From Myxococcota bacterium (GTDB lineage Bacteria > Myxococcota_A > UBA9160 > JAFDDA01): a stretch of 64,000 nt of DNA. Below, one piece after another: positions 1 to 64,000 of this stretch. The notes below the pieces were generated by a model that was not told where the DNA came from, made no database searches, and saw nothing but the letters and a program-made list of their open reading frames with translations. Where the stretch lies: contig OZ245817.1 in the NCBI GenBank assembly GCA_965228475.1, forward strand, positions 2,912,001 through 2,976,000, written 5' to 3'. A program made the translations under genes and the position numbers. Numbering within the stretch: the stretch's first letter is position 1; each line of letters starts with the position of its first letter.

Positions 1-2
1 GC

Positions 3-1778
3 GCACTCGGAGCGGGCATTGCCGGCGAGATCAAACCCCCGGACCCCTGGGACGACATCGCCGGCCTCGAGTTCGGCGCGCGCATCGAGTTCCGATGGGG
101 GCGGTTCAGCGTCGCCATCACGGACTTCTACGGCTTCGACGACGTCCCCGCGATCGAGCTCTTCAACGAGTACGAGCGCAAGGTCGACCCGCAGACCGGG
201 CGGCCCCTCGCCGGCGACGGTTCCCGTCTCACGGCCTCGAACGCACTCCTGGGTGCTGCGGCCAACCGGCAGGGATTCGACGTCGGCTGCGCCGCGAGCC
301 AGGGCTTTGGCCAACGCGCCCTGCTCGCCCTCGTCGGCGGGAGCGGCATCGTCCCGGACATCAGCGACCGCTGCCTCGGTGACGTCGTGAACCTGCGCGA
401 CCCGGTCACGCTGATCACGAACCTGCTCGGCCCACCGATCGGCATCGTGGGCGAGGTCCCGAACGTGATCGGGGCCGTTCTCGCTGGCCAGACCGCCGGC
501 AACCTCATCCTCGAGGGCGCCCTGAACGGACTCGATGCAGCCCTGATCTCCTTCGTCGGCATGACCCTCCCCCAGCGCCTGGCGCCGCTCAACCGGGACG
601 CCGCGAGCGACGGCGCCCTCGGCGGCGGCCTCTTCGGCACGAACTGCCCGGGCGGCGCGATCGGCCTGGTGCTCTGCCCCGCGCTCTCGGACGACAACCT
701 GAGCTTCTACCTGAGCGACGCCCAGGAAGCCCTGCTCGGCTGCGGGCCCTTCTACGGGACGGACTGCGACGTCCAAGGCATCGACTTCTTCCACACCGAA
801 GCGAGCGTCCTGCTCCAGGCGGTACCCGGCTTCGAGGACAACCCGGTCGCCACGCGCTTCGTCGACGGGCGGCTCGTGATGCTCCCCGGCTCGCGCGGCC
901 CGGGCGACCCGGGCTACGACGTGCGGGTCGACGGAACCCCCCCGGCCGGTTTCCGGAGCGAGATGGCCGCGGTCTCCTTCAACGCGATGCAGGCCATTGC
1001 CGTCCTCGGCATCGCCGAGGGCGACACCGCCTGCAACCTGCTCGACGTCTCCACCTGCGCGGCCGTGCGCGCCTTCGTCGCCCTGACCGGCTCCCAGCGG
1101 CCAGAGCTCCGTTCCGGCGGCAACGGCGCCTACGGACGCCGCGACTTCACCTGGCACGGCGGCGGCCAGGCGCTGATCCGCTACGACCGGCGGAACGTCT
1201 TCGGGGTCTCCTTCGATTTCCCGGAGGACCGCACGAAGAGCAACTGGAGCTTCGAATTCACCTGGGTCGAAGACCAGACCTTCGCGAGCAACACGTCCGA
1301 AGACCTGCTCCAGAAGGCCGACGTGCTGAATCTCACGATCTCCGCCGACCGGCCGACCTTCGTGAACTTCCTCAATGCCAACCGGACGATCTTCCTGAAC
1401 TCCCAGGTCTTCTTCCGCTACATCCCCGACCACGACTCGAGCTTCGACACGAACGGGCCACTCTCGATCCTTGCCACGCTTGCCATCGTGACGGGCTACT
1501 ACCAGGACCGGCTGCTGCCCGCCCTCGTCCTCGTGCACGACTTCTGGTCGGCCTCGGGCGGCGCGATCTTCCAGACCACCTACCGGATCAACGAGGCCTT
1601 CTCGATCACGGCGGGGCTCCTCGCCTTCTACGGGAAGCCCGAGAACAACCGCATCCCGCGCCACCCGATCCAGCTCTTCGACACCCAGACCGAGTTCGAC
1701 GTCGGGACCCGCTTCGACGGTCTCTCGGCGATCTCGGAGCGGGACGAGATCTTCCTGACGCTCCGCTATACGTTCTGA
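3..1778 (+). CDS. DUF1302-like outer-membrane beta-barrel protein (5' truncated by window edge)
   Basis: Frame open from position 3 into ORF 387..1778; amphipathic beta-strand C-terminus ending ERDEIFLTLRYTF; ADRPTFVNFLN motif typical of this family. Confidence 0.65.
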   Translation, partial: ALGAGIAGEIKPPDPWDDIAGLEFGARIEFRWGRFSVAITDFYGFDDVPAIELFNEYERKVDPQTGRPLAGDGSRLTASNALLGAAANRQGFDVGCAASQGFGQRALLALVGGSGIVPDISDRCLGDVVNLRDPVTLITNLLGPPIGIVGEVPNVIGAVLAGQTAGNLILEGALNGLDAALISFVGMTLPQRLAPLNRDAASDGALGGGLFGTNCPGGAIGLVLCPALSDDNLSFYLSDAQEALLGCGPFYGTDCDVQGIDFFHTEASVLLQAVPGFEDNPVATRFVDGRLVMLPGSRGPGDPGYDVRVDGTPPAGFRSEMAAVSFNAMQAIAVLGIAEGDTACNLLDVSTCAAVRAFVALTGSQRPELRSGGNGAYGRRDFTWHGGGQALIRYDRRNVFGVSFDFPEDRTKSNWSFEFTWVEDQTFASNTSEDLLQKADVLNLTISADRPTFVNFLNANRTIFLNSQVFFRYIPDHDSSFDTNGPLSILATLAIVTGYYQDRLLPALVLVHDFWSASGGAIFQTTYRINEAFSITAGLLAFYGKPENNRIPRHPIQLFDTQTEFDVGTRFDGLSAISERDEIFLTLRYTF

Positions 1779-1799
1779 CTCGGAACGGAGGGCCCAAGG

Positions 1800-2783
1800 A
1801 TGAGCGTCAACGAAGCAGAGCCATCGGATCCTCGCCTCGAACCCCGCCTGCGCCCGCTGCTGGCCATCTTCGGCCGGCTGCGGGACGACCCGGACGCCAA
1901 CATGGCCACGCTCCGCGAGCAGGGCGCGAGGCTGAACCGCGCGGCCGGCTGGCTGCTCGTCCGGCACGGGCCCCGCGACGTCGAGACCTCGGAGGTCTCG
2001 GCTCCGGTCGACGGCGGAGAGATCCGCATCCGCATCTACCGTCCGCGTTCGACCGCCGGCCAGCGCCTTCCGCTCTACGTCTTCCTGCACGGCGGTGGCT
2101 GGTGCGTCGGCAACCTCGACGAACGCGACCCCCGGTGCCGGACCATCGCGGCCGAAGCCCGCTGCGTCGTCGCCTCGGTCGACTACCGGCTGGCGCCCGA
2201 GAACCGCTACCCCGTTCCCCTCGAGGACTGCTACGCCGCGCTCTGCTGGCTCGCCGGAAACGGCGACCGTTTCGAGATCGATCCAACGCGGATCGCGATC
2301 GGTGGGGAATCCGCGGGCGGGAACCTCGCCGCTGCGGTGTGCCTTCTCGCGCGGAATCGGTCGGGCCCGGCGCTGTGCCACCAATGGCTGGACGTCCCGT
2401 CGGTGGATGCGACGTGTACGCAGGAAGGGTTCGCCAACGTCGAGGACGGCTACATGCTCGACACCGCGATGATCGACCGCTTCCTCGCGTGCTACCTCGA
2501 CGACGCCCAGGATCGCAGGGACCCCCTCGTCTCGCCGCTGTTCGCGGCGGACCACTCGGGCCTCCCGCCGGCCTTCATCACCACCTGCGAGTTCGACCAC
2601 CTGCGCGGAGACGGCGCCGCCTACGCCGAGGTCTTGACCAAGGCCGGCGTCGCCGCGGAGCACGCTCGCCTGGCGGGCCACATCCACGCCTCCTTCGCGC
2701 TCACCCGCCTGCTTCCGTCGGCGCGCGCGCACGAAGAGCGAGCGATCGAGGCGCTCGCAGCGGCCTTCCGCCGCGCCGCCTGA
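1800..2783 (+). CDS. HSL-family esterase/lipase (alpha/beta hydrolase fold 3)
   Basis: HGGGW, VDYRLAPE, GESAGG nucleophile, EFDHLR and GHIHA motifs. Confidence 0.9.
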   Translation: MSVNEAEPSDPRLEPRLRPLLAIFGRLRDDPDANMATLREQGARLNRAAGWLLVRHGPRDVETSEVSAPVDGGEIRIRIYRPRSTAGQRLPLYVFLHGGGWCVGNLDERDPRCRTIAAEARCVVASVDYRLAPENRYPVPLEDCYAALCWLAGNGDRFEIDPTRIAIGGESAGGNLAAAVCLLARNRSGPALCHQWLDVPSVDATCTQEGFANVEDGYMLDTAMIDRFLACYLDDAQDRRDPLVSPLFAADHSGLPPAFITTCEFDHLRGDGAAYAEVLTKAGVAAEHARLAGHIHASFALTRLLPSARAHEERAIEALAAAFRRAA

Positions 2784-2787
2784 CGGC

Positions 2788-2991
2788 TCAGTCGATCGGG
2801 CGGTCCCAATCGGCCGGGTGGTCGAGCTCCGGGTCCGGCTCGGCGTCTCCACCGAGCTGCCGCTCGAGCATCTTCTTGGCAAGACCATCGAGGCCCGTGG
2901 TCCGGGTCGTCATGGCCCGCCGCGCCAGCCGGGTCAACAGCTCGACCTTCAGCTCGCGCACGCGCTGATCCCGCTCGCTGCGAATCGTCAT
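2788..2991 (-). CDS. Small hypothetical protein (67 aa) coupled to the molybdopterin enzyme
   Basis: ATG at 2991 overlaps the upstream TGA (ATGA); protein-like sequence MTIRSERDQRVRELKVELL... Confidence 0.6.
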   Translation of the reverse strand: MTIRSERDQRVRELKVELLTRLARRAMTTRTTGLDGLAKKMLERQLGGDAEPDPELDHPADWDRPID

Positions 2992-5213
2992 TGCGCCCCC
3001 AGGGTCGTCGCGGACATGCCCTCGGGCGGGTCGCAAGGCACGAGCCTTCCCGGGTAGCCCTTGAAGTGCGGGATCCCCTGCTCGCGGTCGAGCAGCTCGT
3101 CGGTGTCGACGGTGAGGACGGCATCCGAGGAAACGAAGGCACCGGCGAGATCGAGATTCCCGCGGGTTTCCGGGTACCACCAGCCGTGCGGGACCCGCAC
3201 GTGGCCCGGCCGCATCCCGGCCTGCACGCTGACCTTGGCGTGGACGTGGCCGTGCTCGGTTTCGAGCCGCGCCCACGCGCCGTCGACGAGCCCCTCGCGC
3301 GCGGCGTCCTCGGGATGGACGTAGAAGTGCGGAGCCGGCTGGCGTCGGCGCAAGACGCCGACGTTGCGCTGCCCGGTCTGGAAGAACGGGTCCTCGCGCA
3401 CCCCCGAGAACACGAGGTAGGGGTACTCCGCGGTCGGCGCCGGCGCGGGCCGGTGATAGGGAAGCGGGTCGAAGCCGAGGTCCGCGAGGATCGAAGAAGA
3501 GAGCTCGACCTTGCCCGACGGCGTCGCGAAGCCCTTCTTGCGGTACTTGCGGAACTTCGGGACCGGCAGGTCCATCACGGTCGTCTCGCGGAACTCCTTC
3601 CAGGTGCGCCCGGAGGGCTCGAGCCGATGGTCGTGGAGCGCCTCGGCCGTCTCCCAGGGGAAATGCGCGCCGAGGCCCATCCGGTGGGCGAGATCCGTCC
3701 AGAACCGGAAGGTCGAGCTCGCCTCCTCGGGCGCCTCCGCAACGGCCTCCGAGAGGGCCAGGCGGTCGCTCCAGGCCCAGGTGTCGGCGATGTGGTTGCG
3801 TTCGCTGAATACGTCGCCCGGCAGCACGTAGTCGGCGAGCATCGCCGTCGGCGTCATGAAGATCTCGTGGGCGACGATCAGGTCCTGGTTCATCAGCGCG
3901 CGGCGGATCTGATGCTGGTTCGGGTACGAGAGCAGCGTGTTGTTGCCGAGCGTGAAGAAGGCCTTCACCGGGTACGGGTCCCCGTCCGCCATCGCGCGGA
4001 AGACCTCGGTCGGGTTGGCCATGTGGCAGCCCATGACCTGGTCGACCCACGGCTCGCCCCAGACGCGCTCGAGGTGGGGCTTCAGGATCTCCGCCGTCCG
4101 GTAGGTGTAGACCGGGTGCTTCTCGTAGCCGAGCTGCTTCTTGCGCTGCTCGGGCGAGATCACGTCGTGGAGCTGGAGCTCCGCCTCGCTGCGCCAATCG
4201 TCACGAAGCCCGTGCAGGAGCTCGCCGCCCACGACGTCGAGGTTCCCGGTGATCGCACGAAGGATCGATTGCAGGCGGATCCCCGAGGTCGAGTCGAGCT
4301 GCTGGTCGGTGATCGGGGTCCAGGGAATGACGGCGCCGTCGGCATTCGCGTAGATGCGCGCGGCCTCGGCGATCTTCTCCGCGTCGACGCCGGTGATCTC
4401 GGCGACCCGCTCGAGGGGGTACTCGTCGACGCGCTCGGCGAGCTCCTTGAAGCCGACGCACCAATCGCGGACGAAGTCCTTGTCGTAGAGCCCCTCGTCG
4501 ATGATCACCTTGGTCATGCCGAGCAGCAGCGCGGCGTCCGTTCCGGCGCGGATCTGCAGGTGGAGCGTCGCGCGCTCGGCCTGCTCCGAGACCCGGGGGT
4601 CGACGACGATCGTCTTGGCGCCGCGCTTCCGGGCCGCTTCGATCATGTTGTAGATCGGCGTCCAGGAGTGCTTGCGCGGATTGTGGCCGAGCAGGAGGAT
4701 GCAGTTCGAGGCGGCGATGTCGGGGAACGGCATCCAGCCGTAGGTCAGGCGGTTCACCGCGGCGGTGTTGCCCGCGCAGAGCGCCACGCCCGAAATCCAG
4801 TTGGGCGCGCCGAGCAGGTTCATGAGCCGCCGATCGAGGCCGTAGGTGGTCTGGGTGTTCCAGCCCGAGGTCGAGACGGCGAAGGCCTCCGCGCCGTGGG
4901 CATCGATCACGCCGCGGAGGCGCTCGGCGATCTCGTCCATCGCCTGCTCGTAGGAGATCTCCTCCCAGCGGTCCTCACCGCGGGCGCCGACGCGCTTCAG
5001 CGGCACGCGCAGGCGGTCGGCATGGTTGTGGACGTGCGGCGCGGCCGTCCCCTTGTAACAGACGTTCTTCGCGAGCACGGGCGAGTCGTGGGCTCGCATC
5101 CGCTCGAGCCGTCCATCGACGGACTCGGCGCGCAGCTGGCAGCCGATGTCGCAGATCGAGCAGACGGTGTAGCCGGTTCGCCGCTCGGAGCCGTTGGCGT
5201 GCGGTGCGGTCAT
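2988..5213 (-). CDS. Mo/W-bis-PGD enzyme, acetylene hydratase-like
   Basis: CSICDIGC...C 4Fe-4S motif, LCAGNT metal ligand, GTDAALLLG, ADYVLPG, TPSGKVEL, GVREDPFF, PHGWW; no Tat signal. Confidence 0.88.
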   Translation of the reverse strand: MTAPHANGSERRTGYTVCSICDIGCQLRAESVDGRLERMRAHDSPVLAKNVCYKGTAAPHVHNHADRLRVPLKRVGARGEDRWEEISYEQAMDEIAERLRGVIDAHGAEAFAVSTSGWNTQTTYGLDRRLMNLLGAPNWISGVALCAGNTAAVNRLTYGWMPFPDIAASNCILLLGHNPRKHSWTPIYNMIEAARKRGAKTIVVDPRVSEQAERATLHLQIRAGTDAALLLGMTKVIIDEGLYDKDFVRDWCVGFKELAERVDEYPLERVAEITGVDAEKIAEAARIYANADGAVIPWTPITDQQLDSTSGIRLQSILRAITGNLDVVGGELLHGLRDDWRSEAELQLHDVISPEQRKKQLGYEKHPVYTYRTAEILKPHLERVWGEPWVDQVMGCHMANPTEVFRAMADGDPYPVKAFFTLGNNTLLSYPNQHQIRRALMNQDLIVAHEIFMTPTAMLADYVLPGDVFSERNHIADTWAWSDRLALSEAVAEAPEEASSTFRFWTDLAHRMGLGAHFPWETAEALHDHRLEPSGRTWKEFRETTVMDLPVPKFRKYRKKGFATPSGKVELSSSILADLGFDPLPYHRPAPAPTAEYPYLVFSGVREDPFFQTGQRNVGVLRRRQPAPHFYVHPEDAAREGLVDGAWARLETEHGHVHAKVSVQAGMRPGHVRVPHGWWYPETRGNLDLAGAFVSSDAVLTVDTDELLDREQGIPHFKGYPGRLVPCDPPEGMSATTLGAQ

Positions 5214-5809
5214 CGCGGGGTCTCCCCTTCTCGCCCGATCCGGGCGTCGTGTTCGTGAGCCAGGCGCAGGAGCTGCTCGAGGACGCGCGCCTCGTGTCCC
5301 ACCGGGCCGCCGCTCGTCGCGCGGCCGAGCGCGAGGCCGAGCATCGTCTCCCGCGCCAGCAGGACGAAGGTTTGCGCGGGCTCGTCGACCAGCACATCCG
5401 GGCGCGTCTCGGGGGAGACGAGCTTCGCGAAGCGTTCGACCACCGGCCCGATCGAGGCCCCGAGCGCCGGATCGTTCGCCGCCGCGAGCCAGGCCTCGAT
5501 CACGACCTTGAAATCGATCGTCGTCATCGTCTCCCAGGTCGTGGTCACGAGATCCGTGACGCTGGCGGGCGACGGCCGGGCCGCCGCCGCGGCCGAGAGC
5601 GCGGCGTAGCGATGCTCGAGGGCGGCGGCGAAGAGCCCCGGCAGCCCCTGGAAGTGGTGGACGAAGGCGCCGCGGGTCAGGCCGGCCCGGCCGCAGACGG
5701 CCACCGAGGTGACGCCTCCCCAGCCGCTTTCGACCAGAAGCTCGAGGGTCGCCCGAATGAGGGCTTCTCTCGTGCCCGCAGAACGCTCGGCCTGGGTTCG
5801 TCTCGCCAT
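5210..5809 (-). CDS. TetR/AcrR family regulator
   Basis: MARRTQAERS...TREALIRAT...GLTRGAFVHHF HTH; stop overlaps the next start. Confidence 0.9.
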   Translation of the reverse strand: MARRTQAERSAGTREALIRATLELLVESGWGGVTSVAVCGRAGLTRGAFVHHFQGLPGLFAAALEHRYAALSAAAAARPSPASVTDLVTTTWETMTTIDFKVVIEAWLAAANDPALGASIGPVVERFAKLVSPETRPDVLVDEPAQTFVLLARETMLGLALGRATSGGPVGHEARVLEQLLRLAHEHDARIGREGETPR

Positions 5810-5873
5810 GGAGGGAACCCTAGCATAATTATTCATCGATGTATGTATCTTTCTACCCTGCTATCGTGAGGCC

Positions 5874-6569
5874 GTGCCCGGCGGCTTCGCGCGGCTGAGG
5901 GGCGAACACGCCCTCGCCGTCTACATCGATCTCAAGAGTCCCTACGCCTACCTCGCGATCGACCCGACGCGGGCCATGGCCGCGCGCCTCGGCGTACCGA
6001 TCGACTGGCGCCCCTTCACCCTCGACATCCCGAGCTATCTCGGCTCCGCCAAGCTCGCCAAGGGCGGCCGCAAGGTCGAGAAGGCGGAGCGCAGTGCGAC
6101 CCAGTGGTCGGGCGTGAAGTACGCCTACATGGACGCCCGCCGCTACGCGAACCTCACCGGCAAGACGGTGCGCGGCACGGTGAAGATCTGGGATTCGAAC
6201 CTCGCCGGGATCGCCATGCTCTGGGCGAAGCGGCACGGCGCCGAAGCGCTCGACCGCGTGCTCGACGCGGCCTACCCGGTGTTCTGGCGCCGCGAGCTCG
6301 ACATCGAAGACCTCGCCGTCCTCGAGGGCGTGCTCACCGCGGCGCGCGTTCCGCTCGACGGTTTCCGCCCCTACGTCGAGGGCGAAGGCCGCACGGAGCA
6401 CGACGCCCTGAACGAGGCCGCGTTCGATGCGGGGGTCTACGGCGTACCGACCTACCTCGCCGGGGACGAGGCCTGGTTCGGCCGGGAGCACCTTCCGCGG
6501 GTGTCCTGGCTCCTGGCGGGCCGTCCGGGGCCCCCGCCCGACGTCGCCAATCGGAGCTTCGCCCCGTGA
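5874..6569 (+). CDS. DsbA-like / 2-hydroxychromene-2-carboxylate isomerase (kappa-GST) family
   Basis: YIDLKSPYAYL, IDWRPF, GVYGVPTY, WFGREHL. Confidence 0.85.
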   Translation: MPGGFARLRGEHALAVYIDLKSPYAYLAIDPTRAMAARLGVPIDWRPFTLDIPSYLGSAKLAKGGRKVEKAERSATQWSGVKYAYMDARRYANLTGKTVRGTVKIWDSNLAGIAMLWAKRHGAEALDRVLDAAYPVFWRRELDIEDLAVLEGVLTAARVPLDGFRPYVEGEGRTEHDALNEAAFDAGVYGVPTYLAGDEAWFGREHLPRVSWLLAGRPGPPPDVANRSFAP

Positions 6570-7210
6570 GCTTCGGGGATCGCATCGACGCGTCCACGCT
6601 GACCGTGCTGCTCGACGTGCGCCAGCCGCTCGCGTACCTGGCGCTCGGGCCCGCGGCGGCTTTCGGCGACGAGCGCGGCGTCGCGATCAACTGGCTCCCC
6701 TTCGCGGTACCGCCGCTTCGCGCGCCGAGCGAGCCCGGCCCGGACGACGACCGCAGCACCCGCCACCGCCGAAACCGAGCGCGAATGATCGCGCGGGAGA
6801 TCGAGACCTACGCCGCAGCGCAGGGGCTCACGCTACGCGAGTACTACCGGGACGGCGGAGCGACCGCCGTCGAGCTCGGTTGGCTCTGGATGCGTGAGCA
6901 CGCACCGCGGCAGCTCGTTCCCTTCCTCTCGGAGGTGTTCCGGGCCTACTGGGCCGTCGAGCTCGACCCGGAGGACATCGCTGCCGTCGCGCGCGTGGTC
7001 GGCGCGGAAGGCGGCGACGCCGACGCCTTCGCCGCATGGGCCGCCGAAGACGGGCCGGAGCACACGCGCCGCCTTCGGGAAGCGCTGCGCGAGCGCGGCG
7101 TCAGCGGAGCACCGAGCTACCTCGTCGAGGGCGAATACTTTCAGGGGAGGCAGCACCTCCCGATGATCGGCTGGATCCTCGACGGCCGGAACGGCCCGGG
7201 ACCGATCTGA
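6566..7210 (+). CDS. Second DsbA-like / HCCA isomerase family protein
   Basis: GTG overlaps the previous TGA; LDVRQPLAYL, INWLPF, GVSGAPSY, FQGRQHL. Confidence 0.8.
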   Translation: MSFGDRIDASTLTVLLDVRQPLAYLALGPAAAFGDERGVAINWLPFAVPPLRAPSEPGPDDDRSTRHRRNRARMIAREIETYAAAQGLTLREYYRDGGATAVELGWLWMREHAPRQLVPFLSEVFRAYWAVELDPEDIAAVARVVGAEGGDADAFAAWAAEDGPEHTRRLREALRERGVSGAPSYLVEGEYFQGRQHLPMIGWILDGRNGPGPI

Positions 7211-7316
7211 TCGACCGGGGATATAGGCCCTTCGCGAAGTTCCCACCGGGCCGCCATCCGGGGCGATCGCGAGTCGCGCGAGCTCGTGGGCTTCGTGCGC
7301 CGGCCACACCAGAGGC

Positions 7317-8381
7317 TCACCCCCAGGAGAGAACCGCCGCCCGCTGCGGCGGGACGCCGCCGGCCACCACCCGCCCGTACGCGGCCTCGATGGCCTCCGG
7401 CCCGGCACCCGGCTCGATCTCCAACCAACCCGCCGCCCAGGCCGCGAAGGGATGCCAGGCGTCCGCGAACCTTCGGTGATAGGCCTCGAGCCCCTCCTCG
7501 GCGGCACGCTCCTCGGCCAGGTTCGGGATGAAGAAGAACCGGGGCGAAGGCCCAGGCATCGGGAGCGGCTCCGCGGACGGCGCGCGATGCGTGGCACCGA
7601 GCAGGACGGAGTCGACGAGCCTGTCACCGAGGGCCACGTGGGCCGCGGAAGTCGCGGCGGCGTTCCCCGCGATGTCGACGTAGGCGGTGCGACTCGGGGC
7701 GTCGATGGAGCCGAGCGAGTCGTACGTCAGGACCTCGGAGTACGTGGCGAGGCCCTCGACGAACCCGCGGTGGGTTTCCGAGGTGATGCCGATGCACCGC
7801 GTCGGTGAGCCCAGCCGAGAAATCGACCCCGCGAGCGACAGTGCCGTCTTGCTCGAAGCACTCGAGACGTAGACCGCATCGACGGCACCCGCGAGTTCTT
7901 GCGCGAGCATCCAGCCCGTCATGAAGAGCGCCCACAGGACGGGCTGGACTTCGCTGCCCTCCGCCGTCGAGACGGGGTCGCCCGCGCACCGGTAGTAGCG
8001 GTTGTACCAGGGGTGGAGCGCCTCGCGGTGCGGGCTCGCATCCGAGAAGCAGAGTGGAGTCAACGAGCTCGGGGTGACCACGAGATGAGACGCCAGCGGC
8101 AGGAAGCCGAACACGCGCTCCCCCACCTCGAGCTCGGTCGCGCTTGCTGCGACGCGCCCGAACCCCCAGACGGGTACGCACCCCCACCCGTCTTCCGCCG
8201 GGAAGTAGGCCCAGTATCCCAGGGCGTCTCCCATGGCCGCGTAGCTCACGTTGTTCGCCGTCAGTCCGAAGCGCTCGACCTCGATCAAGGCCTGCCCCTC
8301 CCCGATCGGGGGCGGCGCGTTTCGGGAGCGCCTCTGCGTCTTGCCGAGCTCGGACTTGCTGACCCAGATCTCCTCGAACAC
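7317..8381 (-). CDS. DUF2855 family protein (MDR-like)
   Basis: FGLTANNVSYA...LGYWAYFP...VPVWGFG; SSASSKTA; FFFIP. Confidence 0.8.
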   Translation of the reverse strand: MFEEIWVSKSELGKTQRRSRNAPPPIGEGQALIEVERFGLTANNVSYAAMGDALGYWAYFPAEDGWGCVPVWGFGRVAASATELEVGERVFGFLPLASHLVVTPSSLTPLCFSDASPHREALHPWYNRYYRCAGDPVSTAEGSEVQPVLWALFMTGWMLAQELAGAVDAVYVSSASSKTALSLAGSISRLGSPTRCIGITSETHRGFVEGLATYSEVLTYDSLGSIDAPSRTAYVDIAGNAAATSAAHVALGDRLVDSVLLGATHRAPSAEPLPMPGPSPRFFFIPNLAEERAAEEGLEAYHRRFADAWHPFAAWAAGWLEIEPGAGPEAIEAAYGRVVAGGVPPQRAAVLSWG

Positions 8382-8491
8382 GGCGACCCCTCCCTATCTC
8401 GCGAGACCCGCGGGCCCGGTCCGGCAAGATCCTCACGCGGCTATCGGATGGATGTAGAGTACCCGTCCAACTAGCAGGAAGGAGAGCGATC

Positions 8492-9049
8492 GTGACGGCC
8501 GACGAAAGATGGGGGCCGCTCGCGGCCTTGGCGGGGAAGTGGGAAGGGTCCGAGGGGCTCGACGTCGCGTTCTGCCACGCGGAGAACAAGGTGCTCGAGA
8601 CTCCCTTTCGGGAGGAGATCACGTTCGAGCCCTTCGGGCCGGTGGACAACGGATCCCAGCAGATGTTCGGCCTGGACTACCGCATGACGGCATGGCCGAA
8701 CGGAGAGGCCGAGCCCTTCCACATGGAGATCGGGTACTGGCTGTGGGAGCCGAAGGCCCAGGAGGTCTATCGCTGCTTCATGGTGCCGCGGACGACGACG
8801 CTGCTCGCGATGGGAAGTGCGGCGGCGGACAGCACCGCGTTCCGGCTCGAGGCGCGGAACGGTGAAACCACGAACGGCATCTTGTCGAATCCCTACCTGC
8901 AGAAGGCGGCGCGTTGCACGCGCTACTGGGTCGACGTGCGCATCGAGGGCGACGCGTTCTCCTACGAAGAGACCACCGAACTCCAGATGACGGGGCGCGA
9001 CGAACCGCTGGCCCATACGGATCGGAACCGGCTCACGCGCGTCGGCTAG
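8492..9049 (+). CDS. Nitrobindin/FABP-like heme-binding beta-barrel (DUF1794)
   Basis: GPLAALAGKWEG, FHMEIGYWLW, HTDRNRL; GGAG RBS. Confidence 0.85.
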   Translation: MTADERWGPLAALAGKWEGSEGLDVAFCHAENKVLETPFREEITFEPFGPVDNGSQQMFGLDYRMTAWPNGEAEPFHMEIGYWLWEPKAQEVYRCFMVPRTTTLLAMGSAAADSTAFRLEARNGETTNGILSNPYLQKAARCTRYWVDVRIEGDAFSYEETTELQMTGRDEPLAHTDRNRLTRVG

Positions 9050-10326
9050 CCGGCGTCGGACCGGCGGGCCCATTCCTCGAGGACGTCGCCCGCGCGTTCG
9101 AGGTAGCCCTCGCCCCGGACGAGTTCGCGATAGCCCGGGACGGCGCCCACCCACTTGCCCAACCGGACGTTCGGCGCATCGGTGAGGTACAGGGTGGCGA
9201 GTCCCATCAACGCGGGGCCGTCCATCCCCGCGGTGGTGACCCCCACCTGACCGACCAGACCGTGCGTTCGCCTCAGGTGCTCGAAGAGCTGGAGCTGGGC
9301 ACGCCGCATGTCGGCCCCTTGGAAGAGCGGGTCCTTCCAGAAGAGCGTGAGATCCACGGCGCCCGCCGGGACCGGCCCGTCGAGGGCGTCGCCCACGAAG
9401 ATCGGCGTCAGTCCGGCCGCGCCCGATCGCGCCGCGAGCTCGAGCAGCTCCTCCTCCGACGAGTTGCGCCACTTCTGATAGGCGCTGTGACGAACCCAGA
9501 CGAGGACCTTGCCGCGGAGCAGAGCGTCCCCCATCGCGCGATCGGCCCAGTCGACGATCCGCCGAGGGACCGGCCCGTCGCCGAGGAACGCGGCCCGGAG
9601 CTTCCGCTGCGAAGCGCGCGGATCGGCGCGGAAGGCCTGCGCCACGATCGCGGGGAGCTGTTTGTTCGCACGAGGGCGCGACCGTGGCGGGACCAGCCGC
9701 CCCCGGAGCCCGGCATCGTGGAGGAAGCGCTCCGCCTGGTGTGTCTGCGGTTGGTCGGGCTCGATCTGGATCGCGACGCCCGCGAGCACCGCCGCAGCTC
9801 CCAGATACCAACCCTCACCGAAGGAGAACCCCGGATCGGCGTGGAAGGTGTACGCGTCGTTGCGTTGGTCGACGATGCGTCGTGCATCTCGCGCCGCAGT
9901 CTCCGCCGCGCGCGAGGACTCCCACACAGCGGAGTCGTCCAACCGGGATACCAACTCCTTGGCTTGCCTTGCAGCCGCCTCGGCACCGGCCACGATGGCG
10001 TCGACCCGTCGCCAACCGTCGTCGCAGGCTTCCCGGGTCGGCGCGCGCTGAGCGCTCATCGAGAGCTGCCCCGCCCCGTAGCGGGCGTCAGCAGCACGAG
10101 CAGCGAGCGAGCGCACCAGGGTGCCGCGCGCGCATGCAATCGCCTCGGGCGTCGCGTCGGCTTTCGCAAGGGCGGCCCGCGCCAGCTCGATCGCCTGCAC
10201 GATCAGGCTTCGGTGGCTCTCGCGCCCGCCGGGCAACCCGACCCTGCGCAGCGCCTCCGCGAGAAGGTCCGCCGCACGACGCCCCAAGGCGTGCGCGTCG
10301 CCGGGGACGCGACTCGGAGAAGTCAT
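9046..10326 (-). CDS. Hypothetical protein; C-terminal half possibly glycosyltransferase (GT-B)-like
   Basis: Long ORF with protein-like composition (KVLVWVR, PIFVGD, TTAGMDGPALMGLATLYL); start uncertain. Confidence 0.55.
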   Translation of the reverse strand: MTSPSRVPGDAHALGRRAADLLAEALRRVGLPGGRESHRSLIVQAIELARAALAKADATPEAIACARGTLVRSLAARAADARYGAGQLSMSAQRAPTREACDDGWRRVDAIVAGAEAAARQAKELVSRLDDSAVWESSRAAETAARDARRIVDQRNDAYTFHADPGFSFGEGWYLGAAAVLAGVAIQIEPDQPQTHQAERFLHDAGLRGRLVPPRSRPRANKQLPAIVAQAFRADPRASQRKLRAAFLGDGPVPRRIVDWADRAMGDALLRGKVLVWVRHSAYQKWRNSSEEELLELAARSGAAGLTPIFVGDALDGPVPAGAVDLTLFWKDPLFQGADMRRAQLQLFEHLRRTHGLVGQVGVTTAGMDGPALMGLATLYLTDAPNVRLGKWVGAVPGYRELVRGEGYLERAGDVLEEWARRSDAG

Positions 10327-10385
10327 CTCGCCCAAGCGAGTGGATGGCCAAGCATGAACCGAGCATAGCGGCGGGCGCCGCCGAC

Positions 10386-11483
10386 CTAACGCGTGGCGTC
10401 CTGGAACTCGAGGCCGACCCAGCGGACCTTCGGTGCGATGTACGCCACCCAGGCCCCGAGCGCGACGGCGACCGGCAGGGTCGGCAGCGCCCAGAACGCG
10501 AGCGCCCAGGCCCCGACGAAGCCGACGAGCTTCGCCATCGCCCACGGAATGAGCTCGGGGCGGATGAAGCCACGCGGGCGGAGGAACGAGCCGTTCGCCA
10601 CGAGCAGCGCGGCGAAGATCGGCCACGGAAAGCCCCTCGAATCGAGCGCCGGGGCGTCGTCGTGGGCCGCGTCGCCCGCGCCGGGCCCGGCGGCGAGCGC
10701 TTCTTCGACCCGCCCCCACACGTGCTCGGGCGTCGGACGCTCGAGCGCACCACCGACGTTCTTGTGGGTCGGCACGCTCCGCCAGCGGTAAAGGACGCGG
10801 CCTTCGCCGGACAGGGCGAGCACGCCCGGCTGGAAATAACCCTTCGGGTGCTGGGGCGCGTCCTTGCCGTAGTCCGCGGCGCTCCGCTCGAGGAACCCGA
10901 GGCGCCGGTTCACGAAGATCTCGAGCCACCCCCGCTCGTTGCAGACCGCGGAGATCTCCTGGTGCGGATCCCCGACGCACTCGAAGGGAAGATCCCATTC
11001 GCGCCGGGCGCGGTCGGCCAGGGCCTGCGGCTCACTGGTGACGGCGTAGACCTCGCCGCCCGCTGCGCGGATCGCTTCGACCGTTCCCGACTTCGCATAG
11101 CTTCGCAACTCGAAGCGACAGGGCGGTCACCAGAAGCCGCGATAGAACAGCACGACGCTGAAGGGGTGGCGGAGCGCAACGTCATCGAGCCACGCGCGCC
11201 GCGGACCGGGCGGCGGGTCGAGCTCGGCGACGCCGGCGGCCTCGGACGCGGCCCCGTCCCCGAGCCATTCGACCTGCGCCCCGTCGACGCGGAAGGTCTC
11301 TTGCCGGCACGTCCCTTCGCCGCACAGGACGAGGCGGAGATCCCGCTCGGCGCCCGGGGCAGCGGGCGGATCGACGATGCCCGTCACCTCGAACTCACCC
11401 GCGCCCCGTGCGTTGAACCAGGCCAGGGCCGCCTGGACGTCGCGCGCGAGGGGTTCGGGGATGCTGTCGAGAACCGTCGTCAC
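10386..11483 (-). CDS. Predicted selenoprotein: AhpC/TSA-like redoxin with UxxC motif and C-terminal membrane segment
   Basis: ORFs 11127..11483 and 10386..11108 are in one frame, separated only by TGA at 11127-11129: VVLFYRGFW-TGA-PPCRFEL; hairpin follows. Confidence 0.82.
11073..11129 (-). promoter_or_regulatory. Candidate bacterial SECIS stem-loop
   Basis: After UGA: GCUUCG-AGUUG-CGAAGC apical hairpin, with possible outer pairing GACCG/CGGUC and CCC/GGG. Confidence 0.6.
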
Positions 11484-11511
11484 GAACGAGACCGTAGCCC
11501 AGCTCTCCCGG

Positions 11512-12492
11512 CTAGAGCCTGCCCGAGGCTCCCGGGCCAGCGCCCGCCGCGAGGTACCCGCCGTCGATCCACGCGGTCAGGACCTCCACGTACTCCTCGC
11601 CCGCGTCCTCGTGGGAGAAGTGCCCGGCGTCCTCGAACACGACGAGTCGGCTCGAAGGGAGGCGTTCGTGAAGGCGCTCGGCGTTCTCGGGAAGGACGAA
11701 GGCATCCGCGCCGCCCCAGGTGATCAGGACGGGCGTCTCGGTCTCGGGGAGCATCTCTCCGAGCGCGGTGAGTTCCCGTTCATAGGAGGCCAGGAAGGCG
11801 AGACCGAGGCGATGCGAAGCCGGATTGTGCGTGATGGCGTAGTACTCGGCGCGCGCGGCGGCCGAGGGCTCGGCGCTCGCGTAGCCCGTCTCCGTGGCGA
11901 TCTCGTAGGTCTGGCGCATGGCCGTTCCCGTGACCACGTTGCCCACGAGCCAGCGGTAGGCCCCCGAGCGGACCAGGCGGTCGAGCCCCGGGCCCATGGC
12001 CGGCGGGTAGTACCCCGGCCCGTTGAACACGTTCGCGCTCTGCACCCGGTCGCCGTGCTTCGCGGCAAGCCAGAGCGCGACCGGCGCCCCGACGTCGGGA
12101 CCCGCGACGTGGAAGGGGCCGATCCCGAACTCGTCCGCCATGCGAAGCACGACCTCCCCCGCCGCGGACGGAGACATCCTTTCTTCGGACCCCTCCGACA
12201 GGCCGAAGCCCGGCAGGTCGAGGGCCAGCAGGTCGTATCGCGCGGAGAGCGCCGGCCAGGCGGCGTCCCAGGCGCGGATCGATTGCGGGTAGGGCCCGAG
12301 CAGGACCAGGGAGGGCGCGCCGTCTCGCGTGCTTCGGCGGTACCGGATCTCCAATCCGTCGACGGTCGCCGTCGTCGCGGCCGCCCTCGCCTCTTCCCAG
12401 GACGGCCCGCCCTGTTCCTCTTTCGGGTTCGCACAGCCCAGAACGAGCACCGCCAGCAGCGGCGCGGATACCAGTGTGGCCTTCGTATTCAT
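11512..12492 (-). CDS. Alpha/beta hydrolase (epoxide hydrolase/dehalogenase-like), predicted lipoprotein
   Basis: LVLGC lipobox; DLPGFGLS; GPDVG; AGHFSHED. Confidence 0.8.
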   Translation of the reverse strand: MNTKATLVSAPLLAVLVLGCANPKEEQGGPSWEEARAAATTATVDGLEIRYRRSTRDGAPSLVLLGPYPQSIRAWDAAWPALSARYDLLALDLPGFGLSEGSEERMSPSAAGEVVLRMADEFGIGPFHVAGPDVGAPVALWLAAKHGDRVQSANVFNGPGYYPPAMGPGLDRLVRSGAYRWLVGNVVTGTAMRQTYEIATETGYASAEPSAAARAEYYAITHNPASHRLGLAFLASYERELTALGEMLPETETPVLITWGGADAFVLPENAERLHERLPSSRLVVFEDAGHFSHEDAGEEYVEVLTAWIDGGYLAAGAGPGASGRL

Positions 12493-12510
12493 CGGAGCCC
12501 TCCTCGATTT

Positions 12511-12533
12511 GTTAGTCTTGATTATAGACTTAC
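12511..12533. promoter_or_regulatory. Inverted repeat, probable HxlR operator
   Basis: GTTAGTCT-N7-AGACTTAC in an AT-rich divergent spacer. Confidence 0.45.
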
Positions 12534-12668
12534 TCGACCGAGGAGTGCAACCAACCTCCCTGAGCGTGTTTCGCTAGGCTTCAGAGCGCCTGGACCGAGG
12601 CCTGCAGATCCGCCACGCACGCGCTGTCGGTCTGGTTCCGAGACTCTCAGGACGGAAGGAAGCCAGCC

Positions 12669-13172
12669 ATGAAATGGAACGAGGTCGGCACCCAGGTCTG
12701 CTCGCTCGCGCGCAGCCTGTCCGTCGTCGGCGACCCCTGGACCCTCCTCTTCCTCCGGGAGGCCTTCGCCGGGACCACGAAGTTCGAGGATTTCCTCTCC
12801 GGGACGGGCGCGAGCCGGGCCATCGCCACGGAGCGCCTCGGTGGACTCGTCGCGCACGGGGTCCTCGAGCGGCGCGAGTACCTCGATGCGCCGCGGCGGT
12901 TCGAGTACCGGCTGACGCCGATGGGGCTCGAGCTCCTGCCCGTGGTGCTCTCGCTCGTGAAGTGGGGCGACGAGTGGCTCAGCGACGGCGGCCCGCCACC
13001 GGTAGAGCTCACCCACTCCGCGTGCGGCGGATCGGCCGGATACGAACTGCGCTGCAAGTCGTGCGGCGACCCCCTCGGCAATGAAGTCGCAGCGACCTAC
13101 CGGCCCGGAACCTGGGCCACCGGCCGAAAGACGACGAAGAAGCGCCTCCGGCCAGCCCGCGCCTCGCGCTAG
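12669..13172 (+). CDS. HxlR family winged-helix regulator
   Basis: CSLARSLSVVGDPWTLLFLRE...EYRLTPMG; C-terminal HSACG...CKSCG. Confidence 0.92.
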   Translation: MKWNEVGTQVCSLARSLSVVGDPWTLLFLREAFAGTTKFEDFLSGTGASRAIATERLGGLVAHGVLERREYLDAPRRFEYRLTPMGLELLPVVLSLVKWGDEWLSDGGPPPVELTHSACGGSAGYELRCKSCGDPLGNEVAATYRPGTWATGRKTTKKRLRPARASR

Positions 13173-13178
13173 CCCCGG

Positions 13179-14942
13179 CTAGCGGCCCGCGTCGATCGGA
13201 ATCACCGGCACCAGCAGGTGGGAGTCGTACGGACCGCCCGCGTGGAGGACGTGGGTGCCGCGGTTGATCGTCTTCTCGTGCGCCAGGGCGGGGTGAGCGT
13301 AGATGTCGCGACCCTGGACCACGACCTCGAGCACCTCGCCCGGCCCGAAGCGCGTACTGCTGGGGAGGATCTCGATCTCGACGGGCACGATCTCGCCATC
13401 GCCGAGCGGAAGGCTGCGCTCGTGCGCAAGGACGGGCTGGGCCGGCGTCGACCGGCCTGGGTCGAGCTCCCGCTGGGAGACGCGCAGCCAGCCAAGCGCG
13501 ACCGGCCCGCGCGAGTAGCCGGCCTTGGCGTAGAAGGTCTGCTCCTCGCCGCGCGCGTCGTACTTCTTCACGGCGACGAAGAGGTCCATGTCCCGGGCGC
13601 CCTCGGCCTCGACCCAGAGCTTGAGCTTCATGTTCCCGGTGATCTCGGTCTCCTCCTCGAAGGCCGTGCGAAAGACCGCCCTGCCCTCCCGCGCGCCGTA
13701 GCGGACGGCAGCGGCCGCCTCTGCCCGACGCGGCCCGAGCGACCCGGCGGTGGCGTCGAGATGGAGCGGTGTGTAGACGGTGGAAGGCAGCGGCCAATCG
13801 GCCTCCCCACGCACGGCGTACTCGTCGCGCGCGTTGCGAACCTCGAGCCGCACGCGGGGCCGGGCGTCGAACCCGTTCGCCTCGCCCTTCAGGAAGTGAT
13901 CGAAGAAGGCGGTCTGCATCTCGAGCGCCTCTTCGCTGTAGTAGACCGCCCACTTCGGTCGGCCGTGCGTGAAGAGCCATTTCTGCTCCGAAGCGATGCG
14001 CTTGAAACCTTCGAAGGAGCCGCGCGTGTGCATGCCGTGATCGGACCAGCTCGCGCAGATCAACGCGGGGACGGTGATCTCCTCGAGCGCGATGCCCGAG
14101 GGCGGCATGAAGCGCTCCTGGAGACGTTTCATGAGCATCGGCCGGACGCCGGCGAAGGACACCACCGAGGCGGGCGGAAGGTTCGCCTCGTTGGCTTTGC
14201 TGCGCACGCGGGTCAGCCAGAACTCGGTGAAGGCGGTCTCGGGGATGCCGCCATGGAAGAGCACCTCGCGGAAGTTGTCGCTCTGGCCTTCCCAGGGCGT
14301 GATCGCCTTGAGGTGTTCCGGCGCCCCGCTGCCCGCGACCCACTGCGCGATGGCGAGGTAGGACACGCCGGTCAGGCCGACGTTGCCGTTGCTCCAGTCC
14401 TGCGTCCCCGCCCAGGTGATGGCGTCGTGGAAGTCGTGCCGATCCTGCAGGCTGAGCACGGTCGCGACGCCGCCGGACTTCCCGTAGCCGCGCGCGTCGA
14501 GGGTGACCACGGCGTAGCCCTGCTGCACCCAGTAGGCCGGATCGGGGCCCTCCCAGGGCGTCCAGGGGCTGATCGCGAAGCGGCCCATGTCGAAGTCCGG
14601 CTTCAGCGCGTTACGCAGGTGGTCCGGGTAGCGCCGCGGCCCGTCGTCTTTGTGGTAGGCGGTGATCGTCATGACCACCGGGTACCGCCCGGGCGCCGTC
14701 GGGCGGAAGACGTTCGCCGAAAGGCGCGTCCCGTCGCGGGTCGTCACCGCGACGTCGCGTTCGATCGCGATCTCCTTCTCGAGCGCCGAGACGTCGAGAA
14801 CGCGGATCGGACTCCCGGGCGAGGCGAGCAGGTCCGAGATGTCCGAAGGCGGGTGAAGGGCCGGCCCGGTTCCGAAGACCAGGTAGAGGCCGAGTGCGGC
14901 CGCGCCCGCGACCAGCGCCAACCCCCATCTCATCCAACCCAT
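13179..14942 (-). CDS. CocE/NonD (S15) family serine hydrolase
   Basis: RDGTRLSANVFRP, DARGYGKSGG, WSNGNVGLTGVSYLA; N-terminal TM helix. Confidence 0.92.
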   Translation of the reverse strand: MGWMRWGLALVAGAAALGLYLVFGTGPALHPPSDISDLLASPGSPIRVLDVSALEKEIAIERDVAVTTRDGTRLSANVFRPTAPGRYPVVMTITAYHKDDGPRRYPDHLRNALKPDFDMGRFAISPWTPWEGPDPAYWVQQGYAVVTLDARGYGKSGGVATVLSLQDRHDFHDAITWAGTQDWSNGNVGLTGVSYLAIAQWVAGSGAPEHLKAITPWEGQSDNFREVLFHGGIPETAFTEFWLTRVRSKANEANLPPASVVSFAGVRPMLMKRLQERFMPPSGIALEEITVPALICASWSDHGMHTRGSFEGFKRIASEQKWLFTHGRPKWAVYYSEEALEMQTAFFDHFLKGEANGFDARPRVRLEVRNARDEYAVRGEADWPLPSTVYTPLHLDATAGSLGPRRAEAAAAVRYGAREGRAVFRTAFEEETEITGNMKLKLWVEAEGARDMDLFVAVKKYDARGEEQTFYAKAGYSRGPVALGWLRVSQRELDPGRSTPAQPVLAHERSLPLGDGEIVPVEIEILPSSTRFGPGEVLEVVVQGRDIYAHPALAHEKTINRGTHVLHAGGPYDSHLLVPVIPIDAGR

Positions 14943-14985
14943 GGTCCGCCCTCCTTCGCTGCGCCCTTGCGTGCGTACCGTTATC

Positions 14986-15001
14986 CGATACAACTGTATC
15001 G
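14986..15001. promoter_or_regulatory. Perfect inverted repeat, probable IclR operator
   Basis: CGATACA-AC-TGTATCG between the divergent hydrolase and IclR genes. Confidence 0.6.
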
Positions 15002-15028
15002 TATCATGGAACATGAGGAGCCGCCGCC

Positions 15029-15781
15029 ATTCCCGTCGCCACCCCGGAAAAGGCCCGTCGTGGCACCGGAATCCGCTCCATTGCCCGGGCCGCCGACGTG
15101 CTCCGCTCCCTCAAGGGCAGCGAGGGTCTCAGCCTCGGAGAGATCGCCGGACGGGTCGGTCTGCCGCGCTCGACGGTCCAGCGCCTCGTCGACGCCCTGA
15201 TCGCGGAGGGGCTGGTCGTGGCCTCCGCCGCCGAGGGCGGCCTGCGGCTGGGCCCGGAGATCCAGGCGCTCGCGGCGGCCGACCGGTCCGCCGTGCTCGA
15301 CGTGGTCCGCCCCTTCCTCGAGACGCTGTCCGCGAAGACGGGCGAGACCGTCGATCTCTCCGCCTTCCACGCAGATCACATGCTCTTCGTCGACCAGGTC
15401 GTGGGCACGCACCGGCTGCGCGCCGTCTCCGCCGTCGGCGAGCGCTTCCCGATGACGACGACGGCCAACGGCAAGGCCGCCCTCGCCCTGCTCGACGACG
15501 GGACCCTCGACGCCATCGCGACCCGCCAGCTCGCCGGGCGCAGGAAGGCGCTCCCCTCGTTTCGCGCGGAGATCGATCGCATCCGAAGCAGCGGCTACGC
15601 GCTCGATCTCGACGAACACAGCGAGGGGATCTCGGCCGTCGGTGCGGCCTTCCGCGCACCGACCGGGATGCTCTACGCGATCTCCATTCCGGTTCCCTCG
15701 GAGCGATTCGCTCGGAGCCGGGAAGGACTCGTCGAAGCGCTGCTGGGCACGATGGCTTCGCTTCGGGCAACGCTCGGCTGA
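15029..15781 (+). CDS. IclR family regulator (probable ATT start)
   Basis: IRSIARAADVL...GLPRSTVQRL, GETVDL, TANGKA, GYALDLDE. Conserved helix 1 lies upstream of the first GTG (15098). Confidence 0.88.
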   Translation: MPVATPEKARRGTGIRSIARAADVLRSLKGSEGLSLGEIAGRVGLPRSTVQRLVDALIAEGLVVASAAEGGLRLGPEIQALAAADRSAVLDVVRPFLETLSAKTGETVDLSAFHADHMLFVDQVVGTHRLRAVSAVGERFPMTTTANGKAALALLDDGTLDAIATRQLAGRRKALPSFRAEIDRIRSSGYALDLDEHSEGISAVGAAFRAPTGMLYAISIPVPSERFARSREGLVEALLGTMASLRATLG

Positions 15782-15818
15782 GCTTCGCGGCCCCGCCCAC
15801 GCGCCAGCATCGGGAGCC

Positions 15819-16706
15819 TCAGCGCGGCGTCGCCATGATCGCGTCGATCAGCGTGATCAGCCGATGGATCGCGGGCCCGAGCGTCCAGACGAGGATTCCC
15901 GGCAGGAAGCCCGAGACCAGGGGAAACACGAGCTTCTCGGGCAGGGCTTCGGCGCGTGCGAGGGCGCGCTCGCGGGCCCGGCGCGCCAGGTCGTCCGCGA
16001 TGTTCCGCACGATCTCGACCAGACCGGCCCCGGCCTCCTCCGCCTGGATCCACGCCGAGACGAAGCTCCGGATCGCGTCGACTTCCGTCCGGGTGGCCTG
16101 CCGCCGCATCGCCGTCGAGCGGTTTTCGCCCGCGCGGATCTCGTTCTGGACCCGCGCGAACTCCCGAACGAGGGGCCGGTCCGGCGTGGCCGAGACGTAG
16201 CGTTCGAGCGCGGCTTCGAACCCCATCCCCGACTCGGCCAGCGTCGCCAGCGTCTCGAGGGCGGGCGGCAGGTCCCGCTCGAGGGAAGCCACGCGCTCGC
16301 GACGGGCGGCCCTCACGCGAAGCGCCGGCACCGAAGCGATGCCCAACGCGACGAGGACCGGCGCGAAGGCGACGAAGTAGGACAGCGCCGTCCCGAAGAC
16401 GGGGATCGTCCGGGCCTGCCACTGGAGCCCGGTCGCCATCGCACTCGCTCCCCAGGCCCAGGCGATCGCCACGCCCAGGAACAGGGCGATGCCCTGCCGA
16501 ACCGAGAAACGGCGGACGGCGTCCTCGCCCTCGTAGCCGGCCAGGGCGAGCCAGTGCGCGAGGCGCGAGCTCCGGGGCGTCGAGACATCCTTCTCCCAGA
16601 GCCGGGCTTCCGCCCCGCGGCTCCGCTCGGTCCACCACGCGAGGCCCGCGGCGCCGACGATCAGCAGCAGCCCGAACAGCAGGGTGAGGAAGTCCAGGGC
16701 CGACAT
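15819..16706 (-). CDS. tadC: Tad inner-membrane platform TadC (T2SS F domain)
   Basis: LPPALETLATLAESGMGFEAAL...IQAEEAGA...AEALPEKLVFPL. Confidence 0.85.
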   Translation of the reverse strand: MSALDFLTLLFGLLLIVGAAGLAWWTERSRGAEARLWEKDVSTPRSSRLAHWLALAGYEGEDAVRRFSVRQGIALFLGVAIAWAWGASAMATGLQWQARTIPVFGTALSYFVAFAPVLVALGIASVPALRVRAARRERVASLERDLPPALETLATLAESGMGFEAALERYVSATPDRPLVREFARVQNEIRAGENRSTAMRRQATRTEVDAIRSFVSAWIQAEEAGAGLVEIVRNIADDLARRARERALARAEALPEKLVFPLVSGFLPGILVWTLGPAIHRLITLIDAIMATPR

Positions 16707-17557
16707 CAGACGGTGATCCTGGAGATGCGCCACATCCAGAGGAGTGAGAGCGCCTGCACGAGCAGGGTTCCGCCGACGAGCCCCTCCCCGACCCCGCTCG
16801 CCAGGAACGAAGCGATGCCGGGCGGATCGTTCAGCCAGACGACCACGGCGATCGCCAGGTTCGCGGCCATGAGCACGAGGACGGAGCCTCGGGTCGGCGC
16901 CGCCTGGGATTCGATGCGCCGCAGGACGTCGGCCCGGTCGCGTACCGAGCGCGAGACCACCGCGAGGCTCCGCGAGAGCTGGCCGCCGGCGTGCCACTGG
17001 ATCGCGAGGCAGAGCGCGAGCAAGCGGAACGATTCGAGGGGGACTTCCTGTGTCAGGCGAGCCGTGGCCTCGGAGGGGTTCTCTCCGGTGGCCAGGCGAC
17101 CCGTCATGTCGGAGAGCAGGCGGCGCAAGGGTTCGCGCGCGTCGCGTGCCGCTCGCTGGAACGCATCGAGCGGGCTGGCACCGGACCGGAGGGCCGAGGT
17201 GACGAGGTCGAGCGCGTCGGCCAGACCCTCTTCGAGTGCGAGCGCGGCCCGGTCGACGCGCGCGCGGTGGGCGATGAACGCGAGCGCCCCCACCACGGCG
17301 CCCAACCCCAGACCGACCACCACCTGAGCCAGGGCGACGACGGCGATGGCCCCGGCGCCGGCCCCGACGAGCAACCCGACCTGGATGCTGCGCTGACCGG
17401 CGAGCGAGCCGGCGACGGGTTCGGGCGAATCGGCGTCGTCGGGACGGCTGTGCAGCCGCTGCGCCGCCCGGGAGCGCTGCTGCCAGGCGCGGGCAGCCGC
17501 TCCCGAGACCGCCAGAACCCCCGCGAAGGTGAGTGCTGCGAGCCCTGCACTACTCAT
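16706..17557 (-). CDS. tadB: Tad inner-membrane platform TadB
   Basis: LADALDLVTSALRSGAS...IQWHAGGQLSRSL; translationally coupled to tadC. Confidence 0.85.
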   Translation of the reverse strand: MSSAGLAALTFAGVLAVSGAAARAWQQRSRAAQRLHSRPDDADSPEPVAGSLAGQRSIQVGLLVGAGAGAIAVVALAQVVVGLGLGAVVGALAFIAHRARVDRAALALEEGLADALDLVTSALRSGASPLDAFQRAARDAREPLRRLLSDMTGRLATGENPSEATARLTQEVPLESFRLLALCLAIQWHAGGQLSRSLAVVSRSVRDRADVLRRIESQAAPTRGSVLVLMAANLAIAVVVWLNDPPGIASFLASGVGEGLVGGTLLVQALSLLWMWRISRITV

Positions 17558-17583
17558 CCGACCCACCTCCGCCCGAACGCAAG

Positions 17584-17615
17584 AGGCGCGGCCCCTCTTC
17601 CGAGGAGCCGCGCCT
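17584..17615 (-). terminator. Strong 14-bp hairpin between the PEP-CTERM gene and tadB
   Basis: Minus strand AGGCGCGGCTCCTC-GGAA-GAGGGGCCGCGCCT; weak U tract. Confidence 0.5.
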
Positions 17616-17668
17616 GATGAAGGGCGACTGCCCGCCGCGACGGTTCGACCGGCACGGCAGGCCCCTGG

Positions 17669-18451
17669 CTAGTCGCGCTTGCGGCCGAGCGCCGCGAGGC
17701 CCGCGAAGCCGGAGAGCAGCAGCAGCAGGCTGCCCGGCTCGGGCACGAGGTTGCTCTCGACCCAGCCCTCGGCGAGTTCGAGCGCCTCTTCGAGGTCCTC
17801 TTCGTTCGCCGGCGTGAGGGTGGCGAAGAGGATGAAGAGCGAGTTCGACGGGTCGACGAAGCCGTCCGCCTGGAACACGGCCTCGACCAGGTAGATGCCC
17901 TCGGTCGCGAAGTCGGGCGTGACCGTGGCATCGCCGAGCAGCGTGAAGTCGTGGTGCTCGTGGAGCAGACCGTTGGCCGCCGTCGTGCCGAGTTCGATCC
18001 CGGTCACGGCCGCCGAGCCGTCCAGCACGGACGTGCCGCCGAAGTGCGCGATCTCGAGGACCTCGCCGTCCGGAGTCGCGCCGAAGTCCACCGCGCCGAC
18101 GCCATCCCAGTACGAAAGGCTCCGGCCCTCGTAGCCCAGGATGATGTCGAGCTCGACGTCGGTGCTGCCGGGGATGTTGTCCGCGCCGAGCGGCAGCTGC
18201 AGGGGAGCCACCGTGTCGCTGAACGAGTTCCAGCCGGGCTCGTCGCCCGAGAAGGAGCCGTCGAGCTCCGGGTCGAAGAGCTCCCCTTCGAAGATGTTCG
18301 CATCGACGAACAAGAGATCGTCGAAGTCCATGCCTCCGACGACGAGCTCGCCGCCCTGCTGGTAGACGTTCGCATCGACGTGCTGGGCCTGTGCCGATTC
18401 CGTCCCAAGGAACAACAGCGAGGCCGCCAGAGCCAAATTCAAGATCCGCAT
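17669..18451 (-). CDS. PEP-CTERM surface protein with His motifs
   Basis: Signal peptide ending AQA-QHVD; LHEHHDF; C-terminal VPEPGSLLLLLSGFAGLAALGRKRD; AAGGAG RBS. Confidence 0.88.
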   Translation of the reverse strand: MRILNLALAASLLFLGTESAQAQHVDANVYQQGGELVVGGMDFDDLLFVDANIFEGELFDPELDGSFSGDEPGWNSFSDTVAPLQLPLGADNIPGSTDVELDIILGYEGRSLSYWDGVGAVDFGATPDGEVLEIAHFGGTSVLDGSAAVTGIELGTTAANGLLHEHHDFTLLGDATVTPDFATEGIYLVEAVFQADGFVDPSNSLFILFATLTPANEEDLEEALELAEGWVESNLVPEPGSLLLLLSGFAGLAALGRKRD

Positions 18452-18525
18452 GATCGTGTTTTCTCCTTTTCGGTTCGGGGCCGGCCGATGGACGTACCGC
18501 CACGATGCCCCTTCCCGAAAACTCC

Positions 18526-18551
18526 AGTGCCGCTCGGGCGCCGACGGTTCC
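18526..18551 (-). promoter_or_regulatory. ECF-type promoter motif copy 1
   Basis: GGAACC-N13-CGGCACT. Confidence 0.6.
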
Positions 18552-18563
18552 ATGGCACGCCGA

Positions 18564-19682
18564 TCAGGCGAGCAGCCGGCGCCTCCTGGCGGCGGCAAGC
18601 AGCGGCAGGAGGACCGCGATCTCCGTTCCGAGGCCGCAGCCCGAGCTCGCCTCGACGTCTCCGTCGGCGCTCGCGCACTGCGGGTCGTTCGGGAAGTCGA
18701 TCAGGCCGTCGTTGTCGTTGTCGATCCCGTCGGCGCACTGGAAGGCCTCGGAGGGATCGTTGAGTCCCTTGCAGCCCGGGTCGTCGGGGTGGTCCGCGAG
18801 GCCGTCGCCGTCGTTGTCGATCCCGTCGTCGCAGGCGAGCGCGAGGGAGTACTCGGATTCGTCCGAGGCGCCGTCGCAGCCCGGGTCGTCGAAGCCCAGG
18901 CCCAGGTTCCCACCGTCATGGTCGGCGCGGCCGTCGCCATCGTTGTCGTAGCCGTCCTGGCAATCCGGCACGTCGAGGTTGGCCTCGACCCACGCGACGG
19001 CGGTGTCCAGGGTCGACTGGAACTCGTTGTACGCGAAGACCATCCAGAAGCGCGGGGAAGGCGCGACTGCGTCCGCGGCGAGCACCGGGTCGATGGACGC
19101 CTCGAGGGCAACGAGGTAGATGCCGCTCGCTGCGCCGCCGGTCGGCCGCAGGTGGTAGTCGATGTGGCGGTGGATGCCTCCGGTGGAGGGCTCCGTCGCG
19201 ATCAGGAAACCGGAGACCGGTGCCGTTCCTCCGTCCGCGATGGCCAGGTTGGCGCCACGGGAAATCTCGACGGTCTCACTCCCTGGGACCGGCCCCCAGC
19301 TGACGGCGCCGTCGCCGTCCCAGTAGGAGAGGTTCCGCCCCGTCAGGGGCTCCACCACGATGTCGAAGTAGAGATCAGCGTCGTCCGGCAGGCCGACCAT
19401 CCCCGGCGGGGAGTCGTTCGAAGTGTGGCCCGGCGCGTCCGTCCACAGCCCGCCCTGGCCCGAGTTGAAGTTGAACGTGTCCGAGAAGACGCGGACGTCG
19501 GGAACGAGCTGCAAGAGGTCGAAATCGGTGGCGCCCGTCTTCACGTGGCCGTCATCGATCCCGTAGAGCATGTCGAGGTGCTGGGCGTTCGAGGGCCCTG
19601 CCGTGAAAGCGAACCCCGCCAGGATTGCGGCCCCAAGCTGGACCTTCGCGATCCGCAACCGATTCGACGCCCGGTTCGACAC
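18564..19682 (-). CDS. Surface protein paralogous to the PEP-CTERM protein, with three Ca-binding CxDGxDNDxDG repeats and a GCGLG (MYXO-CTERM-like) anchor
   Basis: GTG with GGAGG RBS; SNA-QHLD; LSYWDG; IHRHIDY; C-terminal SSGCGLGTEIAVLLPLLAAARRRR. Confidence 0.82.
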   Translation of the reverse strand: MSNRASNRLRIAKVQLGAAILAGFAFTAGPSNAQHLDMLYGIDDGHVKTGATDFDLLQLVPDVRVFSDTFNFNSGQGGLWTDAPGHTSNDSPPGMVGLPDDADLYFDIVVEPLTGRNLSYWDGDGAVSWGPVPGSETVEISRGANLAIADGGTAPVSGFLIATEPSTGGIHRHIDYHLRPTGGAASGIYLVALEASIDPVLAADAVAPSPRFWMVFAYNEFQSTLDTAVAWVEANLDVPDCQDGYDNDGDGRADHDGGNLGLGFDDPGCDGASDESEYSLALACDDGIDNDGDGLADHPDDPGCKGLNDPSEAFQCADGIDNDNDGLIDFPNDPQCASADGDVEASSGCGLGTEIAVLLPLLAAARRRRLLA

Positions 19683-19739
19683 CCAGTACCTCCCTCCGCG
19701 CTCGTGTGCGCACTTGTGCACAGGTCCGTGCGGTGAGGT

Positions 19740-19765
19740 AGTGCCGGCCGGCCCCGAAGGGTTCC
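19740..19765 (-). promoter_or_regulatory. ECF-type promoter motif copy 2
   Basis: GGAACC-N13-CGGCACT. Confidence 0.6.
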
Positions 19766-19812
19766 CGTCGATCCCCGCTTTTCTCGTCAGAACGAGGCCC
19801 CCTAGACCGATC

Positions 19813-19838
19813 GGAACGCATCGAGTAGGGTCGGCGCT
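19813..19838 (+). promoter_or_regulatory. ECF-type promoter motif copy 3 (degenerate)
   Basis: GGAACG-N13-CGGCGCT, abutting ATG 19840. Confidence 0.4.
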
Positions 19839-19839
19839 C

Positions 19840-20163
19840 ATGGGCCTCCGTCGAACCAGCACGTGGATCCTGATCGCGAGCTTCATTGCGTCCGTGCATC
19901 TGATGCCGGGCGTTCACGAGCTCTCGCACGACGGACATCCCGCGCACGCGGAAGCGAGTGACAACGCGGAGACCTCTGCCGCCGAGGCGGAGTGCGATTT
20001 CTGCGCGCTCTTGTCCGGTGCCCGGCTCGGACTCACGGGAGCCTCGAGCCACGCGGATCGCACCGTCCCTGCTCCGACCCGCCTCGAGGCTCTTCCGGAA
20101 AGCCCGCACTTCGCTGCGCGCTTCGATTCGCCCGCCTCGCCGAGAGCCCCGCCCGCCGCCTAG
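19840..20163 (+). CDS. DUF2946-like leader protein (hydrophobic N-terminus, His cluster, CxxC, C-terminal RAPP)
   Basis: HELSHDGHPAH...ECDFCALL...SPRAPPAA-stop. Confidence 0.78.
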   Translation: MGLRRTSTWILIASFIASVHLMPGVHELSHDGHPAHAEASDNAETSAAEAECDFCALLSGARLGLTGASSHADRTVPAPTRLEALPESPHFAARFDSPASPRAPPAA

Positions 20164-20178
20164 TACCTGGGCTGTGGC

Positions 20179-20198
20179 AGGGACGCACCTGCGTCCCT
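20179..20198 (+). promoter_or_regulatory. Hairpin between the RAPP leader and the ECF gene
   Basis: AGGGACGCA-CC-TGCGTCCCT, starting 16 nt after the leader stop. Confidence 0.5.
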
Positions 20199-20231
20199 TG
20201 GTTCCGACTTCGAACCTGCGGGCGAACCGCC

Positions 20232-20837
20232 ATGAAAACATCGACCTGTCGAGACGGGGGCGCACTCCGCTCCCATTCAGGTTCCGTGCACCGCCGAGAG
20301 GCCGACCGCCTCGAGTCCGTGCGCGATCATCTCAGTGAACTCCGTTCCGTCGCCACGCGCGTGCTGGGCTGTCGGGACGCGGCCGAGGATGCCGTTCAGG
20401 AGGCCCTCGTCACGCTGTGGGGCCTGCGCGATTCGCCGCCGAACCAGCGCGCGTGGCTCGTCCGGACCGTCCTGCATCGGAGCCTTCACGCGCGCCGCAC
20501 CGCGATGCGCAGGCGGAAGTGGGAGACGCGCGCGGGCGAGGAGCTGACCCGTTGGTGCGCCCTCTGCGCCCCCGGCGACGAGCTCGAGCGGCGGGAGCTG
20601 AGGCGCACGCTCGACCGCGCCCTCGAGGGCCTCTCGGAGGAGCACCGCACGGTGCTCGCGCTGCGCGAGATCGAAGACCTCGACTACGAGGAGATCTCCC
20701 GCGCGCTGGAGGTCCCGGTCGGAACGGTGCGATCCCGGCTGAACCGGGCCCGGGCCGCCTTCCGGTCGCAGCTGCAGAGCCAGGCGTCGGCCCTGGGGCA
20801 CGAGGCGCCGCAACCCGCCCGCCAGGGGATGCGATGA
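20232..20837 (+). CDS. ECF sigma factor with linker CxxC
   Basis: AEDAVQEA, RAWL, LREIEDLDYEEIS...GTVRSRLNRAR; WCALC between regions 2 and 4. Confidence 0.9.
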   Translation: MKTSTCRDGGALRSHSGSVHRREADRLESVRDHLSELRSVATRVLGCRDAAEDAVQEALVTLWGLRDSPPNQRAWLVRTVLHRSLHARRTAMRRRKWETRAGEELTRWCALCAPGDELERRELRRTLDRALEGLSEEHRTVLALREIEDLDYEEISRALEVPVGTVRSRLNRARAAFRSQLQSQASALGHEAPQPARQGMR

Positions 20838-22777
20838 GCTGCGCCGCACGCATGGCGGCGCTGATCCTGGCGCTCGGGCTGGTTCCCGGTGTCGCCGCCG
20901 CGGCCAAGGGCGACCGCTCGGTCCGCATCGGCACCCATGCTCGCGTGCTTCTCGAGCAGGCGGTGACGCGCGTCTCCGTGGCGGACCCGTCGATCGTCGA
21001 CGTCCAGATCCTGAACGCGCGGGAGCTCCTGGTGCTGGGGCGCCGCGTCGGCCAGACCAACGTGATCCTCTGGCTCGACGACGGCTCCGTCGACGACCGG
21101 CTCTGGACGGTCCACCGCGACCTCTCCTTGCTGAACTCCGTGCTGCGCGACATCCACCGCGGCGTGCGCGCCGAGAGCGCCGCCGATCGCGACGCGATCG
21201 TGCTGCGCGGCCGCGTGCCGAACGTCCGCTTCTCGCGCGCCGCCGAGGAGGCCGCGCTGCGCTTCTTCTCGGGCGGCGCCACGCAGACCGAGGGCGGGCT
21301 CGTCGTCCAGGTGCCCGGTGGCGGAGCGCCGGAGCCCTCGGGTGGGGCCTCGGCCCAGGAAGGCGAAGGGGCGGCCGAGCCGGCCGTCCGCGCGGCGACG
21401 AGCCGCCGAACCACCGGCCAGACCGTGCGCGTTCTCAACCTGATCCGCGTTCAGGAGCTCCCCGAGACCCTCGAGGAACGGATCCTCTCGGCCACCCGCC
21501 CGATCGGAGGCGAAGAGGTGCGGGTGCGCCGGATCGCCCGGGGCGACGCACCCGACGACCGTGCGGACAGCTTCATCCTGGAAGGACACGTCCAGAACCA
21601 GGTCACCCTCGTCCGCGTCCTGACCGTCGCCGCGCAGGTGCTCGGCGGCGGGGCCGGCACGACGGACATCCGCACGATTGCCGACGAGGCCGGTTCCCTG
21701 CGACAGGGCGGCGGCGGGGGCGGCAGCGGCGGAAACGTCGCCGCCGTGGTCTCGACCGCGGGCAGCCGCTCGGGAGGCGCCGGGGGGTCGAGCAGCGTGC
21801 GAACCAATCCGGCCCGGGCGCCCGCGCTGACCGCGGCCGGCGGCCGGATCCTCTCGTTCCTGGAAGTGCGCGACCTCCCGCAGGTCCGGATCGAGGCGCG
21901 CCTCTACGAGGTCAGCCGGGCGCGGCTCCGGGACTGGGATCCGAGTGCGAACCTGCTGCTCGGCGATTTCTCGCAGGGCGCGCTCCTGCCCTCTCCTCTC
22001 GCCGCCCTCTCCCAGGGCGCCGGAGCCGCGAGCGTGGGCACCGGGAGCTCGACCGTCCAGAACGTGCTCTCCCTGATCGGCGGCGGCCTCGCAAACAGCT
22101 TCCAGGTCCAGAGCGGCATCGTCGCACTCGACCTGCTCTTCTCCCTCCTCGAAGAGGAAGGGATCGCGCGCAGCCTCGCCACGCCGTCGCTCACGGTGCT
22201 CTCGGGCGAAACGGCGAACCTGAACGTCGGAGGCCAGATCCCGATCGCCACGACGATCGAGACCCAGACGAGCGCCGCCAGCGGCACGCTCTTCAGCTCC
22301 ACGGTCTTCGCCGACTTCGGCGTCAACCTGAGCGTGGTGCCCCGGGTGGGCGAGAACGACTTCGTGACCCTCGACGTCACGCCGAGCATCTCGGCGCCGG
22401 ACCTCACGTTGACCTCGAACATCTCGAACGCCACGGGCGCGACCCAGACGACGACCGCCTTCGAGACGCGCAGCCTCAGCACGAGCGCGCGCCTCCTCGA
22501 CGGCCACGCCCTGGTCCTCGCGGGGCTGCTCCAGCAGAACGCCTCCGAGGACGCGCGTTTCACCCCGGGGCTCCACCGCGTTCCGGGCCTCGGCTGGCTG
22601 GCACGCAGCCAGGGGCGCCAGCGGGACGACCTCGAACTGGTGATCGTGATCAGCCCGAACATCGTGCGCGACCCGGCCCCGCGGGTTGCGCTCTGGGAGT
22701 TCGCCTCGACGGCGGAGCTCTTGCGAGACGACCTACCGGCGATCCCGGCCCCGCGGCCGGCGCCGGTGATTCCCTGA
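20834..22777 (+). CDS. cpaC: Tad secretin CpaC/RcpA
   Basis: RVSVADPSIVDV...GQTNVILW; QVRIEARLYEVSR; LATPSLTVLSGETA...GGQIP; ELVIVISPNIV. Confidence 0.88.
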   Translation: MSCAARMAALILALGLVPGVAAAAKGDRSVRIGTHARVLLEQAVTRVSVADPSIVDVQILNARELLVLGRRVGQTNVILWLDDGSVDDRLWTVHRDLSLLNSVLRDIHRGVRAESAADRDAIVLRGRVPNVRFSRAAEEAALRFFSGGATQTEGGLVVQVPGGGAPEPSGGASAQEGEGAAEPAVRAATSRRTTGQTVRVLNLIRVQELPETLEERILSATRPIGGEEVRVRRIARGDAPDDRADSFILEGHVQNQVTLVRVLTVAAQVLGGGAGTTDIRTIADEAGSLRQGGGGGGSGGNVAAVVSTAGSRSGGAGGSSSVRTNPARAPALTAAGGRILSFLEVRDLPQVRIEARLYEVSRARLRDWDPSANLLLGDFSQGALLPSPLAALSQGAGAASVGTGSSTVQNVLSLIGGGLANSFQVQSGIVALDLLFSLLEEEGIARSLATPSLTVLSGETANLNVGGQIPIATTIETQTSAASGTLFSSTVFADFGVNLSVVPRVGENDFVTLDVTPSISAPDLTLTSNISNATGATQTTTAFETRSLSTSARLLDGHALVLAGLLQQNASEDARFTPGLHRVPGLGWLARSQGRQRDDLELVIVISPNIVRDPAPRVALWEFASTAELLRDDLPAIPAPRPAPVIP

Positions 22778-22829
22778 CGAGAAGTGAAGACCGCCCGGTG
22801 AGCGCACCGGGCACCAAGGAGGAAGAAGG

Positions 22830-23246
22830 ATGCGATTGAAGAAGCGCGGACTGCGGGACGAGCGAGGTGCCGCCCTGGCCGAGTACGGACTGCTGCTCGC
22901 CGGCGTCGCGATGGTCTGCATGCTGGCCGTCTCGGTGCTCGGCACGAAGGTCGGCGGCCTGATCGGCTCGGTGGCGACGATGATCCCGGGAACCACCATC
23001 GACCTCGATGCCCCGGTGCTCGTGGGCACGCTGCTCGAGACCCAGGCCACGGACATCAACGGCGACCAGATCAAGGAGATCAACATGCCGCTCGACTCCG
23101 TGGTCGACCGCAACTCGGCCACCGTGCGCGAAGAGGGCCTCTCGCCTCGCCTCGGCCAGGGCATGGGACTCGACCCGCACGCCACCTCCCACGCGGTCCA
23201 GGTGGGATCGGGCCAGAACCCCTTCCACGCCGGCGGCGGGAACTAG
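22830..23246 (+). CDS. flp: Flp type IVb pilin with long C-terminal extension
   Basis: DERG/AALAEYGLLL Flp motif; strong AAGGAGG RBS; 138 aa. Confidence 0.82.
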   Translation: MRLKKRGLRDERGAALAEYGLLLAGVAMVCMLAVSVLGTKVGGLIGSVATMIPGTTIDLDAPVLVGTLLETQATDINGDQIKEINMPLDSVVDRNSATVREEGLSPRLGQGMGLDPHATSHAVQVGSGQNPFHAGGGN

Positions 23247-23265
23247 CGGAGCCGAGAGCGGGAAC

Positions 23266-24228
23266 GTGGATCGGCGTCGACGCAGAGAAGGCGGGGGCGT
23301 GCTGCTCGAGTTCGCCCTCGTGATGGGCGTGCTCTGGATGCTGGTGGCCGGGACCATCGAGCTCGGTCGCATGGTCGCGGCCGGCCACCTCATCCAGGGC
23401 GCCGCCCGTTCCGTGGCGCGAAGCATGGCGCTCGAGCCAACGGGTGCGAACACGTCCTTCGCGATGGCGATCCAGAACTTCTTCGACCCCGACTACCTCG
23501 TGATCGACATGGCCGCGTGCAGGGCCTTGGACATCACACCCGAGCAGCTCGCTCGCGGTGACGAGGCCGAGGAGTTCGACGGACTCCCGCTCCTGAACCG
23601 CCTGCTCTTTCCGCTGATGATTCGGGAAGACCGGGACGTCGATGGCGAAGAACGCAGCTTCCTGCGCTATCCGGGGACGCTCGTTCGACACCTCTCCGCG
23701 CCGCCGGCCAAGCCCTGCGCCACCGCCTACACGGTGGCCGTCCCCGAGCTCCGCTCGGAAGGCGGCTCGACGCGGGTGTGTTGGCACCGGGTGGTCGAAG
23801 AGCTCGTGAGTGGCGGGACGGACGGGACTCGTTTCGCGCTGTCCTGTGCGGGCGAACCCTGCGGGATGGCCGGCGTCCAGGTTCGCTTCCCGTTCCAATC
23901 GGCCGCATTCCCCGCATGGCGGGAGACCGGAGAGATCCTCCCCGACGGCCGGCCGCAACAGCGCGTCGCCGCCTGGAACGAAGGCGCGCCCGGCGAGCCC
24001 ATCTCCGCCAGCGGAGGCAGCGAAGGCTGTTCGGATCTCTCCGGGAAGTTCGACAACACCGCGCGCGTCGGGATCCTCGGCATCGAGGACGGCCGCGTCG
24101 ACGCCTACGGCGGCCCGCTCGGCCTGGGCGCCCTCCGCGTCCTCCCCGAGATCGCCTCGGGGCCGAGCCGCGCCTATCGCAAGGTGCTCGCCGGGAGCGC
24201 CCTCTACCCCCGCGAAGGATTCCTCTGA
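23266..24228 (+). CDS. TadE-like pseudopilin with large Cys-containing domain
   Basis: EGG/GVLLEFALV...TIELGR...AARSVAR. Confidence 0.78.
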   Translation: MDRRRRREGGGVLLEFALVMGVLWMLVAGTIELGRMVAAGHLIQGAARSVARSMALEPTGANTSFAMAIQNFFDPDYLVIDMAACRALDITPEQLARGDEAEEFDGLPLLNRLLFPLMIREDRDVDGEERSFLRYPGTLVRHLSAPPAKPCATAYTVAVPELRSEGGSTRVCWHRVVEELVSGGTDGTRFALSCAGEPCGMAGVQVRFPFQSAAFPAWRETGEILPDGRPQQRVAAWNEGAPGEPISASGGSEGCSDLSGKFDNTARVGILGIEDGRVDAYGGPLGLGALRVLPEIASGPSRAYRKVLAGSALYPREGFL

Positions 24229-25094
24229 TGCGACGACGATCGAGCACGTTTTCCGACTGGCCCTTCCGGCTCGGCCTCGTGGCGTTTGCCGCGCTCGGCG
24301 CCGCCCTCGTGTACGTCGTGGCCGAGCGTTCGAACGACGACTCCGATCGGCTGGCCGGCCCGCCGCCGGGGACCACCGCCGTCCCGGTCCTCGCCCGCCC
24401 GCTTCCCGCGTTCACCGCGATCGAGCTCGAGCATCTGATCGATCCGGCCACGGGCGGGTTCGCCGCGATCTACCTCCCGACGGATTCCCTCTTCGACTCC
24501 ACGCTCACGGAGCCCCAGGCCCTGCTCGGCCGCGTGCTGGCCAACGACAAGCGGGCCGGCCTCGTGTTCTCGGAGAACGACTTCATGCCTCGCGGCACGC
24601 GGCCCGGCCTGGTCGCCGGCATCCCGGCCGGGAAGCGCGCCGTTCGCCTCGAGGCGAGTCGCGTCTCGGGCCTGGTCGGTCTCCGCCGGGGCGATCGGCT
24701 CGATCTCATGGTGAGCGGCCGGAGCCGGAACGCCGCGGCGCGCCCGGGCCAGCTCCTCGGCCGCCGCAGCCGCGCCGTGGTCCAGAACGGCATGATCGTC
24801 GAGCCCGCGCGGGCGCGCCGGTCGGCGGCCGACGGCAAGATCATCGAGGAGGTCGTGATCGCGATCGATCCTTCGGAGGTCGCCGGCCTGACGGCCGCGC
24901 TCGACGACGGACTGCGCATCGACACCCTGCCCCGCTCCGGCCAGGGAGGCGCCACCCAGGAAGAGGACGCCTACGGCGGCCGCGCCCACGAGGAGATTGC
25001 CGAGATCGACCTCATCCGCGGAACGCGCCGCACCGTCGAGACCACCACCGGCGGGCCGCGCCCTCCGGCCGTCGCCAGCGGCCCTCCTCTCTGA
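24228..25094 (+). CDS. cpaB: CpaB/RcpC (SAF domain)
   Basis: TM helix, VPVLARPLPAFT, IPAGKRAVRL...SGLVGLRRGDRLDL. Confidence 0.8.
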   Translation: MRRRSSTFSDWPFRLGLVAFAALGAALVYVVAERSNDDSDRLAGPPPGTTAVPVLARPLPAFTAIELEHLIDPATGGFAAIYLPTDSLFDSTLTEPQALLGRVLANDKRAGLVFSENDFMPRGTRPGLVAGIPAGKRAVRLEASRVSGLVGLRRGDRLDLMVSGRSRNAAARPGQLLGRRSRAVVQNGMIVEPARARRSAADGKIIEEVVIAIDPSEVAGLTAALDDGLRIDTLPRSGQGGATQEEDAYGGRAHEEIAEIDLIRGTRRTVETTTGGPRPPAVASGPPL

Positions 25095-25097
25095 CCC

Positions 25098-26189
25098 ATG
25101 CTGGCCTGGTTCTCGCTCCTCCTGTTCGCCCTGATGGGCGTCTCGGCCCTCGCGCTCGACCTGGGCGTGGCGCGCCTGGCCCAGACGCGCCTCGAGACCG
25201 CGGCCGAGTTCGCGGCCCTCGGGCGCACCCACGGCATGACGGAGGCGGAGCTGCGCGCACTCGCCGGCGAGGTGCTGGCGGAAGGGGTCACGCCCGCGAG
25301 CCGGGTTCGCCTCGGCCCGATCGGCCCCCTCGACCCGGCCGACGCGGGCTGCCCGGGCAACCTGCCGGCGGAGGCCGGAACCCCCGCGGTCCTCGCGCGG
25401 CGCATCCCCCTGCTCTTCGGCCACGGCAGCATGGTGGCCTTCGCCTCCCCGACCGGCCTCACCGACATCCTCGCGATTCGGAACGATCCCACCATCGAAG
25501 ATCCGGCCGACCGCAACCCGACACCGGTCCTCCCCGATGCATCGCTTCCACCGGACGTCCTCGCCCTGCGCGAACAGGGCCTGTGCGTCGACGGTCGCGG
25601 CCAGGCGGAGCTCGTCCCGGCCCTCGCCGTCGCGGGCGTCACCCAGCGCACGCTGCCCGGCGGGCTGCGAGGGCTGGCGGTTGCCATCAACAGCGACCTG
25701 TGGCTCAGCCGAGAGGCCACCCTCGAGACGGAGTGCACCGCGGACCGCCAAGCAGGCCCGTGGTTCGAGGTCCAGGCAATTCCGGGCGGATGCGACTCGG
25801 GAGTCGAAGCATGTTCGATCCCCGTCGGAGACGAAGCCTTCCACATCGGGGCGACGGTGGAAGGCGATCCCCGCAACCTCGCAGCGGCCCCGGAACCGCT
25901 GGAACCCGACCTGCATCAGCGGGTCATCGCACCGCTCAGCCGCGGCGGGGTGACCGAGGGCTTCGTCGCGCTCTGTGCGCGTCTCAAGGACGCCCGGATC
26001 TACGTCTCACCTCGCTGGAACGACGCTCCGACCCGGTTCACCTCCTACACGGCCGAGGTCCGGCGCGATCCGATGGTTCTGAGCCGGCTGACCACCGATC
26101 CCACCGATCTCGAACCGCACCCGCTCGACGGCAACCTCCGCCCTCTCGTCCAATCCGCGCGCCTGACACTCCCGGAGGCCGGCTCGTGA
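25098..26189 (+). CDS. TadG-like minor pilin
   Basis: ALALDLGVARLAQTRLETAAEFAALG N-terminal Tad motif. Confidence 0.65.
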   Translation: MLAWFSLLLFALMGVSALALDLGVARLAQTRLETAAEFAALGRTHGMTEAELRALAGEVLAEGVTPASRVRLGPIGPLDPADAGCPGNLPAEAGTPAVLARRIPLLFGHGSMVAFASPTGLTDILAIRNDPTIEDPADRNPTPVLPDASLPPDVLALREQGLCVDGRGQAELVPALAVAGVTQRTLPGGLRGLAVAINSDLWLSREATLETECTADRQAGPWFEVQAIPGGCDSGVEACSIPVGDEAFHIGATVEGDPRNLAAAPEPLEPDLHQRVIAPLSRGGVTEGFVALCARLKDARIYVSPRWNDAPTRFTSYTAEVRRDPMVLSRLTTDPTDLEPHPLDGNLRPLVQSARLTLPEAGS

Positions 26190-27367
26190 GTTCGGGGCGC
26201 ATCGAGATCCTCGTCGTCGGCACCGACGCCTCGCTGCTCGACGAGCTCGACCAGGCCGCGACCGGCACCGAGGAGGTCCAGCCCTCGATCCGCTTCGCCG
26301 AAGGCCCGCGCGACGCTCTCGCGACGGCGCGACGGCGGCGCGTGGACCTCGTCTGCATCGAACTCGGGAGCGATCCCAAGCCGGTGCGCGAACTCGCCGC
26401 AGAACTCCGCGCCATCGACCCGGGCGTGGCGCTCCTCGGGCTCCACGCGGGCGGCGAGGAGCACGCCGAGAGCCCGGTTCTCATCGAGGCGGTGCGCTCG
26501 CGTTTCGTCGACGTGCTGCGGCGCCCGATCTCCGGAACGGAGCTTCGCCCGATCCTGCGTGACCTCGGCGAGACGACGACCGAGCGACGCCGGGCCGAGG
26601 GCACCCTCGTGGCCTTCCACAGCACGAAGGGTGGCGTCGGCAAGTCGACCCTCGCGATCAACACCGCCTGCGCCCTCGCCGAGAGCCGGCCCGGCCGGGT
26701 GCTGCTCGTCGATGCCTCGCTCCAGCTCGGGGTCTGCGCGGCCGCACTCGATCTCGCCCCGGAGACGAGCCTCGCCGACGCCGCCCGCGAATGCGAACGG
26801 CTCGACGCCGGCCTGCTGCGCGGCCTGACCGCGCGGCACGAAAGCGGGCTCCACCTCCTGGCCGCGCCGCGGGATGCCGTCGAGGCCGCCGAGGTCGACG
26901 AAGCGGCACTCTCGCGCGTCCTCGGTACGGCCCGCCAGTGCTTCGACGTCGTGATCGTGGACACGCTGCCCATGGTCGACGAGCTGATGATCGCGATCCT
27001 CGATCAGGCCGAACGGATCTTCCTGGTGAACCAGGCCACGGTGCCCGACGTGATCGGCGCGAGCCGCCTGCTCGACGTCCTGCGCCGCCTCGAGATCGAC
27101 CCGGAACGCTGGCGCATCGTGGTGAACCGCACGATGCCGCGCTTCCCGGGCGCCCTCGGCACCCGCGAGATCGAAGCCCGCCTCGACATGCCCGTCGGCT
27201 ACGAGGTGCCCTTCGACCGCCGCGTGCTGAGCGCCCTCAACCTCGGCGAACCCTACGTCCTGCGCGCGAGCCAGCGCCGCGGCTGGGGCCGCGCGGTGGC
27301 GGGAATCGTCGCGGACGTCGAGCGCGCCCTCGAGATGGTGCGCTCCGAGCGGGGCGCGGACCGATGA
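26186..27367 (+). CDS. cpaE: CpaE/TadZ (atypical receiver + MinD-like ATPase)
   Basis: Receiver-like N-terminus; HSTKGGVGKSTLAIN; VLLVDASLQLG; FDVVIVDT. Confidence 0.88.
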   Translation: MSSGRIEILVVGTDASLLDELDQAATGTEEVQPSIRFAEGPRDALATARRRRVDLVCIELGSDPKPVRELAAELRAIDPGVALLGLHAGGEEHAESPVLIEAVRSRFVDVLRRPISGTELRPILRDLGETTTERRRAEGTLVAFHSTKGGVGKSTLAINTACALAESRPGRVLLVDASLQLGVCAAALDLAPETSLADAARECERLDAGLLRGLTARHESGLHLLAAPRDAVEAAEVDEAALSRVLGTARQCFDVVIVDTLPMVDELMIAILDQAERIFLVNQATVPDVIGASRLLDVLRRLEIDPERWRIVVNRTMPRFPGALGTREIEARLDMPVGYEVPFDRRVLSALNLGEPYVLRASQRRGWGRAVAGIVADVERALEMVRSERGADR

Positions 27368-27383
27368 GCAGACGGAGGATGCC

Positions 27384-28778
27384 GTGACGGGCGACCCGCG
27401 AGAAGAGAGCGCGCGCAGCCGCCTCACCCGCGCGCGCCGGGACGTCGTCTCGACGCGCGTCTCGAGCGCCGCGGCCCGCCGCCGGGCCGCTCCGGAGCCC
27501 CCCGCCGCCAACGCGGCCGCGAGCCTGCGGGCCTCCCTGCACGCGCGCCTCCTCGACGAGCTCGCGGAACGCAACCTCCTCCACGCCGACGACGAGGCCA
27601 TCCGGACCGCGGCGCGCGAGCTGATCGAGCGCGCGCGGGCCGAGGGCGACCTCCCGGTGAATCACGAAGAGGAGCGGGATCTCGTCCGAAGCCTCACGGA
27701 AGAAGCCATCGGGCTCGGACCGCTCGCGCCCTTCGTCTCCGACCCCGCCGTCACGGACATCCTCGTGAACGGGCCGCACAAGGTCTGGGTCGAGCGCTTC
27801 GGCCGGCTCGAGCCCGTCCACGCGCCGTTCCAGGACGAGGCGCACCTCCTCCGGATCATCGAGCGGATCGCGGGCCGCGTCGGGCGGCGGATCGACGCCG
27901 CCTCCCCGATGGTGGATCTCCGCCTCCCCGATGGAAGCCGCGTCCACGCGACGCTTCCGCCGGTGACCCCCGACGGCCCGACGCTCTCGATCCGCCGCTT
28001 CGGCGCGCGGCGCCTCGAGGCCGCCGATCTCGTCAAGACGGGGAGCTTCTCGCCGACGATGTCCGACGCCCTCGAGGCCTTCGTGCTCGGCCGGCGCAAC
28101 ATCCTCATCTCGGGCGGCACCGGGGCGGGCAAGTCGACCCTGCTCGGCGTCCTCGCCGCGCACATCCCGGCCTCGGAGCGGGTCATCACCATCGAGGACA
28201 CGCTCGAGCTCCAGCTCGACCACCCGCACTGGGTGCGCATGGAGTCGCGCCCGGCCAACGTCGAAGGCCGCGGCGAGCTCACCGCGCGCGACCTCGTCCG
28301 CAACAGCCTGCGGATGCGTCCGGACCGCGTGATCGTCGGCGAGGTTCGCGGCGCCGAAGCGCTCGACATGCTCCAGGCCATGAACACGGGCCACGAGGGA
28401 AGTCTCGGGACGATCCACGCCAACTCGCCGCGCGACGCGCTCGCGCGGCTCGAAACGATGGTGCTGATGGCCGGGATGGACCTGCCCTCGCGCGCGATCC
28501 GCGAGCAGATGGTCTCCGCGATCGACCTGATCGTCCACGTGAGCCGGGACGAGGACGGCGTCCGCCGGGTCGGGTCGATCTGCGAGGTCGTGGGGCTCGA
28601 GGGCACCGTCCCTCAGCTTCAGGACCTCTTCGTCTTCCGGCGCAGCGGCCACCGCGAAGGCCGCGTCCTCGGGCGACACACCGCCAGCGGAATCGTTCCC
28701 CGTTTCGGGGACGAGATCCGCCGCCGCGGCATCGCACTTCCGAACGAATGGTTCCAACCCTCCGAGGTTTCCTCATGA
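27384..28778 (+). CDS. cpaF: CpaF/TadA traffic ATPase
   Basis: SGGTGAGKST, IEDTLEL, LRMRPDRVIVGEVRG, MNTGHEG, TIHANS. Confidence 0.95.
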   Translation: MTGDPREESARSRLTRARRDVVSTRVSSAAARRRAAPEPPAANAAASLRASLHARLLDELAERNLLHADDEAIRTAARELIERARAEGDLPVNHEEERDLVRSLTEEAIGLGPLAPFVSDPAVTDILVNGPHKVWVERFGRLEPVHAPFQDEAHLLRIIERIAGRVGRRIDAASPMVDLRLPDGSRVHATLPPVTPDGPTLSIRRFGARRLEAADLVKTGSFSPTMSDALEAFVLGRRNILISGGTGAGKSTLLGVLAAHIPASERVITIEDTLELQLDHPHWVRMESRPANVEGRGELTARDLVRNSLRMRPDRVIVGEVRGAEALDMLQAMNTGHEGSLGTIHANSPRDALARLETMVLMAGMDLPSRAIREQMVSAIDLIVHVSRDEDGVRRVGSICEVVGLEGTVPQLQDLFVFRRSGHREGRVLGRHTASGIVPRFGDEIRRRGIALPNEWFQPSEVSS

Positions 28779-29491
28779 GCTTCTCCACGCCGCGCCGACT
28801 GCTCGCGCTCGCCCTGCCCCTCGGCCTGCTCGTCGCGGGCGGCTGCGCCCGGACGCCGGGCCCGCCTTCGGACCCCAACGTGCGTCTCTCCCAAATCATG
28901 GAGGCCTGGCACGACCAGCGCGCCGCCGGCGTGACGTGCCAGGACGGCTACGAGCCCGGGCGCCCGGTGGTCGACTGCCGGCGGCTGATGAAGGCCCTCG
29001 AGGGGCTCGCCCTCGAGTTCCCGCGCCACCCCGGCGTCCTGTTCGCGGCGGCCACGCTGGCGCGCGAGGAAGGCGCGCCCGAGAAAGCGCAGGGCTACCT
29101 CGCCGCCCTGTTCACGGTGCGCCCCACGCACCCCGCCGCCGCGATCCTGCGCGCACGGATTGCAATGGACCAGGGCAATCTCCCCCAGGCCGAGCGCACC
29201 CTGAGCCACCAGATCCTGCTGGCACCGGACCACGCGGGCCTGCGGGAGGCGTTCGCCTCCGTCGCGTACCTGAAGGGCGACTGGAAGGCATCGGAAGAGC
29301 GCCTGCGGGCGGCCGAGCAGCTCGGCGCTCCGGATTGGCGCGTGGCCTACCACCGCGGCCTCATCGCCGAGGCGCGGGGCCAGCTCGACGAAGCGGCCGC
29401 GCACTACCGGCGCTCGCTCGACGCCTCGCCGGGGTTCGAGCGCGCGCAGATGCGGCTCGCGGGGCTCGCCGTCCGGCCGCGCGTGGACTAG
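28775..29491 (+). CDS. TPR lipoprotein (TadD/pilotin-like)
   Basis: VAGGC lipobox; TPR-like helices; coupled to cpaF. Confidence 0.72.
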   Translation: MSFSTPRRLLALALPLGLLVAGGCARTPGPPSDPNVRLSQIMEAWHDQRAAGVTCQDGYEPGRPVVDCRRLMKALEGLALEFPRHPGVLFAAATLAREEGAPEKAQGYLAALFTVRPTHPAAAILRARIAMDQGNLPQAERTLSHQILLAPDHAGLREAFASVAYLKGDWKASEERLRAAEQLGAPDWRVAYHRGLIAEARGQLDEAAAHYRRSLDASPGFERAQMRLAGLAVRPRVD

Positions 29492-29578
29492 TCGCGCCAG
29501 CGCAGGCGGGCCACACGGAATCGCGCTCCCCCCGGACGTCCGGTCCGGTACCCTCCGGCGAATTCACGGGAGGGATCC

Positions 29579-29884
29579 ATGAAGCGCTTCTCGCTCCTCA
29601 TCACGGCCGTCGCCGCACTGGCCCTCGGCTGCGCGACCGGCGGCGGCCACGCCGACGACCACGAGCACCACCACGGCAACGACGGCCACGCCAACGCCCA
29701 CGAGCACCATCACGGCGACGACGGCCACGCCAGCGAACACGAACACCACCACGGCAACGACGGGCATTCGAGCGAGCACCAGCACCACCACGGCGACGAC
29801 GGCCACGCCAACGAGCACGAACACCACCACCACGGCGACGCCTCCGAGCGCGAAGACTCCGATCACCACCACCACGCCGAGTAG
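29579..29884 (+). CDS. Poly-histidine lipoprotein (30 His in 101 aa)
   Basis: GGAGG RBS; LALGC lipobox; five 13-aa repeats. Confidence 0.82.
   Translation: MKRFSLLITAVAALALGCATGGGHADDHEHHHGNDGHANAHEHHHGDDGHASEHEHHHGNDGHSSEHQHHHGDDGHANEHEHHHHGDASEREDSDHHHHAE
29645..29839 (+). repeat. Five 39-nt coding tandem repeats (approximately GHxxxHEHHHGxD)
   Basis: Read directly from the sequence. Confidence 0.85.
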
Positions 29885-29977
29885 GGGCCGCCTGCCATGG
29901 CCCGTTCCGGCCCCGCCCATGTTCGTGGCGGGGTCTGGTAGCCTTCTGGGTGCCGCAACCGAAAAGGAGCCGCCGCC

Positions 29978-30865
29978 ATGGCCACCGCAGCGCACCCGAC
30001 CGACGGAATCGACGTCCAGCGCCTCACGGGCTCTCTCGGGGCGGAGGTCCGGGGGATCGACCTGCGCAGCGCAGGTGCCGCCGAGGCCGAGACCATCCTC
30101 GAGCTCGTTGCCCAGCACCTGGTCCTGTTCTTCCCCGACCAGCACCTGACGCCCGACGAGCACATCGCCTTCGGCCGGCTGTTCGGGAAGCTCGAGGGTC
30201 ACCCGAACCTCTCGCTCGATGCCGAGCGCCCGGAGTTCTTCGAGCTGCGCGCCGAAGGCGGATCCGGGGCGATCGCCGACGAGTGGCACAGCGACCTCAC
30301 CTGCCAGGCCGAGCCCTCGATCTTCGCGATCCTGCACATGAAGAAGTGCCCGCCCTTCGGCGGCGACACGCTCTGGGCCAACATGTACAAGGCCTACGAA
30401 GCGCTCTCCCCGCCGATGAAGGACCTCTGCGAGAGCCTCACGGCGATGCACGACGCGAGCCCCCACTACACGCCGGAGCGTCGCGCCGTCCACCCCGTCG
30501 TTCGCGTGCACCCCGTGACCGGCCGCCGCTCGCTGTTCGTGAACGAACACTTCACCCGGCGCATCGTCGAGCTGAGTCACCCCGAGAGCGAAGCGCTGCT
30601 GCGCTTCCTCACCGGTTGGGCCACGAACGACCGTTTCACCGTCCGCTACCGCTGGAGCGAGGGCACGATCGCCATGTGGGACAACCGGTGCACGCAGCAC
30701 CACGTGCTCGACGACTTCGAGGGCGAGCGGGTCATCCAGCGCGTCACCGTCATGGGCGACCGGCCCGAGGCCGCCACGCCGCCGCGCTACGAGCCCTTCG
30801 GCGGAAGCTTCAGCGCCGCCAGCTGGCGCGACAAGCCGCTCAAGGACTTCCTGCGCAAGGGCTGA
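29978..30865 (+). CDS. TauD/TfdA family Fe(II)/2-oxoglutarate dioxygenase
   Basis: WHSDLT, GGDTLWAN, HPVVRVHP, WDNRCTQH. Confidence 0.93.
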   Translation: MATAAHPTDGIDVQRLTGSLGAEVRGIDLRSAGAAEAETILELVAQHLVLFFPDQHLTPDEHIAFGRLFGKLEGHPNLSLDAERPEFFELRAEGGSGAIADEWHSDLTCQAEPSIFAILHMKKCPPFGGDTLWANMYKAYEALSPPMKDLCESLTAMHDASPHYTPERRAVHPVVRVHPVTGRRSLFVNEHFTRRIVELSHPESEALLRFLTGWATNDRFTVRYRWSEGTIAMWDNRCTQHHVLDDFEGERVIQRVTVMGDRPEAATPPRYEPFGGSFSAASWRDKPLKDFLRKG

Positions 30866-30926
30866 CCCTCCGACGGCAGCTATGCTCCCCTGCCCGCCGC
30901 ACGCCGGCGGAGCAGGAGGAGCGGAC

Positions 30927-31838
30927 ATGGCCGACCGGACGGTCTCGGAGATCTTCGACCCCACGCGCTGGGAGGCCGTCCCCGGCTTCGACTTCGAGGA
31001 CATCACCTACCACCGTGCCGTCGACCAGGGCACGGTTCGCATCGCCTTCGACCGCCCCGAGGTACGGAACGCCTTCCGCCCGCGCACCGTCGACGAGCTC
31101 GACCGCGCCCTCGACCACGCGCGGATGACGACCGACGTCGGCTGCGTCCTGTTGACCGGGAACGGCCCCTCGCCCAAGGACGGCGTCTGGGCCTTCTGCA
31201 GCGGCGGCGACCAGCGCATCCGCGGCCGGGACGGCTACAAGTACGCCGAGGGCGAGACGGCCGAGACGATCGAGCCCGGCCGGGCGGGCCGCCTCCACAT
31301 CCTCGAGGTCCAGCGCCTGATCCGCTTCATGCCGAAGGTCGTGATCGCCGTGGTGCCGGGCTTCGCCGTCGGCGGCGGCCACAGCCTCCACGTCACCTGC
31401 GACCTCACCCTCGCGAGCGCCGAGCACGCCGTCTTCAAGCAGACGGACACGGACGTCGCGAGCTTCGACGGGGGCTTCGGTTCCGCCTATCTCGCCAAGC
31501 AGATCGGCCAGAAGTTCGCCCGGGAGATCTTCTTCCTCGGCCAGGGCTACTCCGCCGAGCAAGCGCACCACATGGGGATGGTGAACCGCGTCGTCCCCCA
31601 CGCCGAGCTCGAACGCGTCGCCCTCGAGTGGGCCCGCGAGATCAACACCAAGAGCCCGACGGCCCAGCGCATGGCCAAGTTCGCGATGAACCTCGTCGAC
31701 GACGGCCTCGTCGGCCAGCAGGTCTTCGCGGGCGAGGCCACCCGGCTGGCCTACATGACGGACGAGGCCGAGGAAGGGCGCGACGCCTTCCTCGAGAAGC
31801 GGGATCGGGACTTCTCGAAGTTCCCCTGGCACTTCTGA
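30927..31838 (+). CDS. menB: 1,4-dihydroxy-2-naphthoyl-CoA synthase
   Basis: [53 protein letters not shown]. Confidence 0.95.
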
Positions 31839-32097
31839 GGCCGGGTCGGCCCCTCGGGGGCCGGTGGCCGGCCGATCCCGCCCAAGCTTTCGGATTCACG
31901 GGGGTTTCGCCGATCGCGGGGCCGGAGCGGATCGGATAAACTGCAGCGCGCGTTCGACTCGCCCCGAGTTCCGGACGCAGCCCGAAGGAAACCACCGGGG
32001 AGGCATTCTCCCTGTCACGCGAGGCCGAACCGCGACCTCCCGCCCCCTCCCCGAAACGGGGCGGGGCGCCACACCCACCACGGACGACCCACCATCC

Positions 32098-33768
32098 ATG
32101 GACGCCCCTGCCACCCAGTACCAGCTGACGAATCCCTTCGACGCGCCCCCGCCCGGCGACGGCGAGACCGACGCCGCGCCCCAGGGCCTCTACGACGCCG
32201 CGCTCGAGCTCGGCCACGAGCTGAACGCGAAGCCCGTCGTCGGCGGCGGCCTCGCGCGCGTCCGCGTGCAGCACGCCAAGCAGCGCATGACGGTGTTCGA
32301 GCGGATCGACGTCCTCACGCGCGAGACGCCGAACCTGCTCTGGACCAACTGGGGCCCGGCGCTCGACGGCGCCTCGATCGTGACCGGCATCCTGCGCATC
32401 GGCGACCGCGACGTCGCGGTCTACGGCCACGACTTCACCCTGCGTGCCGGCTCCATGGACGCGACCAACGGCGACAAGCTCGCGCGCCTGATCTACATGG
32501 CCGGCGAGCGCGGCATCCCGCTGATCGGCATGAACGATTCCGCGGGCGCGTTCGTGCCGGCCGGCGTCGGCGGCCTCGACGGCTACAGCGAAGCGTTCAC
32601 CGCGCTCCGCAAGATCTCGGGCGTCGTCCCCTCGATCAGCCTGATGTTCGGGTACAACGCCGGCGGCGGCGCGTACCTGCCGCGCCAGGGATCGTTCATG
32701 ATCCAGTGCGAAGACACCTTTACCGGCTTGACCGGCCCCGGCGTCGTGAAGAGCGCGCTCGGCGAGGACGTGACGGCCGACGAGCTCGGCGGCCCCGGCG
32801 TGCACGGCCTGAACGGCGTCTGCGACCTCACGACGGCCGACGAACTCGCCTCGCTGCGCACCGCGATCCGCCTGCTCAGCTACCTCCCGGACAACCATCA
32901 CAAGACGGCGCCCTTCCAGGAGACCTCGGATCCGCTCGATCGCTTCACCGTCGAAGAGGACATCCTGTTCCGGCGCACGTTCAACTCGCCCGCCGGGATG
33001 AACGCGCCGCTCGACATCACGCTGTTCATCCAGCAGATCTGCGACCACGGCGACTTCTTCGAGCTCCAGCCGGCCCGCGCGCGCAACATGGTGACGGCCT
33101 TCGGGCGCATCGGCGGCCACGTCGTCGGCTTCGTGGCGAACAACTCGGCGGTGGCCTCGGGCCAGATCGACGTCGACGCCGCGCGCAAGGCGACGCGCTT
33201 CATCCGCTTCTGCAACGTCTACAACGTTCCGCTGATCTTCCTCGAGGACACGACGGGCTTCCTGCCCGGCACCGAGCAGGAGAGCCGCGGCATCATCCTC
33301 GAGGGTCGGCGCCTGCTCGACGCGATCATCGACGTGCGCGTGCCCTCGATGACGCTGATCATCCGCAACGCCTTCGGCGGCGCCTACGCCGCCTACAACT
33401 CGCACTTCGTCGGGGCCGACCGGGTCTTCGCCATGCCGCACTCGCGGATCGCGGTCATGGGGCCGGGCGGCGGCACGGAATTCGTCTACAAGGGCGAGAT
33501 CCGGGCGCTCGAAGCCGAGTACCGCAAGGCGATAGAGGACGGCACGCCCGAAGCCGACGCCGTCCGCGCGCGTGACGCCGGCCTCGCCAAGCTCCGCGAT
33601 CAGTACGAGCGCGAGCTGATGAACCCGAAGGAAGCGCTCTCGCTGGGCTCGGTGTCCAGCGTCGTCATCCCAGGAACGAGCCGCCGCGTGCTGGCGCAGA
33701 ACCTCGACTTCCTGATGCGCACCTACACCCCCGGCCCGATGGCCGGCCCGCAGCGGGAGTTCGAATAG
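32098..33768 (+). CDS. Acyl-CoA carboxylase carboxyltransferase subunit
   Basis: [50 protein letters not shown]. Confidence 0.9.
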
Positions 33769-36515
33769 TGCTCGACCGAAACCTCACCCCCTCCCGGTTC
33801 CAGGACGCCGCGTCCGAGTGGCAGCGCTCGTTCTCCCTCGAATCGCTGAAGGTGCTCGTGGTGTGCCGCGGCCCCGTGCGGCTCGAGGCCTTCGAGATCT
33901 TCGACCGGATCGGCGTCGGCGAGTACGGGATGCTCCTCTCGGAGAAGGACTCGGTCGTCTACCCGCGCTGCCTCGCGCCGGAGCTGCGCACCCTCCGCTT
34001 CCCGAACAACGTCCACCGCGTGGCGGACTACATGGGCGTGGGCCAGGAGGAGAAGCAGGAGCGCATCGCCGAGATCATCGAGATCGCGAAGAGCGAGGGC
34101 TACACGCACTTCTTCGCCGGCTACGGCTTCATGGCCGAGGACGCCGAGTTCATCCAGGCGATCGAGGACGCGAACCTCGGGTTCCTCGGCCCCTGCTCGG
34201 CGGTGGTCCGCCGCGCCGGCGCCAAGGACGAAGCCAAGAAGCTCGCGCGCGAGCTCGGCAACGCCGTCATCCCCGGCGTCGACGACATCTCCTCCCAGGC
34301 GCTCCTGAAGAAGGTCGAAGGCCGCAAGGGGCTCGAGGCGCTCGCCGCAGAGCACGGGCTCTCGTTCTCCTGGGACGACGCCGTCTCGGAGTCCGAGAAC
34401 GCCGAAGCGCTGCTCCAGGCCGGCTACGGCTCGCGCGTCGAGCTCGTCGGGATTCCGGATCTCCAGGCCCAGGCCGAGGCGATCTGCAGCGAGATGTGGG
34501 CCGAGTATCCGAGCAACCGCATCCGCTTCAAGCACATCGGCGGAGGCGGTGGCAAGGGCCAGCGTGTCGTTGCCTCGCCCGAGGAGATCCCGGCCGCGGT
34601 CATGGACATCCTCGCCGAGTCGAAGGTGGTCGAGCCCGGCTCGAACCGGAACTTCCTCGTCGAGCTGAACATCGAGAGCACCCGCCACAACGAGATCCAG
34701 CTGATCGGCAACGGCAGCTGGTGCCTCTCGCTCGGCGGCCGCGACTGCTCCGTGCAGATGCACGAACAGAAGCTCGTCGAGGTCTCGCTCACGAAGGAGC
34801 TGCTCGAGGCCGAGGCCAAGGCGATCGGCGGCAAGGCCCAGGCCATCCTCGAGGGCGACGTCGGCACGCTCGCGCGCATGGAGAGCGAGGGCGAGCGCTT
34901 CGGCGAAGCGACCGGCCTGAACTCCGTCTCGACCTTCGAGTGCATCGTCGAGGGCTTCAACCACTTCTTCATGGAGATGAACACGCGGATCCAGGTGGAG
35001 CACGGCGTCACCGAGCTCGCCTACCGCCTGAAGTTCACGAACCCCGACGACGCCCAGGACTTCTTCTTCGTCGACGAACTGATCGAGGCCATGGCGCTGC
35101 TCGGCCTCCACGGCGAGCGCGTGCCGAAGCCCGAACGCGTCGTGCGCTCGCTCTCGGGCCTCGAGGTCCGGATCAACGCCACGAACCAGGCACTGCAGCC
35201 CCACGCCGGCGGCATGATCCGCAGCTGGACGCCGCCGATCGAGGGCGAGATCCGCTTCGACCAGGGCATCGGCGTCCCGAACCCGGACACCGGCTCCTTC
35301 GTCTACTACAACCTCGCGGGCGCCTACGACTCGAACGTCGCCCTCGTCCTGACCGACGGCCCGACGCGCCACGAGAACTACGAGCGCATGGCCGAGGTGC
35401 TCCGCCGCATGGAGCTCCGCGGCGACGACCTGCAGACGAACCTCGACGTCCACTACGGGCTCATCAACTGGTTCCTCGGCAAGGGCGTGATGGCCGAGCC
35501 GAACACGCGCTTCATGGCATCGTTCCTGGCGGCGGTCGGCGCCCTCCAGCAGGAGGTGAACGGCCTCGACCTCGACCTCGCGGCGAGCGAGATCCTCGGC
35601 CGCCTCGACCACGCCGAAGCCAAGCAGGCCCTCGCCGCGCAGGAGACCCTGCTCAAGCGCCCGCTCGCGAAGCTCTTCGGGCGCCCGCACAGCCTGGCCG
35701 GCTTCCTCGGCCGGTACGACGGCGTGCTCTGGGAGCGCGAAGGCGAAGACCTCCGCTTCGTGAAGACCCCGATCGCGTTCCTCGACGCGCTCTACCTCTA
35801 CCTCGACATGGAGGAGCGGCCCGACGTCTCCCCCTCGGAGAAGATCTGGGACCACGACGAGGAGATCCTCGCCGCCGGCCGTGCCTTCTACCGCACCGTT
35901 GCCGAGCGCACCGGCGCGGCGGACTGGGCCTCGATCGAAGCCCTCTTCGCCTCCGACGACGGCGCCGCGAAGCTCTGCGAAGGCGACGATGCGCTTTGGC
36001 ACCAGTGCCAGGCCAGCCACCGCGGCTTCAGCGTCGGGGCCCCGCTCCTGCTCCTGATTCCCCGCATCGGCATCCGCAGCGAGTTCCTCGACGTCACCGT
36101 GAACGAGGAGCTCGCCTCGGTCTTCCCGGAGCGCTTCCTCGACGCGGAGCGGATGGAGACGGACGCCCGCGCCCTCGCCCCGGCCCCGAAGGCCAGCGCG
36201 GACGAGATCGTGACGCCCATGGGCGGAAACTTCTACGCCCGCGAGGCGCCGCACCTCCCGCTGCTCGTCGAGGAGGGCCAGCACTTCGAGGAAGGCCAGC
36301 CGCTCTTCATCATCGAGGTGATGAAGATGTTCAACAAGGTGGTCGCGCCCTTCGCCGGGACCGTCACCAAGAACCTGATGGCCGACCGCGACGGCGCCGT
36401 CGTCAAGAAGGGCGAGCCGATCCTCAAGATCGAGCCCGACGAGCGCATCGAAGAAGAGTCGCCCGAGGCCCGCGAAGCGCGCATCCGCGCCGCGACGTTG
36501 GCGCTGCTCGACTGA
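33768..36515 (+). CDS. Biotin carboxylase / biotin carrier fusion subunit
   Basis: AGYGFMAED, GGGGKG, RDCSVQ, FMEMNTRIQVEH, EVMKM. Confidence 0.9.
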   Translation: MLDRNLTPSRFQDAASEWQRSFSLESLKVLVVCRGPVRLEAFEIFDRIGVGEYGMLLSEKDSVVYPRCLAPELRTLRFPNNVHRVADYMGVGQEEKQERIAEIIEIAKSEGYTHFFAGYGFMAEDAEFIQAIEDANLGFLGPCSAVVRRAGAKDEAKKLARELGNAVIPGVDDISSQALLKKVEGRKGLEALAAEHGLSFSWDDAVSESENAEALLQAGYGSRVELVGIPDLQAQAEAICSEMWAEYPSNRIRFKHIGGGGGKGQRVVASPEEIPAAVMDILAESKVVEPGSNRNFLVELNIESTRHNEIQLIGNGSWCLSLGGRDCSVQMHEQKLVEVSLTKELLEAEAKAIGGKAQAILEGDVGTLARMESEGERFGEATGLNSVSTFECIVEGFNHFFMEMNTRIQVEHGVTELAYRLKFTNPDDAQDFFFVDELIEAMALLGLHGERVPKPERVVRSLSGLEVRINATNQALQPHAGGMIRSWTPPIEGEIRFDQGIGVPNPDTGSFVYYNLAGAYDSNVALVLTDGPTRHENYERMAEVLRRMELRGDDLQTNLDVHYGLINWFLGKGVMAEPNTRFMASFLAAVGALQQEVNGLDLDLAASEILGRLDHAEAKQALAAQETLLKRPLAKLFGRPHSLAGFLGRYDGVLWEREGEDLRFVKTPIAFLDALYLYLDMEERPDVSPSEKIWDHDEEILAAGRAFYRTVAERTGAADWASIEALFASDDGAAKLCEGDDALWHQCQASHRGFSVGAPLLLLIPRIGIRSEFLDVTVNEELASVFPERFLDAERMETDARALAPAPKASADEIVTPMGGNFYAREAPHLPLLVEEGQHFEEGQPLFIIEVMKMFNKVVAPFAGTVTKNLMADRDGAVVKKGEPILKIEPDERIEEESPEAREARIRAATLALLD

Positions 36516-36525
36516 GCGGGGCGGG

Positions 36526-37071
36526 ATGAAGCTCCTCGTCATCCTCGGAAGCCTCCGAGCGGCCGCCTTCAGCCGAAAGCTCGGAGAAGCGGTGGTCTCG
36601 CTCGCGCCGGACGGGACGGAGACCGTAACGACGGACGGCGGCGCCCTCCCCCTCTACAACCAGGACCTCGACGGCGAGGAGAAGCCCGCGCCCGTGGCGA
36701 CGCTGCTCGAGCAGGTGACCACGGCGGACGGCATCGTCTTCGTCACGCCCGAGTTCAACTACGGGATCCCGGGCCCGCTGAAGAACCTCATCGACTGGGC
36801 CTCGCGCCCCGCCTACAACTCCCCGCTCAAGGGAAAGCCCTCCCTGATCCTTGCGCACTCGCTCGCGCCCTCCGGCGGAGCACGCGCGCACGTTCAGCTC
36901 TCGAGCGTCCTCGCAGGGACCCTCACCCCGCTCTTCGTGGCGCCCGGCTTCGTGGTCCCCCAGGTGCACGAGAAGTTCGACGCCGAAGGCACGCTCACGG
37001 ACGAGATCACGAAGGCCCGCCTGCAGGGCACGCTCGCGGAGTTCGCGAAATGGGCCGGGAGCCAGGGCTGA
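36526..37071 (+). CDS. NADPH-dependent FMN reductase (ChrR-like)
   Basis: GSLRAAAFS, TPEFNYGIPGPLKNLIDWASR. Confidence 0.9.
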   Translation: MKLLVILGSLRAAAFSRKLGEAVVSLAPDGTETVTTDGGALPLYNQDLDGEEKPAPVATLLEQVTTADGIVFVTPEFNYGIPGPLKNLIDWASRPAYNSPLKGKPSLILAHSLAPSGGARAHVQLSSVLAGTLTPLFVAPGFVVPQVHEKFDAEGTLTDEITKARLQGTLAEFAKWAGSQG

Positions 37072-37139
37072 GCCGCAGCCTGCGTGCCCACGAGCGACAC
37101 GGCTGCAGCCAGGAAAGCCGACTCTCGCCGCCCCGCGCT

Positions 37140-37379
37140 TCAGCGCGTGACCGCACCGATCGAGACTTCTCCGTCCGGACTTTCCCACTCGTTCAGGTCA
37201 CAGGCGCCGTCGTCGCAGACCACGACGTAGTCGACGCCCTCGCAGGTGAAGTGGCTACGGTCATCCACGCGCGTCACGAAAGTATCCGGACAGAACTCAT
37301 GGGCCGCCTGGTAGGCCGCCTTCTCGTCGGCGAAGTAAGCGCTCAATCCAAGAAAGAAGATGTCCAAAATCAGGGTCAT
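37140..37379 (-). CDS. Small four-Cys hypothetical protein (79 aa)
   Basis: GGAGA RBS, hydrophobic N-terminus, own ECF-type promoter. Confidence 0.55.
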   Translation of the reverse strand: MTLILDIFFLGLSAYFADEKAAYQAAHEFCPDTFVTRVDDRSHFTCEGVDYVVVCDDGACDLNEWESPDGEVSIGAVTR

Positions 37380-37418
37380 GGGTCGTCTCCCGGGCGATGG
37401 CGCAGGCCGCCCTTTTCC

Positions 37419-37493
37419 CCTGAGACGACCGGACCCGGCTCGAGGTCACACGAAAGATTCTTGTGACCTTTGCCGTTCCTGGACCATCTCAGG
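37419..37493. promoter_or_regulatory. Back-to-back ECF promoters TGTGACC-N16-CRTCTCAGG
   Basis: Minus copy 37419-37450, plus copy 37462-37493. Confidence 0.65.
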
Positions 37494-37514
37494 AAACGTC
37501 GAGGGGAGGTCTTC

Positions 37515-38216
37515 ATGACCGGAGAACACGGCCTCGAAGCCCTGCCCGGGCCGACCCTGGCAGACGAGGAAGTCATCGCGAGGGTTCGCCGCGGCGAGAC
37601 GGAGCTCTTCGAGCTGTTGATGCGGCGATACAACCAGCGGGTCTATCGCGCGGTGAGGGCCATCCTTCGCGACGGGCCCGATCTCGAGGACATCCTCCAG
37701 CAGGTGTGGCTGAGCGCCTACCTCCACCTCGACCGCTTCGAGGGACGCTCGCGCTTCTCGACGTGGCTTCATCGCATCGCCCAGAATGCCGCGCTCGATC
37801 GCACCCGGCGTCCGGTCCGGCTGGTCGCCGTCGGCGCATCTCCCGAGGCCGGGGATCCGGTAGGTGCACCCGCGGCCGACCCGGAGCGCAGCCTGCTCGC
37901 CCGCGAGCAGGCGCGCGCCATCGAACGGGCGCTCGATGCGCTGCCCGAGTCGCACCGGCGCGTCTTCGTGCTGCGCGAGGTCGAGGGCCTCTCGACGGCC
38001 GAAGTCGCCGAGGCGCTGGGTGTCGGGGAAGGCGCGGTGAAGACCCGCCTCTACCGCGCCCGCGCCGATCTGCGTGAGCGACTCGGCCGGGACGTCGGCG
38101 ACGCGACTAGCCTGGCCTTCCGATTCGGTGGATCCCGATGCGACGCGCTCGTCCGACGGGTGATGGTCCAGCTACCGGGCCTCGAATCCGGCTCGAACGG
38201 CCAGACGGACGCGTAG
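37515..38216 (+). CDS. ECF sigma factor with C-terminal FxFxGxRCD extension
   Basis: FELLMRRYNQRVYR, FSTWLHRIA, LREVEGLSTAEVA...VKTRLYRAR. Confidence 0.92.
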   Translation: MTGEHGLEALPGPTLADEEVIARVRRGETELFELLMRRYNQRVYRAVRAILRDGPDLEDILQQVWLSAYLHLDRFEGRSRFSTWLHRIAQNAALDRTRRPVRLVAVGASPEAGDPVGAPAADPERSLLAREQARAIERALDALPESHRRVFVLREVEGLSTAEVAEALGVGEGAVKTRLYRARADLRERLGRDVGDATSLAFRFGGSRCDALVRRVMVQLPGLESGSNGQTDA

Positions 38217-38359
38217 AGTGCGCCCGTCGATCCGCGGAGCGCCCGAGCCCGGAACACTGGAGCGGCCTCACCTCCGCGGGTTCCGGGGCTCTCCGACAGG
38301 CCGCGGCCACCGGAGCCGCCGACGTCGCCCACGAATCGACCCGTCCGAGGGTGTCGCTT

Positions 38360-39067
38360 TCATGGAGAACCTGATGAACCGACGGCGCGGCGCTCGCTCC
38401 CCGGCCGGACGTTCCACGTCACGATCGTCGTGACCAAGAAGAACAAAGTGAAGATCGTGGTGCCCCAGGCCGGGCGGACGTAGGCCCCGTAGGGGCCGGG
38501 CAGCATCTCGGCAAGAGGTTGCGTCGCCGGAGCAAGGATCGGGGACAGAATCGCCATCCACCGGCGATAGTGCGTCTTCCGGAACAGCACGACCGCGACG
38601 AACGCAAGCGATCCGACCGGGGCGCTCCAGGTGATGAGCTGGAGGACGGCTTCGTGGTGCGCGTGCATCCGGTCGACCATCGTCGTGAGGCTGCCGGCGA
38701 GTTCGGCCGAAGCGGCCACCTGGGCCTGAAACCCCGCCGCGTAGAGTGCGTAGGACCCGTGGTAGCCCGGGAAGATCGAGAAGGCGTACGCGAGGAAGAG
38801 AACCGGCGGCAGCGCGAACTTCCTCCCCGCCGGTTCGAGGGCCACGTAGACCGGCCAGAAACCGAGGAGCCAGAACGGGATGGCCGCGTTTCCGAGGATG
38901 CTCCCGAGGAAGACCTGGTCGTAGGGCGCTTCGGCGAGCTGGGCGTACGTATTCACCCCAGGGCCCGGTTCGGGCCCGCCTTGCAGCATGTAGTCGGCCA
39001 CGCCGTTGACGATCCCGCCTGCAACGGCCAGCAGGCCCGCGGCGCGGAGAAGGGTCGTTCCCGTCAC
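38360..39067 (-). CDS. Multi-pass membrane protein (DUF6796-like)
   Basis: About six hydrophobic helices; GTG start with RBS. Confidence 0.65.
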   Translation of the reverse strand: MTGTTLLRAAGLLAVAGGIVNGVADYMLQGGPEPGPGVNTYAQLAEAPYDQVFLGSILGNAAIPFWLLGFWPVYVALEPAGRKFALPPVLFLAYAFSIFPGYHGSYALYAAGFQAQVAASAELAGSLTTMVDRMHAHHEAVLQLITWSAPVGSLAFVAVVLFRKTHYRRWMAILSPILAPATQPLAEMLPGPYGAYVRPAWGTTIFTLFFLVTTIVTWNVRPGSERRAVGSSGSP

Positions 39068-39151
39068 GGATGCGATTCTCCCTTCCCATGTGTGCCGGCC
39101 GGGGCGGTCGAGTTCCGCGAAACGACAAGAGCCGGAGAATCCGGAAGCTCC

Positions 39152-39177
39152 GGAACTCCACTCGCCTCTCCGGCACC
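39152..39177 (+). promoter_or_regulatory. ECF-type promoter motif copy 4
   Basis: GGAACT-N13-CGGCACC; first G is 35 nt upstream of ATG 39187. Confidence 0.6.
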
Positions 39178-39186
39178 CCATGAGCG

Positions 39187-40230
39187 ATGGCGATCCTTCC
39201 GAACACGACCGGGGACGGCGCTGTGCGTTCTCTTCGCGTGCACCTGCTCACTGGCCTGCCTACAGCGTCGATCCGATGCGCCCTCGAGCAGGCCGCCGAG
39301 GCGGTCCCGACGGTGCCCCTGGCGGATCTCTCCGAGGCCGCAGCGGGAGAACCCGACACGATCGGCGTCGTACTCCCGCCCTTCGCGGAGCCTTCCTCCG
39401 TCGCCGAGAGCTGGGCCGAGTGCGACTTCCTCGCGCACCGCTTCGGGCGCCCCGCGCACGTCGCGAGCGTCTCCGCGTTCGTGGACGTCGACCTCGCGGA
39501 CGAGCACCTCGCCTCGAGTTGCTCGCTCGCCTCGCGCGGCTGGGGCCAGAGCCGCTCCGACTCACGCAGCCTCGCCGACATCCTCGTCGGGCAGATCGAG
39601 TCGGCGACACGGCTCGTACTCGTCGGCGCCGCTCCCCCTTCCGAGGCTCTCACGAGACGGCTCCGACTGCTCAACCCGGGAGCGGCCCACGTTGCGGTCG
39701 GCACGGGATCGACCTCCGACCTCGGACCGGATGCTTCCCCGTTCCAGTCGGTCCGGGTCGCCCCACCCTGGCTCGAGGTGCTGCGAGGCGGAGCCGATCC
39801 GGCGCTCCACCCCGAGCTGTTCGTGTACCTCCGCCGGCGTCCGTTCGACGCGGAACGCCTGCAGGAGTGGCTCGCGGATCCGCCGGGGGACCTTCTCCGA
39901 GGCAAGGGGAACGTCTGGCTCGCCGGCGAGCCCGTTCGGAGCTTCGGTTACTCCTGCGCGGGCTCGGTCCATCGGCTCTTCCCGGCCGGCCGGTGGTGGG
40001 CCAGCTACGCCGAAGGCGATTGGCCTCGGTGCGGCTTCGAGCGACGCCGCTTGCTCGAGCGGTGGCATCCGAGCATCGGCGATCGAAGGCAGGAGATCGT
40101 CTTCCTCGGCGTCGACCTCGACGTCGACCGGCTTTGCGCGGGCCTGGACGCATGCCTGGCGGGCGATGAGGCCGTCCAGGAGTTCGTCAGTCGCGGAGCC
40201 TCCTCGGCGAACGGCGCACGGCTTCAATGA
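39187..40230 (+). CDS. Degenerate COG0523/CobW-family protein (CobW C-terminal domain intact)
   Basis: RRPFDAERL, LLRGKGNVWLA, GDRRQEIVFLG; no Walker A or CxCC. Confidence 0.8.
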   Translation: MAILPNTTGDGAVRSLRVHLLTGLPTASIRCALEQAAEAVPTVPLADLSEAAAGEPDTIGVVLPPFAEPSSVAESWAECDFLAHRFGRPAHVASVSAFVDVDLADEHLASSCSLASRGWGQSRSDSRSLADILVGQIESATRLVLVGAAPPSEALTRRLRLLNPGAAHVAVGTGSTSDLGPDASPFQSVRVAPPWLEVLRGGADPALHPELFVYLRRRPFDAERLQEWLADPPGDLLRGKGNVWLAGEPVRSFGYSCAGSVHRLFPAGRWWASYAEGDWPRCGFERRRLLERWHPSIGDRRQEIVFLGVDLDVDRLCAGLDACLAGDEAVQEFVSRGASSANGARLQ

Positions 40231-41474
40231 CCCTCGACTGGCTGATCGTCGGAGGGGGCCCCCATGGAGTTCATACGGCGCTCCGCCTGATCGGCGAGGG
40301 CGGCGTTCCGCGCAGCCAGATCCGGATCCTGGACGATGAGCCGCATCTCCTGGCACGATGGCGGAGGGCGACACGCAACACCGGGATGAGATTCTTGCGC
40401 TCGCCCAGCGTCCACCACCTCGGGCTCTCCTCGGTATCGCTCAACCGATTCGCCGGAGGCCCGGGCCGAAAGGTGAACCGGCCCTTCACGCGCCCCTATT
40501 CCCGGCCCGCGCTCGAGCTCTTCGACCTTCATTGCGATGCCCTGATCGATCGGTACGAGCTCCAGGACCTTCACGTATGGGGGCGCGTCAACCGTCTGGA
40601 TCTCGTGAGTCCGGGCGCCCGGGTGGGCTTCGAGGATCTGGCGGCGGGCGGGCGAACCGGAGAGATCGCGGCGCGGCGCGTCGTCCTGGCCATCGGTGCG
40701 CCGCGAGAACCGGCGTGGCCCGAGTGGGCGCGGCGCGCTGTCGCCGAAGCGACCGAGCCGGAAGCATGTGATCGCATCGGCCACGTCTTCGACCCGGGCT
40801 TCGTGCTCGAGGACGACCCGGACGATTCCATCGTCGCCGTGGTCGGCGCCGGGATCTCCGGCGCGCAGCTCGCGCTTCGGCTGGCTCGGCCGGGACGGCA
40901 GGTCCTCCTGATCTCCCGGCACGCGCTCCGCGTCGAACAGTTCGACAGCGACCCGGGCTGGCAGGGGCCGAAGCACATGGCGGCCTTCGAGAAACTCGAC
41001 GATCGGAATGATCGCCGCGACCGGATCCGCGCGGCGCGGCATCGCGGCTCCATGCCGCCCGACGTGCACTCGGCGCTACGGCGTGCGACCGGCGATGGGA
41101 CGATCGAGTGCATCGAGGGCGCCGAGAAGCTCTCGGCCAGCCTCCCGGGCCAACGGGTTCTCCTCGAGGTCGATGGGCGGAAGGTCGAAGCCGATCGGGT
41201 TCTGCTCGCGACCGGCTTCCCCGGCCACCGACCGGGCGGGCCCTGGCTCGACGAGACCATCGAGGCGTTCGATCTCCCCTGCGCCGGCTGCGGCTATCCG
41301 ATCGTCGATCGCGGGTTGCGCTGGCACCCGAACCTGCTGGTGACGGGCGCACTCGCGGAACTCGAACTCGGGCCGGTCTCGCGAAACCTCTCGGGGGCGC
41401 AGCGCGCAGGAGACCGCATCCTGGCCGTCGCGCGCAGCCGGCGCGCCCGAAAGGCGGAAGGAGGCGATTCGTGA
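40227..41474 (+). CDS. FAD/NAD(P)-binding protein
   Basis: IVGGGPHG, GMRFLRSPSVHH, VVGAGISG, FDSDPGWQGPK, LLATGF, LAELELGP. Confidence 0.85.
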   Translation: MTLDWLIVGGGPHGVHTALRLIGEGGVPRSQIRILDDEPHLLARWRRATRNTGMRFLRSPSVHHLGLSSVSLNRFAGGPGRKVNRPFTRPYSRPALELFDLHCDALIDRYELQDLHVWGRVNRLDLVSPGARVGFEDLAAGGRTGEIAARRVVLAIGAPREPAWPEWARRAVAEATEPEACDRIGHVFDPGFVLEDDPDDSIVAVVGAGISGAQLALRLARPGRQVLLISRHALRVEQFDSDPGWQGPKHMAAFEKLDDRNDRRDRIRAARHRGSMPPDVHSALRRATGDGTIECIEGAEKLSASLPGQRVLLEVDGRKVEADRVLLATGFPGHRPGGPWLDETIEAFDLPCAGCGYPIVDRGLRWHPNLLVTGALAELELGPVSRNLSGAQRAGDRILAVARSRRARKAEGGDS

Positions 41475-42163
41475 CGGACTACCGTGGCCTCTACGAGAAC
41501 GATTCCTTCGTCGACGGCTACGTCAAGAACGGACCGCCCGCGTTCATGCCCGGCCACGCGGGGGTCCTTCAGATGGCGGGTATCCTCCTTCGCGAGCATG
41601 CGCCGGCGGACGCGCACGTACTCGTGGTCGGCGCCGGCGGGGGCCTCGACACGCGGGCCCTCGCCGAAGCCCAGCCGAGGTTCCGATTCCTCGGCGTCGA
41701 CCCGGCGCCGCCGATGCTCGACCTTGCCCGGCAGGTGATCGGCACCGAGCTCGGCTCACGGGTCGAGCTGATCGAAGGCGCGATCGACGACGCACCGGCA
41801 GGTCCGTTCGACGCCGCGACCTGCATCCTGGTGCTCGGCGTGATCCCGGACGACGGCTCGAAGCTCGACACCCTGCGCGCGATCCGCAGCCGGCTCCGGC
41901 CGGGCGCGCCCTTCGTGCTCGTCGACCACTGCCTCGACCGCGAAGCGCCCGAGTTCGAACGAAACCTCGAGCGCTATGCCCACTACGCCGTCGCATCCGG
42001 CGTCGAGCCCGAGGTGGTCGGAAACGCGAAGACCCACCTGCGGACGAATTCCGGCCTCATCCCGTGCGAGCGCGAAGAGGCGCTGATCGACGAGGCGGGC
42101 TTCCGGGATCGGGAACGGTTCTACGCTGGGATGGCCTGGCGGGGATGGATCGCGCTCGCATGA
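41471..42163 (+). CDS. Class I SAM-dependent methyltransferase
   Basis: VLVVGAGGG, GVDPAPPML, FDAATCILV, LRPGAPFV. Confidence 0.87.
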   Translation: MTDYRGLYENDSFVDGYVKNGPPAFMPGHAGVLQMAGILLREHAPADAHVLVVGAGGGLDTRALAEAQPRFRFLGVDPAPPMLDLARQVIGTELGSRVELIEGAIDDAPAGPFDAATCILVLGVIPDDGSKLDTLRAIRSRLRPGAPFVLVDHCLDREAPEFERNLERYAHYAVASGVEPEVVGNAKTHLRTNSGLIPCEREEALIDEAGFRDRERFYAGMAWRGWIALA

Positions 42164-42237
42164 ATTCCGGAACACCCAGGTTGCCGAGACGTCCGGGCTT
42201 GAATGTCCAAAGCCGACGCGTCTCGGGAGGAGACATC

Positions 42238-42522
42238 ATGTCCCGTGTATGCGAACTCACCGGAAAGAAGGTCCACTACGGCCGCAACGTCTCGCACTCG
42301 AACCGGAAGACGAGCCGGACGTTCGAGCCGAACCTTCAGCCGGCCCAGCTCCAGTCGGACGCTCTGGGCCGTTCGCTCCGGCTGCAGGTCTCCACGCGCG
42401 CCCTTCGAACGGTCACCAAGAAGGGCGGCCTGGACCCCTACCTCCTCGCGACCCCGGACGACAAGCTTCCGGAGCGCGCCCTGCGCCTGAAGCGGGAGAT
42501 CCAGAAGAAGCTCCGAAGCTAG
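42238..42522 (+). CDS. rpmB: 50S ribosomal protein L28 (single Cys, probable Zn-independent paralog)
   Basis: MSRVCELTGKK...GRNVSHSNRKTSRTFEPNL; GGAGG RBS. Confidence 0.93.
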   Translation: MSRVCELTGKKVHYGRNVSHSNRKTSRTFEPNLQPAQLQSDALGRSLRLQVSTRALRTVTKKGGLDPYLLATPDDKLPERALRLKREIQKKLRS

Positions 42523-42620
42523 GGGCCCAGTCCGGAAGCGACGGCAGCGCTGGGGTGACGCATGCTGCGTCCGCAAGCATTGACGGTGCAGGTATAGTGG
42601 GGCCCCTGACGGAGATCCCC

Positions 42621-45164
42621 ATGCACCGCTTCCTGCTGCGCTCCCCCCGCCTGCCCTCCTTGCTCCTCGCCGCCCTCGTCATCGCTGGGGCCGGCTGCAC
42701 CCCGCGCCCCCGATTCATCGCGCCGACCGACGGCAGCGTGGTCGCCCCGGGCGCGAGTGAGCTGACCTTGGAGATCGCGCTTCCGCCGGGGTTCGATCCG
42801 GGCGTCGGCCGCCTCCGGGTGACGCTGCTGACCGGAATCGACGATCCGCCGGCCTCGCTCGTCGACGTCTCCGACCGCTTCACGATCGACGCGGGCCGGG
42901 CGCACGCCACGCTCGTTCCCGCCGCCGACCTCCGCGAGGGCCGCAGCAGCCTGTTCGCGGCGGTGGATGCGGACGGCGACGGCGAGAGCGACACGGTCGT
43001 CGAGTCGACGATCTCCTACGAACCGGCCATCGACCTCACCGCGGCCGACCGCTGCGATTGGCTCGACCCGAGCGTGTGCCTCTATCCGTTCCCGAACGAC
43101 TTCTTCAGCGTGGCGGACGCCGCGACGGACACCGGCCGCCGCATCGCCTTCCACGAGGCCTCGATGCCCGCGAACCGCAACGGCGCGGGCGTCGACCCCA
43201 CCGAGTGGAACCGCAACGACGGCTTCAGCCCCGGACAGGCCGTGCAGCTCATGGTGCCGGAGATGGCCGTGCTGGCCTCCGGAGACCCCACGGACCCCGC
43301 CGGGCCGCGCCCCGTGCCCCTGCCCGGCACCGCGCCGGAGTGGGACGTGGCCCGCTCGCTCGCGCCGGACGCCCAGGTCGTGCTGGTCGACGCCGCGACC
43401 GGCGAGCGCGTCCCCTACTGGATGGAGCTCTCCGCGCGCACCACGCCGGAAGAGGGCCAGCCGCTGCTGATCCGGCCCGCGGTCAACTTCGCGAGCGGCG
43501 GGCGCTACCTCGTGGCCCTGCGCAATCTGCGGCGCGCGGACGGCTCGGTGATCCCGGCGCCCCGCGCCTTCCGCGTCTACCGCGACGGCGTGCCCACCTT
43601 CCTGCCCGAGGTCGAAGCGCGCCGCCCGCGCATGGAGGCCATCCTCGGCGAACTCGAGGCGCACGGCGTACCGCGCGACGACCTCTACCTCGCCTGGGAC
43701 TTCACGGTGCTCTCGAAGCGCAGCATGGGCGAGCGCATGCTCGCCATCCGCGACGACGCCTTCGCGCGCCTCGGCGAGGCGGCCCCGACCTTCGAAGTCA
43801 CCTCCGTTCAGCAGGCCGACTGGAACCGCGAGCTGCGCGCCCACGAACGCATCCGCGGCACCTTCCGCGTCCCGCTCTACGTCACCAATGGCGGCGAGCC
43901 CGGCGGCCCCGAAGCCGCTACGCGCCTCCACTGCACGGACGAGGAAGGCGCCAGCAAGCCCTTCTGCGAGGGCGACGAGCTGCCCGTCTGGACGGGCGAA
44001 TGGTACGAGGCCGACTTCTTCTGCAACCTGCCGCGCAGCGTGCGCGACGGCGGCGGCCCGGCCCGCATCGCCTTCTACGGCCACGGCCTGCTCGGCAGCG
44101 AGCGGCAGACCGGCGCGAGCTACGTCTCCACCATGGCCAACCGGCACGACATGGTCTTCTGCGGCACGCGCTGGATCGGGATGGGCGAAGACGACCTCGG
44201 CACGGTCGCCTCGATCCTGAACGACTTCTCACGCTTCCCGACGCTTCCGGACCGGTCGCACCAGGGCATCCTGAACTTCCTCTTCCTCGGGCGCCTGATG
44301 CTCCACGCGGACGGCTTCGCGAGCCACCCGGCCTTCCAGGCCTCCGACGGCACCCCGCTCCTCGACCGCAGCGAACTCTTCTACGACGGCAACAGTCAGG
44401 GCGCGATCCTCGGCGGCGCGCTCTCGGCCTTCGCCCAGGACTACACGCGCGCCGTGCTCGGCGTGCCCGGCATGAACTACAGCACCCTGCTCTTCCGCAG
44501 CGTCGACTTCGACCTCTACCTGACGCTCCTCCAGTTCAACTACCTCGAGCAGCAGCTCTACCCGCTCATGTTCGGCCTGGCGCAGATGCTTTGGGATCGC
44601 GGCGAGACCAACGGCCACGCAAACCACCTGACCCACGACCCCTACCCCGGCACGCCGCCGAAGAAGGTGCTGATGCAGGTGGCCTTCGGCGACTTCCAGG
44701 TCTCGGACACCTCCGCCCAGGTCCAGGCGCGCACCCTCGGCGTTCCCATGCATCGGCCGGGATTCGATCCCGCGGCGTTCGCCGACGAGACCCCCGCCGC
44801 CGGCGTGCGCGAGTTCTGGCAGGAGAACCCCTTCTGGGACATCCCGGCCATTCCGCCGAGCGACCCGGGCCCCCTCGCCGGCGTCGACCCGGCCGGCGTG
44901 CTCCCGGGCGCGCCGACCTACCGCTACGACGGCTCGGCCATGATCGTCTTCGACAGCGGCAGCCTGCAATCGACCCAGGCCAACCTCACGCCCGTGGGCG
45001 GCAACCCCGAGCGCTCCCCCTGCGCCATCGACCAGGGCGACGACCCGCACAGCTGCCCGCGCCGCCAGCCCGCCGCGCAGCTCCAGAAGTCCGAGTTCCT
45101 GCGCACGGGAGGGTCCATCCTCGACGTGTGCGCCGGGCAGGCCTGCCTCGCGCCGCTCGAGTGA
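42621..45164 (+). CDS. Large lipoprotein with alpha/beta hydrolase-like domain
   Basis: AGAGC lipobox; CLYPFPND, NDGFSP, GHGLLG, GNSQG, GDDPH. Confidence 0.75.
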   Translation: MHRFLLRSPRLPSLLLAALVIAGAGCTPRPRFIAPTDGSVVAPGASELTLEIALPPGFDPGVGRLRVTLLTGIDDPPASLVDVSDRFTIDAGRAHATLVPAADLREGRSSLFAAVDADGDGESDTVVESTISYEPAIDLTAADRCDWLDPSVCLYPFPNDFFSVADAATDTGRRIAFHEASMPANRNGAGVDPTEWNRNDGFSPGQAVQLMVPEMAVLASGDPTDPAGPRPVPLPGTAPEWDVARSLAPDAQVVLVDAATGERVPYWMELSARTTPEEGQPLLIRPAVNFASGGRYLVALRNLRRADGSVIPAPRAFRVYRDGVPTFLPEVEARRPRMEAILGELEAHGVPRDDLYLAWDFTVLSKRSMGERMLAIRDDAFARLGEAAPTFEVTSVQQADWNRELRAHERIRGTFRVPLYVTNGGEPGGPEAATRLHCTDEEGASKPFCEGDELPVWTGEWYEADFFCNLPRSVRDGGGPARIAFYGHGLLGSERQTGASYVSTMANRHDMVFCGTRWIGMGEDDLGTVASILNDFSRFPTLPDRSHQGILNFLFLGRLMLHADGFASHPAFQASDGTPLLDRSELFYDGNSQGAILGGALSAFAQDYTRAVLGVPGMNYSTLLFRSVDFDLYLTLLQFNYLEQQLYPLMFGLAQMLWDRGETNGHANHLTHDPYPGTPPKKVLMQVAFGDFQVSDTSAQVQARTLGVPMHRPGFDPAAFADETPAAGVREFWQENPFWDIPAIPPSDPGPLAGVDPAGVLPGAPTYRYDGSAMIVFDSGSLQSTQANLTPVGGNPERSPCAIDQGDDPHSCPRRQPAAQLQKSEFLRTGGSILDVCAGQACLAPLE

Positions 45165-45222
45165 AGGCGGGCCCGAGGCGGCCACTCGAGACCACGAGGC
45201 GGCGTGAACGCCGACGGAGTCG

Positions 45223-45783
45223 TCAGCCGGCTCCGCGCTTCCGGGCGTGCGGATCCGGCGAGCCGGAAGCCGGCTCGTTCGCTTCGGCCGAGTCCGCCTT
45301 CGCCGGATCGATCGCGCCGGTCTCGAGGATCGGCGCTGCGTCGAGCGCCTCGGCGTCCATCATGCCCGCGAGGCGCTGGAGGATCGAGAGCATCTGCGTC
45401 CGCTCCCACTCCTCGAGCCGCGCCAGCTCCCGCTGGAATCGATCCTGGAGGAGCGAGGGAGCCTCGCGGAGCGTTCGGCCGCCCTGGGGCGTCAGGCTCA
45501 CGAACACGGAGCGGCGATCCTGTTCGCTGCGCTCGCGGCGAACCAGGCCACGCTTCTCGAGGCGCTCGAGGATGCCGCTCACGGTCGGCTGACTCAGGCT
45601 GACGGATCGAGCCAGCGCGCTAATGGATGCGCCACTCAGCCGCCCGACCGCGCGCAACACCACGAGCTGCGGGCCGGTGAGGCCGCAGGCGTCCATCATC
45701 CGCCGCGACTGGAGATCGATGGCGCGAACGATGCGCCGCAGGGCCGAGACGATGTCTTCCTCGATCGGATCCGGCGTCGCCAT
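45223..45783 (-). CDS. MarR family regulator (EctR/CosR-like)
   Basis: LRRIVRAIDLQSR...GLTGPQL...LSQPTVSGILERLE...DRR. Confidence 0.9.
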   Translation of the reverse strand: MATPDPIEEDIVSALRRIVRAIDLQSRRMMDACGLTGPQLVVLRAVGRLSGASISALARSVSLSQPTVSGILERLEKRGLVRRERSEQDRRSVFVSLTPQGGRTLREAPSLLQDRFQRELARLEEWERTQMLSILQRLAGMMDAEALDAAPILETGAIDPAKADSAEANEPASGSPDPHARKRGAG

Positions 45784-45973
45784 GCTCCTACCTTACCGAA
45801 ACGAGGGCGCCCTTCCGGCGGCGGCCGCGATCGCCGGTTGCGTTCAGCACTATCGATTCCCCCTGGGGGATCCATCTTTTGCGATGAGTCGTTCGGAGTC
45901 AATGAATCGCACAAATATCTGTTTTTCAAAGACTCTATGGCTCTTTTCGACGATATCGGGCGGCGAATCTGCA

Positions 45974-46002
45974 TTGAAGGCAATCCTTTCATGGCATAGC
46001 TT
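45974..46002 (+). promoter_or_regulatory. Candidate sigma70 promoter of the betaine operon
   Basis: TTGAAG-N17-TAGCTT in an AT-rich spacer. Confidence 0.4.
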
Positions 46003-46051
46003 AGGTGCCCGTCGCGACACCCAACGTGCGACGCGAGGGGGCTCGATCGCC

Positions 46052-46877
<826 letters not shown>

Positions 46878-46885
<8 letters not shown>

Positions 46886-47714
46886 CGACGGCAGCTCCGT
46901 TGCCGAGACGACCGAGGCCTACTACGACAGCTCGGAGGCCGACGCGTTCTACGCTGCCATCTGGGGCGGCCACGACATCCACATCGGGATCTACGCGGGA
47001 GAAGACGATTCGGTCCACGAGGCCAGCCGCCGCACCGTGGCGACGATGGCCGATCGCCTGGAGGGCATCGGCGACGGCTCGACCGTCCTCGATCTCGGAT
47101 CCGGCTACGGGGGCTCGGCACGCGCGCTCGCCGAGCGCTTCGGCTGCAGCGTCGCCTGCCTGAACCTCAGCGAGGTCCAGAACGAGCGCAACCGCGCGCT
47201 GTGCCGCACCGCCGGCCTCCAGGAGCGGATCGAGGTGATCCACGGCAGCTTCGAAGCGATCCCCGGTGAGCCGGACCGGTACGACGCCGTCTGGTCCCAG
47301 GACGCCATCCTGCACAGCGGCAATCGCGAGCGCGTGCTCTCCGAGGTCGCCCGCGTCCTCCGGCCCGGCGGCCAGTTCATCTTCACCGACCCGATGCAGA
47401 CCGACGATTGCCCGCCCGACGTGCTTCAGCCGGTACTCGATCGCATCCACCTCGACTCCCTCGCCTCCCCCGGCTTCTACCGCAAGAGCCTCTCGGGGCT
47501 CGGGTTCGAGGAGATCGGCTGGGCCGAGATGCCGGAACAGCTCGGGAGGCACTACGCCACGGTGCGGGCCGAGCTCCTGGCGCGCCGCGAAGAAATGGTG
47601 GCGCGCTGCGGGAGCGACTACGTCACGCGCATGCTCGAGGGGCTCGGCCACTGGGTCGAAGCGGCCGATCGCGGCTACCTGACCTGGGGCATCCACCACT
47701 TCCGCCTCCGATAG
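46878..47714 (+). CDS. sdmt: Sarcosine/dimethylglycine N-methyltransferase
   Basis: YYDSSEADAFY...WGGHDIHIG, LDLGSGYGG, WSQDAILHSG, FTDPMQ. Confidence 0.9.
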
Positions 47715-47722
47715 ACGCCGCG

Positions 47723-49240
47723 ATGCGGAGCGGGCGCCCGAGAATCGAGCCGGCCGTATTCTTCTCGTCCGCCGCGGTCGTCGTGCTGGTCCTCGGCTTC
47801 GGCGTCGCCGCCCCGGACCTGGCGAAGGCACTCTTCCTCGGCTTGCAGGACGTCGTCGTCTCCCGCCTGGACTGGCTCTTCATCGCGTCGAGCGCGCTGT
47901 TCCTGGCGTTCTCGGCCCTCGTCGCCTGCGCCCCCACCGGAAGGATCCGGCTCGGCCGGGACGACGAGGCCCCGGCCTACGGCTTCGCCTCGTGGTTCGC
48001 GATGCTCTTCAGCGCCGGGATGGGCATCGGCATCATGTTCTACGGCGTCGCCGAGCCCGTCTTGCACTACGCCTCGCCGCCGCGAGGGGACGGCGGAACC
48101 CCCGAAGCCGCCCGCCTGGCGATGACGATCACGTTCTTCCACTGGGGCCTCCACGCCTGGTCGATCTACGTAGTGATGGGCCTCGCCATCGCGTACTTCG
48201 CCCACCGCCGGGGCCTCCCCATGGCCGTGCGCTCGACGCTCGAGCCCCTCCTCGGAGAGCGGATCCACGGCCCGTGGGGCCACGCGGTGGACACGCTCGC
48301 AGTCTTCGGGACGCTCTTCGGCCTCGCGACCTCCCTCGGCCTCGGCTCGATGCAGATCAATGCCGGGCTGGACCGCCTCTTCGACACCGGCGAATCCACC
48401 GCGATCCAGGTCGGACTGATCGCCCTCATCACCGCGTGCGCGACCGCGTCCGTCGTCCTCGGGCTCGACCGTGGAATCCGCCGGCTGTCCGAGCTCAACG
48501 TCTCGCTCGCCATCCTCCTGCTGCTCTTCGTACTGATCGCGGGGCCGACGGGCCGCCTGCTCGAGGCCTACCCGGACCGGCTCTTCGACTACGGCGCCCA
48601 GCTCCTCCCGCTGGCGCTGAGCCTCGATCCGCTCGGCGATCTCGAGTGGAGCAAGTCCTGGACGATCTTCTACTGGGCCTGGTGGATCGCCTGGTCGCCC
48701 TTCGTGGGCACTTTCGTCGCGCGCATCTCACGCGGGCGCACGGTCCGCGAGTTCGTCTTCGGGGTCCTGCTCGTGCCGACTTTGGTGAGCGCGTTCTGGT
48801 TCACCGTGTTCGGGTGGACGGCCATTGCGCTCGACCAGGCCGAGCCCGGGATCGCGGCCGCGGTCCAGGCCAACGTGGCGACCGGGATCTATGCCGTCCT
48901 CGAGAGGCTCCCCCTGGCCGGCGCGACGTCGCTGCTGGCGGCCGGCATCGTCGCGATCTTCTTCGTCACGTCCTCGGACTCGGGCTCTTTCGTCGTCGAC
49001 ATGCTGACCTCGGGCGGACACCCGAGCCCGCCCGTCTGGCAGCGCGTCTTCTGGGCCGTCGGCGAAGGCATCATCGCTGCCGTGCTACTGCTGTCGGGCG
49101 GCCTCGCCGCGCTCCAGTCCGCCGCGATCAACACGGGACTCCCCTTCTGCATCGTCCTTCTTCTCGTCTGCCTGGGACTCGGCCGTGCGCTGTGGAGGGA
49201 GGCGCGCTCGCCTCGGCCCCCCGCGAGAGAAACGCCCTAG
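47723..49240 (+). CDS. BCCT family betaine/choline/carnitine transporter
   Basis: WFAMLFSAGMGIG, FHWGLHAW, WTIFYWAWWIAWSPFVG, TSSDS. Confidence 0.95.
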   Translation: MRSGRPRIEPAVFFSSAAVVVLVLGFGVAAPDLAKALFLGLQDVVVSRLDWLFIASSALFLAFSALVACAPTGRIRLGRDDEAPAYGFASWFAMLFSAGMGIGIMFYGVAEPVLHYASPPRGDGGTPEAARLAMTITFFHWGLHAWSIYVVMGLAIAYFAHRRGLPMAVRSTLEPLLGERIHGPWGHAVDTLAVFGTLFGLATSLGLGSMQINAGLDRLFDTGESTAIQVGLIALITACATASVVLGLDRGIRRLSELNVSLAILLLLFVLIAGPTGRLLEAYPDRLFDYGAQLLPLALSLDPLGDLEWSKSWTIFYWAWWIAWSPFVGTFVARISRGRTVREFVFGVLLVPTLVSAFWFTVFGWTAIALDQAEPGIAAAVQANVATGIYAVLERLPLAGATSLLAAGIVAIFFVTSSDSGSFVVDMLTSGGHPSPPVWQRVFWAVGEGIIAAVLLLSGGLAALQSAAINTGLPFCIVLLLVCLGLGRALWREARSPRPPARETP

Positions 49241-49701
49241 TCGAGGCGGAACCGGAGCTCGAGGGTGATCCAGGACGCAACCGGGCGCCCCCCGCGTCGG
49301 GCCGGCTCGAAGCGCGCCTGGCGAAGCGAATCCCGCACCGCGGCCGTGAAGGCGTCGTCGCTGCTCGATTGGAGCTCCGCCCCGCCGACGGAGCCGTCGG
49401 CCAGGACGATCACGCGGGCCTCGACCTCCCCTTCCCGGCCCATGGCCCGAAGCTCCGGCGGATAGGCTGGCTCGATGGGCGCCAGGGGCCGCGCGGGCAG
49501 ATCCACCTCGTCCTCGGTGAAGTAGCGCGGGCCCGCGTCCTCCTGGACGTCGGATGGACCGGATGCAGCGGGGACGGTGGTGACCGGCGCCGGAGGCGGA
49601 GGCGAAGGCGCGCAACCCGAGACCGCCACGCAGAGGACGGCAAGCGCCCGTGCCGCTTGCCATTGCCCTCTAGAACGCGACGCGCACCCAGCCTCGAACA
49701 T
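49237..49701 (-). CDS. Short TonB C-terminal domain lipoprotein
   Basis: VSGC lipobox, Pro-rich linker, PAYPPE...EGEV...FEPARRGGRPV; start uncertain. Confidence 0.75.
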   Translation of the reverse strand: MFEAGCASRSRGQWQAARALAVLCVAVSGCAPSPPPPAPVTTVPAASGPSDVQEDAGPRYFTEDEVDLPARPLAPIEPAYPPELRAMGREGEVEARVIVLADGSVGGAELQSSSDDAFTAAVRDSLRQARFEPARRGGRPVASWITLELRFRLD

Positions 49702-51778
49702 TGCGACCGTTCCCCGGCGTGAAGTGGAAGTCCTCGAAGCCCGCCCCGCCCCCGGCCGCGGGACACGCTGCCACCCGGCCGACCTCGCCCGGCGCGCAGG
49801 ACTCGTAGAAGAACTCCGAGCTCCGCCAGTCCGTATCCGTCAGGTTCTCGAGCGCCAGGCCCAACTCGAAGGGGCCGTATCGATAGCGCATGCCGAGGTC
49901 GAGCACCGTGTAGTCCGAGAGCCGCGGGCTGCGGGAGGCATCGCTGGCGTAGCGCTCGCCCAGGTGGCGCACGGAGAGCTCCGCCGCGAAGCCGCCCTCG
50001 CGCACGCCGAGGGCGCCCTTGGCGACGAAGCGCGGGGACTGGGGCACCGGATCGTCGCCGGAGGTGGAGCGCGCCGAGGTGTAGGCCACGTCCCCGCGCA
50101 GGTAGAGCCATTCCGTCAGGTCGGCCTGGGCGACGAACTCGATGCCGAGGCGCTTGGTCTTCCCGCCCGACTCGGTCGTGCCCTCGTCGCCCACGAAGAC
50201 GAGCTCGTCCTCGAGCTCGAGCCAGAAGCCGTCGATGGCCACCTCGAGCCGCTCGAAGAAGCGCGTGCGCAGCCCGACCTCGGCGCCCGTGGCCCGGGCG
50301 AGGATCTGCCGATCGGCCACGACGGTCCGCGCGTCGTTCGAGTGGAAGCCCTTGCCGAAGTTCAGGAAGAGCTCGAGACCGCGCAGCCAGGAGGCCTCGA
50401 CCGGAACCGGCCCCGAGGCCGAGAACGGCGAGAGGACGAGGTTCGCCTTGGGAAGCCATAGGTGGTCGTCGCCGTCTCCATCGGGCCCACCCGGGATGCG
50501 GTTGTGGACGTCGTAGTCGAAGTACGCCACGCGAAGCCCGCCCACGAAGCGGACCCACGGGAGCGGCAGCAGCTCGGCTTCCAGGTACGGGCCGATCGAG
50601 AGCTCCTCCACGTCGTCGTCGTTCGTGAACCCGGTCGTCCGCCGGCGCGTCTGGGTGCCCAGGCGCACGCGGGCGTCGTCGTAGCGCCACTCGGCCCCCG
50701 CGCGCAGCCGCGTCGGGAGGGACACGTCGAGAACGTGTTCGTACTCGACCCGCCCGCCGGCGTAGAGGCGATCGTCTCGCTGGACGATGCCGTCGCCACG
50801 GGCCGGGTCGTTCAACGCGTAGGTGAAGTTCGAGAAGAGCTCGAGCTCGTAGTCCGCCACGTAGACGTTCGCCACGAGGTGGCCGCGCTCGCTCGGCTGC
50901 CAGTCGAGCTGGAGCTTGCCCTGGAGGCGATGCGTGTCGCCACCCTCGGTCGGGTCGAGCGAACCGAAGCGGGAGAGGCGCCCGTCGTCGACCAGGCGCT
51001 CCGGGATGAGCCCCGAAGCGTCCCAATCCGCCATGTAGCCGAGGACGTGGCCCGAGAGCCGAAGGCCCGGGCGCAGGTCCACCCCGCCGCGGGCGAAGAG
51101 CGAGTAGCGCCAGAGGTCCTCGTCGTCCCGGAAGGGACCGTCCGTGTGGTAGGCCTCGAAGGAGACCAGGGCGTCGGCGCGCGGATCTTCGCCCGCGAAG
51201 GGCCCGAAGCGCGGCGAGGCCACGGCCACGGCGCGCCAGGTATCGAACTCGCCCGCCTCGACCCGCACGAGCGATTCCTCCACCGATTCGTAGGGGACGT
51301 ACTCGATGGCCGCCGCCGTCGCGAAGTCGCCGAAGCGGGCAAAGTACGGCCCCTTGTATGCGTCGAGGCGCTCGATCGCCTCCTTCGTCACGAAGTGGAG
51401 GTCGAGGAAGCCCTGGCCGTGGGCGTGACTGCGCAGGTTGATGGGCACGCCGTCGAAGTAGACCGCGAGGTCCGTGCCGTGATCCGCGTCGAACCCGCGG
51501 ATGAAGTACTGCTCGGCCTTTCCGCCGCCCGTGTGCTGGGCGGTGATCGCGTTGGGCACGGCCTCGATCATCTGCCCGCCGCTCTCGAGCGGGCGAAGCT
51601 CGAAGTCCTCGGCGGGCACCGTGAGCGTCGAGGACGCGGTCACGGGTTTGCGCTCGGTCACGGTGAACTGATAGGTGGAGCCGCCCGGATCCGGTGCGGT
51701 TGGATCGGCGGCATGGGCGCAGGGCACCCACAGTGTGAGAATGCAGCACAGGATCCACGCGCGACGTCCGAATTCCAT
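49670..51778 (-). CDS. TonB-dependent receptor (HAHGQG plug family, probably metal uptake)
   Basis: Signal peptide; QHTGGGKAEQYFIRGFDADHGTD; SHAHGQG; LENLTD; terminal Phe. Confidence 0.9.
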   Translation of the reverse strand: MEFGRRAWILCCILTLWVPCAHAADPTAPDPGGSTYQFTVTERKPVTASSTLTVPAEDFELRPLESGGQMIEAVPNAITAQHTGGGKAEQYFIRGFDADHGTDLAVYFDGVPINLRSHAHGQGFLDLHFVTKEAIERLDAYKGPYFARFGDFATAAAIEYVPYESVEESLVRVEAGEFDTWRAVAVASPRFGPFAGEDPRADALVSFEAYHTDGPFRDDEDLWRYSLFARGGVDLRPGLRLSGHVLGYMADWDASGLIPERLVDDGRLSRFGSLDPTEGGDTHRLQGKLQLDWQPSERGHLVANVYVADYELELFSNFTYALNDPARGDGIVQRDDRLYAGGRVEYEHVLDVSLPTRLRAGAEWRYDDARVRLGTQTRRRTTGFTNDDDVEELSIGPYLEAELLPLPWVRFVGGLRVAYFDYDVHNRIPGGPDGDGDDHLWLPKANLVLSPFSASGPVPVEASWLRGLELFLNFGKGFHSNDARTVVADRQILARATGAEVGLRTRFFERLEVAIDGFWLELEDELVFVGDEGTTESGGKTKRLGIEFVAQADLTEWLYLRGDVAYTSARSTSGDDPVPQSPRFVAKGALGVREGGFAAELSVRHLGERYASDASRSPRLSDYTVLDLGMRYRYGPFELGLALENLTDTDWRSSEFFYESCAPGEVGRVAACPAAGGGAGFEDFHFTPGNGRNVRGWVRVAF

Positions 51779-51853
51779 GGAGTCGCACCCTACGGCCTCG
51801 GCACAAGACCGACCATGGATCGGTTTTCCGGTTCCTCAGTGCGCTCCGAGCCC

Positions 51854-52858
51854 TCAGTGGACTCCCAGAAGCAGCCCGAGGGCGTGCTCCGTGGCGTGGT
51901 GAAGGGGCTCCGCCAGGAGGATGCAGACCCCGAGCACGCCGCATGCCACCCACCCCGCCGCGGGCCGCCGATCGGCGACGGGCTCGGCGAGCAGACCGCG
52001 TACGCGGGCCGGGACCGAGCTTCCCCCGAAGGCCAGCAGCGGGCTCCCGAGCAACGAGTTCCGGCGAGGCGCCGAGGCGACGAGACGTTCCGCAGCGAGA
52101 ATCGCCTCGGCCACGACGAGGCGGTCTCCGACCTCCTGCCCGGCCTGCTCATCGCAGGCCCGCTCCATCGAGAGCTCCAGCTCGGCCAGGATCGATCGGC
52201 GGACCCAGGGGAGATGGGGCCAGGAGAGCACGCGCGCGGCGAGGGTCTTCAAGCCGTCCCGGCTTCGCACGTGAGCCCGCTCATGTGAGACGACCGCCGT
52301 GAGATGCGTGGGCGCCAGCGCCTCGGCCAGAGCGGTCGAGAGGAAGATCCCGCTCCGCCCGAGGCCGGCCGTCAGCGAGAAGGCCCGGTCCGATTCGACG
52401 AGGTAGACGCCCGGCTCCGTGCACCGTGACGCTGCGCTGCGAAGCCGCGCCAGCGATCGGCGCCCGCTTGCCACGCGAACGACGATCTGGACGAGCGCCG
52501 CACCCAGCAGCGTGGCCGCGAAGGCCGCGACCCCCTGCAACACCACCGCCGTCGGGAGCATCGCGGAGGGGTGGACGAGGCAGAGATGGGGGTGGGACGG
52601 ATGTTCGAGACAGTGATCCCCGTGGAGCCCGAGCCAGACCAGGACGCCCGGAGCCAGGCACAGCCCGACCCCGACGAGAGGTGCGATGGCCGGAGCGACC
52701 GCCGCCCCGAACGCAAAGCGAGCCCGCGCGGCCGGGTGCCGGCGGCTGGCTCCTCGTTGCAAGAGCGGCCAGAAGGCCCCCACCAGGAGGGACGTCCCCG
52801 CCGCGAAGGCGATCGCGGCCGCGGCGGACAGCGCCAGGGTCCCGAACACGGCACTCAC
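51854..52858 (-). CDS. M56 (BlaR1-like) membrane metallopeptidase with His/Cys-rich loop
   Basis: HERAH, ERACDE; HGDHCLEHPSHPHLCLVH; C-terminal LHHATEH. Confidence 0.85.
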   Translation of the reverse strand: MSAVFGTLALSAAAAIAFAAGTSLLVGAFWPLLQRGASRRHPAARARFAFGAAVAPAIAPLVGVGLCLAPGVLVWLGLHGDHCLEHPSHPHLCLVHPSAMLPTAVVLQGVAAFAATLLGAALVQIVVRVASGRRSLARLRSAASRCTEPGVYLVESDRAFSLTAGLGRSGIFLSTALAEALAPTHLTAVVSHERAHVRSRDGLKTLAARVLSWPHLPWVRRSILAELELSMERACDEQAGQEVGDRLVVAEAILAAERLVASAPRRNSLLGSPLLAFGGSSVPARVRGLLAEPVADRRPAAGWVACGVLGVCILLAEPLHHATEHALGLLLGVH

Positions 52859-53259
52859 GAAGGGTCCTCCTCCCGGCGGGTGCGACGGGCCTGGACGAGC
52901 CGCTCCAGTTCCTCGAGCTGCTCGGTGCCGGCGCGCTCGGCCAGGTCGACGAAGGCCGAGAGCAGCAGGTCCGGCGCGCGCTGCGGAACGTCCCCCAGGA
53001 CCGCCTCGAGCGTGCGGAACACCCACTCCTGCTGCGAGACCCGCGCCCGGTAGACGTAGGCCCGGCCCACCTTCTCCCGCTCGGCCAGCCCCTTGCGATG
53101 GAGGCGGTCGAGCGTCGATTGGATCGTGTTCGGCTGGACCCCGCGCAGCTCGCCGACGGCGCGCTGCATGGCCTTCACGTCGGCCGGCCCGTGCGACCAG
53201 AGGCGGCCGAGGACGGCACGCTCCAGATCTCCGAGCTGCGGCAACCCGCGACGACGCAT
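52855..53259 (-). CDS. BlaI/MecI/CopY family repressor
   Basis: LGDLERAVLGRLW...NTIQSTLDRLHRKG...GRAYVY. Confidence 0.92.
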   Translation of the reverse strand: MRRRGLPQLGDLERAVLGRLWSHGPADVKAMQRAVGELRGVQPNTIQSTLDRLHRKGLAEREKVGRAYVYRARVSQQEWVFRTLEAVLGDVPQRAPDLLLSAFVDLAERAGTEQLEELERLVQARRTRREEDPS

Positions 53260-53387
53260 GTTCGGCCCCCACCCTTCGAGACGGCCCGAGAGTAACCGGC
53301 ACGCCCCCGGAAGGGCCACCGCATCGTAAAATGGGGCGGAGGCTCCCATCCAGGCACTCACCCACTCCGGAGAGAAAGGCCACCGAC

Positions 53388-54151
53388 ATGTCCGACCCGC
53401 AAGACGCCGCAGGCGAGAAGCCGACCCTGCACCCCGAGTTCGTGAAGAACCTGGTGCGCACCTTCGACGATCCGGACGAGCACGGCGTCCATCTGCTCTT
53501 CAACGAGTGGTGGCCCTTTGCACCGGACGCGACGATCGAGCGCTACCTCGAGAACGTCCGCGCGGCGCCCGGCGCAGGCCGCTTTCTCTCCGAGCGCTAC
53601 TTCGCCCCCCAACGACGCTCGAAGACCTCGCCGCGATGCCGGACGGGTCGCTCGGCCGCGACTACCACGCCTTCCTCACCGAGAACGGCCTCGAGAAGAA
53701 CCTCGCCACCGACTACAAGAGGCTCCACGACTTCATGGCCCGCTCGGGCCAGCTCGATCGCATGCCCGAGGATCTCAAGTACGCGATCATCCGTGGCTTC
53801 CAGATCCACGACATCCTGCACGTCATCACGGGCTACACGCCGAGCCGGCTCCACGAGCTCGGCCTCCAGGCCTTCTGCCTCGCCCAGCTCCAGTTTCCGT
53901 ACTTCGGGATGTGGATGGCGACGACCACCTCCCGCATGACCTTCCTCCAACCGGACGCCATCGTCCCCGTGATGGACGCGATCAGCGGGGGCTGGCAGCT
54001 CGGCCGGCACGTCGAGAACCTGCAGTTCGAGCGCTGGGAGGCGATGTTCGCGGAACCGCTCTCCGACGTCCGGCTCCGGTATGGCATTCCGCCGGAAGGG
54101 CTCGAGCTCTCGCGGAGCCGCGGGGAAGCAGGCCGGCAAAGCGCGGGATAA
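53388..54151 (+). pseudogene. Coq4-like protein gene with a frameshift in a C6 run (53605-53610)
   Basis: The first frame reads ...FLSERYFAP; the continuation TTLEDLAAMPDGSLG...IHDILHVITGY is in another frame. Confidence 0.75.
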
Positions 54152-54273
54152 CCCGCCGTCGCCATGGAAAAAAGGCGAGAGGAGTCGCCCGAGCGAGGCC
54201 CCCGTTCGGGCAAGTTTCTGCGCAACCTTCGGCCAGTCCGCGTATACCTACCGGGTGGAGGACGGAGGTGCCG

Positions 54274-54996
54274 ATGGCGCGTCGGGGCGCTGGCCGAGAC
54301 CGAGACCGTCCGATGCTGCGGACGTTGCTGTGGTGGGTCGCTCTCGCGTCGATCCTCGCCCCGGCCGGGGCTCAGGCCGAGCCCGTCGACCTCGCCAACG
54401 CGACACCGCGCTGGGTGTGGGTTCGCTTCGAGATCTCGCCGCCCGAGCTGCCCGGCCAGACCGACGCCCAGTACACGAGCCCCCAGGCAGCTTGGTTCGA
54501 GCCCAGCGACGACGGCGCCGAGGTCCGCATGACCGTCTCGGGCTCGACGGTCGAGTCGGATCTCCTCGCGCACCAGGACCCCGTGGCCGGAAGCTTCAGC
54601 GACTTCCGATGGTCGATCGACCCGCGCACCGGCCACGTGCTCTCGGCCACGCTCGAGGGCGAGGTCGTGCGGCATCTCGATTTCGGCGTCGCCAAGGCCA
54701 AGGTTCCCGCGAAGGTCCGGTTCGAGATGAGCACGCTGCGCGCGGCCGGCTTCCGGTCGACACGCCGCATCCTCGGCGAGACCGTGAACCGCTACTGCAC
54801 CCCGCCCGGCGCGCGCAGCTGCACCGCGGTCGAGCCGCGCCAGTACGACCCGGAGACCGGCTACGTGAACGCCGTCGGCTCGGTGCAGGTCGACTCGCGC
54901 ATCATGCGCCTCAAGACCTTCTCGACCCTCGGCGAGGCGCGCCTCAGCGAGATGGATCCGAGCGAAGCCGGCCCCACCCTGGCGGCGGCGCCCTGA
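54274..54996 (+). CDS. Hypothetical secreted protein
   Basis: GGAGG RBS; signal peptide ending AQA; alternative start 54313. Confidence 0.65.
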   Translation: MARRGAGRDRDRPMLRTLLWWVALASILAPAGAQAEPVDLANATPRWVWVRFEISPPELPGQTDAQYTSPQAAWFEPSDDGAEVRMTVSGSTVESDLLAHQDPVAGSFSDFRWSIDPRTGHVLSATLEGEVVRHLDFGVAKAKVPAKVRFEMSTLRAAGFRSTRRILGETVNRYCTPPGARSCTAVEPRQYDPETGYVNAVGSVQVDSRIMRLKTFSTLGEARLSEMDPSEAGPTLAAAP

Positions 54997-55092
54997 GCGC
55001 GGCGCGGCGCTAGAAGCGATCCTGCGAGCTTCCACCACCACGGCAAGCCCCGGCGCCGCCCGGCTCCGGCTACGACACGTCGACCGGCGGAT

Positions 55093-56193
55093 CTACGCTC
55101 GCGCTCCGGGCGCGAGCTGCGCGTAGCTCGCTTCCAGGACCTCGACGAACCGCGGCCACAGCTTCGCGATCCATGCCGGGTCGTCGTCTGCGAATGCGGC
55201 GCGCACCTGCCGCCGCACGTCCTCCGCCGCACTCCCATGGGGATCGCCGTGACTGTGCAGCCAAGCGTCCGCGCGCAGCGATTGCAGCACGGCCACGAGG
55301 TCGACGGTGCCGTACTCGAGCGCCGCGGACGTGACCTCGGTCCCCGCCATCCAGTGGTCGAAGCGTTCGAGCCAGTCCCCGTGGAGACGCGCAGAAACGC
55401 TCTCGCCATCCACCATGGAGCGGACGCCCTTCCACCACCGTGCCGCGCGCTGGTAGCCCGCGGACTCCATGGCGTGGTGGCTGATCATCTCGCCGTATCC
55501 CCAATCTCCGAGCCCGGTGTGCACATCGATCACCGCCACCCGCTCGAGCCCGGCCAGCTCGCGCTTCGTGATCTCGTGCATCCGGCGATGGGACCAGGTC
55601 GGCCCGGACCCGCCGTAGAACACGCCACCCGGGTGCGCGTACTGCCCCTGGCTGATGTGCGCCTGCATCTTCGCCGTGCCGGACTCGGCGGCGTAGTCGA
55701 GCAGCGCCTTCGTCGAGCTGCTTTGGGACGCCTCGCTCCAATCCGCCGGCACGAGCAGGTCGGCCAGCTCGTCGTAGCCGGGGTTCGGGACCGGCTCCCC
55801 CGACCAGTCGATGTAGTTGCGATTGAGATCGACGTTGTCCTCGTTCACGCGGCGCGTCCAGGCGAACCCGTAGGGGTTGTGGGCGTGGAGCCAGACGCTG
55901 CGAACACCCTGGGGCTGCGAGGCGGAGTGATTCAGGAGCCAATGGGTCTGCAACGGCGAGCCCGCGTACCCCTCCACGCCATGGGTGCCGCTCACGACGA
56001 AGACCGCGCGCGTCGCACTCGCCGGCCCGAGCGATGCCACGTCCATCGCGATCTCGCCGTCCGGCCCGGCCTCCGGGTGGACGACGCTGCGGACCGTGGC
56101 ACCGGCCGCCTCGCAGGCCGCAAGGAACTCACGTCGGGCGACTGCGTAGCTGCCGGGCAGCCCGGCCGGCGGGGACGAGGTGCGTGTGCTCAA
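55093..56193 (-). CDS. DUF2817 / M14-like zinc peptidase
   Basis: SGTHGVEG, NPYGF...RRVNEDNVDLNRN, IDVHTGLG, LEYGT. Confidence 0.85.
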   Translation of the reverse strand: MSTRTSSPPAGLPGSYAVARREFLAACEAAGATVRSVVHPEAGPDGEIAMDVASLGPASATRAVFVVSGTHGVEGYAGSPLQTHWLLNHSASQPQGVRSVWLHAHNPYGFAWTRRVNEDNVDLNRNYIDWSGEPVPNPGYDELADLLVPADWSEASQSSSTKALLDYAAESGTAKMQAHISQGQYAHPGGVFYGGSGPTWSHRRMHEITKRELAGLERVAVIDVHTGLGDWGYGEMISHHAMESAGYQRAARWWKGVRSMVDGESVSARLHGDWLERFDHWMAGTEVTSAALEYGTVDLVAVLQSLRADAWLHSHGDPHGSAAEDVRRQVRAAFADDDPAWIAKLWPRFVEVLEASYAQLAPGARA

Positions 56194-56443
56194 AGGAGCA
56201 TCCGTAGCAGTGGGCGCATCGGGCAGACAGGGTACAACGCGCCCGGCACCCTTTCTCCTAGCGAGCGCGGAGGCGGAGGAGGCCGAGCAGTCCGGGCGCC
56301 ACGAGCCACGCCAGCCGCGGCTCGGGAACCGCGGTGACCTCGAGGCTCGTCAGATTCCAGCGAGGCTCGTGCGGCGAAGTGATCCTCGGCGCCCTGGCGG
56401 CATGGGACGGGCGAAGCTGCCTTCAACCCGCTCTTGATCCACG

Positions 56444-56474
56444 GCCTAGAATCTTCTAGGCTCTTGATCAAGAG
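56444..56474. promoter_or_regulatory. Two adjacent palindromes before TetR
   Basis: GCCTAGAA-TC-TTCTAGGC (56444-56461) and CTCTTGATCAAGAG (56461-56474) directly before the ATG. Confidence 0.6.
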
Positions 56475-57050
56475 ATGCCTGCCAATCGACCCGACCGCAG
56501 CCGAGACGAGAAATCCGGCGAACTCCTGGAGATCGCCCAACAGCTCTTCCTCGAGCGTGGCTACGCCGGCACCACTCTGGCCGCGATCGCCACGAGAGGA
56601 GGGGTCTCGTCCAACGTCGTGCACTGGTACTTCGCGTCGAAGGACGAGCTGTTCGCAGCGGCCCTGGAAGCCCTGCAGGTCGCAGCGTTGAGCGCCCTGG
56701 GCGAGGACTTCGACGAGAGCGGGGCACCCGACGAGCCGAAGCGCCTCCAAGAACTATTGGTAGACCTGACACAACGAGCGGTAGCGGCGCACAGCCTCAT
56801 CAGCACCGTTCACGAACGTGCGAGCCACTCCGCTCCGATCGCCAGCCTCCATGAACGTGCGCACGAACGGTATGAGGCGTTCCTGCGCGGGCTTCTTTCG
56901 CGAAGCGGAGAGCGAGACGAGGACGTGGATCTCGTAGCTTCAGCTTTGCTGAGCGCGATCGAGGGCCTCGTCATGCACCAAGCGACGGAGGCGGAGAGTC
57001 GGCGAATGCTCTCGTTCCTGGTCAGCCGTCTGTGTCGTACCGAAGGATAG
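56475..57050 (+). CDS. TetR/AcrR family regulator
   Basis: LFLERGYAGTTLAAIA...VHWYFASKDEL. Confidence 0.92.
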   Translation: MPANRPDRSRDEKSGELLEIAQQLFLERGYAGTTLAAIATRGGVSSNVVHWYFASKDELFAAALEALQVAALSALGEDFDESGAPDEPKRLQELLVDLTQRAVAAHSLISTVHERASHSAPIASLHERAHERYEAFLRGLLSRSGERDEDVDLVASALLSAIEGLVMHQATEAESRRMLSFLVSRLCRTEG

Positions 57051-57063
57051 AGGGAGGGCAACA

Positions 57064-58233
57064 GTGACCCCCGGCTACATGGACATCCATCCGAACCCTG
57101 GGTTCAACTTCTTCATGAATCGACTGGCGTGGACGAACACTCCCGACGAGCTGCGAGAAGTCGGCGCACGCATCACGACGATGGAAGATTGGATCCGAGA
57201 AATGCTCAAGGCTGCAAAGACGGCCGAGGCCGAGGGCCGTTCACTCGAAGCCGCGAACTACTGGCGCGCCGCCGAGTTCTACATGGGCATCGAGGAACAG
57301 GGAAAAGCCGAAGCGTACGACCGGTTCCTCGAACTGCACGACAAGGCTCTTCCTGAGCTCGCGGCAAAGCGCACCACCGTTTCCTTCCGCGGTGGTGAAC
57401 TGCCCGTGATCGACCTCGCCCCCGAGGGCGAGGCTCGTGGCACGATCCTCGCGCACAGCGGGTTCGACGGGCTCGTCGAGGAGATGGTCACGGCTTTGGG
57501 CCCGCTCGTCGAAGCCCAGTATCGAGTGATCGCCTTCGAAGGTCCGGGACAGGGAGCGGCACTTCGCCACAGCGGTCTCCATATGGGGCACGACTGGGAG
57601 AAGCCCGTGGGTGCCGTTCTCGATCACTTCGACGTGCACGACTGCACGCTCATCGGTATGTCATTCGGCGGCTATCTGGCACCGCGTGCCAGCGCCTTCG
57701 AGCCCCGCATCAGCCGCGTCGTCGCTTGGGGGGCGATGTACGACTTCATCGAGTGTTTCGCGCGAGGCATGGGAAGAGCGAAGTTCGCCGCCCTCTCCGC
57801 CCTGCTCCGTGTGGGTGCAAGAAGACAGGTGAACTCTGCGATCGCCCGTGTGGGGCGCTCGAATCCTGTCGGAAAGTGGGCAGTGGGTCACGGGATGCAT
57901 GTGAGCGGTTCCGCGGACCCGTTCGAGTTCTTCCGGTGGCTCACCCACATGAATCTTCGAGATGTCAGTAGCCAGATTCACCAGGACGTACTGATCGTCA
58001 TGGGTACGGAAGACCACCTCGTCCCGTTCGAGCAGGTCCATGCGCAGACCCGGGCACTCACCAGCGCCCGGTCCATTTCCATCCGCATCGCGACCGCCGA
58101 GGAGCAAGGCGCCCAGCACTGCCAGATCGGAAATCCAGGACTCGTCGTCGACGAGATCCTCCGTTGGCTGGAGGGCTTGGAGCGTCGAGACGAGGCACTC
58201 ACTGCTGCAGGCCCCAAGCCCGGGACGCCGTAG
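57064..58233 (+). CDS. Alpha/beta hydrolase (FrsA / dihydroxypseudooxynicotine hydrolase-like)
   Basis: SGFDG, FEGPGQG, GMSFGGY, HCQIGN. Confidence 0.85.
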   Translation: MTPGYMDIHPNPGFNFFMNRLAWTNTPDELREVGARITTMEDWIREMLKAAKTAEAEGRSLEAANYWRAAEFYMGIEEQGKAEAYDRFLELHDKALPELAAKRTTVSFRGGELPVIDLAPEGEARGTILAHSGFDGLVEEMVTALGPLVEAQYRVIAFEGPGQGAALRHSGLHMGHDWEKPVGAVLDHFDVHDCTLIGMSFGGYLAPRASAFEPRISRVVAWGAMYDFIECFARGMGRAKFAALSALLRVGARRQVNSAIARVGRSNPVGKWAVGHGMHVSGSADPFEFFRWLTHMNLRDVSSQIHQDVLIVMGTEDHLVPFEQVHAQTRALTSARSISIRIATAEEQGAQHCQIGNPGLVVDEILRWLEGLERRDEALTAAGPKPGTP

Positions 58234-58456
58234 CTCGGTCGTTGCCCTCGCCGGTCCCGCGGCCTGCTCCTTCTCCATCTGCGTCCGTCGACTGCGAAGG
58301 CCGAATGGCCACCCGATCCCGAGCGTTGGCGCCTGGTCTATGACTAGAGGCCCTCACTCGGGACGATTGGCTCCGAGCACCTGCTGCGGAAGCAGAAGTC
58401 GTTGGGCTTCTTGGTTCCGGACGCGGGAGCCTGAACGCAACCAATCCCGAGGAAGA

Positions 58457-58481
58457 TGGTGGAGGCGGGGGAATCGAGCCC
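58457..58481 (-). repeat. Degenerate copy of the tmRNA 3' end (att site)
   Basis: TGGTGGAGGCGG-GGGAATCGAGCCC versus tmRNA TGGTGGAGGCGGCGGGAATCGAACCC. Confidence 0.8.
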
Positions 58482-58564
58482 GACCTAGAGCGATCTTTTC
58501 TTAAATTTTTTCAGCTACTTGGAGCGCGATAGACCTGGCTCCGAGTTGGCTCCGCCAGCGGCTG

Positions 58565-58583
58565 ATATACCCAGTCCGTATAT
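58565..58583. promoter_or_regulatory. LysR box
   Basis: ATATAC-N7-GTATAT (T-N11-A). Confidence 0.65.
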
Positions 58584-58591
58584 TTTTCGGC

Positions 58592-59485
58592 ATGGATATA
58601 CGCGATCTGGAAGACTTCCTCGCTGTGCTGACTCACGGCAGCATCCTCGGTGCCGCCGACGAGCTGGGCGTCGCGCAGCCCGCTTTGAGCCGCCGGATCC
58701 GGGCGCTCGAGTCGTCGCTCGGCGTCCCCCTCCTGACCCGCGGCAGTCGCGGCGTGACCCCGACCGTCTACGGCCAGCTGCTCGAGCGGCACGCGCGGCT
58801 CGTCCTCCGCGACCGACAGCAGGCCGTCGATGAACTGCATGCGCTTCGGGACGGTGTCGAGGGGCACGCACGCATCGGGGTCGCCCCGGCGCTTTCCGGC
58901 CTTCTGCCGACCGTCATCGATCGCCTCTGCTCGGAGCGGCCGCGATTGACGTTCAGCGTCGTCGAGGGGACGTACCTCTCCCTCGCGGAAGACCTTCGAG
59001 CCGGCGAGATCGACGGGGCCTTCTCCTTGGTCCCACCCGGCGCAACGCACGAAGGGCTCGCCATTCGCACGCTCGCGCCGGATCCGCTCGTGATCGTCTG
59101 CAACCCGAAACACCCGCTGCTTCGCAAGAAGCGACTTCGGCTCTCCGACCTTCGGGACACTCCGTGGGCCCTCATGAGGGAGCCGCGCTCGTTGGTCGAT
59201 GCCTTCCTGGACCTCGCGGCGGCGCGCGGCCTCCAATCGCCCCGCATCTCGGTCCGGACGGACTCTCTCGACGTCCTGAAATCACTGGTCCTTCGCGGGA
59301 GCTTCCTCACCGCGCTCCCGCGCGGCGCCGTCCGGCCCGAGCTCGGCGAGAAACGCGCCGCCCTCCTCGAGACGGTCGAACGGCTCCCCAGGCCCTCTGC
59401 CGCGTTCCTTCATCGCCAGGAGATCCTCCCGCCCGCCGTCGGACTGCTCGTCGACGAGGTCTCCGCTTCGCTCGAGACCACCTGA
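58592..59485 (+). CDS. LysR family regulator
   Basis: MDIRDLEDFLAV...GSILGAADELGVAQPALSRRIRALE. Confidence 0.95.
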   Translation: MDIRDLEDFLAVLTHGSILGAADELGVAQPALSRRIRALESSLGVPLLTRGSRGVTPTVYGQLLERHARLVLRDRQQAVDELHALRDGVEGHARIGVAPALSGLLPTVIDRLCSERPRLTFSVVEGTYLSLAEDLRAGEIDGAFSLVPPGATHEGLAIRTLAPDPLVIVCNPKHPLLRKKRLRLSDLRDTPWALMREPRSLVDAFLDLAAARGLQSPRISVRTDSLDVLKSLVLRGSFLTALPRGAVRPELGEKRAALLETVERLPRPSAAFLHRQEILPPAVGLLVDEVSASLETT

Positions 59486-59509
59486 GGCCCCCGCCGAGCG
59501 GCCCGGTCG

Positions 59510-59528
59510 GTATGCCGGGGCTGCATAC
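59510..59528. promoter_or_regulatory. LysR box upstream of the amidohydrolase
   Basis: GTATGC-N7-GCATAC. Confidence 0.6.
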
Positions 59529-59606
59529 GCAATGACACCCCGGGACATACGCCGGGTCTCGTGAGCGCCATATCCTCGCGCTCGTCATGAGGACGGGGAG
59601 AAGGCC

Positions 59607-60836
59607 ATGAAGACGACCCGAAGAGAGGTTCTCCAATCCACACTCTGGCTCGCCGCGGCCCTCGGCGCCGGCGCTCCGGGAGCGGTGGCGCGCGCGGCGA
59701 GCGGCCGGCCGAAGTTCAAGCGCATCGCCGTGGAAGAGTCGTTCATGACCCGGGAGGTCTTCGGCGGCTTCCTCGAGCTCCTGGCCGAGGATCCCGGATC
59801 GGAGCCGGGCTTCGCTCACTTCTTCGAGACGGCCCTCGGAAAGCCGGGGGAGCTCGTCGCGGGTCTGTCTTCGGTCGTGGGCGGCGAGAACACGGCCGAC
59901 CTCGTGAACTGGATCAGCCGAAGCGCCGCCGCGCTGGGCAGCGAGGCCTCCATCACGGCCCTCGCTCGCCAGTTCGACCTCGGCGCGGAGCGGCTGCGCA
60001 TCATGGACGAGACCGGCGTGGCCATGCAGGTCGTCTCGCTCGGGTCTCCCGGCGTCCAGGTGTTCGAAGCCGAGAAGGCGACGGCGCTCGCCCGCGCGGC
60101 GAACGACCAACTCGCGGCAGCGGTCCGCGCGAATCCCGATCGCCTGGCCGGTCTCGCGGCGATCGCGCCCCAGGCCCCGGCCGAGGCGGCCAAGGAGCTC
60201 GAGCGCGCGGTCACCGAGCTCGGCCTCTCGGGCGTGATGATCAACTCCCACACGAAGGGCGAGTACCTGGATGAGGAGAAGTTCCGGCCGATCCTCGCGA
60301 AGTGCGAGGCGCTCGGCGTCCCCCTCTACCTTCACCCCCGCACACCGTCCCCCGGAATGCTCGAGCCCTTCACCCGGTACCCAGGGCTCGCTGCGGCGAC
60401 CTTCGGGTTCAGCGTCGAGACGGCCCTCCATGCGCTGCGGCTCATCCTCGGCGGCGTCTTCGACGATTTCCCGGGCCTGACCGTCATCCTCGGCCACATG
60501 GGCGAGGGCCTGCCGTTCTGGATCGACCGGGTCGACAACCGCACCGCCTTCATCCAGACGGGCCCGGGCCCGAAGCCCCGGAAGCTCCGCAAGAAACCGA
60601 GCGACTACCTGCGCGAGAACTTCTACGTCGCGACGAGCGGGATGGACTTCGAACCCGCGCTCCTGCTGGCACACCGGGTCGTCGGCCCCGACCGGATCCT
60701 GTTCGCCATCGACTACCCGATGGAGGACGGCGCGCACCCCGTCCGCGTGATCGACGAGGCGCCGATCAGCGACGACGACAAGACCCAGATCTACCAGACC
60801 AACGCCGAGCGGGTCTTCGGGCTCTCGTCGGCCTGA
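59607..60836 (+). CDS. Amidohydrolase-2 family decarboxylase (LigW / gamma-resorcylate decarboxylase-like) with Tat signal
   Basis: TRREVL; IAVEES; YLHP; GHMGEGLPF; FAIDYP. Confidence 0.88.
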   Translation: MKTTRREVLQSTLWLAAALGAGAPGAVARAASGRPKFKRIAVEESFMTREVFGGFLELLAEDPGSEPGFAHFFETALGKPGELVAGLSSVVGGENTADLVNWISRSAAALGSEASITALARQFDLGAERLRIMDETGVAMQVVSLGSPGVQVFEAEKATALARAANDQLAAAVRANPDRLAGLAAIAPQAPAEAAKELERAVTELGLSGVMINSHTKGEYLDEEKFRPILAKCEALGVPLYLHPRTPSPGMLEPFTRYPGLAAATFGFSVETALHALRLILGGVFDDFPGLTVILGHMGEGLPFWIDRVDNRTAFIQTGPGPKPRKLRKKPSDYLRENFYVATSGMDFEPALLLAHRVVGPDRILFAIDYPMEDGAHPVRVIDEAPISDDDKTQIYQTNAERVFGLSSA

Positions 60837-60947
60837 CGCCTAGCGCCGTTCCGAAGCTGGCGCTGGGACTCGGCACGCAGCGGCCCTCAAACGCGGGCCG
60901 GTTGGCTCCACGCTCGCTCCGATCATAAGCATCTGATTCAATTGATA

Positions 60948-60976
60948 AAATTGGTGGAGGCGGCGGGAATCGAACC
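60948..60976 (-). repeat. Exact 29-bp copy of the tmRNA 3' end (att site)
   Basis: AAATTGGTGGAGGCGGCGGGAATCGAACC is identical to 63620-63648. Confidence 0.92.
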
Positions 60977-61087
60977 TGACGTCCCGGAGAAATTCATTAG
61001 CAAAAGCAGGCACTTGGATTCAGGCGACCTGGCTCCAAGCTGGCTCCGACGACCTCTGTTCGAAGGCTCCGAGCACAGCGTCAGCGA

Positions 61088-62188
61088 CTAGCCGTCGCCT
61101 GCGCGGACGGAAACGACGCGCCTTCCGAGCAGGTTGAGTTTGAAGCGACGGATGGTCTCCGGCTCGATGCGATGCCCGGTCTCGTCCTCGAAGGAGAGCG
61201 CATCCACGGGGCATTGCACGACGCAGGCACCGCAGCGGATGCAGCGCTCGTCGTGAGCGAGTTCGACCTTGCGTTCGGTCTCCCGCTTCTCGAAACAGGC
61301 CTCCGGACAGACCGCCCAGCACGAGTACACGCCCTTGCATCGCTCGAGGTCGAGTGCAATGCGCCAGTCGGCACCGTCGTGGCCCGCGGGCGCGCGGGTC
61401 GGTGAGGAGCCGTCGAAGTCGAAGGTGATCACGGCCGCCAGGCATGCCGCGGCCAGCGGAGCGGTGGCCAGCCCCAACCCCTCGGCGCCCAGGACCCACG
61501 CCACAAGGAACGCACCCAGCGTTCCCCCGCCCACGATGATCCAGCGCCTGGGCTCGGGCAGTCGGTCGTAGAAGCCGAAGGCACTGAGCGCCAGCGCCCA
61601 GACGAACACGACGGCCGCCAGCCCCCAGCCCGCCTGCACCAGCCAACCGATCGCGCCCGCGACGACGGACACCGGTGCAGCCCACGCAGCGGCCATCTCC
61701 AGGCGCTCGCCGAGCGAGAACCGGGCCCGTCGCATGGAATCGGTCTTCTTCTCGCCAGCGTCCAGGTAGGCAGGCAGATCCTCGGCATAGACAGGCCCGA
61801 AGCGCGCCTTCCAACCGCAGCGACGCGAAAGGTCGACGGCTCGCACACCCGTTGCCGCGAGCTGGGGAAGGATGACGCGGCGGTGCGTGACCCGGCCCTC
61901 GACTCCGCTGGTCTTGAGCGCCGTCACGACTTGGGGCGTAGAGAGCAGACCTCCCGCTGCAGCGCACCAGACGTTGATGCCTCCGCTCGGAGCCACGACG
62001 AGCCAGGCATCGACACCCCGCAACGCTCGCGTCACCCGGCGAACGGTCAGGTCGTAGTTCCCGGTGACGAGCACGGGACTCCCGGCCCCCGGAGAGCCGA
62101 TGGCGCGAAGCCCCGGCTCGGTCGGCCAGGGGAGCATCCGGAAAGCGGTCTGCAGCCCTTCTCGTATCAGCTCGGTGAGCGGCATCAT
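61088..62188 (-). CDS. HgcAB-like fusion (corrinoid-binding domain + TM helices + ferredoxin)
   Basis: PVLVTGNYDLT, GINVWCAAAGG, ILPQLAATG, FGPVYAEDLP; CKGVYSCWAVCP and CIRCGACVVQCP. Confidence 0.88.
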   Translation of the reverse strand: MMPLTELIREGLQTAFRMLPWPTEPGLRAIGSPGAGSPVLVTGNYDLTVRRVTRALRGVDAWLVVAPSGGINVWCAAAGGLLSTPQVVTALKTSGVEGRVTHRRVILPQLAATGVRAVDLSRRCGWKARFGPVYAEDLPAYLDAGEKKTDSMRRARFSLGERLEMAAAWAAPVSVVAGAIGWLVQAGWGLAAVVFVWALALSAFGFYDRLPEPRRWIIVGGGTLGAFLVAWVLGAEGLGLATAPLAAACLAAVITFDFDGSSPTRAPAGHDGADWRIALDLERCKGVYSCWAVCPEACFEKRETERKVELAHDERCIRCGACVVQCPVDALSFEDETGHRIEPETIRRFKLNLLGRRVVSVRAGDG

Positions 62189-62853
62189 GGGCCCGACTCG
62201 GTGCGCCGTCCGACGAGAACGCCCAGGCTTCCCCACAACCAACGGCGGTCGCTCTCGTCGATCAGCCCGCTGCTGCGGATCTCCGCGGCGAGGTCGTCCA
62301 GTGGCCGGCTCAGCGAACCTGCGAGGAGCCAGGCCACCAGCGCCTGCGGCCCTCGGAGCAGACGCAAGACGGTCCGGGGGAGGAGCGAGCTAGGGCGCAG
62401 CTCGTCGGCCACCACGAGAGCGCCTCCAGGCCGAAGGCGGTCCGCAGCCTGCTTCACGACGAAGGCGCGCTCGGCGCGGCCCATCTCCGAGAGCACGAAG
62501 CTCGCTGCGACCGCATCGAACCCCCGCACTGGAAGCGAATCGATCTCGGCGGCTGCGCGCTCGAGGAGGACCACCTGCCATCCCGGACCCTTGCGCAGGC
62601 GCTGTTCGCATTGTTCGAGCATCGCGGCGTTCGAGTCGAGGGCGGTGACTCGGGCTCCCCGAACCAGAAGGCGCTCCGTGAGAGCGCCTGTCCCGCATCC
62701 AATTTCCAGGACCTCGGCACCAGGTCGGGGCGCCGCCACTGCGGCCACCGCATCGAGGACGGCGTGCACTCGGCCGAGCGTCATGAGGTGCATCCCCGCG
62801 TCGTAGCGCTCGGGCGTCGACTCGAGCCATCGCATGAGGGCGAGAGAGCTCAC
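62185..62853 (-). CDS. Class I SAM methyltransferase (corrinoid-protein-associated, CpaM-like)
   Basis: LMRWLESTPERYDAGM..., VLEIGCGTG, FVLSE, LRPGGALVVADE. Confidence 0.85.
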   Translation of the reverse strand: MSSLALMRWLESTPERYDAGMHLMTLGRVHAVLDAVAAVAAPRPGAEVLEIGCGTGALTERLLVRGARVTALDSNAAMLEQCEQRLRKGPGWQVVLLERAAAEIDSLPVRGFDAVAASFVLSEMGRAERAFVVKQAADRLRPGGALVVADELRPSSLLPRTVLRLLRGPQALVAWLLAGSLSRPLDDLAAEIRSSGLIDESDRRWLWGSLGVLVGRRTESGP

Positions 62854-63431
62854 GCTTCCAAGGCTCGCTCGGCGAGGCGTTCCATTTGACGACGAAGGGC
62901 CTCGCGATCGGGAAACGCGTCGGGCTCCAAGAAGAACTGAAAGAGCAGGCCGTCGACGGCTCCGATGAGCGAAGCCGCTGCGAGGTCGGGGTCGAAGTCA
63001 CCCGATAGCTCGCCTTCGCTCTGACCGGTTCGAAGTACGCCGGACAACTCGGCGCGAACCTCTCGAAAGAAGCGGCGAAAGCGCGCCGTGTCGCTGAGGC
63101 GGAAGTCGTAGAGCATCCGCCCGAGGGCGGCCCACTCGTCGAAGAGGGTCAGAAGGGAGTCGAGCAGGTGGCGCACCCGCTCCTTCGCAGAGCCCTCGGC
63201 GCGCAGGCACGCGCGGAAGACCGCGCGTTCGTTCTCGAGCGCACCGCGAACGAGATCGCGCAGCAGCGTGTCCTTGTCCGGGTAGTAGTGGTAGAGGGTC
63301 GAGCGCCCGATCCCGGCGGCCTTCGCCACGTGGGCGAGCCCCGTGCCGCGGACGCCGCGTCTGGAGAACGTGCGCCGCGCGGCCCTTCGGATCTCGTCTC
63401 GCTGGCTCTCGGGATCGACGATCTTGGGCAC
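62850..63431 (-). CDS. TetR/AcrR family regulator
   Basis: MPKIVD...AGIGRSTLYHYYPDKDTL. Confidence 0.92.
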   Translation of the reverse strand: MPKIVDPESQRDEIRRAARRTFSRRGVRGTGLAHVAKAAGIGRSTLYHYYPDKDTLLRDLVRGALENERAVFRACLRAEGSAKERVRHLLDSLLTLFDEWAALGRMLYDFRLSDTARFRRFFREVRAELSGVLRTGQSEGELSGDFDPDLAAASLIGAVDGLLFQFFLEPDAFPDREALRRQMERLAERALEA

Positions 63432-63437
63432 TCGTCT

Positions 63438-63479
63438 TTTATAGACATGATTGTCGATAAAGACAACGATGTCGATAAA
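63438..63479. promoter_or_regulatory. Tandem TetR operators
   Basis: Two AGACA-N4-TGTCGATAAA units 19 bp apart. Confidence 0.6.
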
Positions 63480-63623
63480 AGCTCAACGCAATCTGGCGCC
63501 GAGGGCCGGATCCACACGAGGCCGCCCGAGCCGCAAGCCCTTGGATTCGCTCAGGTCTTCCGAACCGGACGCGGGAGCGCAGCCGCAACTAGCGGCACAA
63601 CCAACTGATTTCGTTCGAGAAAT

Positions 63624-63989
63624 TGGTGGAGGCGGCGGGAATCGAACCCGCGTCCGCATGGGATCCACCGACAGCGTCTACGTGCGTAGTTCCCGATCGA
63701 TCTCGGCGGCGCCAGGCTCGGGGACGGGCGAAGCGCAACCCAGGCAGACTTGTGTCTCGCTCCCGGATGCGGCCTGCCAGCGGCCGGGAGCCAGCTTCCT
63801 GATGACGGCCGCGACCCGCTAGGAAGCGTCACGGACGGCCGTCGCTAGTTCCTAGGTGTTAGCTAGGCAGCGAGTGCGTAATTATCGTCGGCAATTATCA
63901 TTACCAACATGCCAGCTAGTTAACGAGGTGGCTGACGACCTCGGCACGCAGCTCCCAGCTTCCACCACCCGTCGAAGCCAGTCGCCCCC
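63624..63989 (-). ncRNA. ssrA: tmRNA; tag peptide (A)ADDNYALAA encoded at 63892-63863
   Basis: 5' GGGGGCGACTGGCTTCGAC, 3' GGTTCGATTCCCGCCGCCTCCACCA; 366 nt; resume context ATAATT-GCC. Confidence 0.96.
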
Positions 63990-64000
63990 TTGAACCCCAA

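Follow-up and report, generated by a model that had tools for sequence, protein, structure and literature searches.

A recurring motif in a 64,000-nt stretch of a Myxococcota genome (the window) is very probably a promoter read by the ECF sigma factor encoded at 20232..20837 (+) in the Tad locus; we infer sigma binding from sequence comparison. Four intergenic copies, sites A, B, D and D', are likely the promoters of one regulon of this sigma factor, which would itself be controlled by an upstream open reading frame (uORF). In this genome, the regulon would comprise two PEP-CTERM surface proteins with a beta-sandwich fold and a DUF6796 membrane protein. It would also include an operon in which a COG0523-derived pseudo-GTPase is encoded together with an FAD oxidoreductase and a methyltransferase. 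The TadB/C genes behind one PEP-CTERM gene probably belong to the regulon as well.

Definition and background of the motif

The 26-nt pattern GGAAC-N14-CGGCRCY, which the initial annotation had written with n-N13 for the same spacing, matched exactly at 18526-18551 (−, site A), 19740-19765 (−, site B), 19813-19838 (+, site C) and 39152-39177 (+, site D); position, spacing, orientation and intergenic location had been given correctly for all four copies. These four matches in the window compare with 0.15 expected and were reached in none of 100 shuffles, a statistic inflated because the pattern had been fitted to these very sites. In the whole genome (5 Mb, 70% GC) the pattern occurred 34 times at N14 versus 16-20 times each at N12, N13, N15 and N16. 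Orthologues of the sigma factor were examined with their surroundings in 24 loci, 323.6 kb in total; there, the shorter GGAAC-N14-CGGC was present 57 times versus 6-16 times per other spacing (N10-13, N15-19). The consensus across an order of uncultured Myxococcota was GGAACTC-N8-CGR-N-CGGCAC, with A, B and D as members in the window. Conservation extended to positions that had not been selected in the initial annotation: T5 (.62), C6 (.76), C15 (.71), G16 (.75), A23 (.73) and C24 (.75). GGAACTC would represent the -35 element and CGR-N-CGGCAC the -10 region, with CGGC 14 nt past GGAAC; neither a CGGC instead of a CGT in the -10 element nor a gap of 14 nt is typical of ECF promoters, which counts against the promoter reading.

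Sites were scored with a weight matrix built from the motifs of relatives only. Site D', newly found and missed by the initial annotation, was the best match of the genome with 25.0 bits, followed among the sites by B (23.0), A (21.0), D (20.2) and C (10.4). All five are intergenic and each is oriented towards a gene. At a threshold of at least 10 bits, the matrix yielded 659 matches in the genome versus 603 null matches, thus site C is at background level. At least 20 bits were reached by seven matches versus one in the reversed genome; four of the seven are A, B, D and D', while the other three fall within unrelated coding genes, which counts against the promoter reading. The proposal of a cognate promoter is supported for A, B and D and not supported for C.

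The recurrence as a compositional accident of a GC-rich genome has next to no probability. The pattern was defined post hoc, the genome contains 233 copies of GGAAC-N14-CGGC and site C scores at background, but the spacing specificity, the unselected conserved positions, the placement before homologous genes in many genera and the co-occurrence with the sigma factor contradict an accident for A, B, D and D'. For site C it is the likeliest reading.

Sites and genes of the Tad locus

Site A (GGAACCGTCGGCGCCCGAGCGGCACT) lies 74 nt upstream of ATG 18451, which is preceded by the Shine-Dalgarno sequence AAAGGAGAA and starts the gene of a 260-aa PEP-CTERM surface protein (17669..18451, −; recognised by Pfam PEP-CTERM and NCBIfam). 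The T2SSF/TadB-C genes follow on the same strand (16706-17566 and below). Residues H24, D26 and H166 were invariant in the alignment of homologues, and the predicted structure is a beta-sandwich (pLDDT 82.9) with a weak resemblance to lectin domains of fimbrial adhesins (Z 7.6). Site B (GGAACCCTTCGGGGCCGGCCGGCACT), kept in the locus of the closest relative (L025), is upstream of a gene for a 372-aa paralogue of the PEP-CTERM protein (18564..19682, −; start GTG 19682 or TTG 19658), which contains acidic double-disulfide repeats and ends in a tail that resembles a sorting signal. Site C ends 1 nt before ATG 19840 and is probably not a functional member of the regulon: it is not conserved in L025, the transcription start predicted from it would fall inside the very uORF that it should express, and in 15 loci of relatives with a strong opposite-strand motif at this place no forward motif was present before the sigma operon.

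The 201-aa sigma factor consists of sigma2 and sigma4 domains only. H82 and H86 are invariant, C109xxC112 is invariant in 25 of 25 orthologues and no cysteine follows C112. A gene for an anti-sigma factor was searched beside the sigma gene and not found. Downstream, a secretin (RcpA/CpaC-like) and the flp pilin are encoded at 20852..23246 (+), the latter at 22830-23246, 53 nt after the secretin gene and with no motif of its own upstream; both genes are probably in one operon with the sigma gene.

A putative metal-sensing leader gene before the sigma factor

The gene at 19840..20163 (+) encodes a DUF2946 protein of 107 aa (Pfam, 26.2 bits for a cut-off of 23.7) and is the sole copy in the genome. 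By its sequence features, it is a uORF for an arrest peptide of the type of CruR, the copper-sensing Bp2923 of Bordetella pertussis (PMC9426467), and CutF, its DUF2946-type counterpart in Rhodobacter capsulatus (PMC9973294). An N-terminal hydrophobic signal-like segment is followed by H26, C52xxC55 and R102APP105, the last motif ending two residues ahead of the stop. CxxC, RAPP and one histidine were invariant in 21 of 21 orthologues, in which 44-47 residues separate CxxC from RAPP and 1-7 residues follow RAPP; the CxxC-RAPP spacing is 46 here and 45 as published for the CruR family (PMC9426467). Of 25 loci, 21 have the uORF ahead of the sigma gene. The 68-nt spacer contains an 8-bp GC hairpin (20180..20197, +), and the region has a minimum free energy of -43.6 kcal/mol (z -2.1). 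A Rho mechanism like that of CruR is unproven here, since the spacer is less C-rich than in many relatives and the main texts of PMC9426467 and PMC9973294 do not mention a sigma gene downstream of the uORF.

The invariant CxxC in both the DUF2946 protein and the sigma factor, together with the apparent co-transcription in these 21 loci, could also suggest that the DUF2946 protein is not a cis-acting leader peptide but an anti-sigma factor, anchored in the membrane and sequestering its sigma factor; anti-sigma factors of the cnrY type are likewise co-transcribed upstream of their sigma factor. This is very improbable. A short arginine-containing N-terminus, a single hydrophobic segment and, in some orthologues, an AxA-like site argue for export, and as the rest of the protein is predicted to be exported, no cytoplasmic part would be left to hold the sigma factor. 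Moreover, the protein has all defining features of the CruR/CutF arrest peptides.

The arrest-peptide reading suggests a post-transcriptional control of the sigma factor, the output of which would be set after transcription has started. Binding of metal by the nascent leader peptide would alter the stalling of the ribosome at RAPP, and this in turn termination or translation initiation in the spacer. Given the metal-sensing type of the leader gene ahead of the sigma factor, the signal would be copper or a different metal, and the control is probably copper-responsive.

The distant operon

Site D' (GGAACTCGACCGCCCCGGCCGGCACA; 39091..39116, −) is located 23 nt upstream of GTG 39067, the start of the DUF6796 membrane protein gene (38360..39067, −), a homologue of which lies within the module described below in two relatives (L128, L155). 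Divergently oriented, site D (GGAACTCCACTCGCCTCTCCGGCACC) ends 9 nt before ATG 39187 of a COG0523-derived gene (39187..40230, +; alternative start GTG 39223). A leaderless transcript had been proposed for this gene. The 9 nt agree with a few targets in relatives, which start 8-10 nt after the motif, but a leaderless arrangement is not conserved for this gene, as 31-420 nt separate the motif from the conserved N-terminal anchor of the CobW_C-like homologues. The label COG0523 itself was not fully supported: only the CobW_C domain is recognisable, with no match to the cobW GTPase domain, no Walker A/P-loop and no CxCC, and the ZigA model reached 128 bits (cut-off 600, profile positions 101-377 of 390). 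An FAD/NAD(P)-binding oxidoreductase (40227..41474, +), whose start overlaps the preceding stop, adjoins the CobW_C-like gene in most loci of relatives, and the SAM-dependent methyltransferase (41471..42163, +) is kept in the module in six of them (L128, L131, L154, L155, L156, L157). Ribosomal protein L28 (42238..42522, +) is, as the initial annotation recognised, a cysteine-poor (C-) paralogue, with a C+ copy elsewhere in the genome. Its assignment to the linked operon was not supported: L28 has its own Shine-Dalgarno sequence and a different upstream element, GGAAC-N16-CGTC, and a search in the loci L021-L044 and L155-L158 gave no match, including all four longer module loci. It probably stands outside the conserved regulon.

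A zinc-starvation response, independent or downstream of Zur, in which COG0523-type chaperones and zinc-free L28 are switched on when zinc is scarce, had been the favoured interpretation and is now unlikely. In its favour, L034, L038 and L040 have the motif at canonical COG0523 genes, with both a cobW and a CobW_C domain, and a TonB-dependent receptor as well as MFS and MerC-like transporters are among the targets in relatives. The L28 pair, a single Fur-family gene in the genome, the invariant histidine of the uORF besides CxxC, and the statement that copper specificity does not extend to every CutF-like peptide (PMC9973294) would also fit. The lack of a Zur-like palindrome was confirmed for 39040-39200, where the two divergent motifs are the only palindromic arrangement. 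Against zinc stand the absent P-loop and metal site of the CobW_C-like protein, the separate L28, and the copper response of both uORF-family members characterised in PMC9426467 and PMC9973294. None of the targets seen was a zinc-specific gene such as znuABC, zinT or folE2, and no feature connects the regulon with zinc in particular.

Conservation of the link to the sigma factor

The claimed connection of the Tad locus to the distant operon, 19 kb away, was supported. In the sigma loci, a co-oriented motif was upstream of flp (14/18), PEP-CTERM homologues (14/14), CobW_C-like genes (4/4) and FAD oxidoreductases (2/2), and it preceded CobW_C-like homologues in 23 of 29 further loci. The CobW_C-like gene was present in 21 of 26 sigma-bearing genomes versus 7 of 167 others, and GGAACYC-N8-CG-NN-CGGCA occurred 69 times in the former (control 13) versus 124 times in the latter (control 65), counts that overstate independence because the genomes are related. 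In one of the seven exceptions (G111), fragments of a sigma gene lie where contigs end, adjoining a CobW_C-like gene. In L022, L034, L038 and L040 the sigma gene directly adjoins CobW_C-like or FAD oxidoreductase genes. Since the CobW_C-like gene both co-occurs with the sigma factor and carries the motif, the link to the distant operon is, at the level of sequence, well supported. The motif would drive the flp pilin, canonical COG0523 GTPases, the receptor and the transporters in relatives, and sometimes the sigma operon itself: L032, L033 and L043 have a strong motif ahead of uORF and sigma gene, and in L038, in which a uORF was not detected, it immediately precedes the sigma gene. These are only 4 of 24 loci, and in the window the motif at this place is weak (site C), which counts against the promoter reading.

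A reading of the motif by another factor is improbable. Candidates would be a second ECF sigma factor (sigma2, 37470-38216), one gene from D and D' and 1 kb from D', another of about 20 ECF sigma factors (sigma70 region 2 gave 25 matches in the genome), or a DNA-binding regulator. The rarity of the motif before the sigma operon and genome G026 (94% complete), with motif and CobW_C-like gene but only a paralogue-level best sigma match (9.2e-23), would agree with this. Yet four CobW_C-like loci of 8.6-12.5 kb (L155-L158) contain no match to the sigma factor or sigma2, and 29 short ones gave no such match either except L148, whose neighbour is the Tad-type sigma. The motif adjoins a Tad-type sigma gene in 24 loci, its abundance follows the presence of this sigma factor, and its two blocks with fixed spacing and direction resemble a sigma promoter rather than a palindrome.

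For the regulon of the Tad-locus sigma factor, the acquisition-type targets in relatives suggest expression under metal limitation, as with CruR. Transcription start positions, the identity of the metal and the direction of the response to it are predictions of this analysis.

Comparison with known systems

COG0523 genes and Cys-less ribosomal protein paralogues are usually Zur-controlled zinc-starvation genes. As in Zur regulons, a relative of COG0523 is encoded within 3 kb of a C- L28 on one strand, and in three relatives the motif targets include canonical COG0523 genes. Unlike in Zur regulons, no Zur box was seen, the control appears to be by a sigma promoter, relatives do not share the linkage to L28, and the COG0523 relative in the window lacks GTPase and metal motifs. 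Canonical ECF promoters combine a -35 element GGAAC or TGAAAC with a -10 element CGT at a distance of about 16-17 nt. The motif shares with them the two-block directional structure, the GGAAC and the location upstream of genes beside the sigma gene; it differs in the -10 element CGGCA(C), the conserved CGR 4 nt upstream and the GGAAC-CGGC spacing of 14 nt. Region 2.4 of ECF sigma factors has a conserved N and D; here, H82 and H86 replace these residues, which may be connected with the unusual -10 element. Like CorE and CorE2 of Myxococcus xanthus (former ECF44), the sigma factor is a myxobacterial ECF sigma without cognate anti-sigma factor, is linked to metal-related genes and has a conserved cysteine pair between sigma2 and sigma4. 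CorE-like sigma factors possess a CxC and require a C-terminal Cys-rich domain, whereas the sigma factor of the Tad locus has a CxxC and a cysteine-free C-terminus.

In Streptomyces lividans, the genes of arrest peptides of the RAPP type (RAPP/RGPP; SLIV_33595, SLIV_33605) immediately precede ECF sigma genes (PMC12992588), although these actinobacterial peptides belong to another family and are predicted to span the membrane four times. With CruR and CutF, which respond to copper in opposite directions (PMC9973294), the uORF shares the first position in the operon, DUF2946, the N-terminal export signal, CxxC, the C-terminal RAPP near the stop and a structured spacer ahead of the regulated gene (PMC9426467, PMC9973294). 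In these proteobacterial systems, a TonB-dependent transporter or a multicopper oxidase is located downstream, whereas an ECF sigma factor and Tad pilus genes follow in this Myxococcota genome. A uORF ahead of an ECF sigma factor would convert a cis-acting switch into the control of a dispersed regulon.

Probable promoter motif at the Tad locus and before the distant operon

Four matches to GGAAC-N14-CGGCRCY had been placed in the window by the initial annotation, and all four were exact. Site A (18526-18551, minus strand) is located 74 nt before the ATG at 18451 of a PEP-CTERM protein gene, with TadB/C-type genes next on the same strand. Site B (19740-19765, minus strand) lies upstream of a 372-aa paralogue of this protein (18564-19682, minus strand). 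Site C (19813-19838, plus strand) ends 1 nt before the ATG at 19840 of a 107-aa DUF2946 protein (uORF, 19840-20163, plus strand). A 68-nt spacer separates this small gene from the ECF sigma factor gene of the Tad locus (20232-20837, plus strand), which is followed by genes for a secretin, the Flp pilin, TadE-like proteins and the TadA ATPase. Site D (39152-39177, plus strand) is found 9 nt before the ATG at 39187 of a CobW_C-like protein; downstream on the plus strand lie genes for an FAD oxidoreductase and a methyltransferase and, 75 nt further on, the gene for ribosomal protein L28. After the Tad ATPase region, a small lipoprotein-like ORF (29579-29884) encodes a His-rich mature N-terminus (GGGHADDHEH) and a C-terminus with HHAE; no family matched it, and its one homologue, in a relative's locus (L024), was weak. 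The genes between the Tad locus and a second ECF sigma factor (30882-36515: enoyl-CoA hydratase, carboxyltransferase, a 915-aa biotin carboxylase/BCCP fusion, TauD and FMN reductase) appear unrelated to the motif.

In the window, which has a GC content of 70 % and occupies 2,912,001-2,976,000 of a single contig of 5.0 Mb, the four matches compare with 0.15 expected from shuffled sequences, a figure inflated by the fitting of the pattern to these same sites. A genome-wide scan, as proposed by the initial annotation, gave for the same pattern 34 occurrences at N14 versus 16-20 at neighbouring spacings. This single-genome excess is only modest, and the proper test had to be made on other genomes. 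In 24 loci around orthologues of the sigma factor (323.6 kb in total), GGAAC-N14-CGGC was present 57 times, versus 6-16 times at each of the spacings N10-13 and N15-19, and conservation extended beyond the anchor positions to the consensus GGAACTC-N8-CGR-N-CGGCAC. As in ECF-type promoters, directional -35 (GGAAC-like) and -10 blocks with fixed spacing were found upstream of the neighbours of the sigma factor and conserved together with it.

A weight matrix was built from the relatives only and then used to score the genome of the window, with the reversed genome as control. Scores of at least 20 bits were reached by 7 real matches versus 1 in the control, scores of at least 18 bits by 14 versus 4. 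The top match of the whole genome, with 25.0 bits, was a fifth site overlooked by the initial annotation: D' (39091-39116, minus strand), 23 nt before the GTG start at 39067 of a DUF6796 membrane protein gene that is transcribed on the minus strand, divergently from site D. Sites B, A and D scored 23.0, 21.0 and 20.2 bits. The three remaining matches of at least 20 bits were inside unrelated coding genes, and the high-scoring matches at 2655178 (minus), 453004 (plus), 3425709 (minus) and 4584406 (minus), in or beside unrelated genes (TetR/ABC1 kinase, an unknown protein, fatty-acid hydroxylase), were left unassigned; the labels of matches as genic or intergenic are those of a crude codon-bias gene caller, which missed the CobW_C-like gene and the uORF and served for labels only. 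Site C scored 10.4 bits, the background level. The closest relative keeps B but not C, and among 15 relatives' loci with a strong opposite-strand motif upstream of the sigma gene, none had a forward site of at least 8 bits there. Site C was therefore dropped, and A, B, D and D' were kept. Inspection by eye for a sigma-54 reading of CGGCAC revealed no TTGC at the right distance downstream, and this reading was rejected. A scan of 18400-20400 for sigma-70 promoters yielded none, and no convincing terminator was seen there.

Of the relatives' sites, 52 had an ORF called downstream; in four of these the start codon lay 8-10 nt after the motif, and in none at 11-35 nt; with a slightly different start rule, a few more sites had starts close to the motif. 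This suggests a subset of near-leaderless targets and, in line with the count of the initial annotation, a transcription start some 35 nt from the first G. The ATG at 39187 (alternative start GTG 39223), earlier read as the start of a probably leaderless mRNA, fits this class, but the distance is not constant for this gene: in relatives, 31-420 nt separate the motif from a conserved N-terminal anchor of the CobW_C-like protein. For site C, the 35-nt rule would put the transcript start inside the first codons of the uORF, which adds further doubt on this site.

Linkage of the sigma factor to the distant operon

Orthologues of the Tad-locus sigma factor (E <=1e-28) were detected in 26 of the 193 genomes searched, all of the same order and including the window's own. 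CobW_C-like homologues (E <=1e-25) were present in 28 genomes; by a hand tally of the overlap, 21 of these belong to the 26 sigma-bearing genomes and 7 to the 167 others; the genomes compared are kin, so that such counts overstate independence. In one of the seven apparently sigma-less genomes (G111), the sigma gene is split over contig ends, beside a CobW_C-like gene. A counter-example is G026, which is 94 % complete and has the CobW_C-like gene without a clear sigma orthologue. In some relatives the genes are adjacent. One locus (L022) carries a motif-bearing CobW_C-like gene in the same operon-like row as uORF and sigma gene, and in three others (L034, L038, L040) the neighbours of the sigma gene, all motif-bearing, encode an FAD oxidoreductase and CobW_C-like or COG0523 proteins. 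Co-oriented sites of at least 15 bits in the relatives' sigma loci preceded flp in 14 of the 18 loci having this gene, the PEP-CTERM homologues in 14 of 14, the CobW_C-like genes in 4 of 4 and the FAD oxidoreductase in 2 of 2. Of 29 further loci around CobW_C-like homologues, 23 had a motif of at least 14 bits upstream on the same strand. For the stricter pattern GGAACYC-N8-CG-NN-CGGCA, counts summed by hand were 69 in the 26 genomes with the sigma factor, where the reversed pattern as control gave 13, and 124 in the 167 others, where it gave 65. The patchy spread of sigma factor, motif and module parts over six families suggests that they travel together. On the strength of adjacency, co-occurrence, motif and pattern counts, the predicted control of the distant CobW_C-like operon by the Tad-locus sigma factor, as proposed in the initial annotation, is well supported.

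The second ECF sigma factor (37470-38216), an NCBIfam PRK11922 equivalog with 231.9 bits against a cut-off of 204, is encoded one gene away from D' and has no motif copy before its gene. That this neighbour rather than the Tad-locus sigma factor reads D and D' is a weak alternative: no sigma gene accompanies the module in four loci of 8.6-12.5 kb (L155-L158), nor in the short module loci, except for one (L148) whose neighbour is a Tad-type sigma factor.

Probable targets of the Tad-locus sigma factor

The conserved distant module consists of the CobW_C-like, FAD oxidoreductase, methyltransferase and DUF6796 genes, in an order that varies among relatives. Other motif-preceded genes in relatives encode canonical COG0523 proteins, a TonB-dependent receptor, MFS transporters, a MerC-family protein, an iron-type alcohol dehydrogenase and TadB/C. 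In the closest relative (L155, 10468-10986), the gene opposite the strong divergent motif (27.1 bits) encodes not DUF6796 but a membrane protein of the MerC family, and a third motif precedes an extra paralogue of the 372-aa protein adjoining the CobW_C-like module.

The initial annotation had counted the gene at site D as a COG0523 zinc-starvation gene, and this assignment was not supported by the protein itself. Its product has a CobW_C domain (PF07683, 2.4e-21) and matches the ZigA model (3.9e-37) with 128 bits against a cut-off of 600, over profile positions 101-377 only. The cobW domain PF02492 gave no match, and the gene is absent from the genome's cobW matches. At the position of Walker A (GxxGxGK[ST]), which is absent, LLTGLPTAS is found, and reading of the 347 residues by eye revealed no C.CC. 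A CxCC metal-binding motif is a defining feature of the COG0523 metallochaperone GTPases. The N-termini of the relatives' proteins are equally degenerate. By its sequence, the protein is a COG0523 relative of pseudo-GTPase type and not a canonical zinc chaperone. Two long open frames overlap here (39006-40169 and 39187-40230), with homologues for the 39187 frame only. Since the codon-bias caller missed the gene, its codon usage is atypical.

L28 (42238-42522) is a C- form with one Cys, and a C+ copy with CHVC...CTRC is encoded elsewhere in the genome (1339988-1340149). The presence of a C- paralogue next to a C+ copy, as read in the initial annotation, was thus confirmed, but membership in the regulon was not: none of the 24 sigma loci contained an L28 gene, and neither did the surroundings of the module in L155-L158. 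Its upstream region contains an SD of its own, a hairpin and a GGAAC-N16-CGTC element. Because of these elements and the lack of conserved linkage, L28 was left out of the regulon. The GGAAC-N16-CGTC element (42169-42193) lies between the methyltransferase stop codon and L28, and its layout is typical of other ECF promoters; an imperfect 17-nt inverted repeat (42184-42200/42210-42226) directly precedes the L28 SD. The region 42169-42226 may serve the C- L28 as a promoter and leader structure of its own.

The PEP-CTERM family aligned with an invariant His directly after the signal peptide and a His in a DDHPDY-like motif. The protein was modelled as a beta-sandwich (pLDDT 82.9). The fold matches were beta-sandwiches of fimbrial adhesins or pilins, with Z <=7.6 and Foldseek TM of about 0.3-0.5, values within the range of common fold arrangements, and the closest, lectin domains of fimbrial adhesins, reached only Z 7.6; no CopC/YcnI-like copper protein stood out among the fold matches, and a protein-atlas search returned unnamed PEP-CTERM clusters only. 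No function past "beta-sandwich, adhesin-like" is claimed from the model. Acidic double-disulfide repeats (C-x-DG-x-DND-x-DG...) are found in the C-terminal third of the 372-aa paralogue, whose end, a hydrophobic tail containing Gly and Cys with RRRR, is unlike the PEP-CTERM end of its neighbour.

The sigma factor

The 201-aa sigma factor belongs by its domains to the ECF type (group 4), with Sigma70_r2 (2.3e-11) and Sigma70_r4_2 (5.5e-16) only and 76.7 bits to TIGR02937 (cut-off 42.9). No NCBIfam equivalog matched above its cut-off, the best being NF058625 with 86.5 versus 130 bits. Sigma70 region 2 was matched 25 times in the genome. In all 25 orthologues the linker between sigma2 and sigma4 contains an invariant C109xxC112, and His residues occupy the region-2.4 positions 82 and 86. 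The CxxC and His pairs could provide a metal or redox input, or determine the unusual CGGC -10 element. Together, this -10 and the His residues at two conserved positions of the sigma2 domain make the system a natural experiment on the promoter specificity of ECF sigma factors. The Cys pair is reminiscent of the linker CxC that is essential in CorE and CorE2 (ECF44). A CorE-like identity was rejected: the pair is CxxC and not CxC, and the C-terminal Cys-rich domain is absent, with no Cys after residue 112. Beside the sigma gene no anti-sigma candidate was found; secretin or TadB/C genes lie downstream. A strong motif upstream of the sigma gene, as expected for autoregulation, was present in only 4 of the 24 relatives' loci, and the window has the weak site C alone.

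A leader peptide as candidate input

The uORF is the first gene of the sigma operon. Its product matched PF11162 (DUF2946) with 26.2 bits (cut-off 23.7), and with 26.6 bits in a six-frame genome search. In 21 of 25 loci, the sigma gene is preceded by a DUF2946 gene. The alignment revealed an Arg-containing N-terminus, one hydrophobic segment and an invariant His. C52 and C55 (CxxC) as well as R102-A-P-P105 were invariant in 21 of 21 sequences, the latter followed by 1-7 residues and the stop codon; 46 residues separate the two motifs in the window and 44-47 in the 21 orthologues. The spacer before the sigma gene contains hairpins, one overlapping the last codons of the uORF, and in many relatives it starts C-rich and G-poor. 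Pairing of the RAPP codons with the region before the sigma start was part of the MFE structure of the window (1 % of the ensemble) and not of the centroid; in relatives the sigma starts are too uncertain for comparing this pairing.

CruR of Bordetella pertussis, as described in PMC9426467, has a CxxC-RAPP spacing of 45 plus or minus 1-2; copper sensing via the CXXC relieves ribosome arrest at RAPP and permits Rho-dependent termination before the next gene. The arrest has been demonstrated in vitro according to PMC12992588. For CutF of Rhodobacter capsulatus, export is delayed by copper and the stall lasts longer, so that a stem-loop hiding the ribosome-binding site of the next gene is unfolded, and the authors state that family members are not all copper-specific (PMC9973294). 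The uORF has the published hallmarks of both, the CxxC, the RAPP near the stop and a spacing of 44-47 versus 45 in CruR. These hallmarks and the folding of the spacer led to the proposal that the uORF gates synthesis of the sigma factor in response to a metal, which by precedent would be copper.

The putatively exported peptide would act as a nascent-chain metal sensor gating an ECF sigma factor free of an anti-sigma partner. A cis-acting translational or termination switch would thereby be converted into a trans-acting regulon with an atypical promoter, linking Tad pili and the adhesin-like surface proteins of the PEP-CTERM family to a module for metal handling around the COG0523-derived pseudo-GTPase; the linker CxxC of the sigma factor may be a further input, responding to metal or redox state in the cytoplasm. 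The chain as a whole, from nascent-peptide sensor to regulon with the possible second input, is offered tentatively and judged possible, if somewhat doubtful. The acquisition-type targets in relatives would fit the CruR-like logic of "on when metal is scarce", a direction not readable from sequence.

What was observed initially is real for three of the four sites, with a fifth added. Its reading as a zinc-starvation response with COG0523 and L28 is not supported; the better-supported candidate input is a leader peptide sensing copper or another metal. A palindrome search of 39040-39200, made with no Zur-box consensus for this lineage, turned up the two divergent motifs and some short, GC-rich repeats, and nothing else. 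A single Fur-family gene (4175244-4175594) was found in the 5-Mb genome, so that Fur, Zur and PerR do not each have a gene of their own here.

Comparison with known systems

To our knowledge, little is known of most ECF sigma regulons in uncultured lineages. Sequence comparison alone was enough here to derive a promoter consensus, a core regulon and a candidate input. Promoter type, ECF regulon logic and uORF family are all of known kinds. If the uORF controls the sigma factor, the regulon would provide a test case for the role of COG0523 relatives without a P-loop, which are widespread. A DUF2946 uORF with a sigma factor as the regulated gene was not found in the literature searched, including the main texts and text supplements of PMC9426467 and PMC9973294, the other supplements of which may list neighbours; in both main texts the word "sigma" denotes a reagent supplier only, and from the text supplements it is absent. 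As far as the text of PMC12992588 reports, four-transmembrane RAPP peptides, unrelated to this family, are encoded upstream of two ECF sigma genes in Streptomyces. This was the only related example found. Should the uORF control the sigma factor, it would be the first CruR/CutF-type (DUF2946) case found whose regulated gene is a transcription factor, and would illustrate how a local nascent-peptide sensor can be extended to the joint control of adhesion organelles and metal homeostasis.
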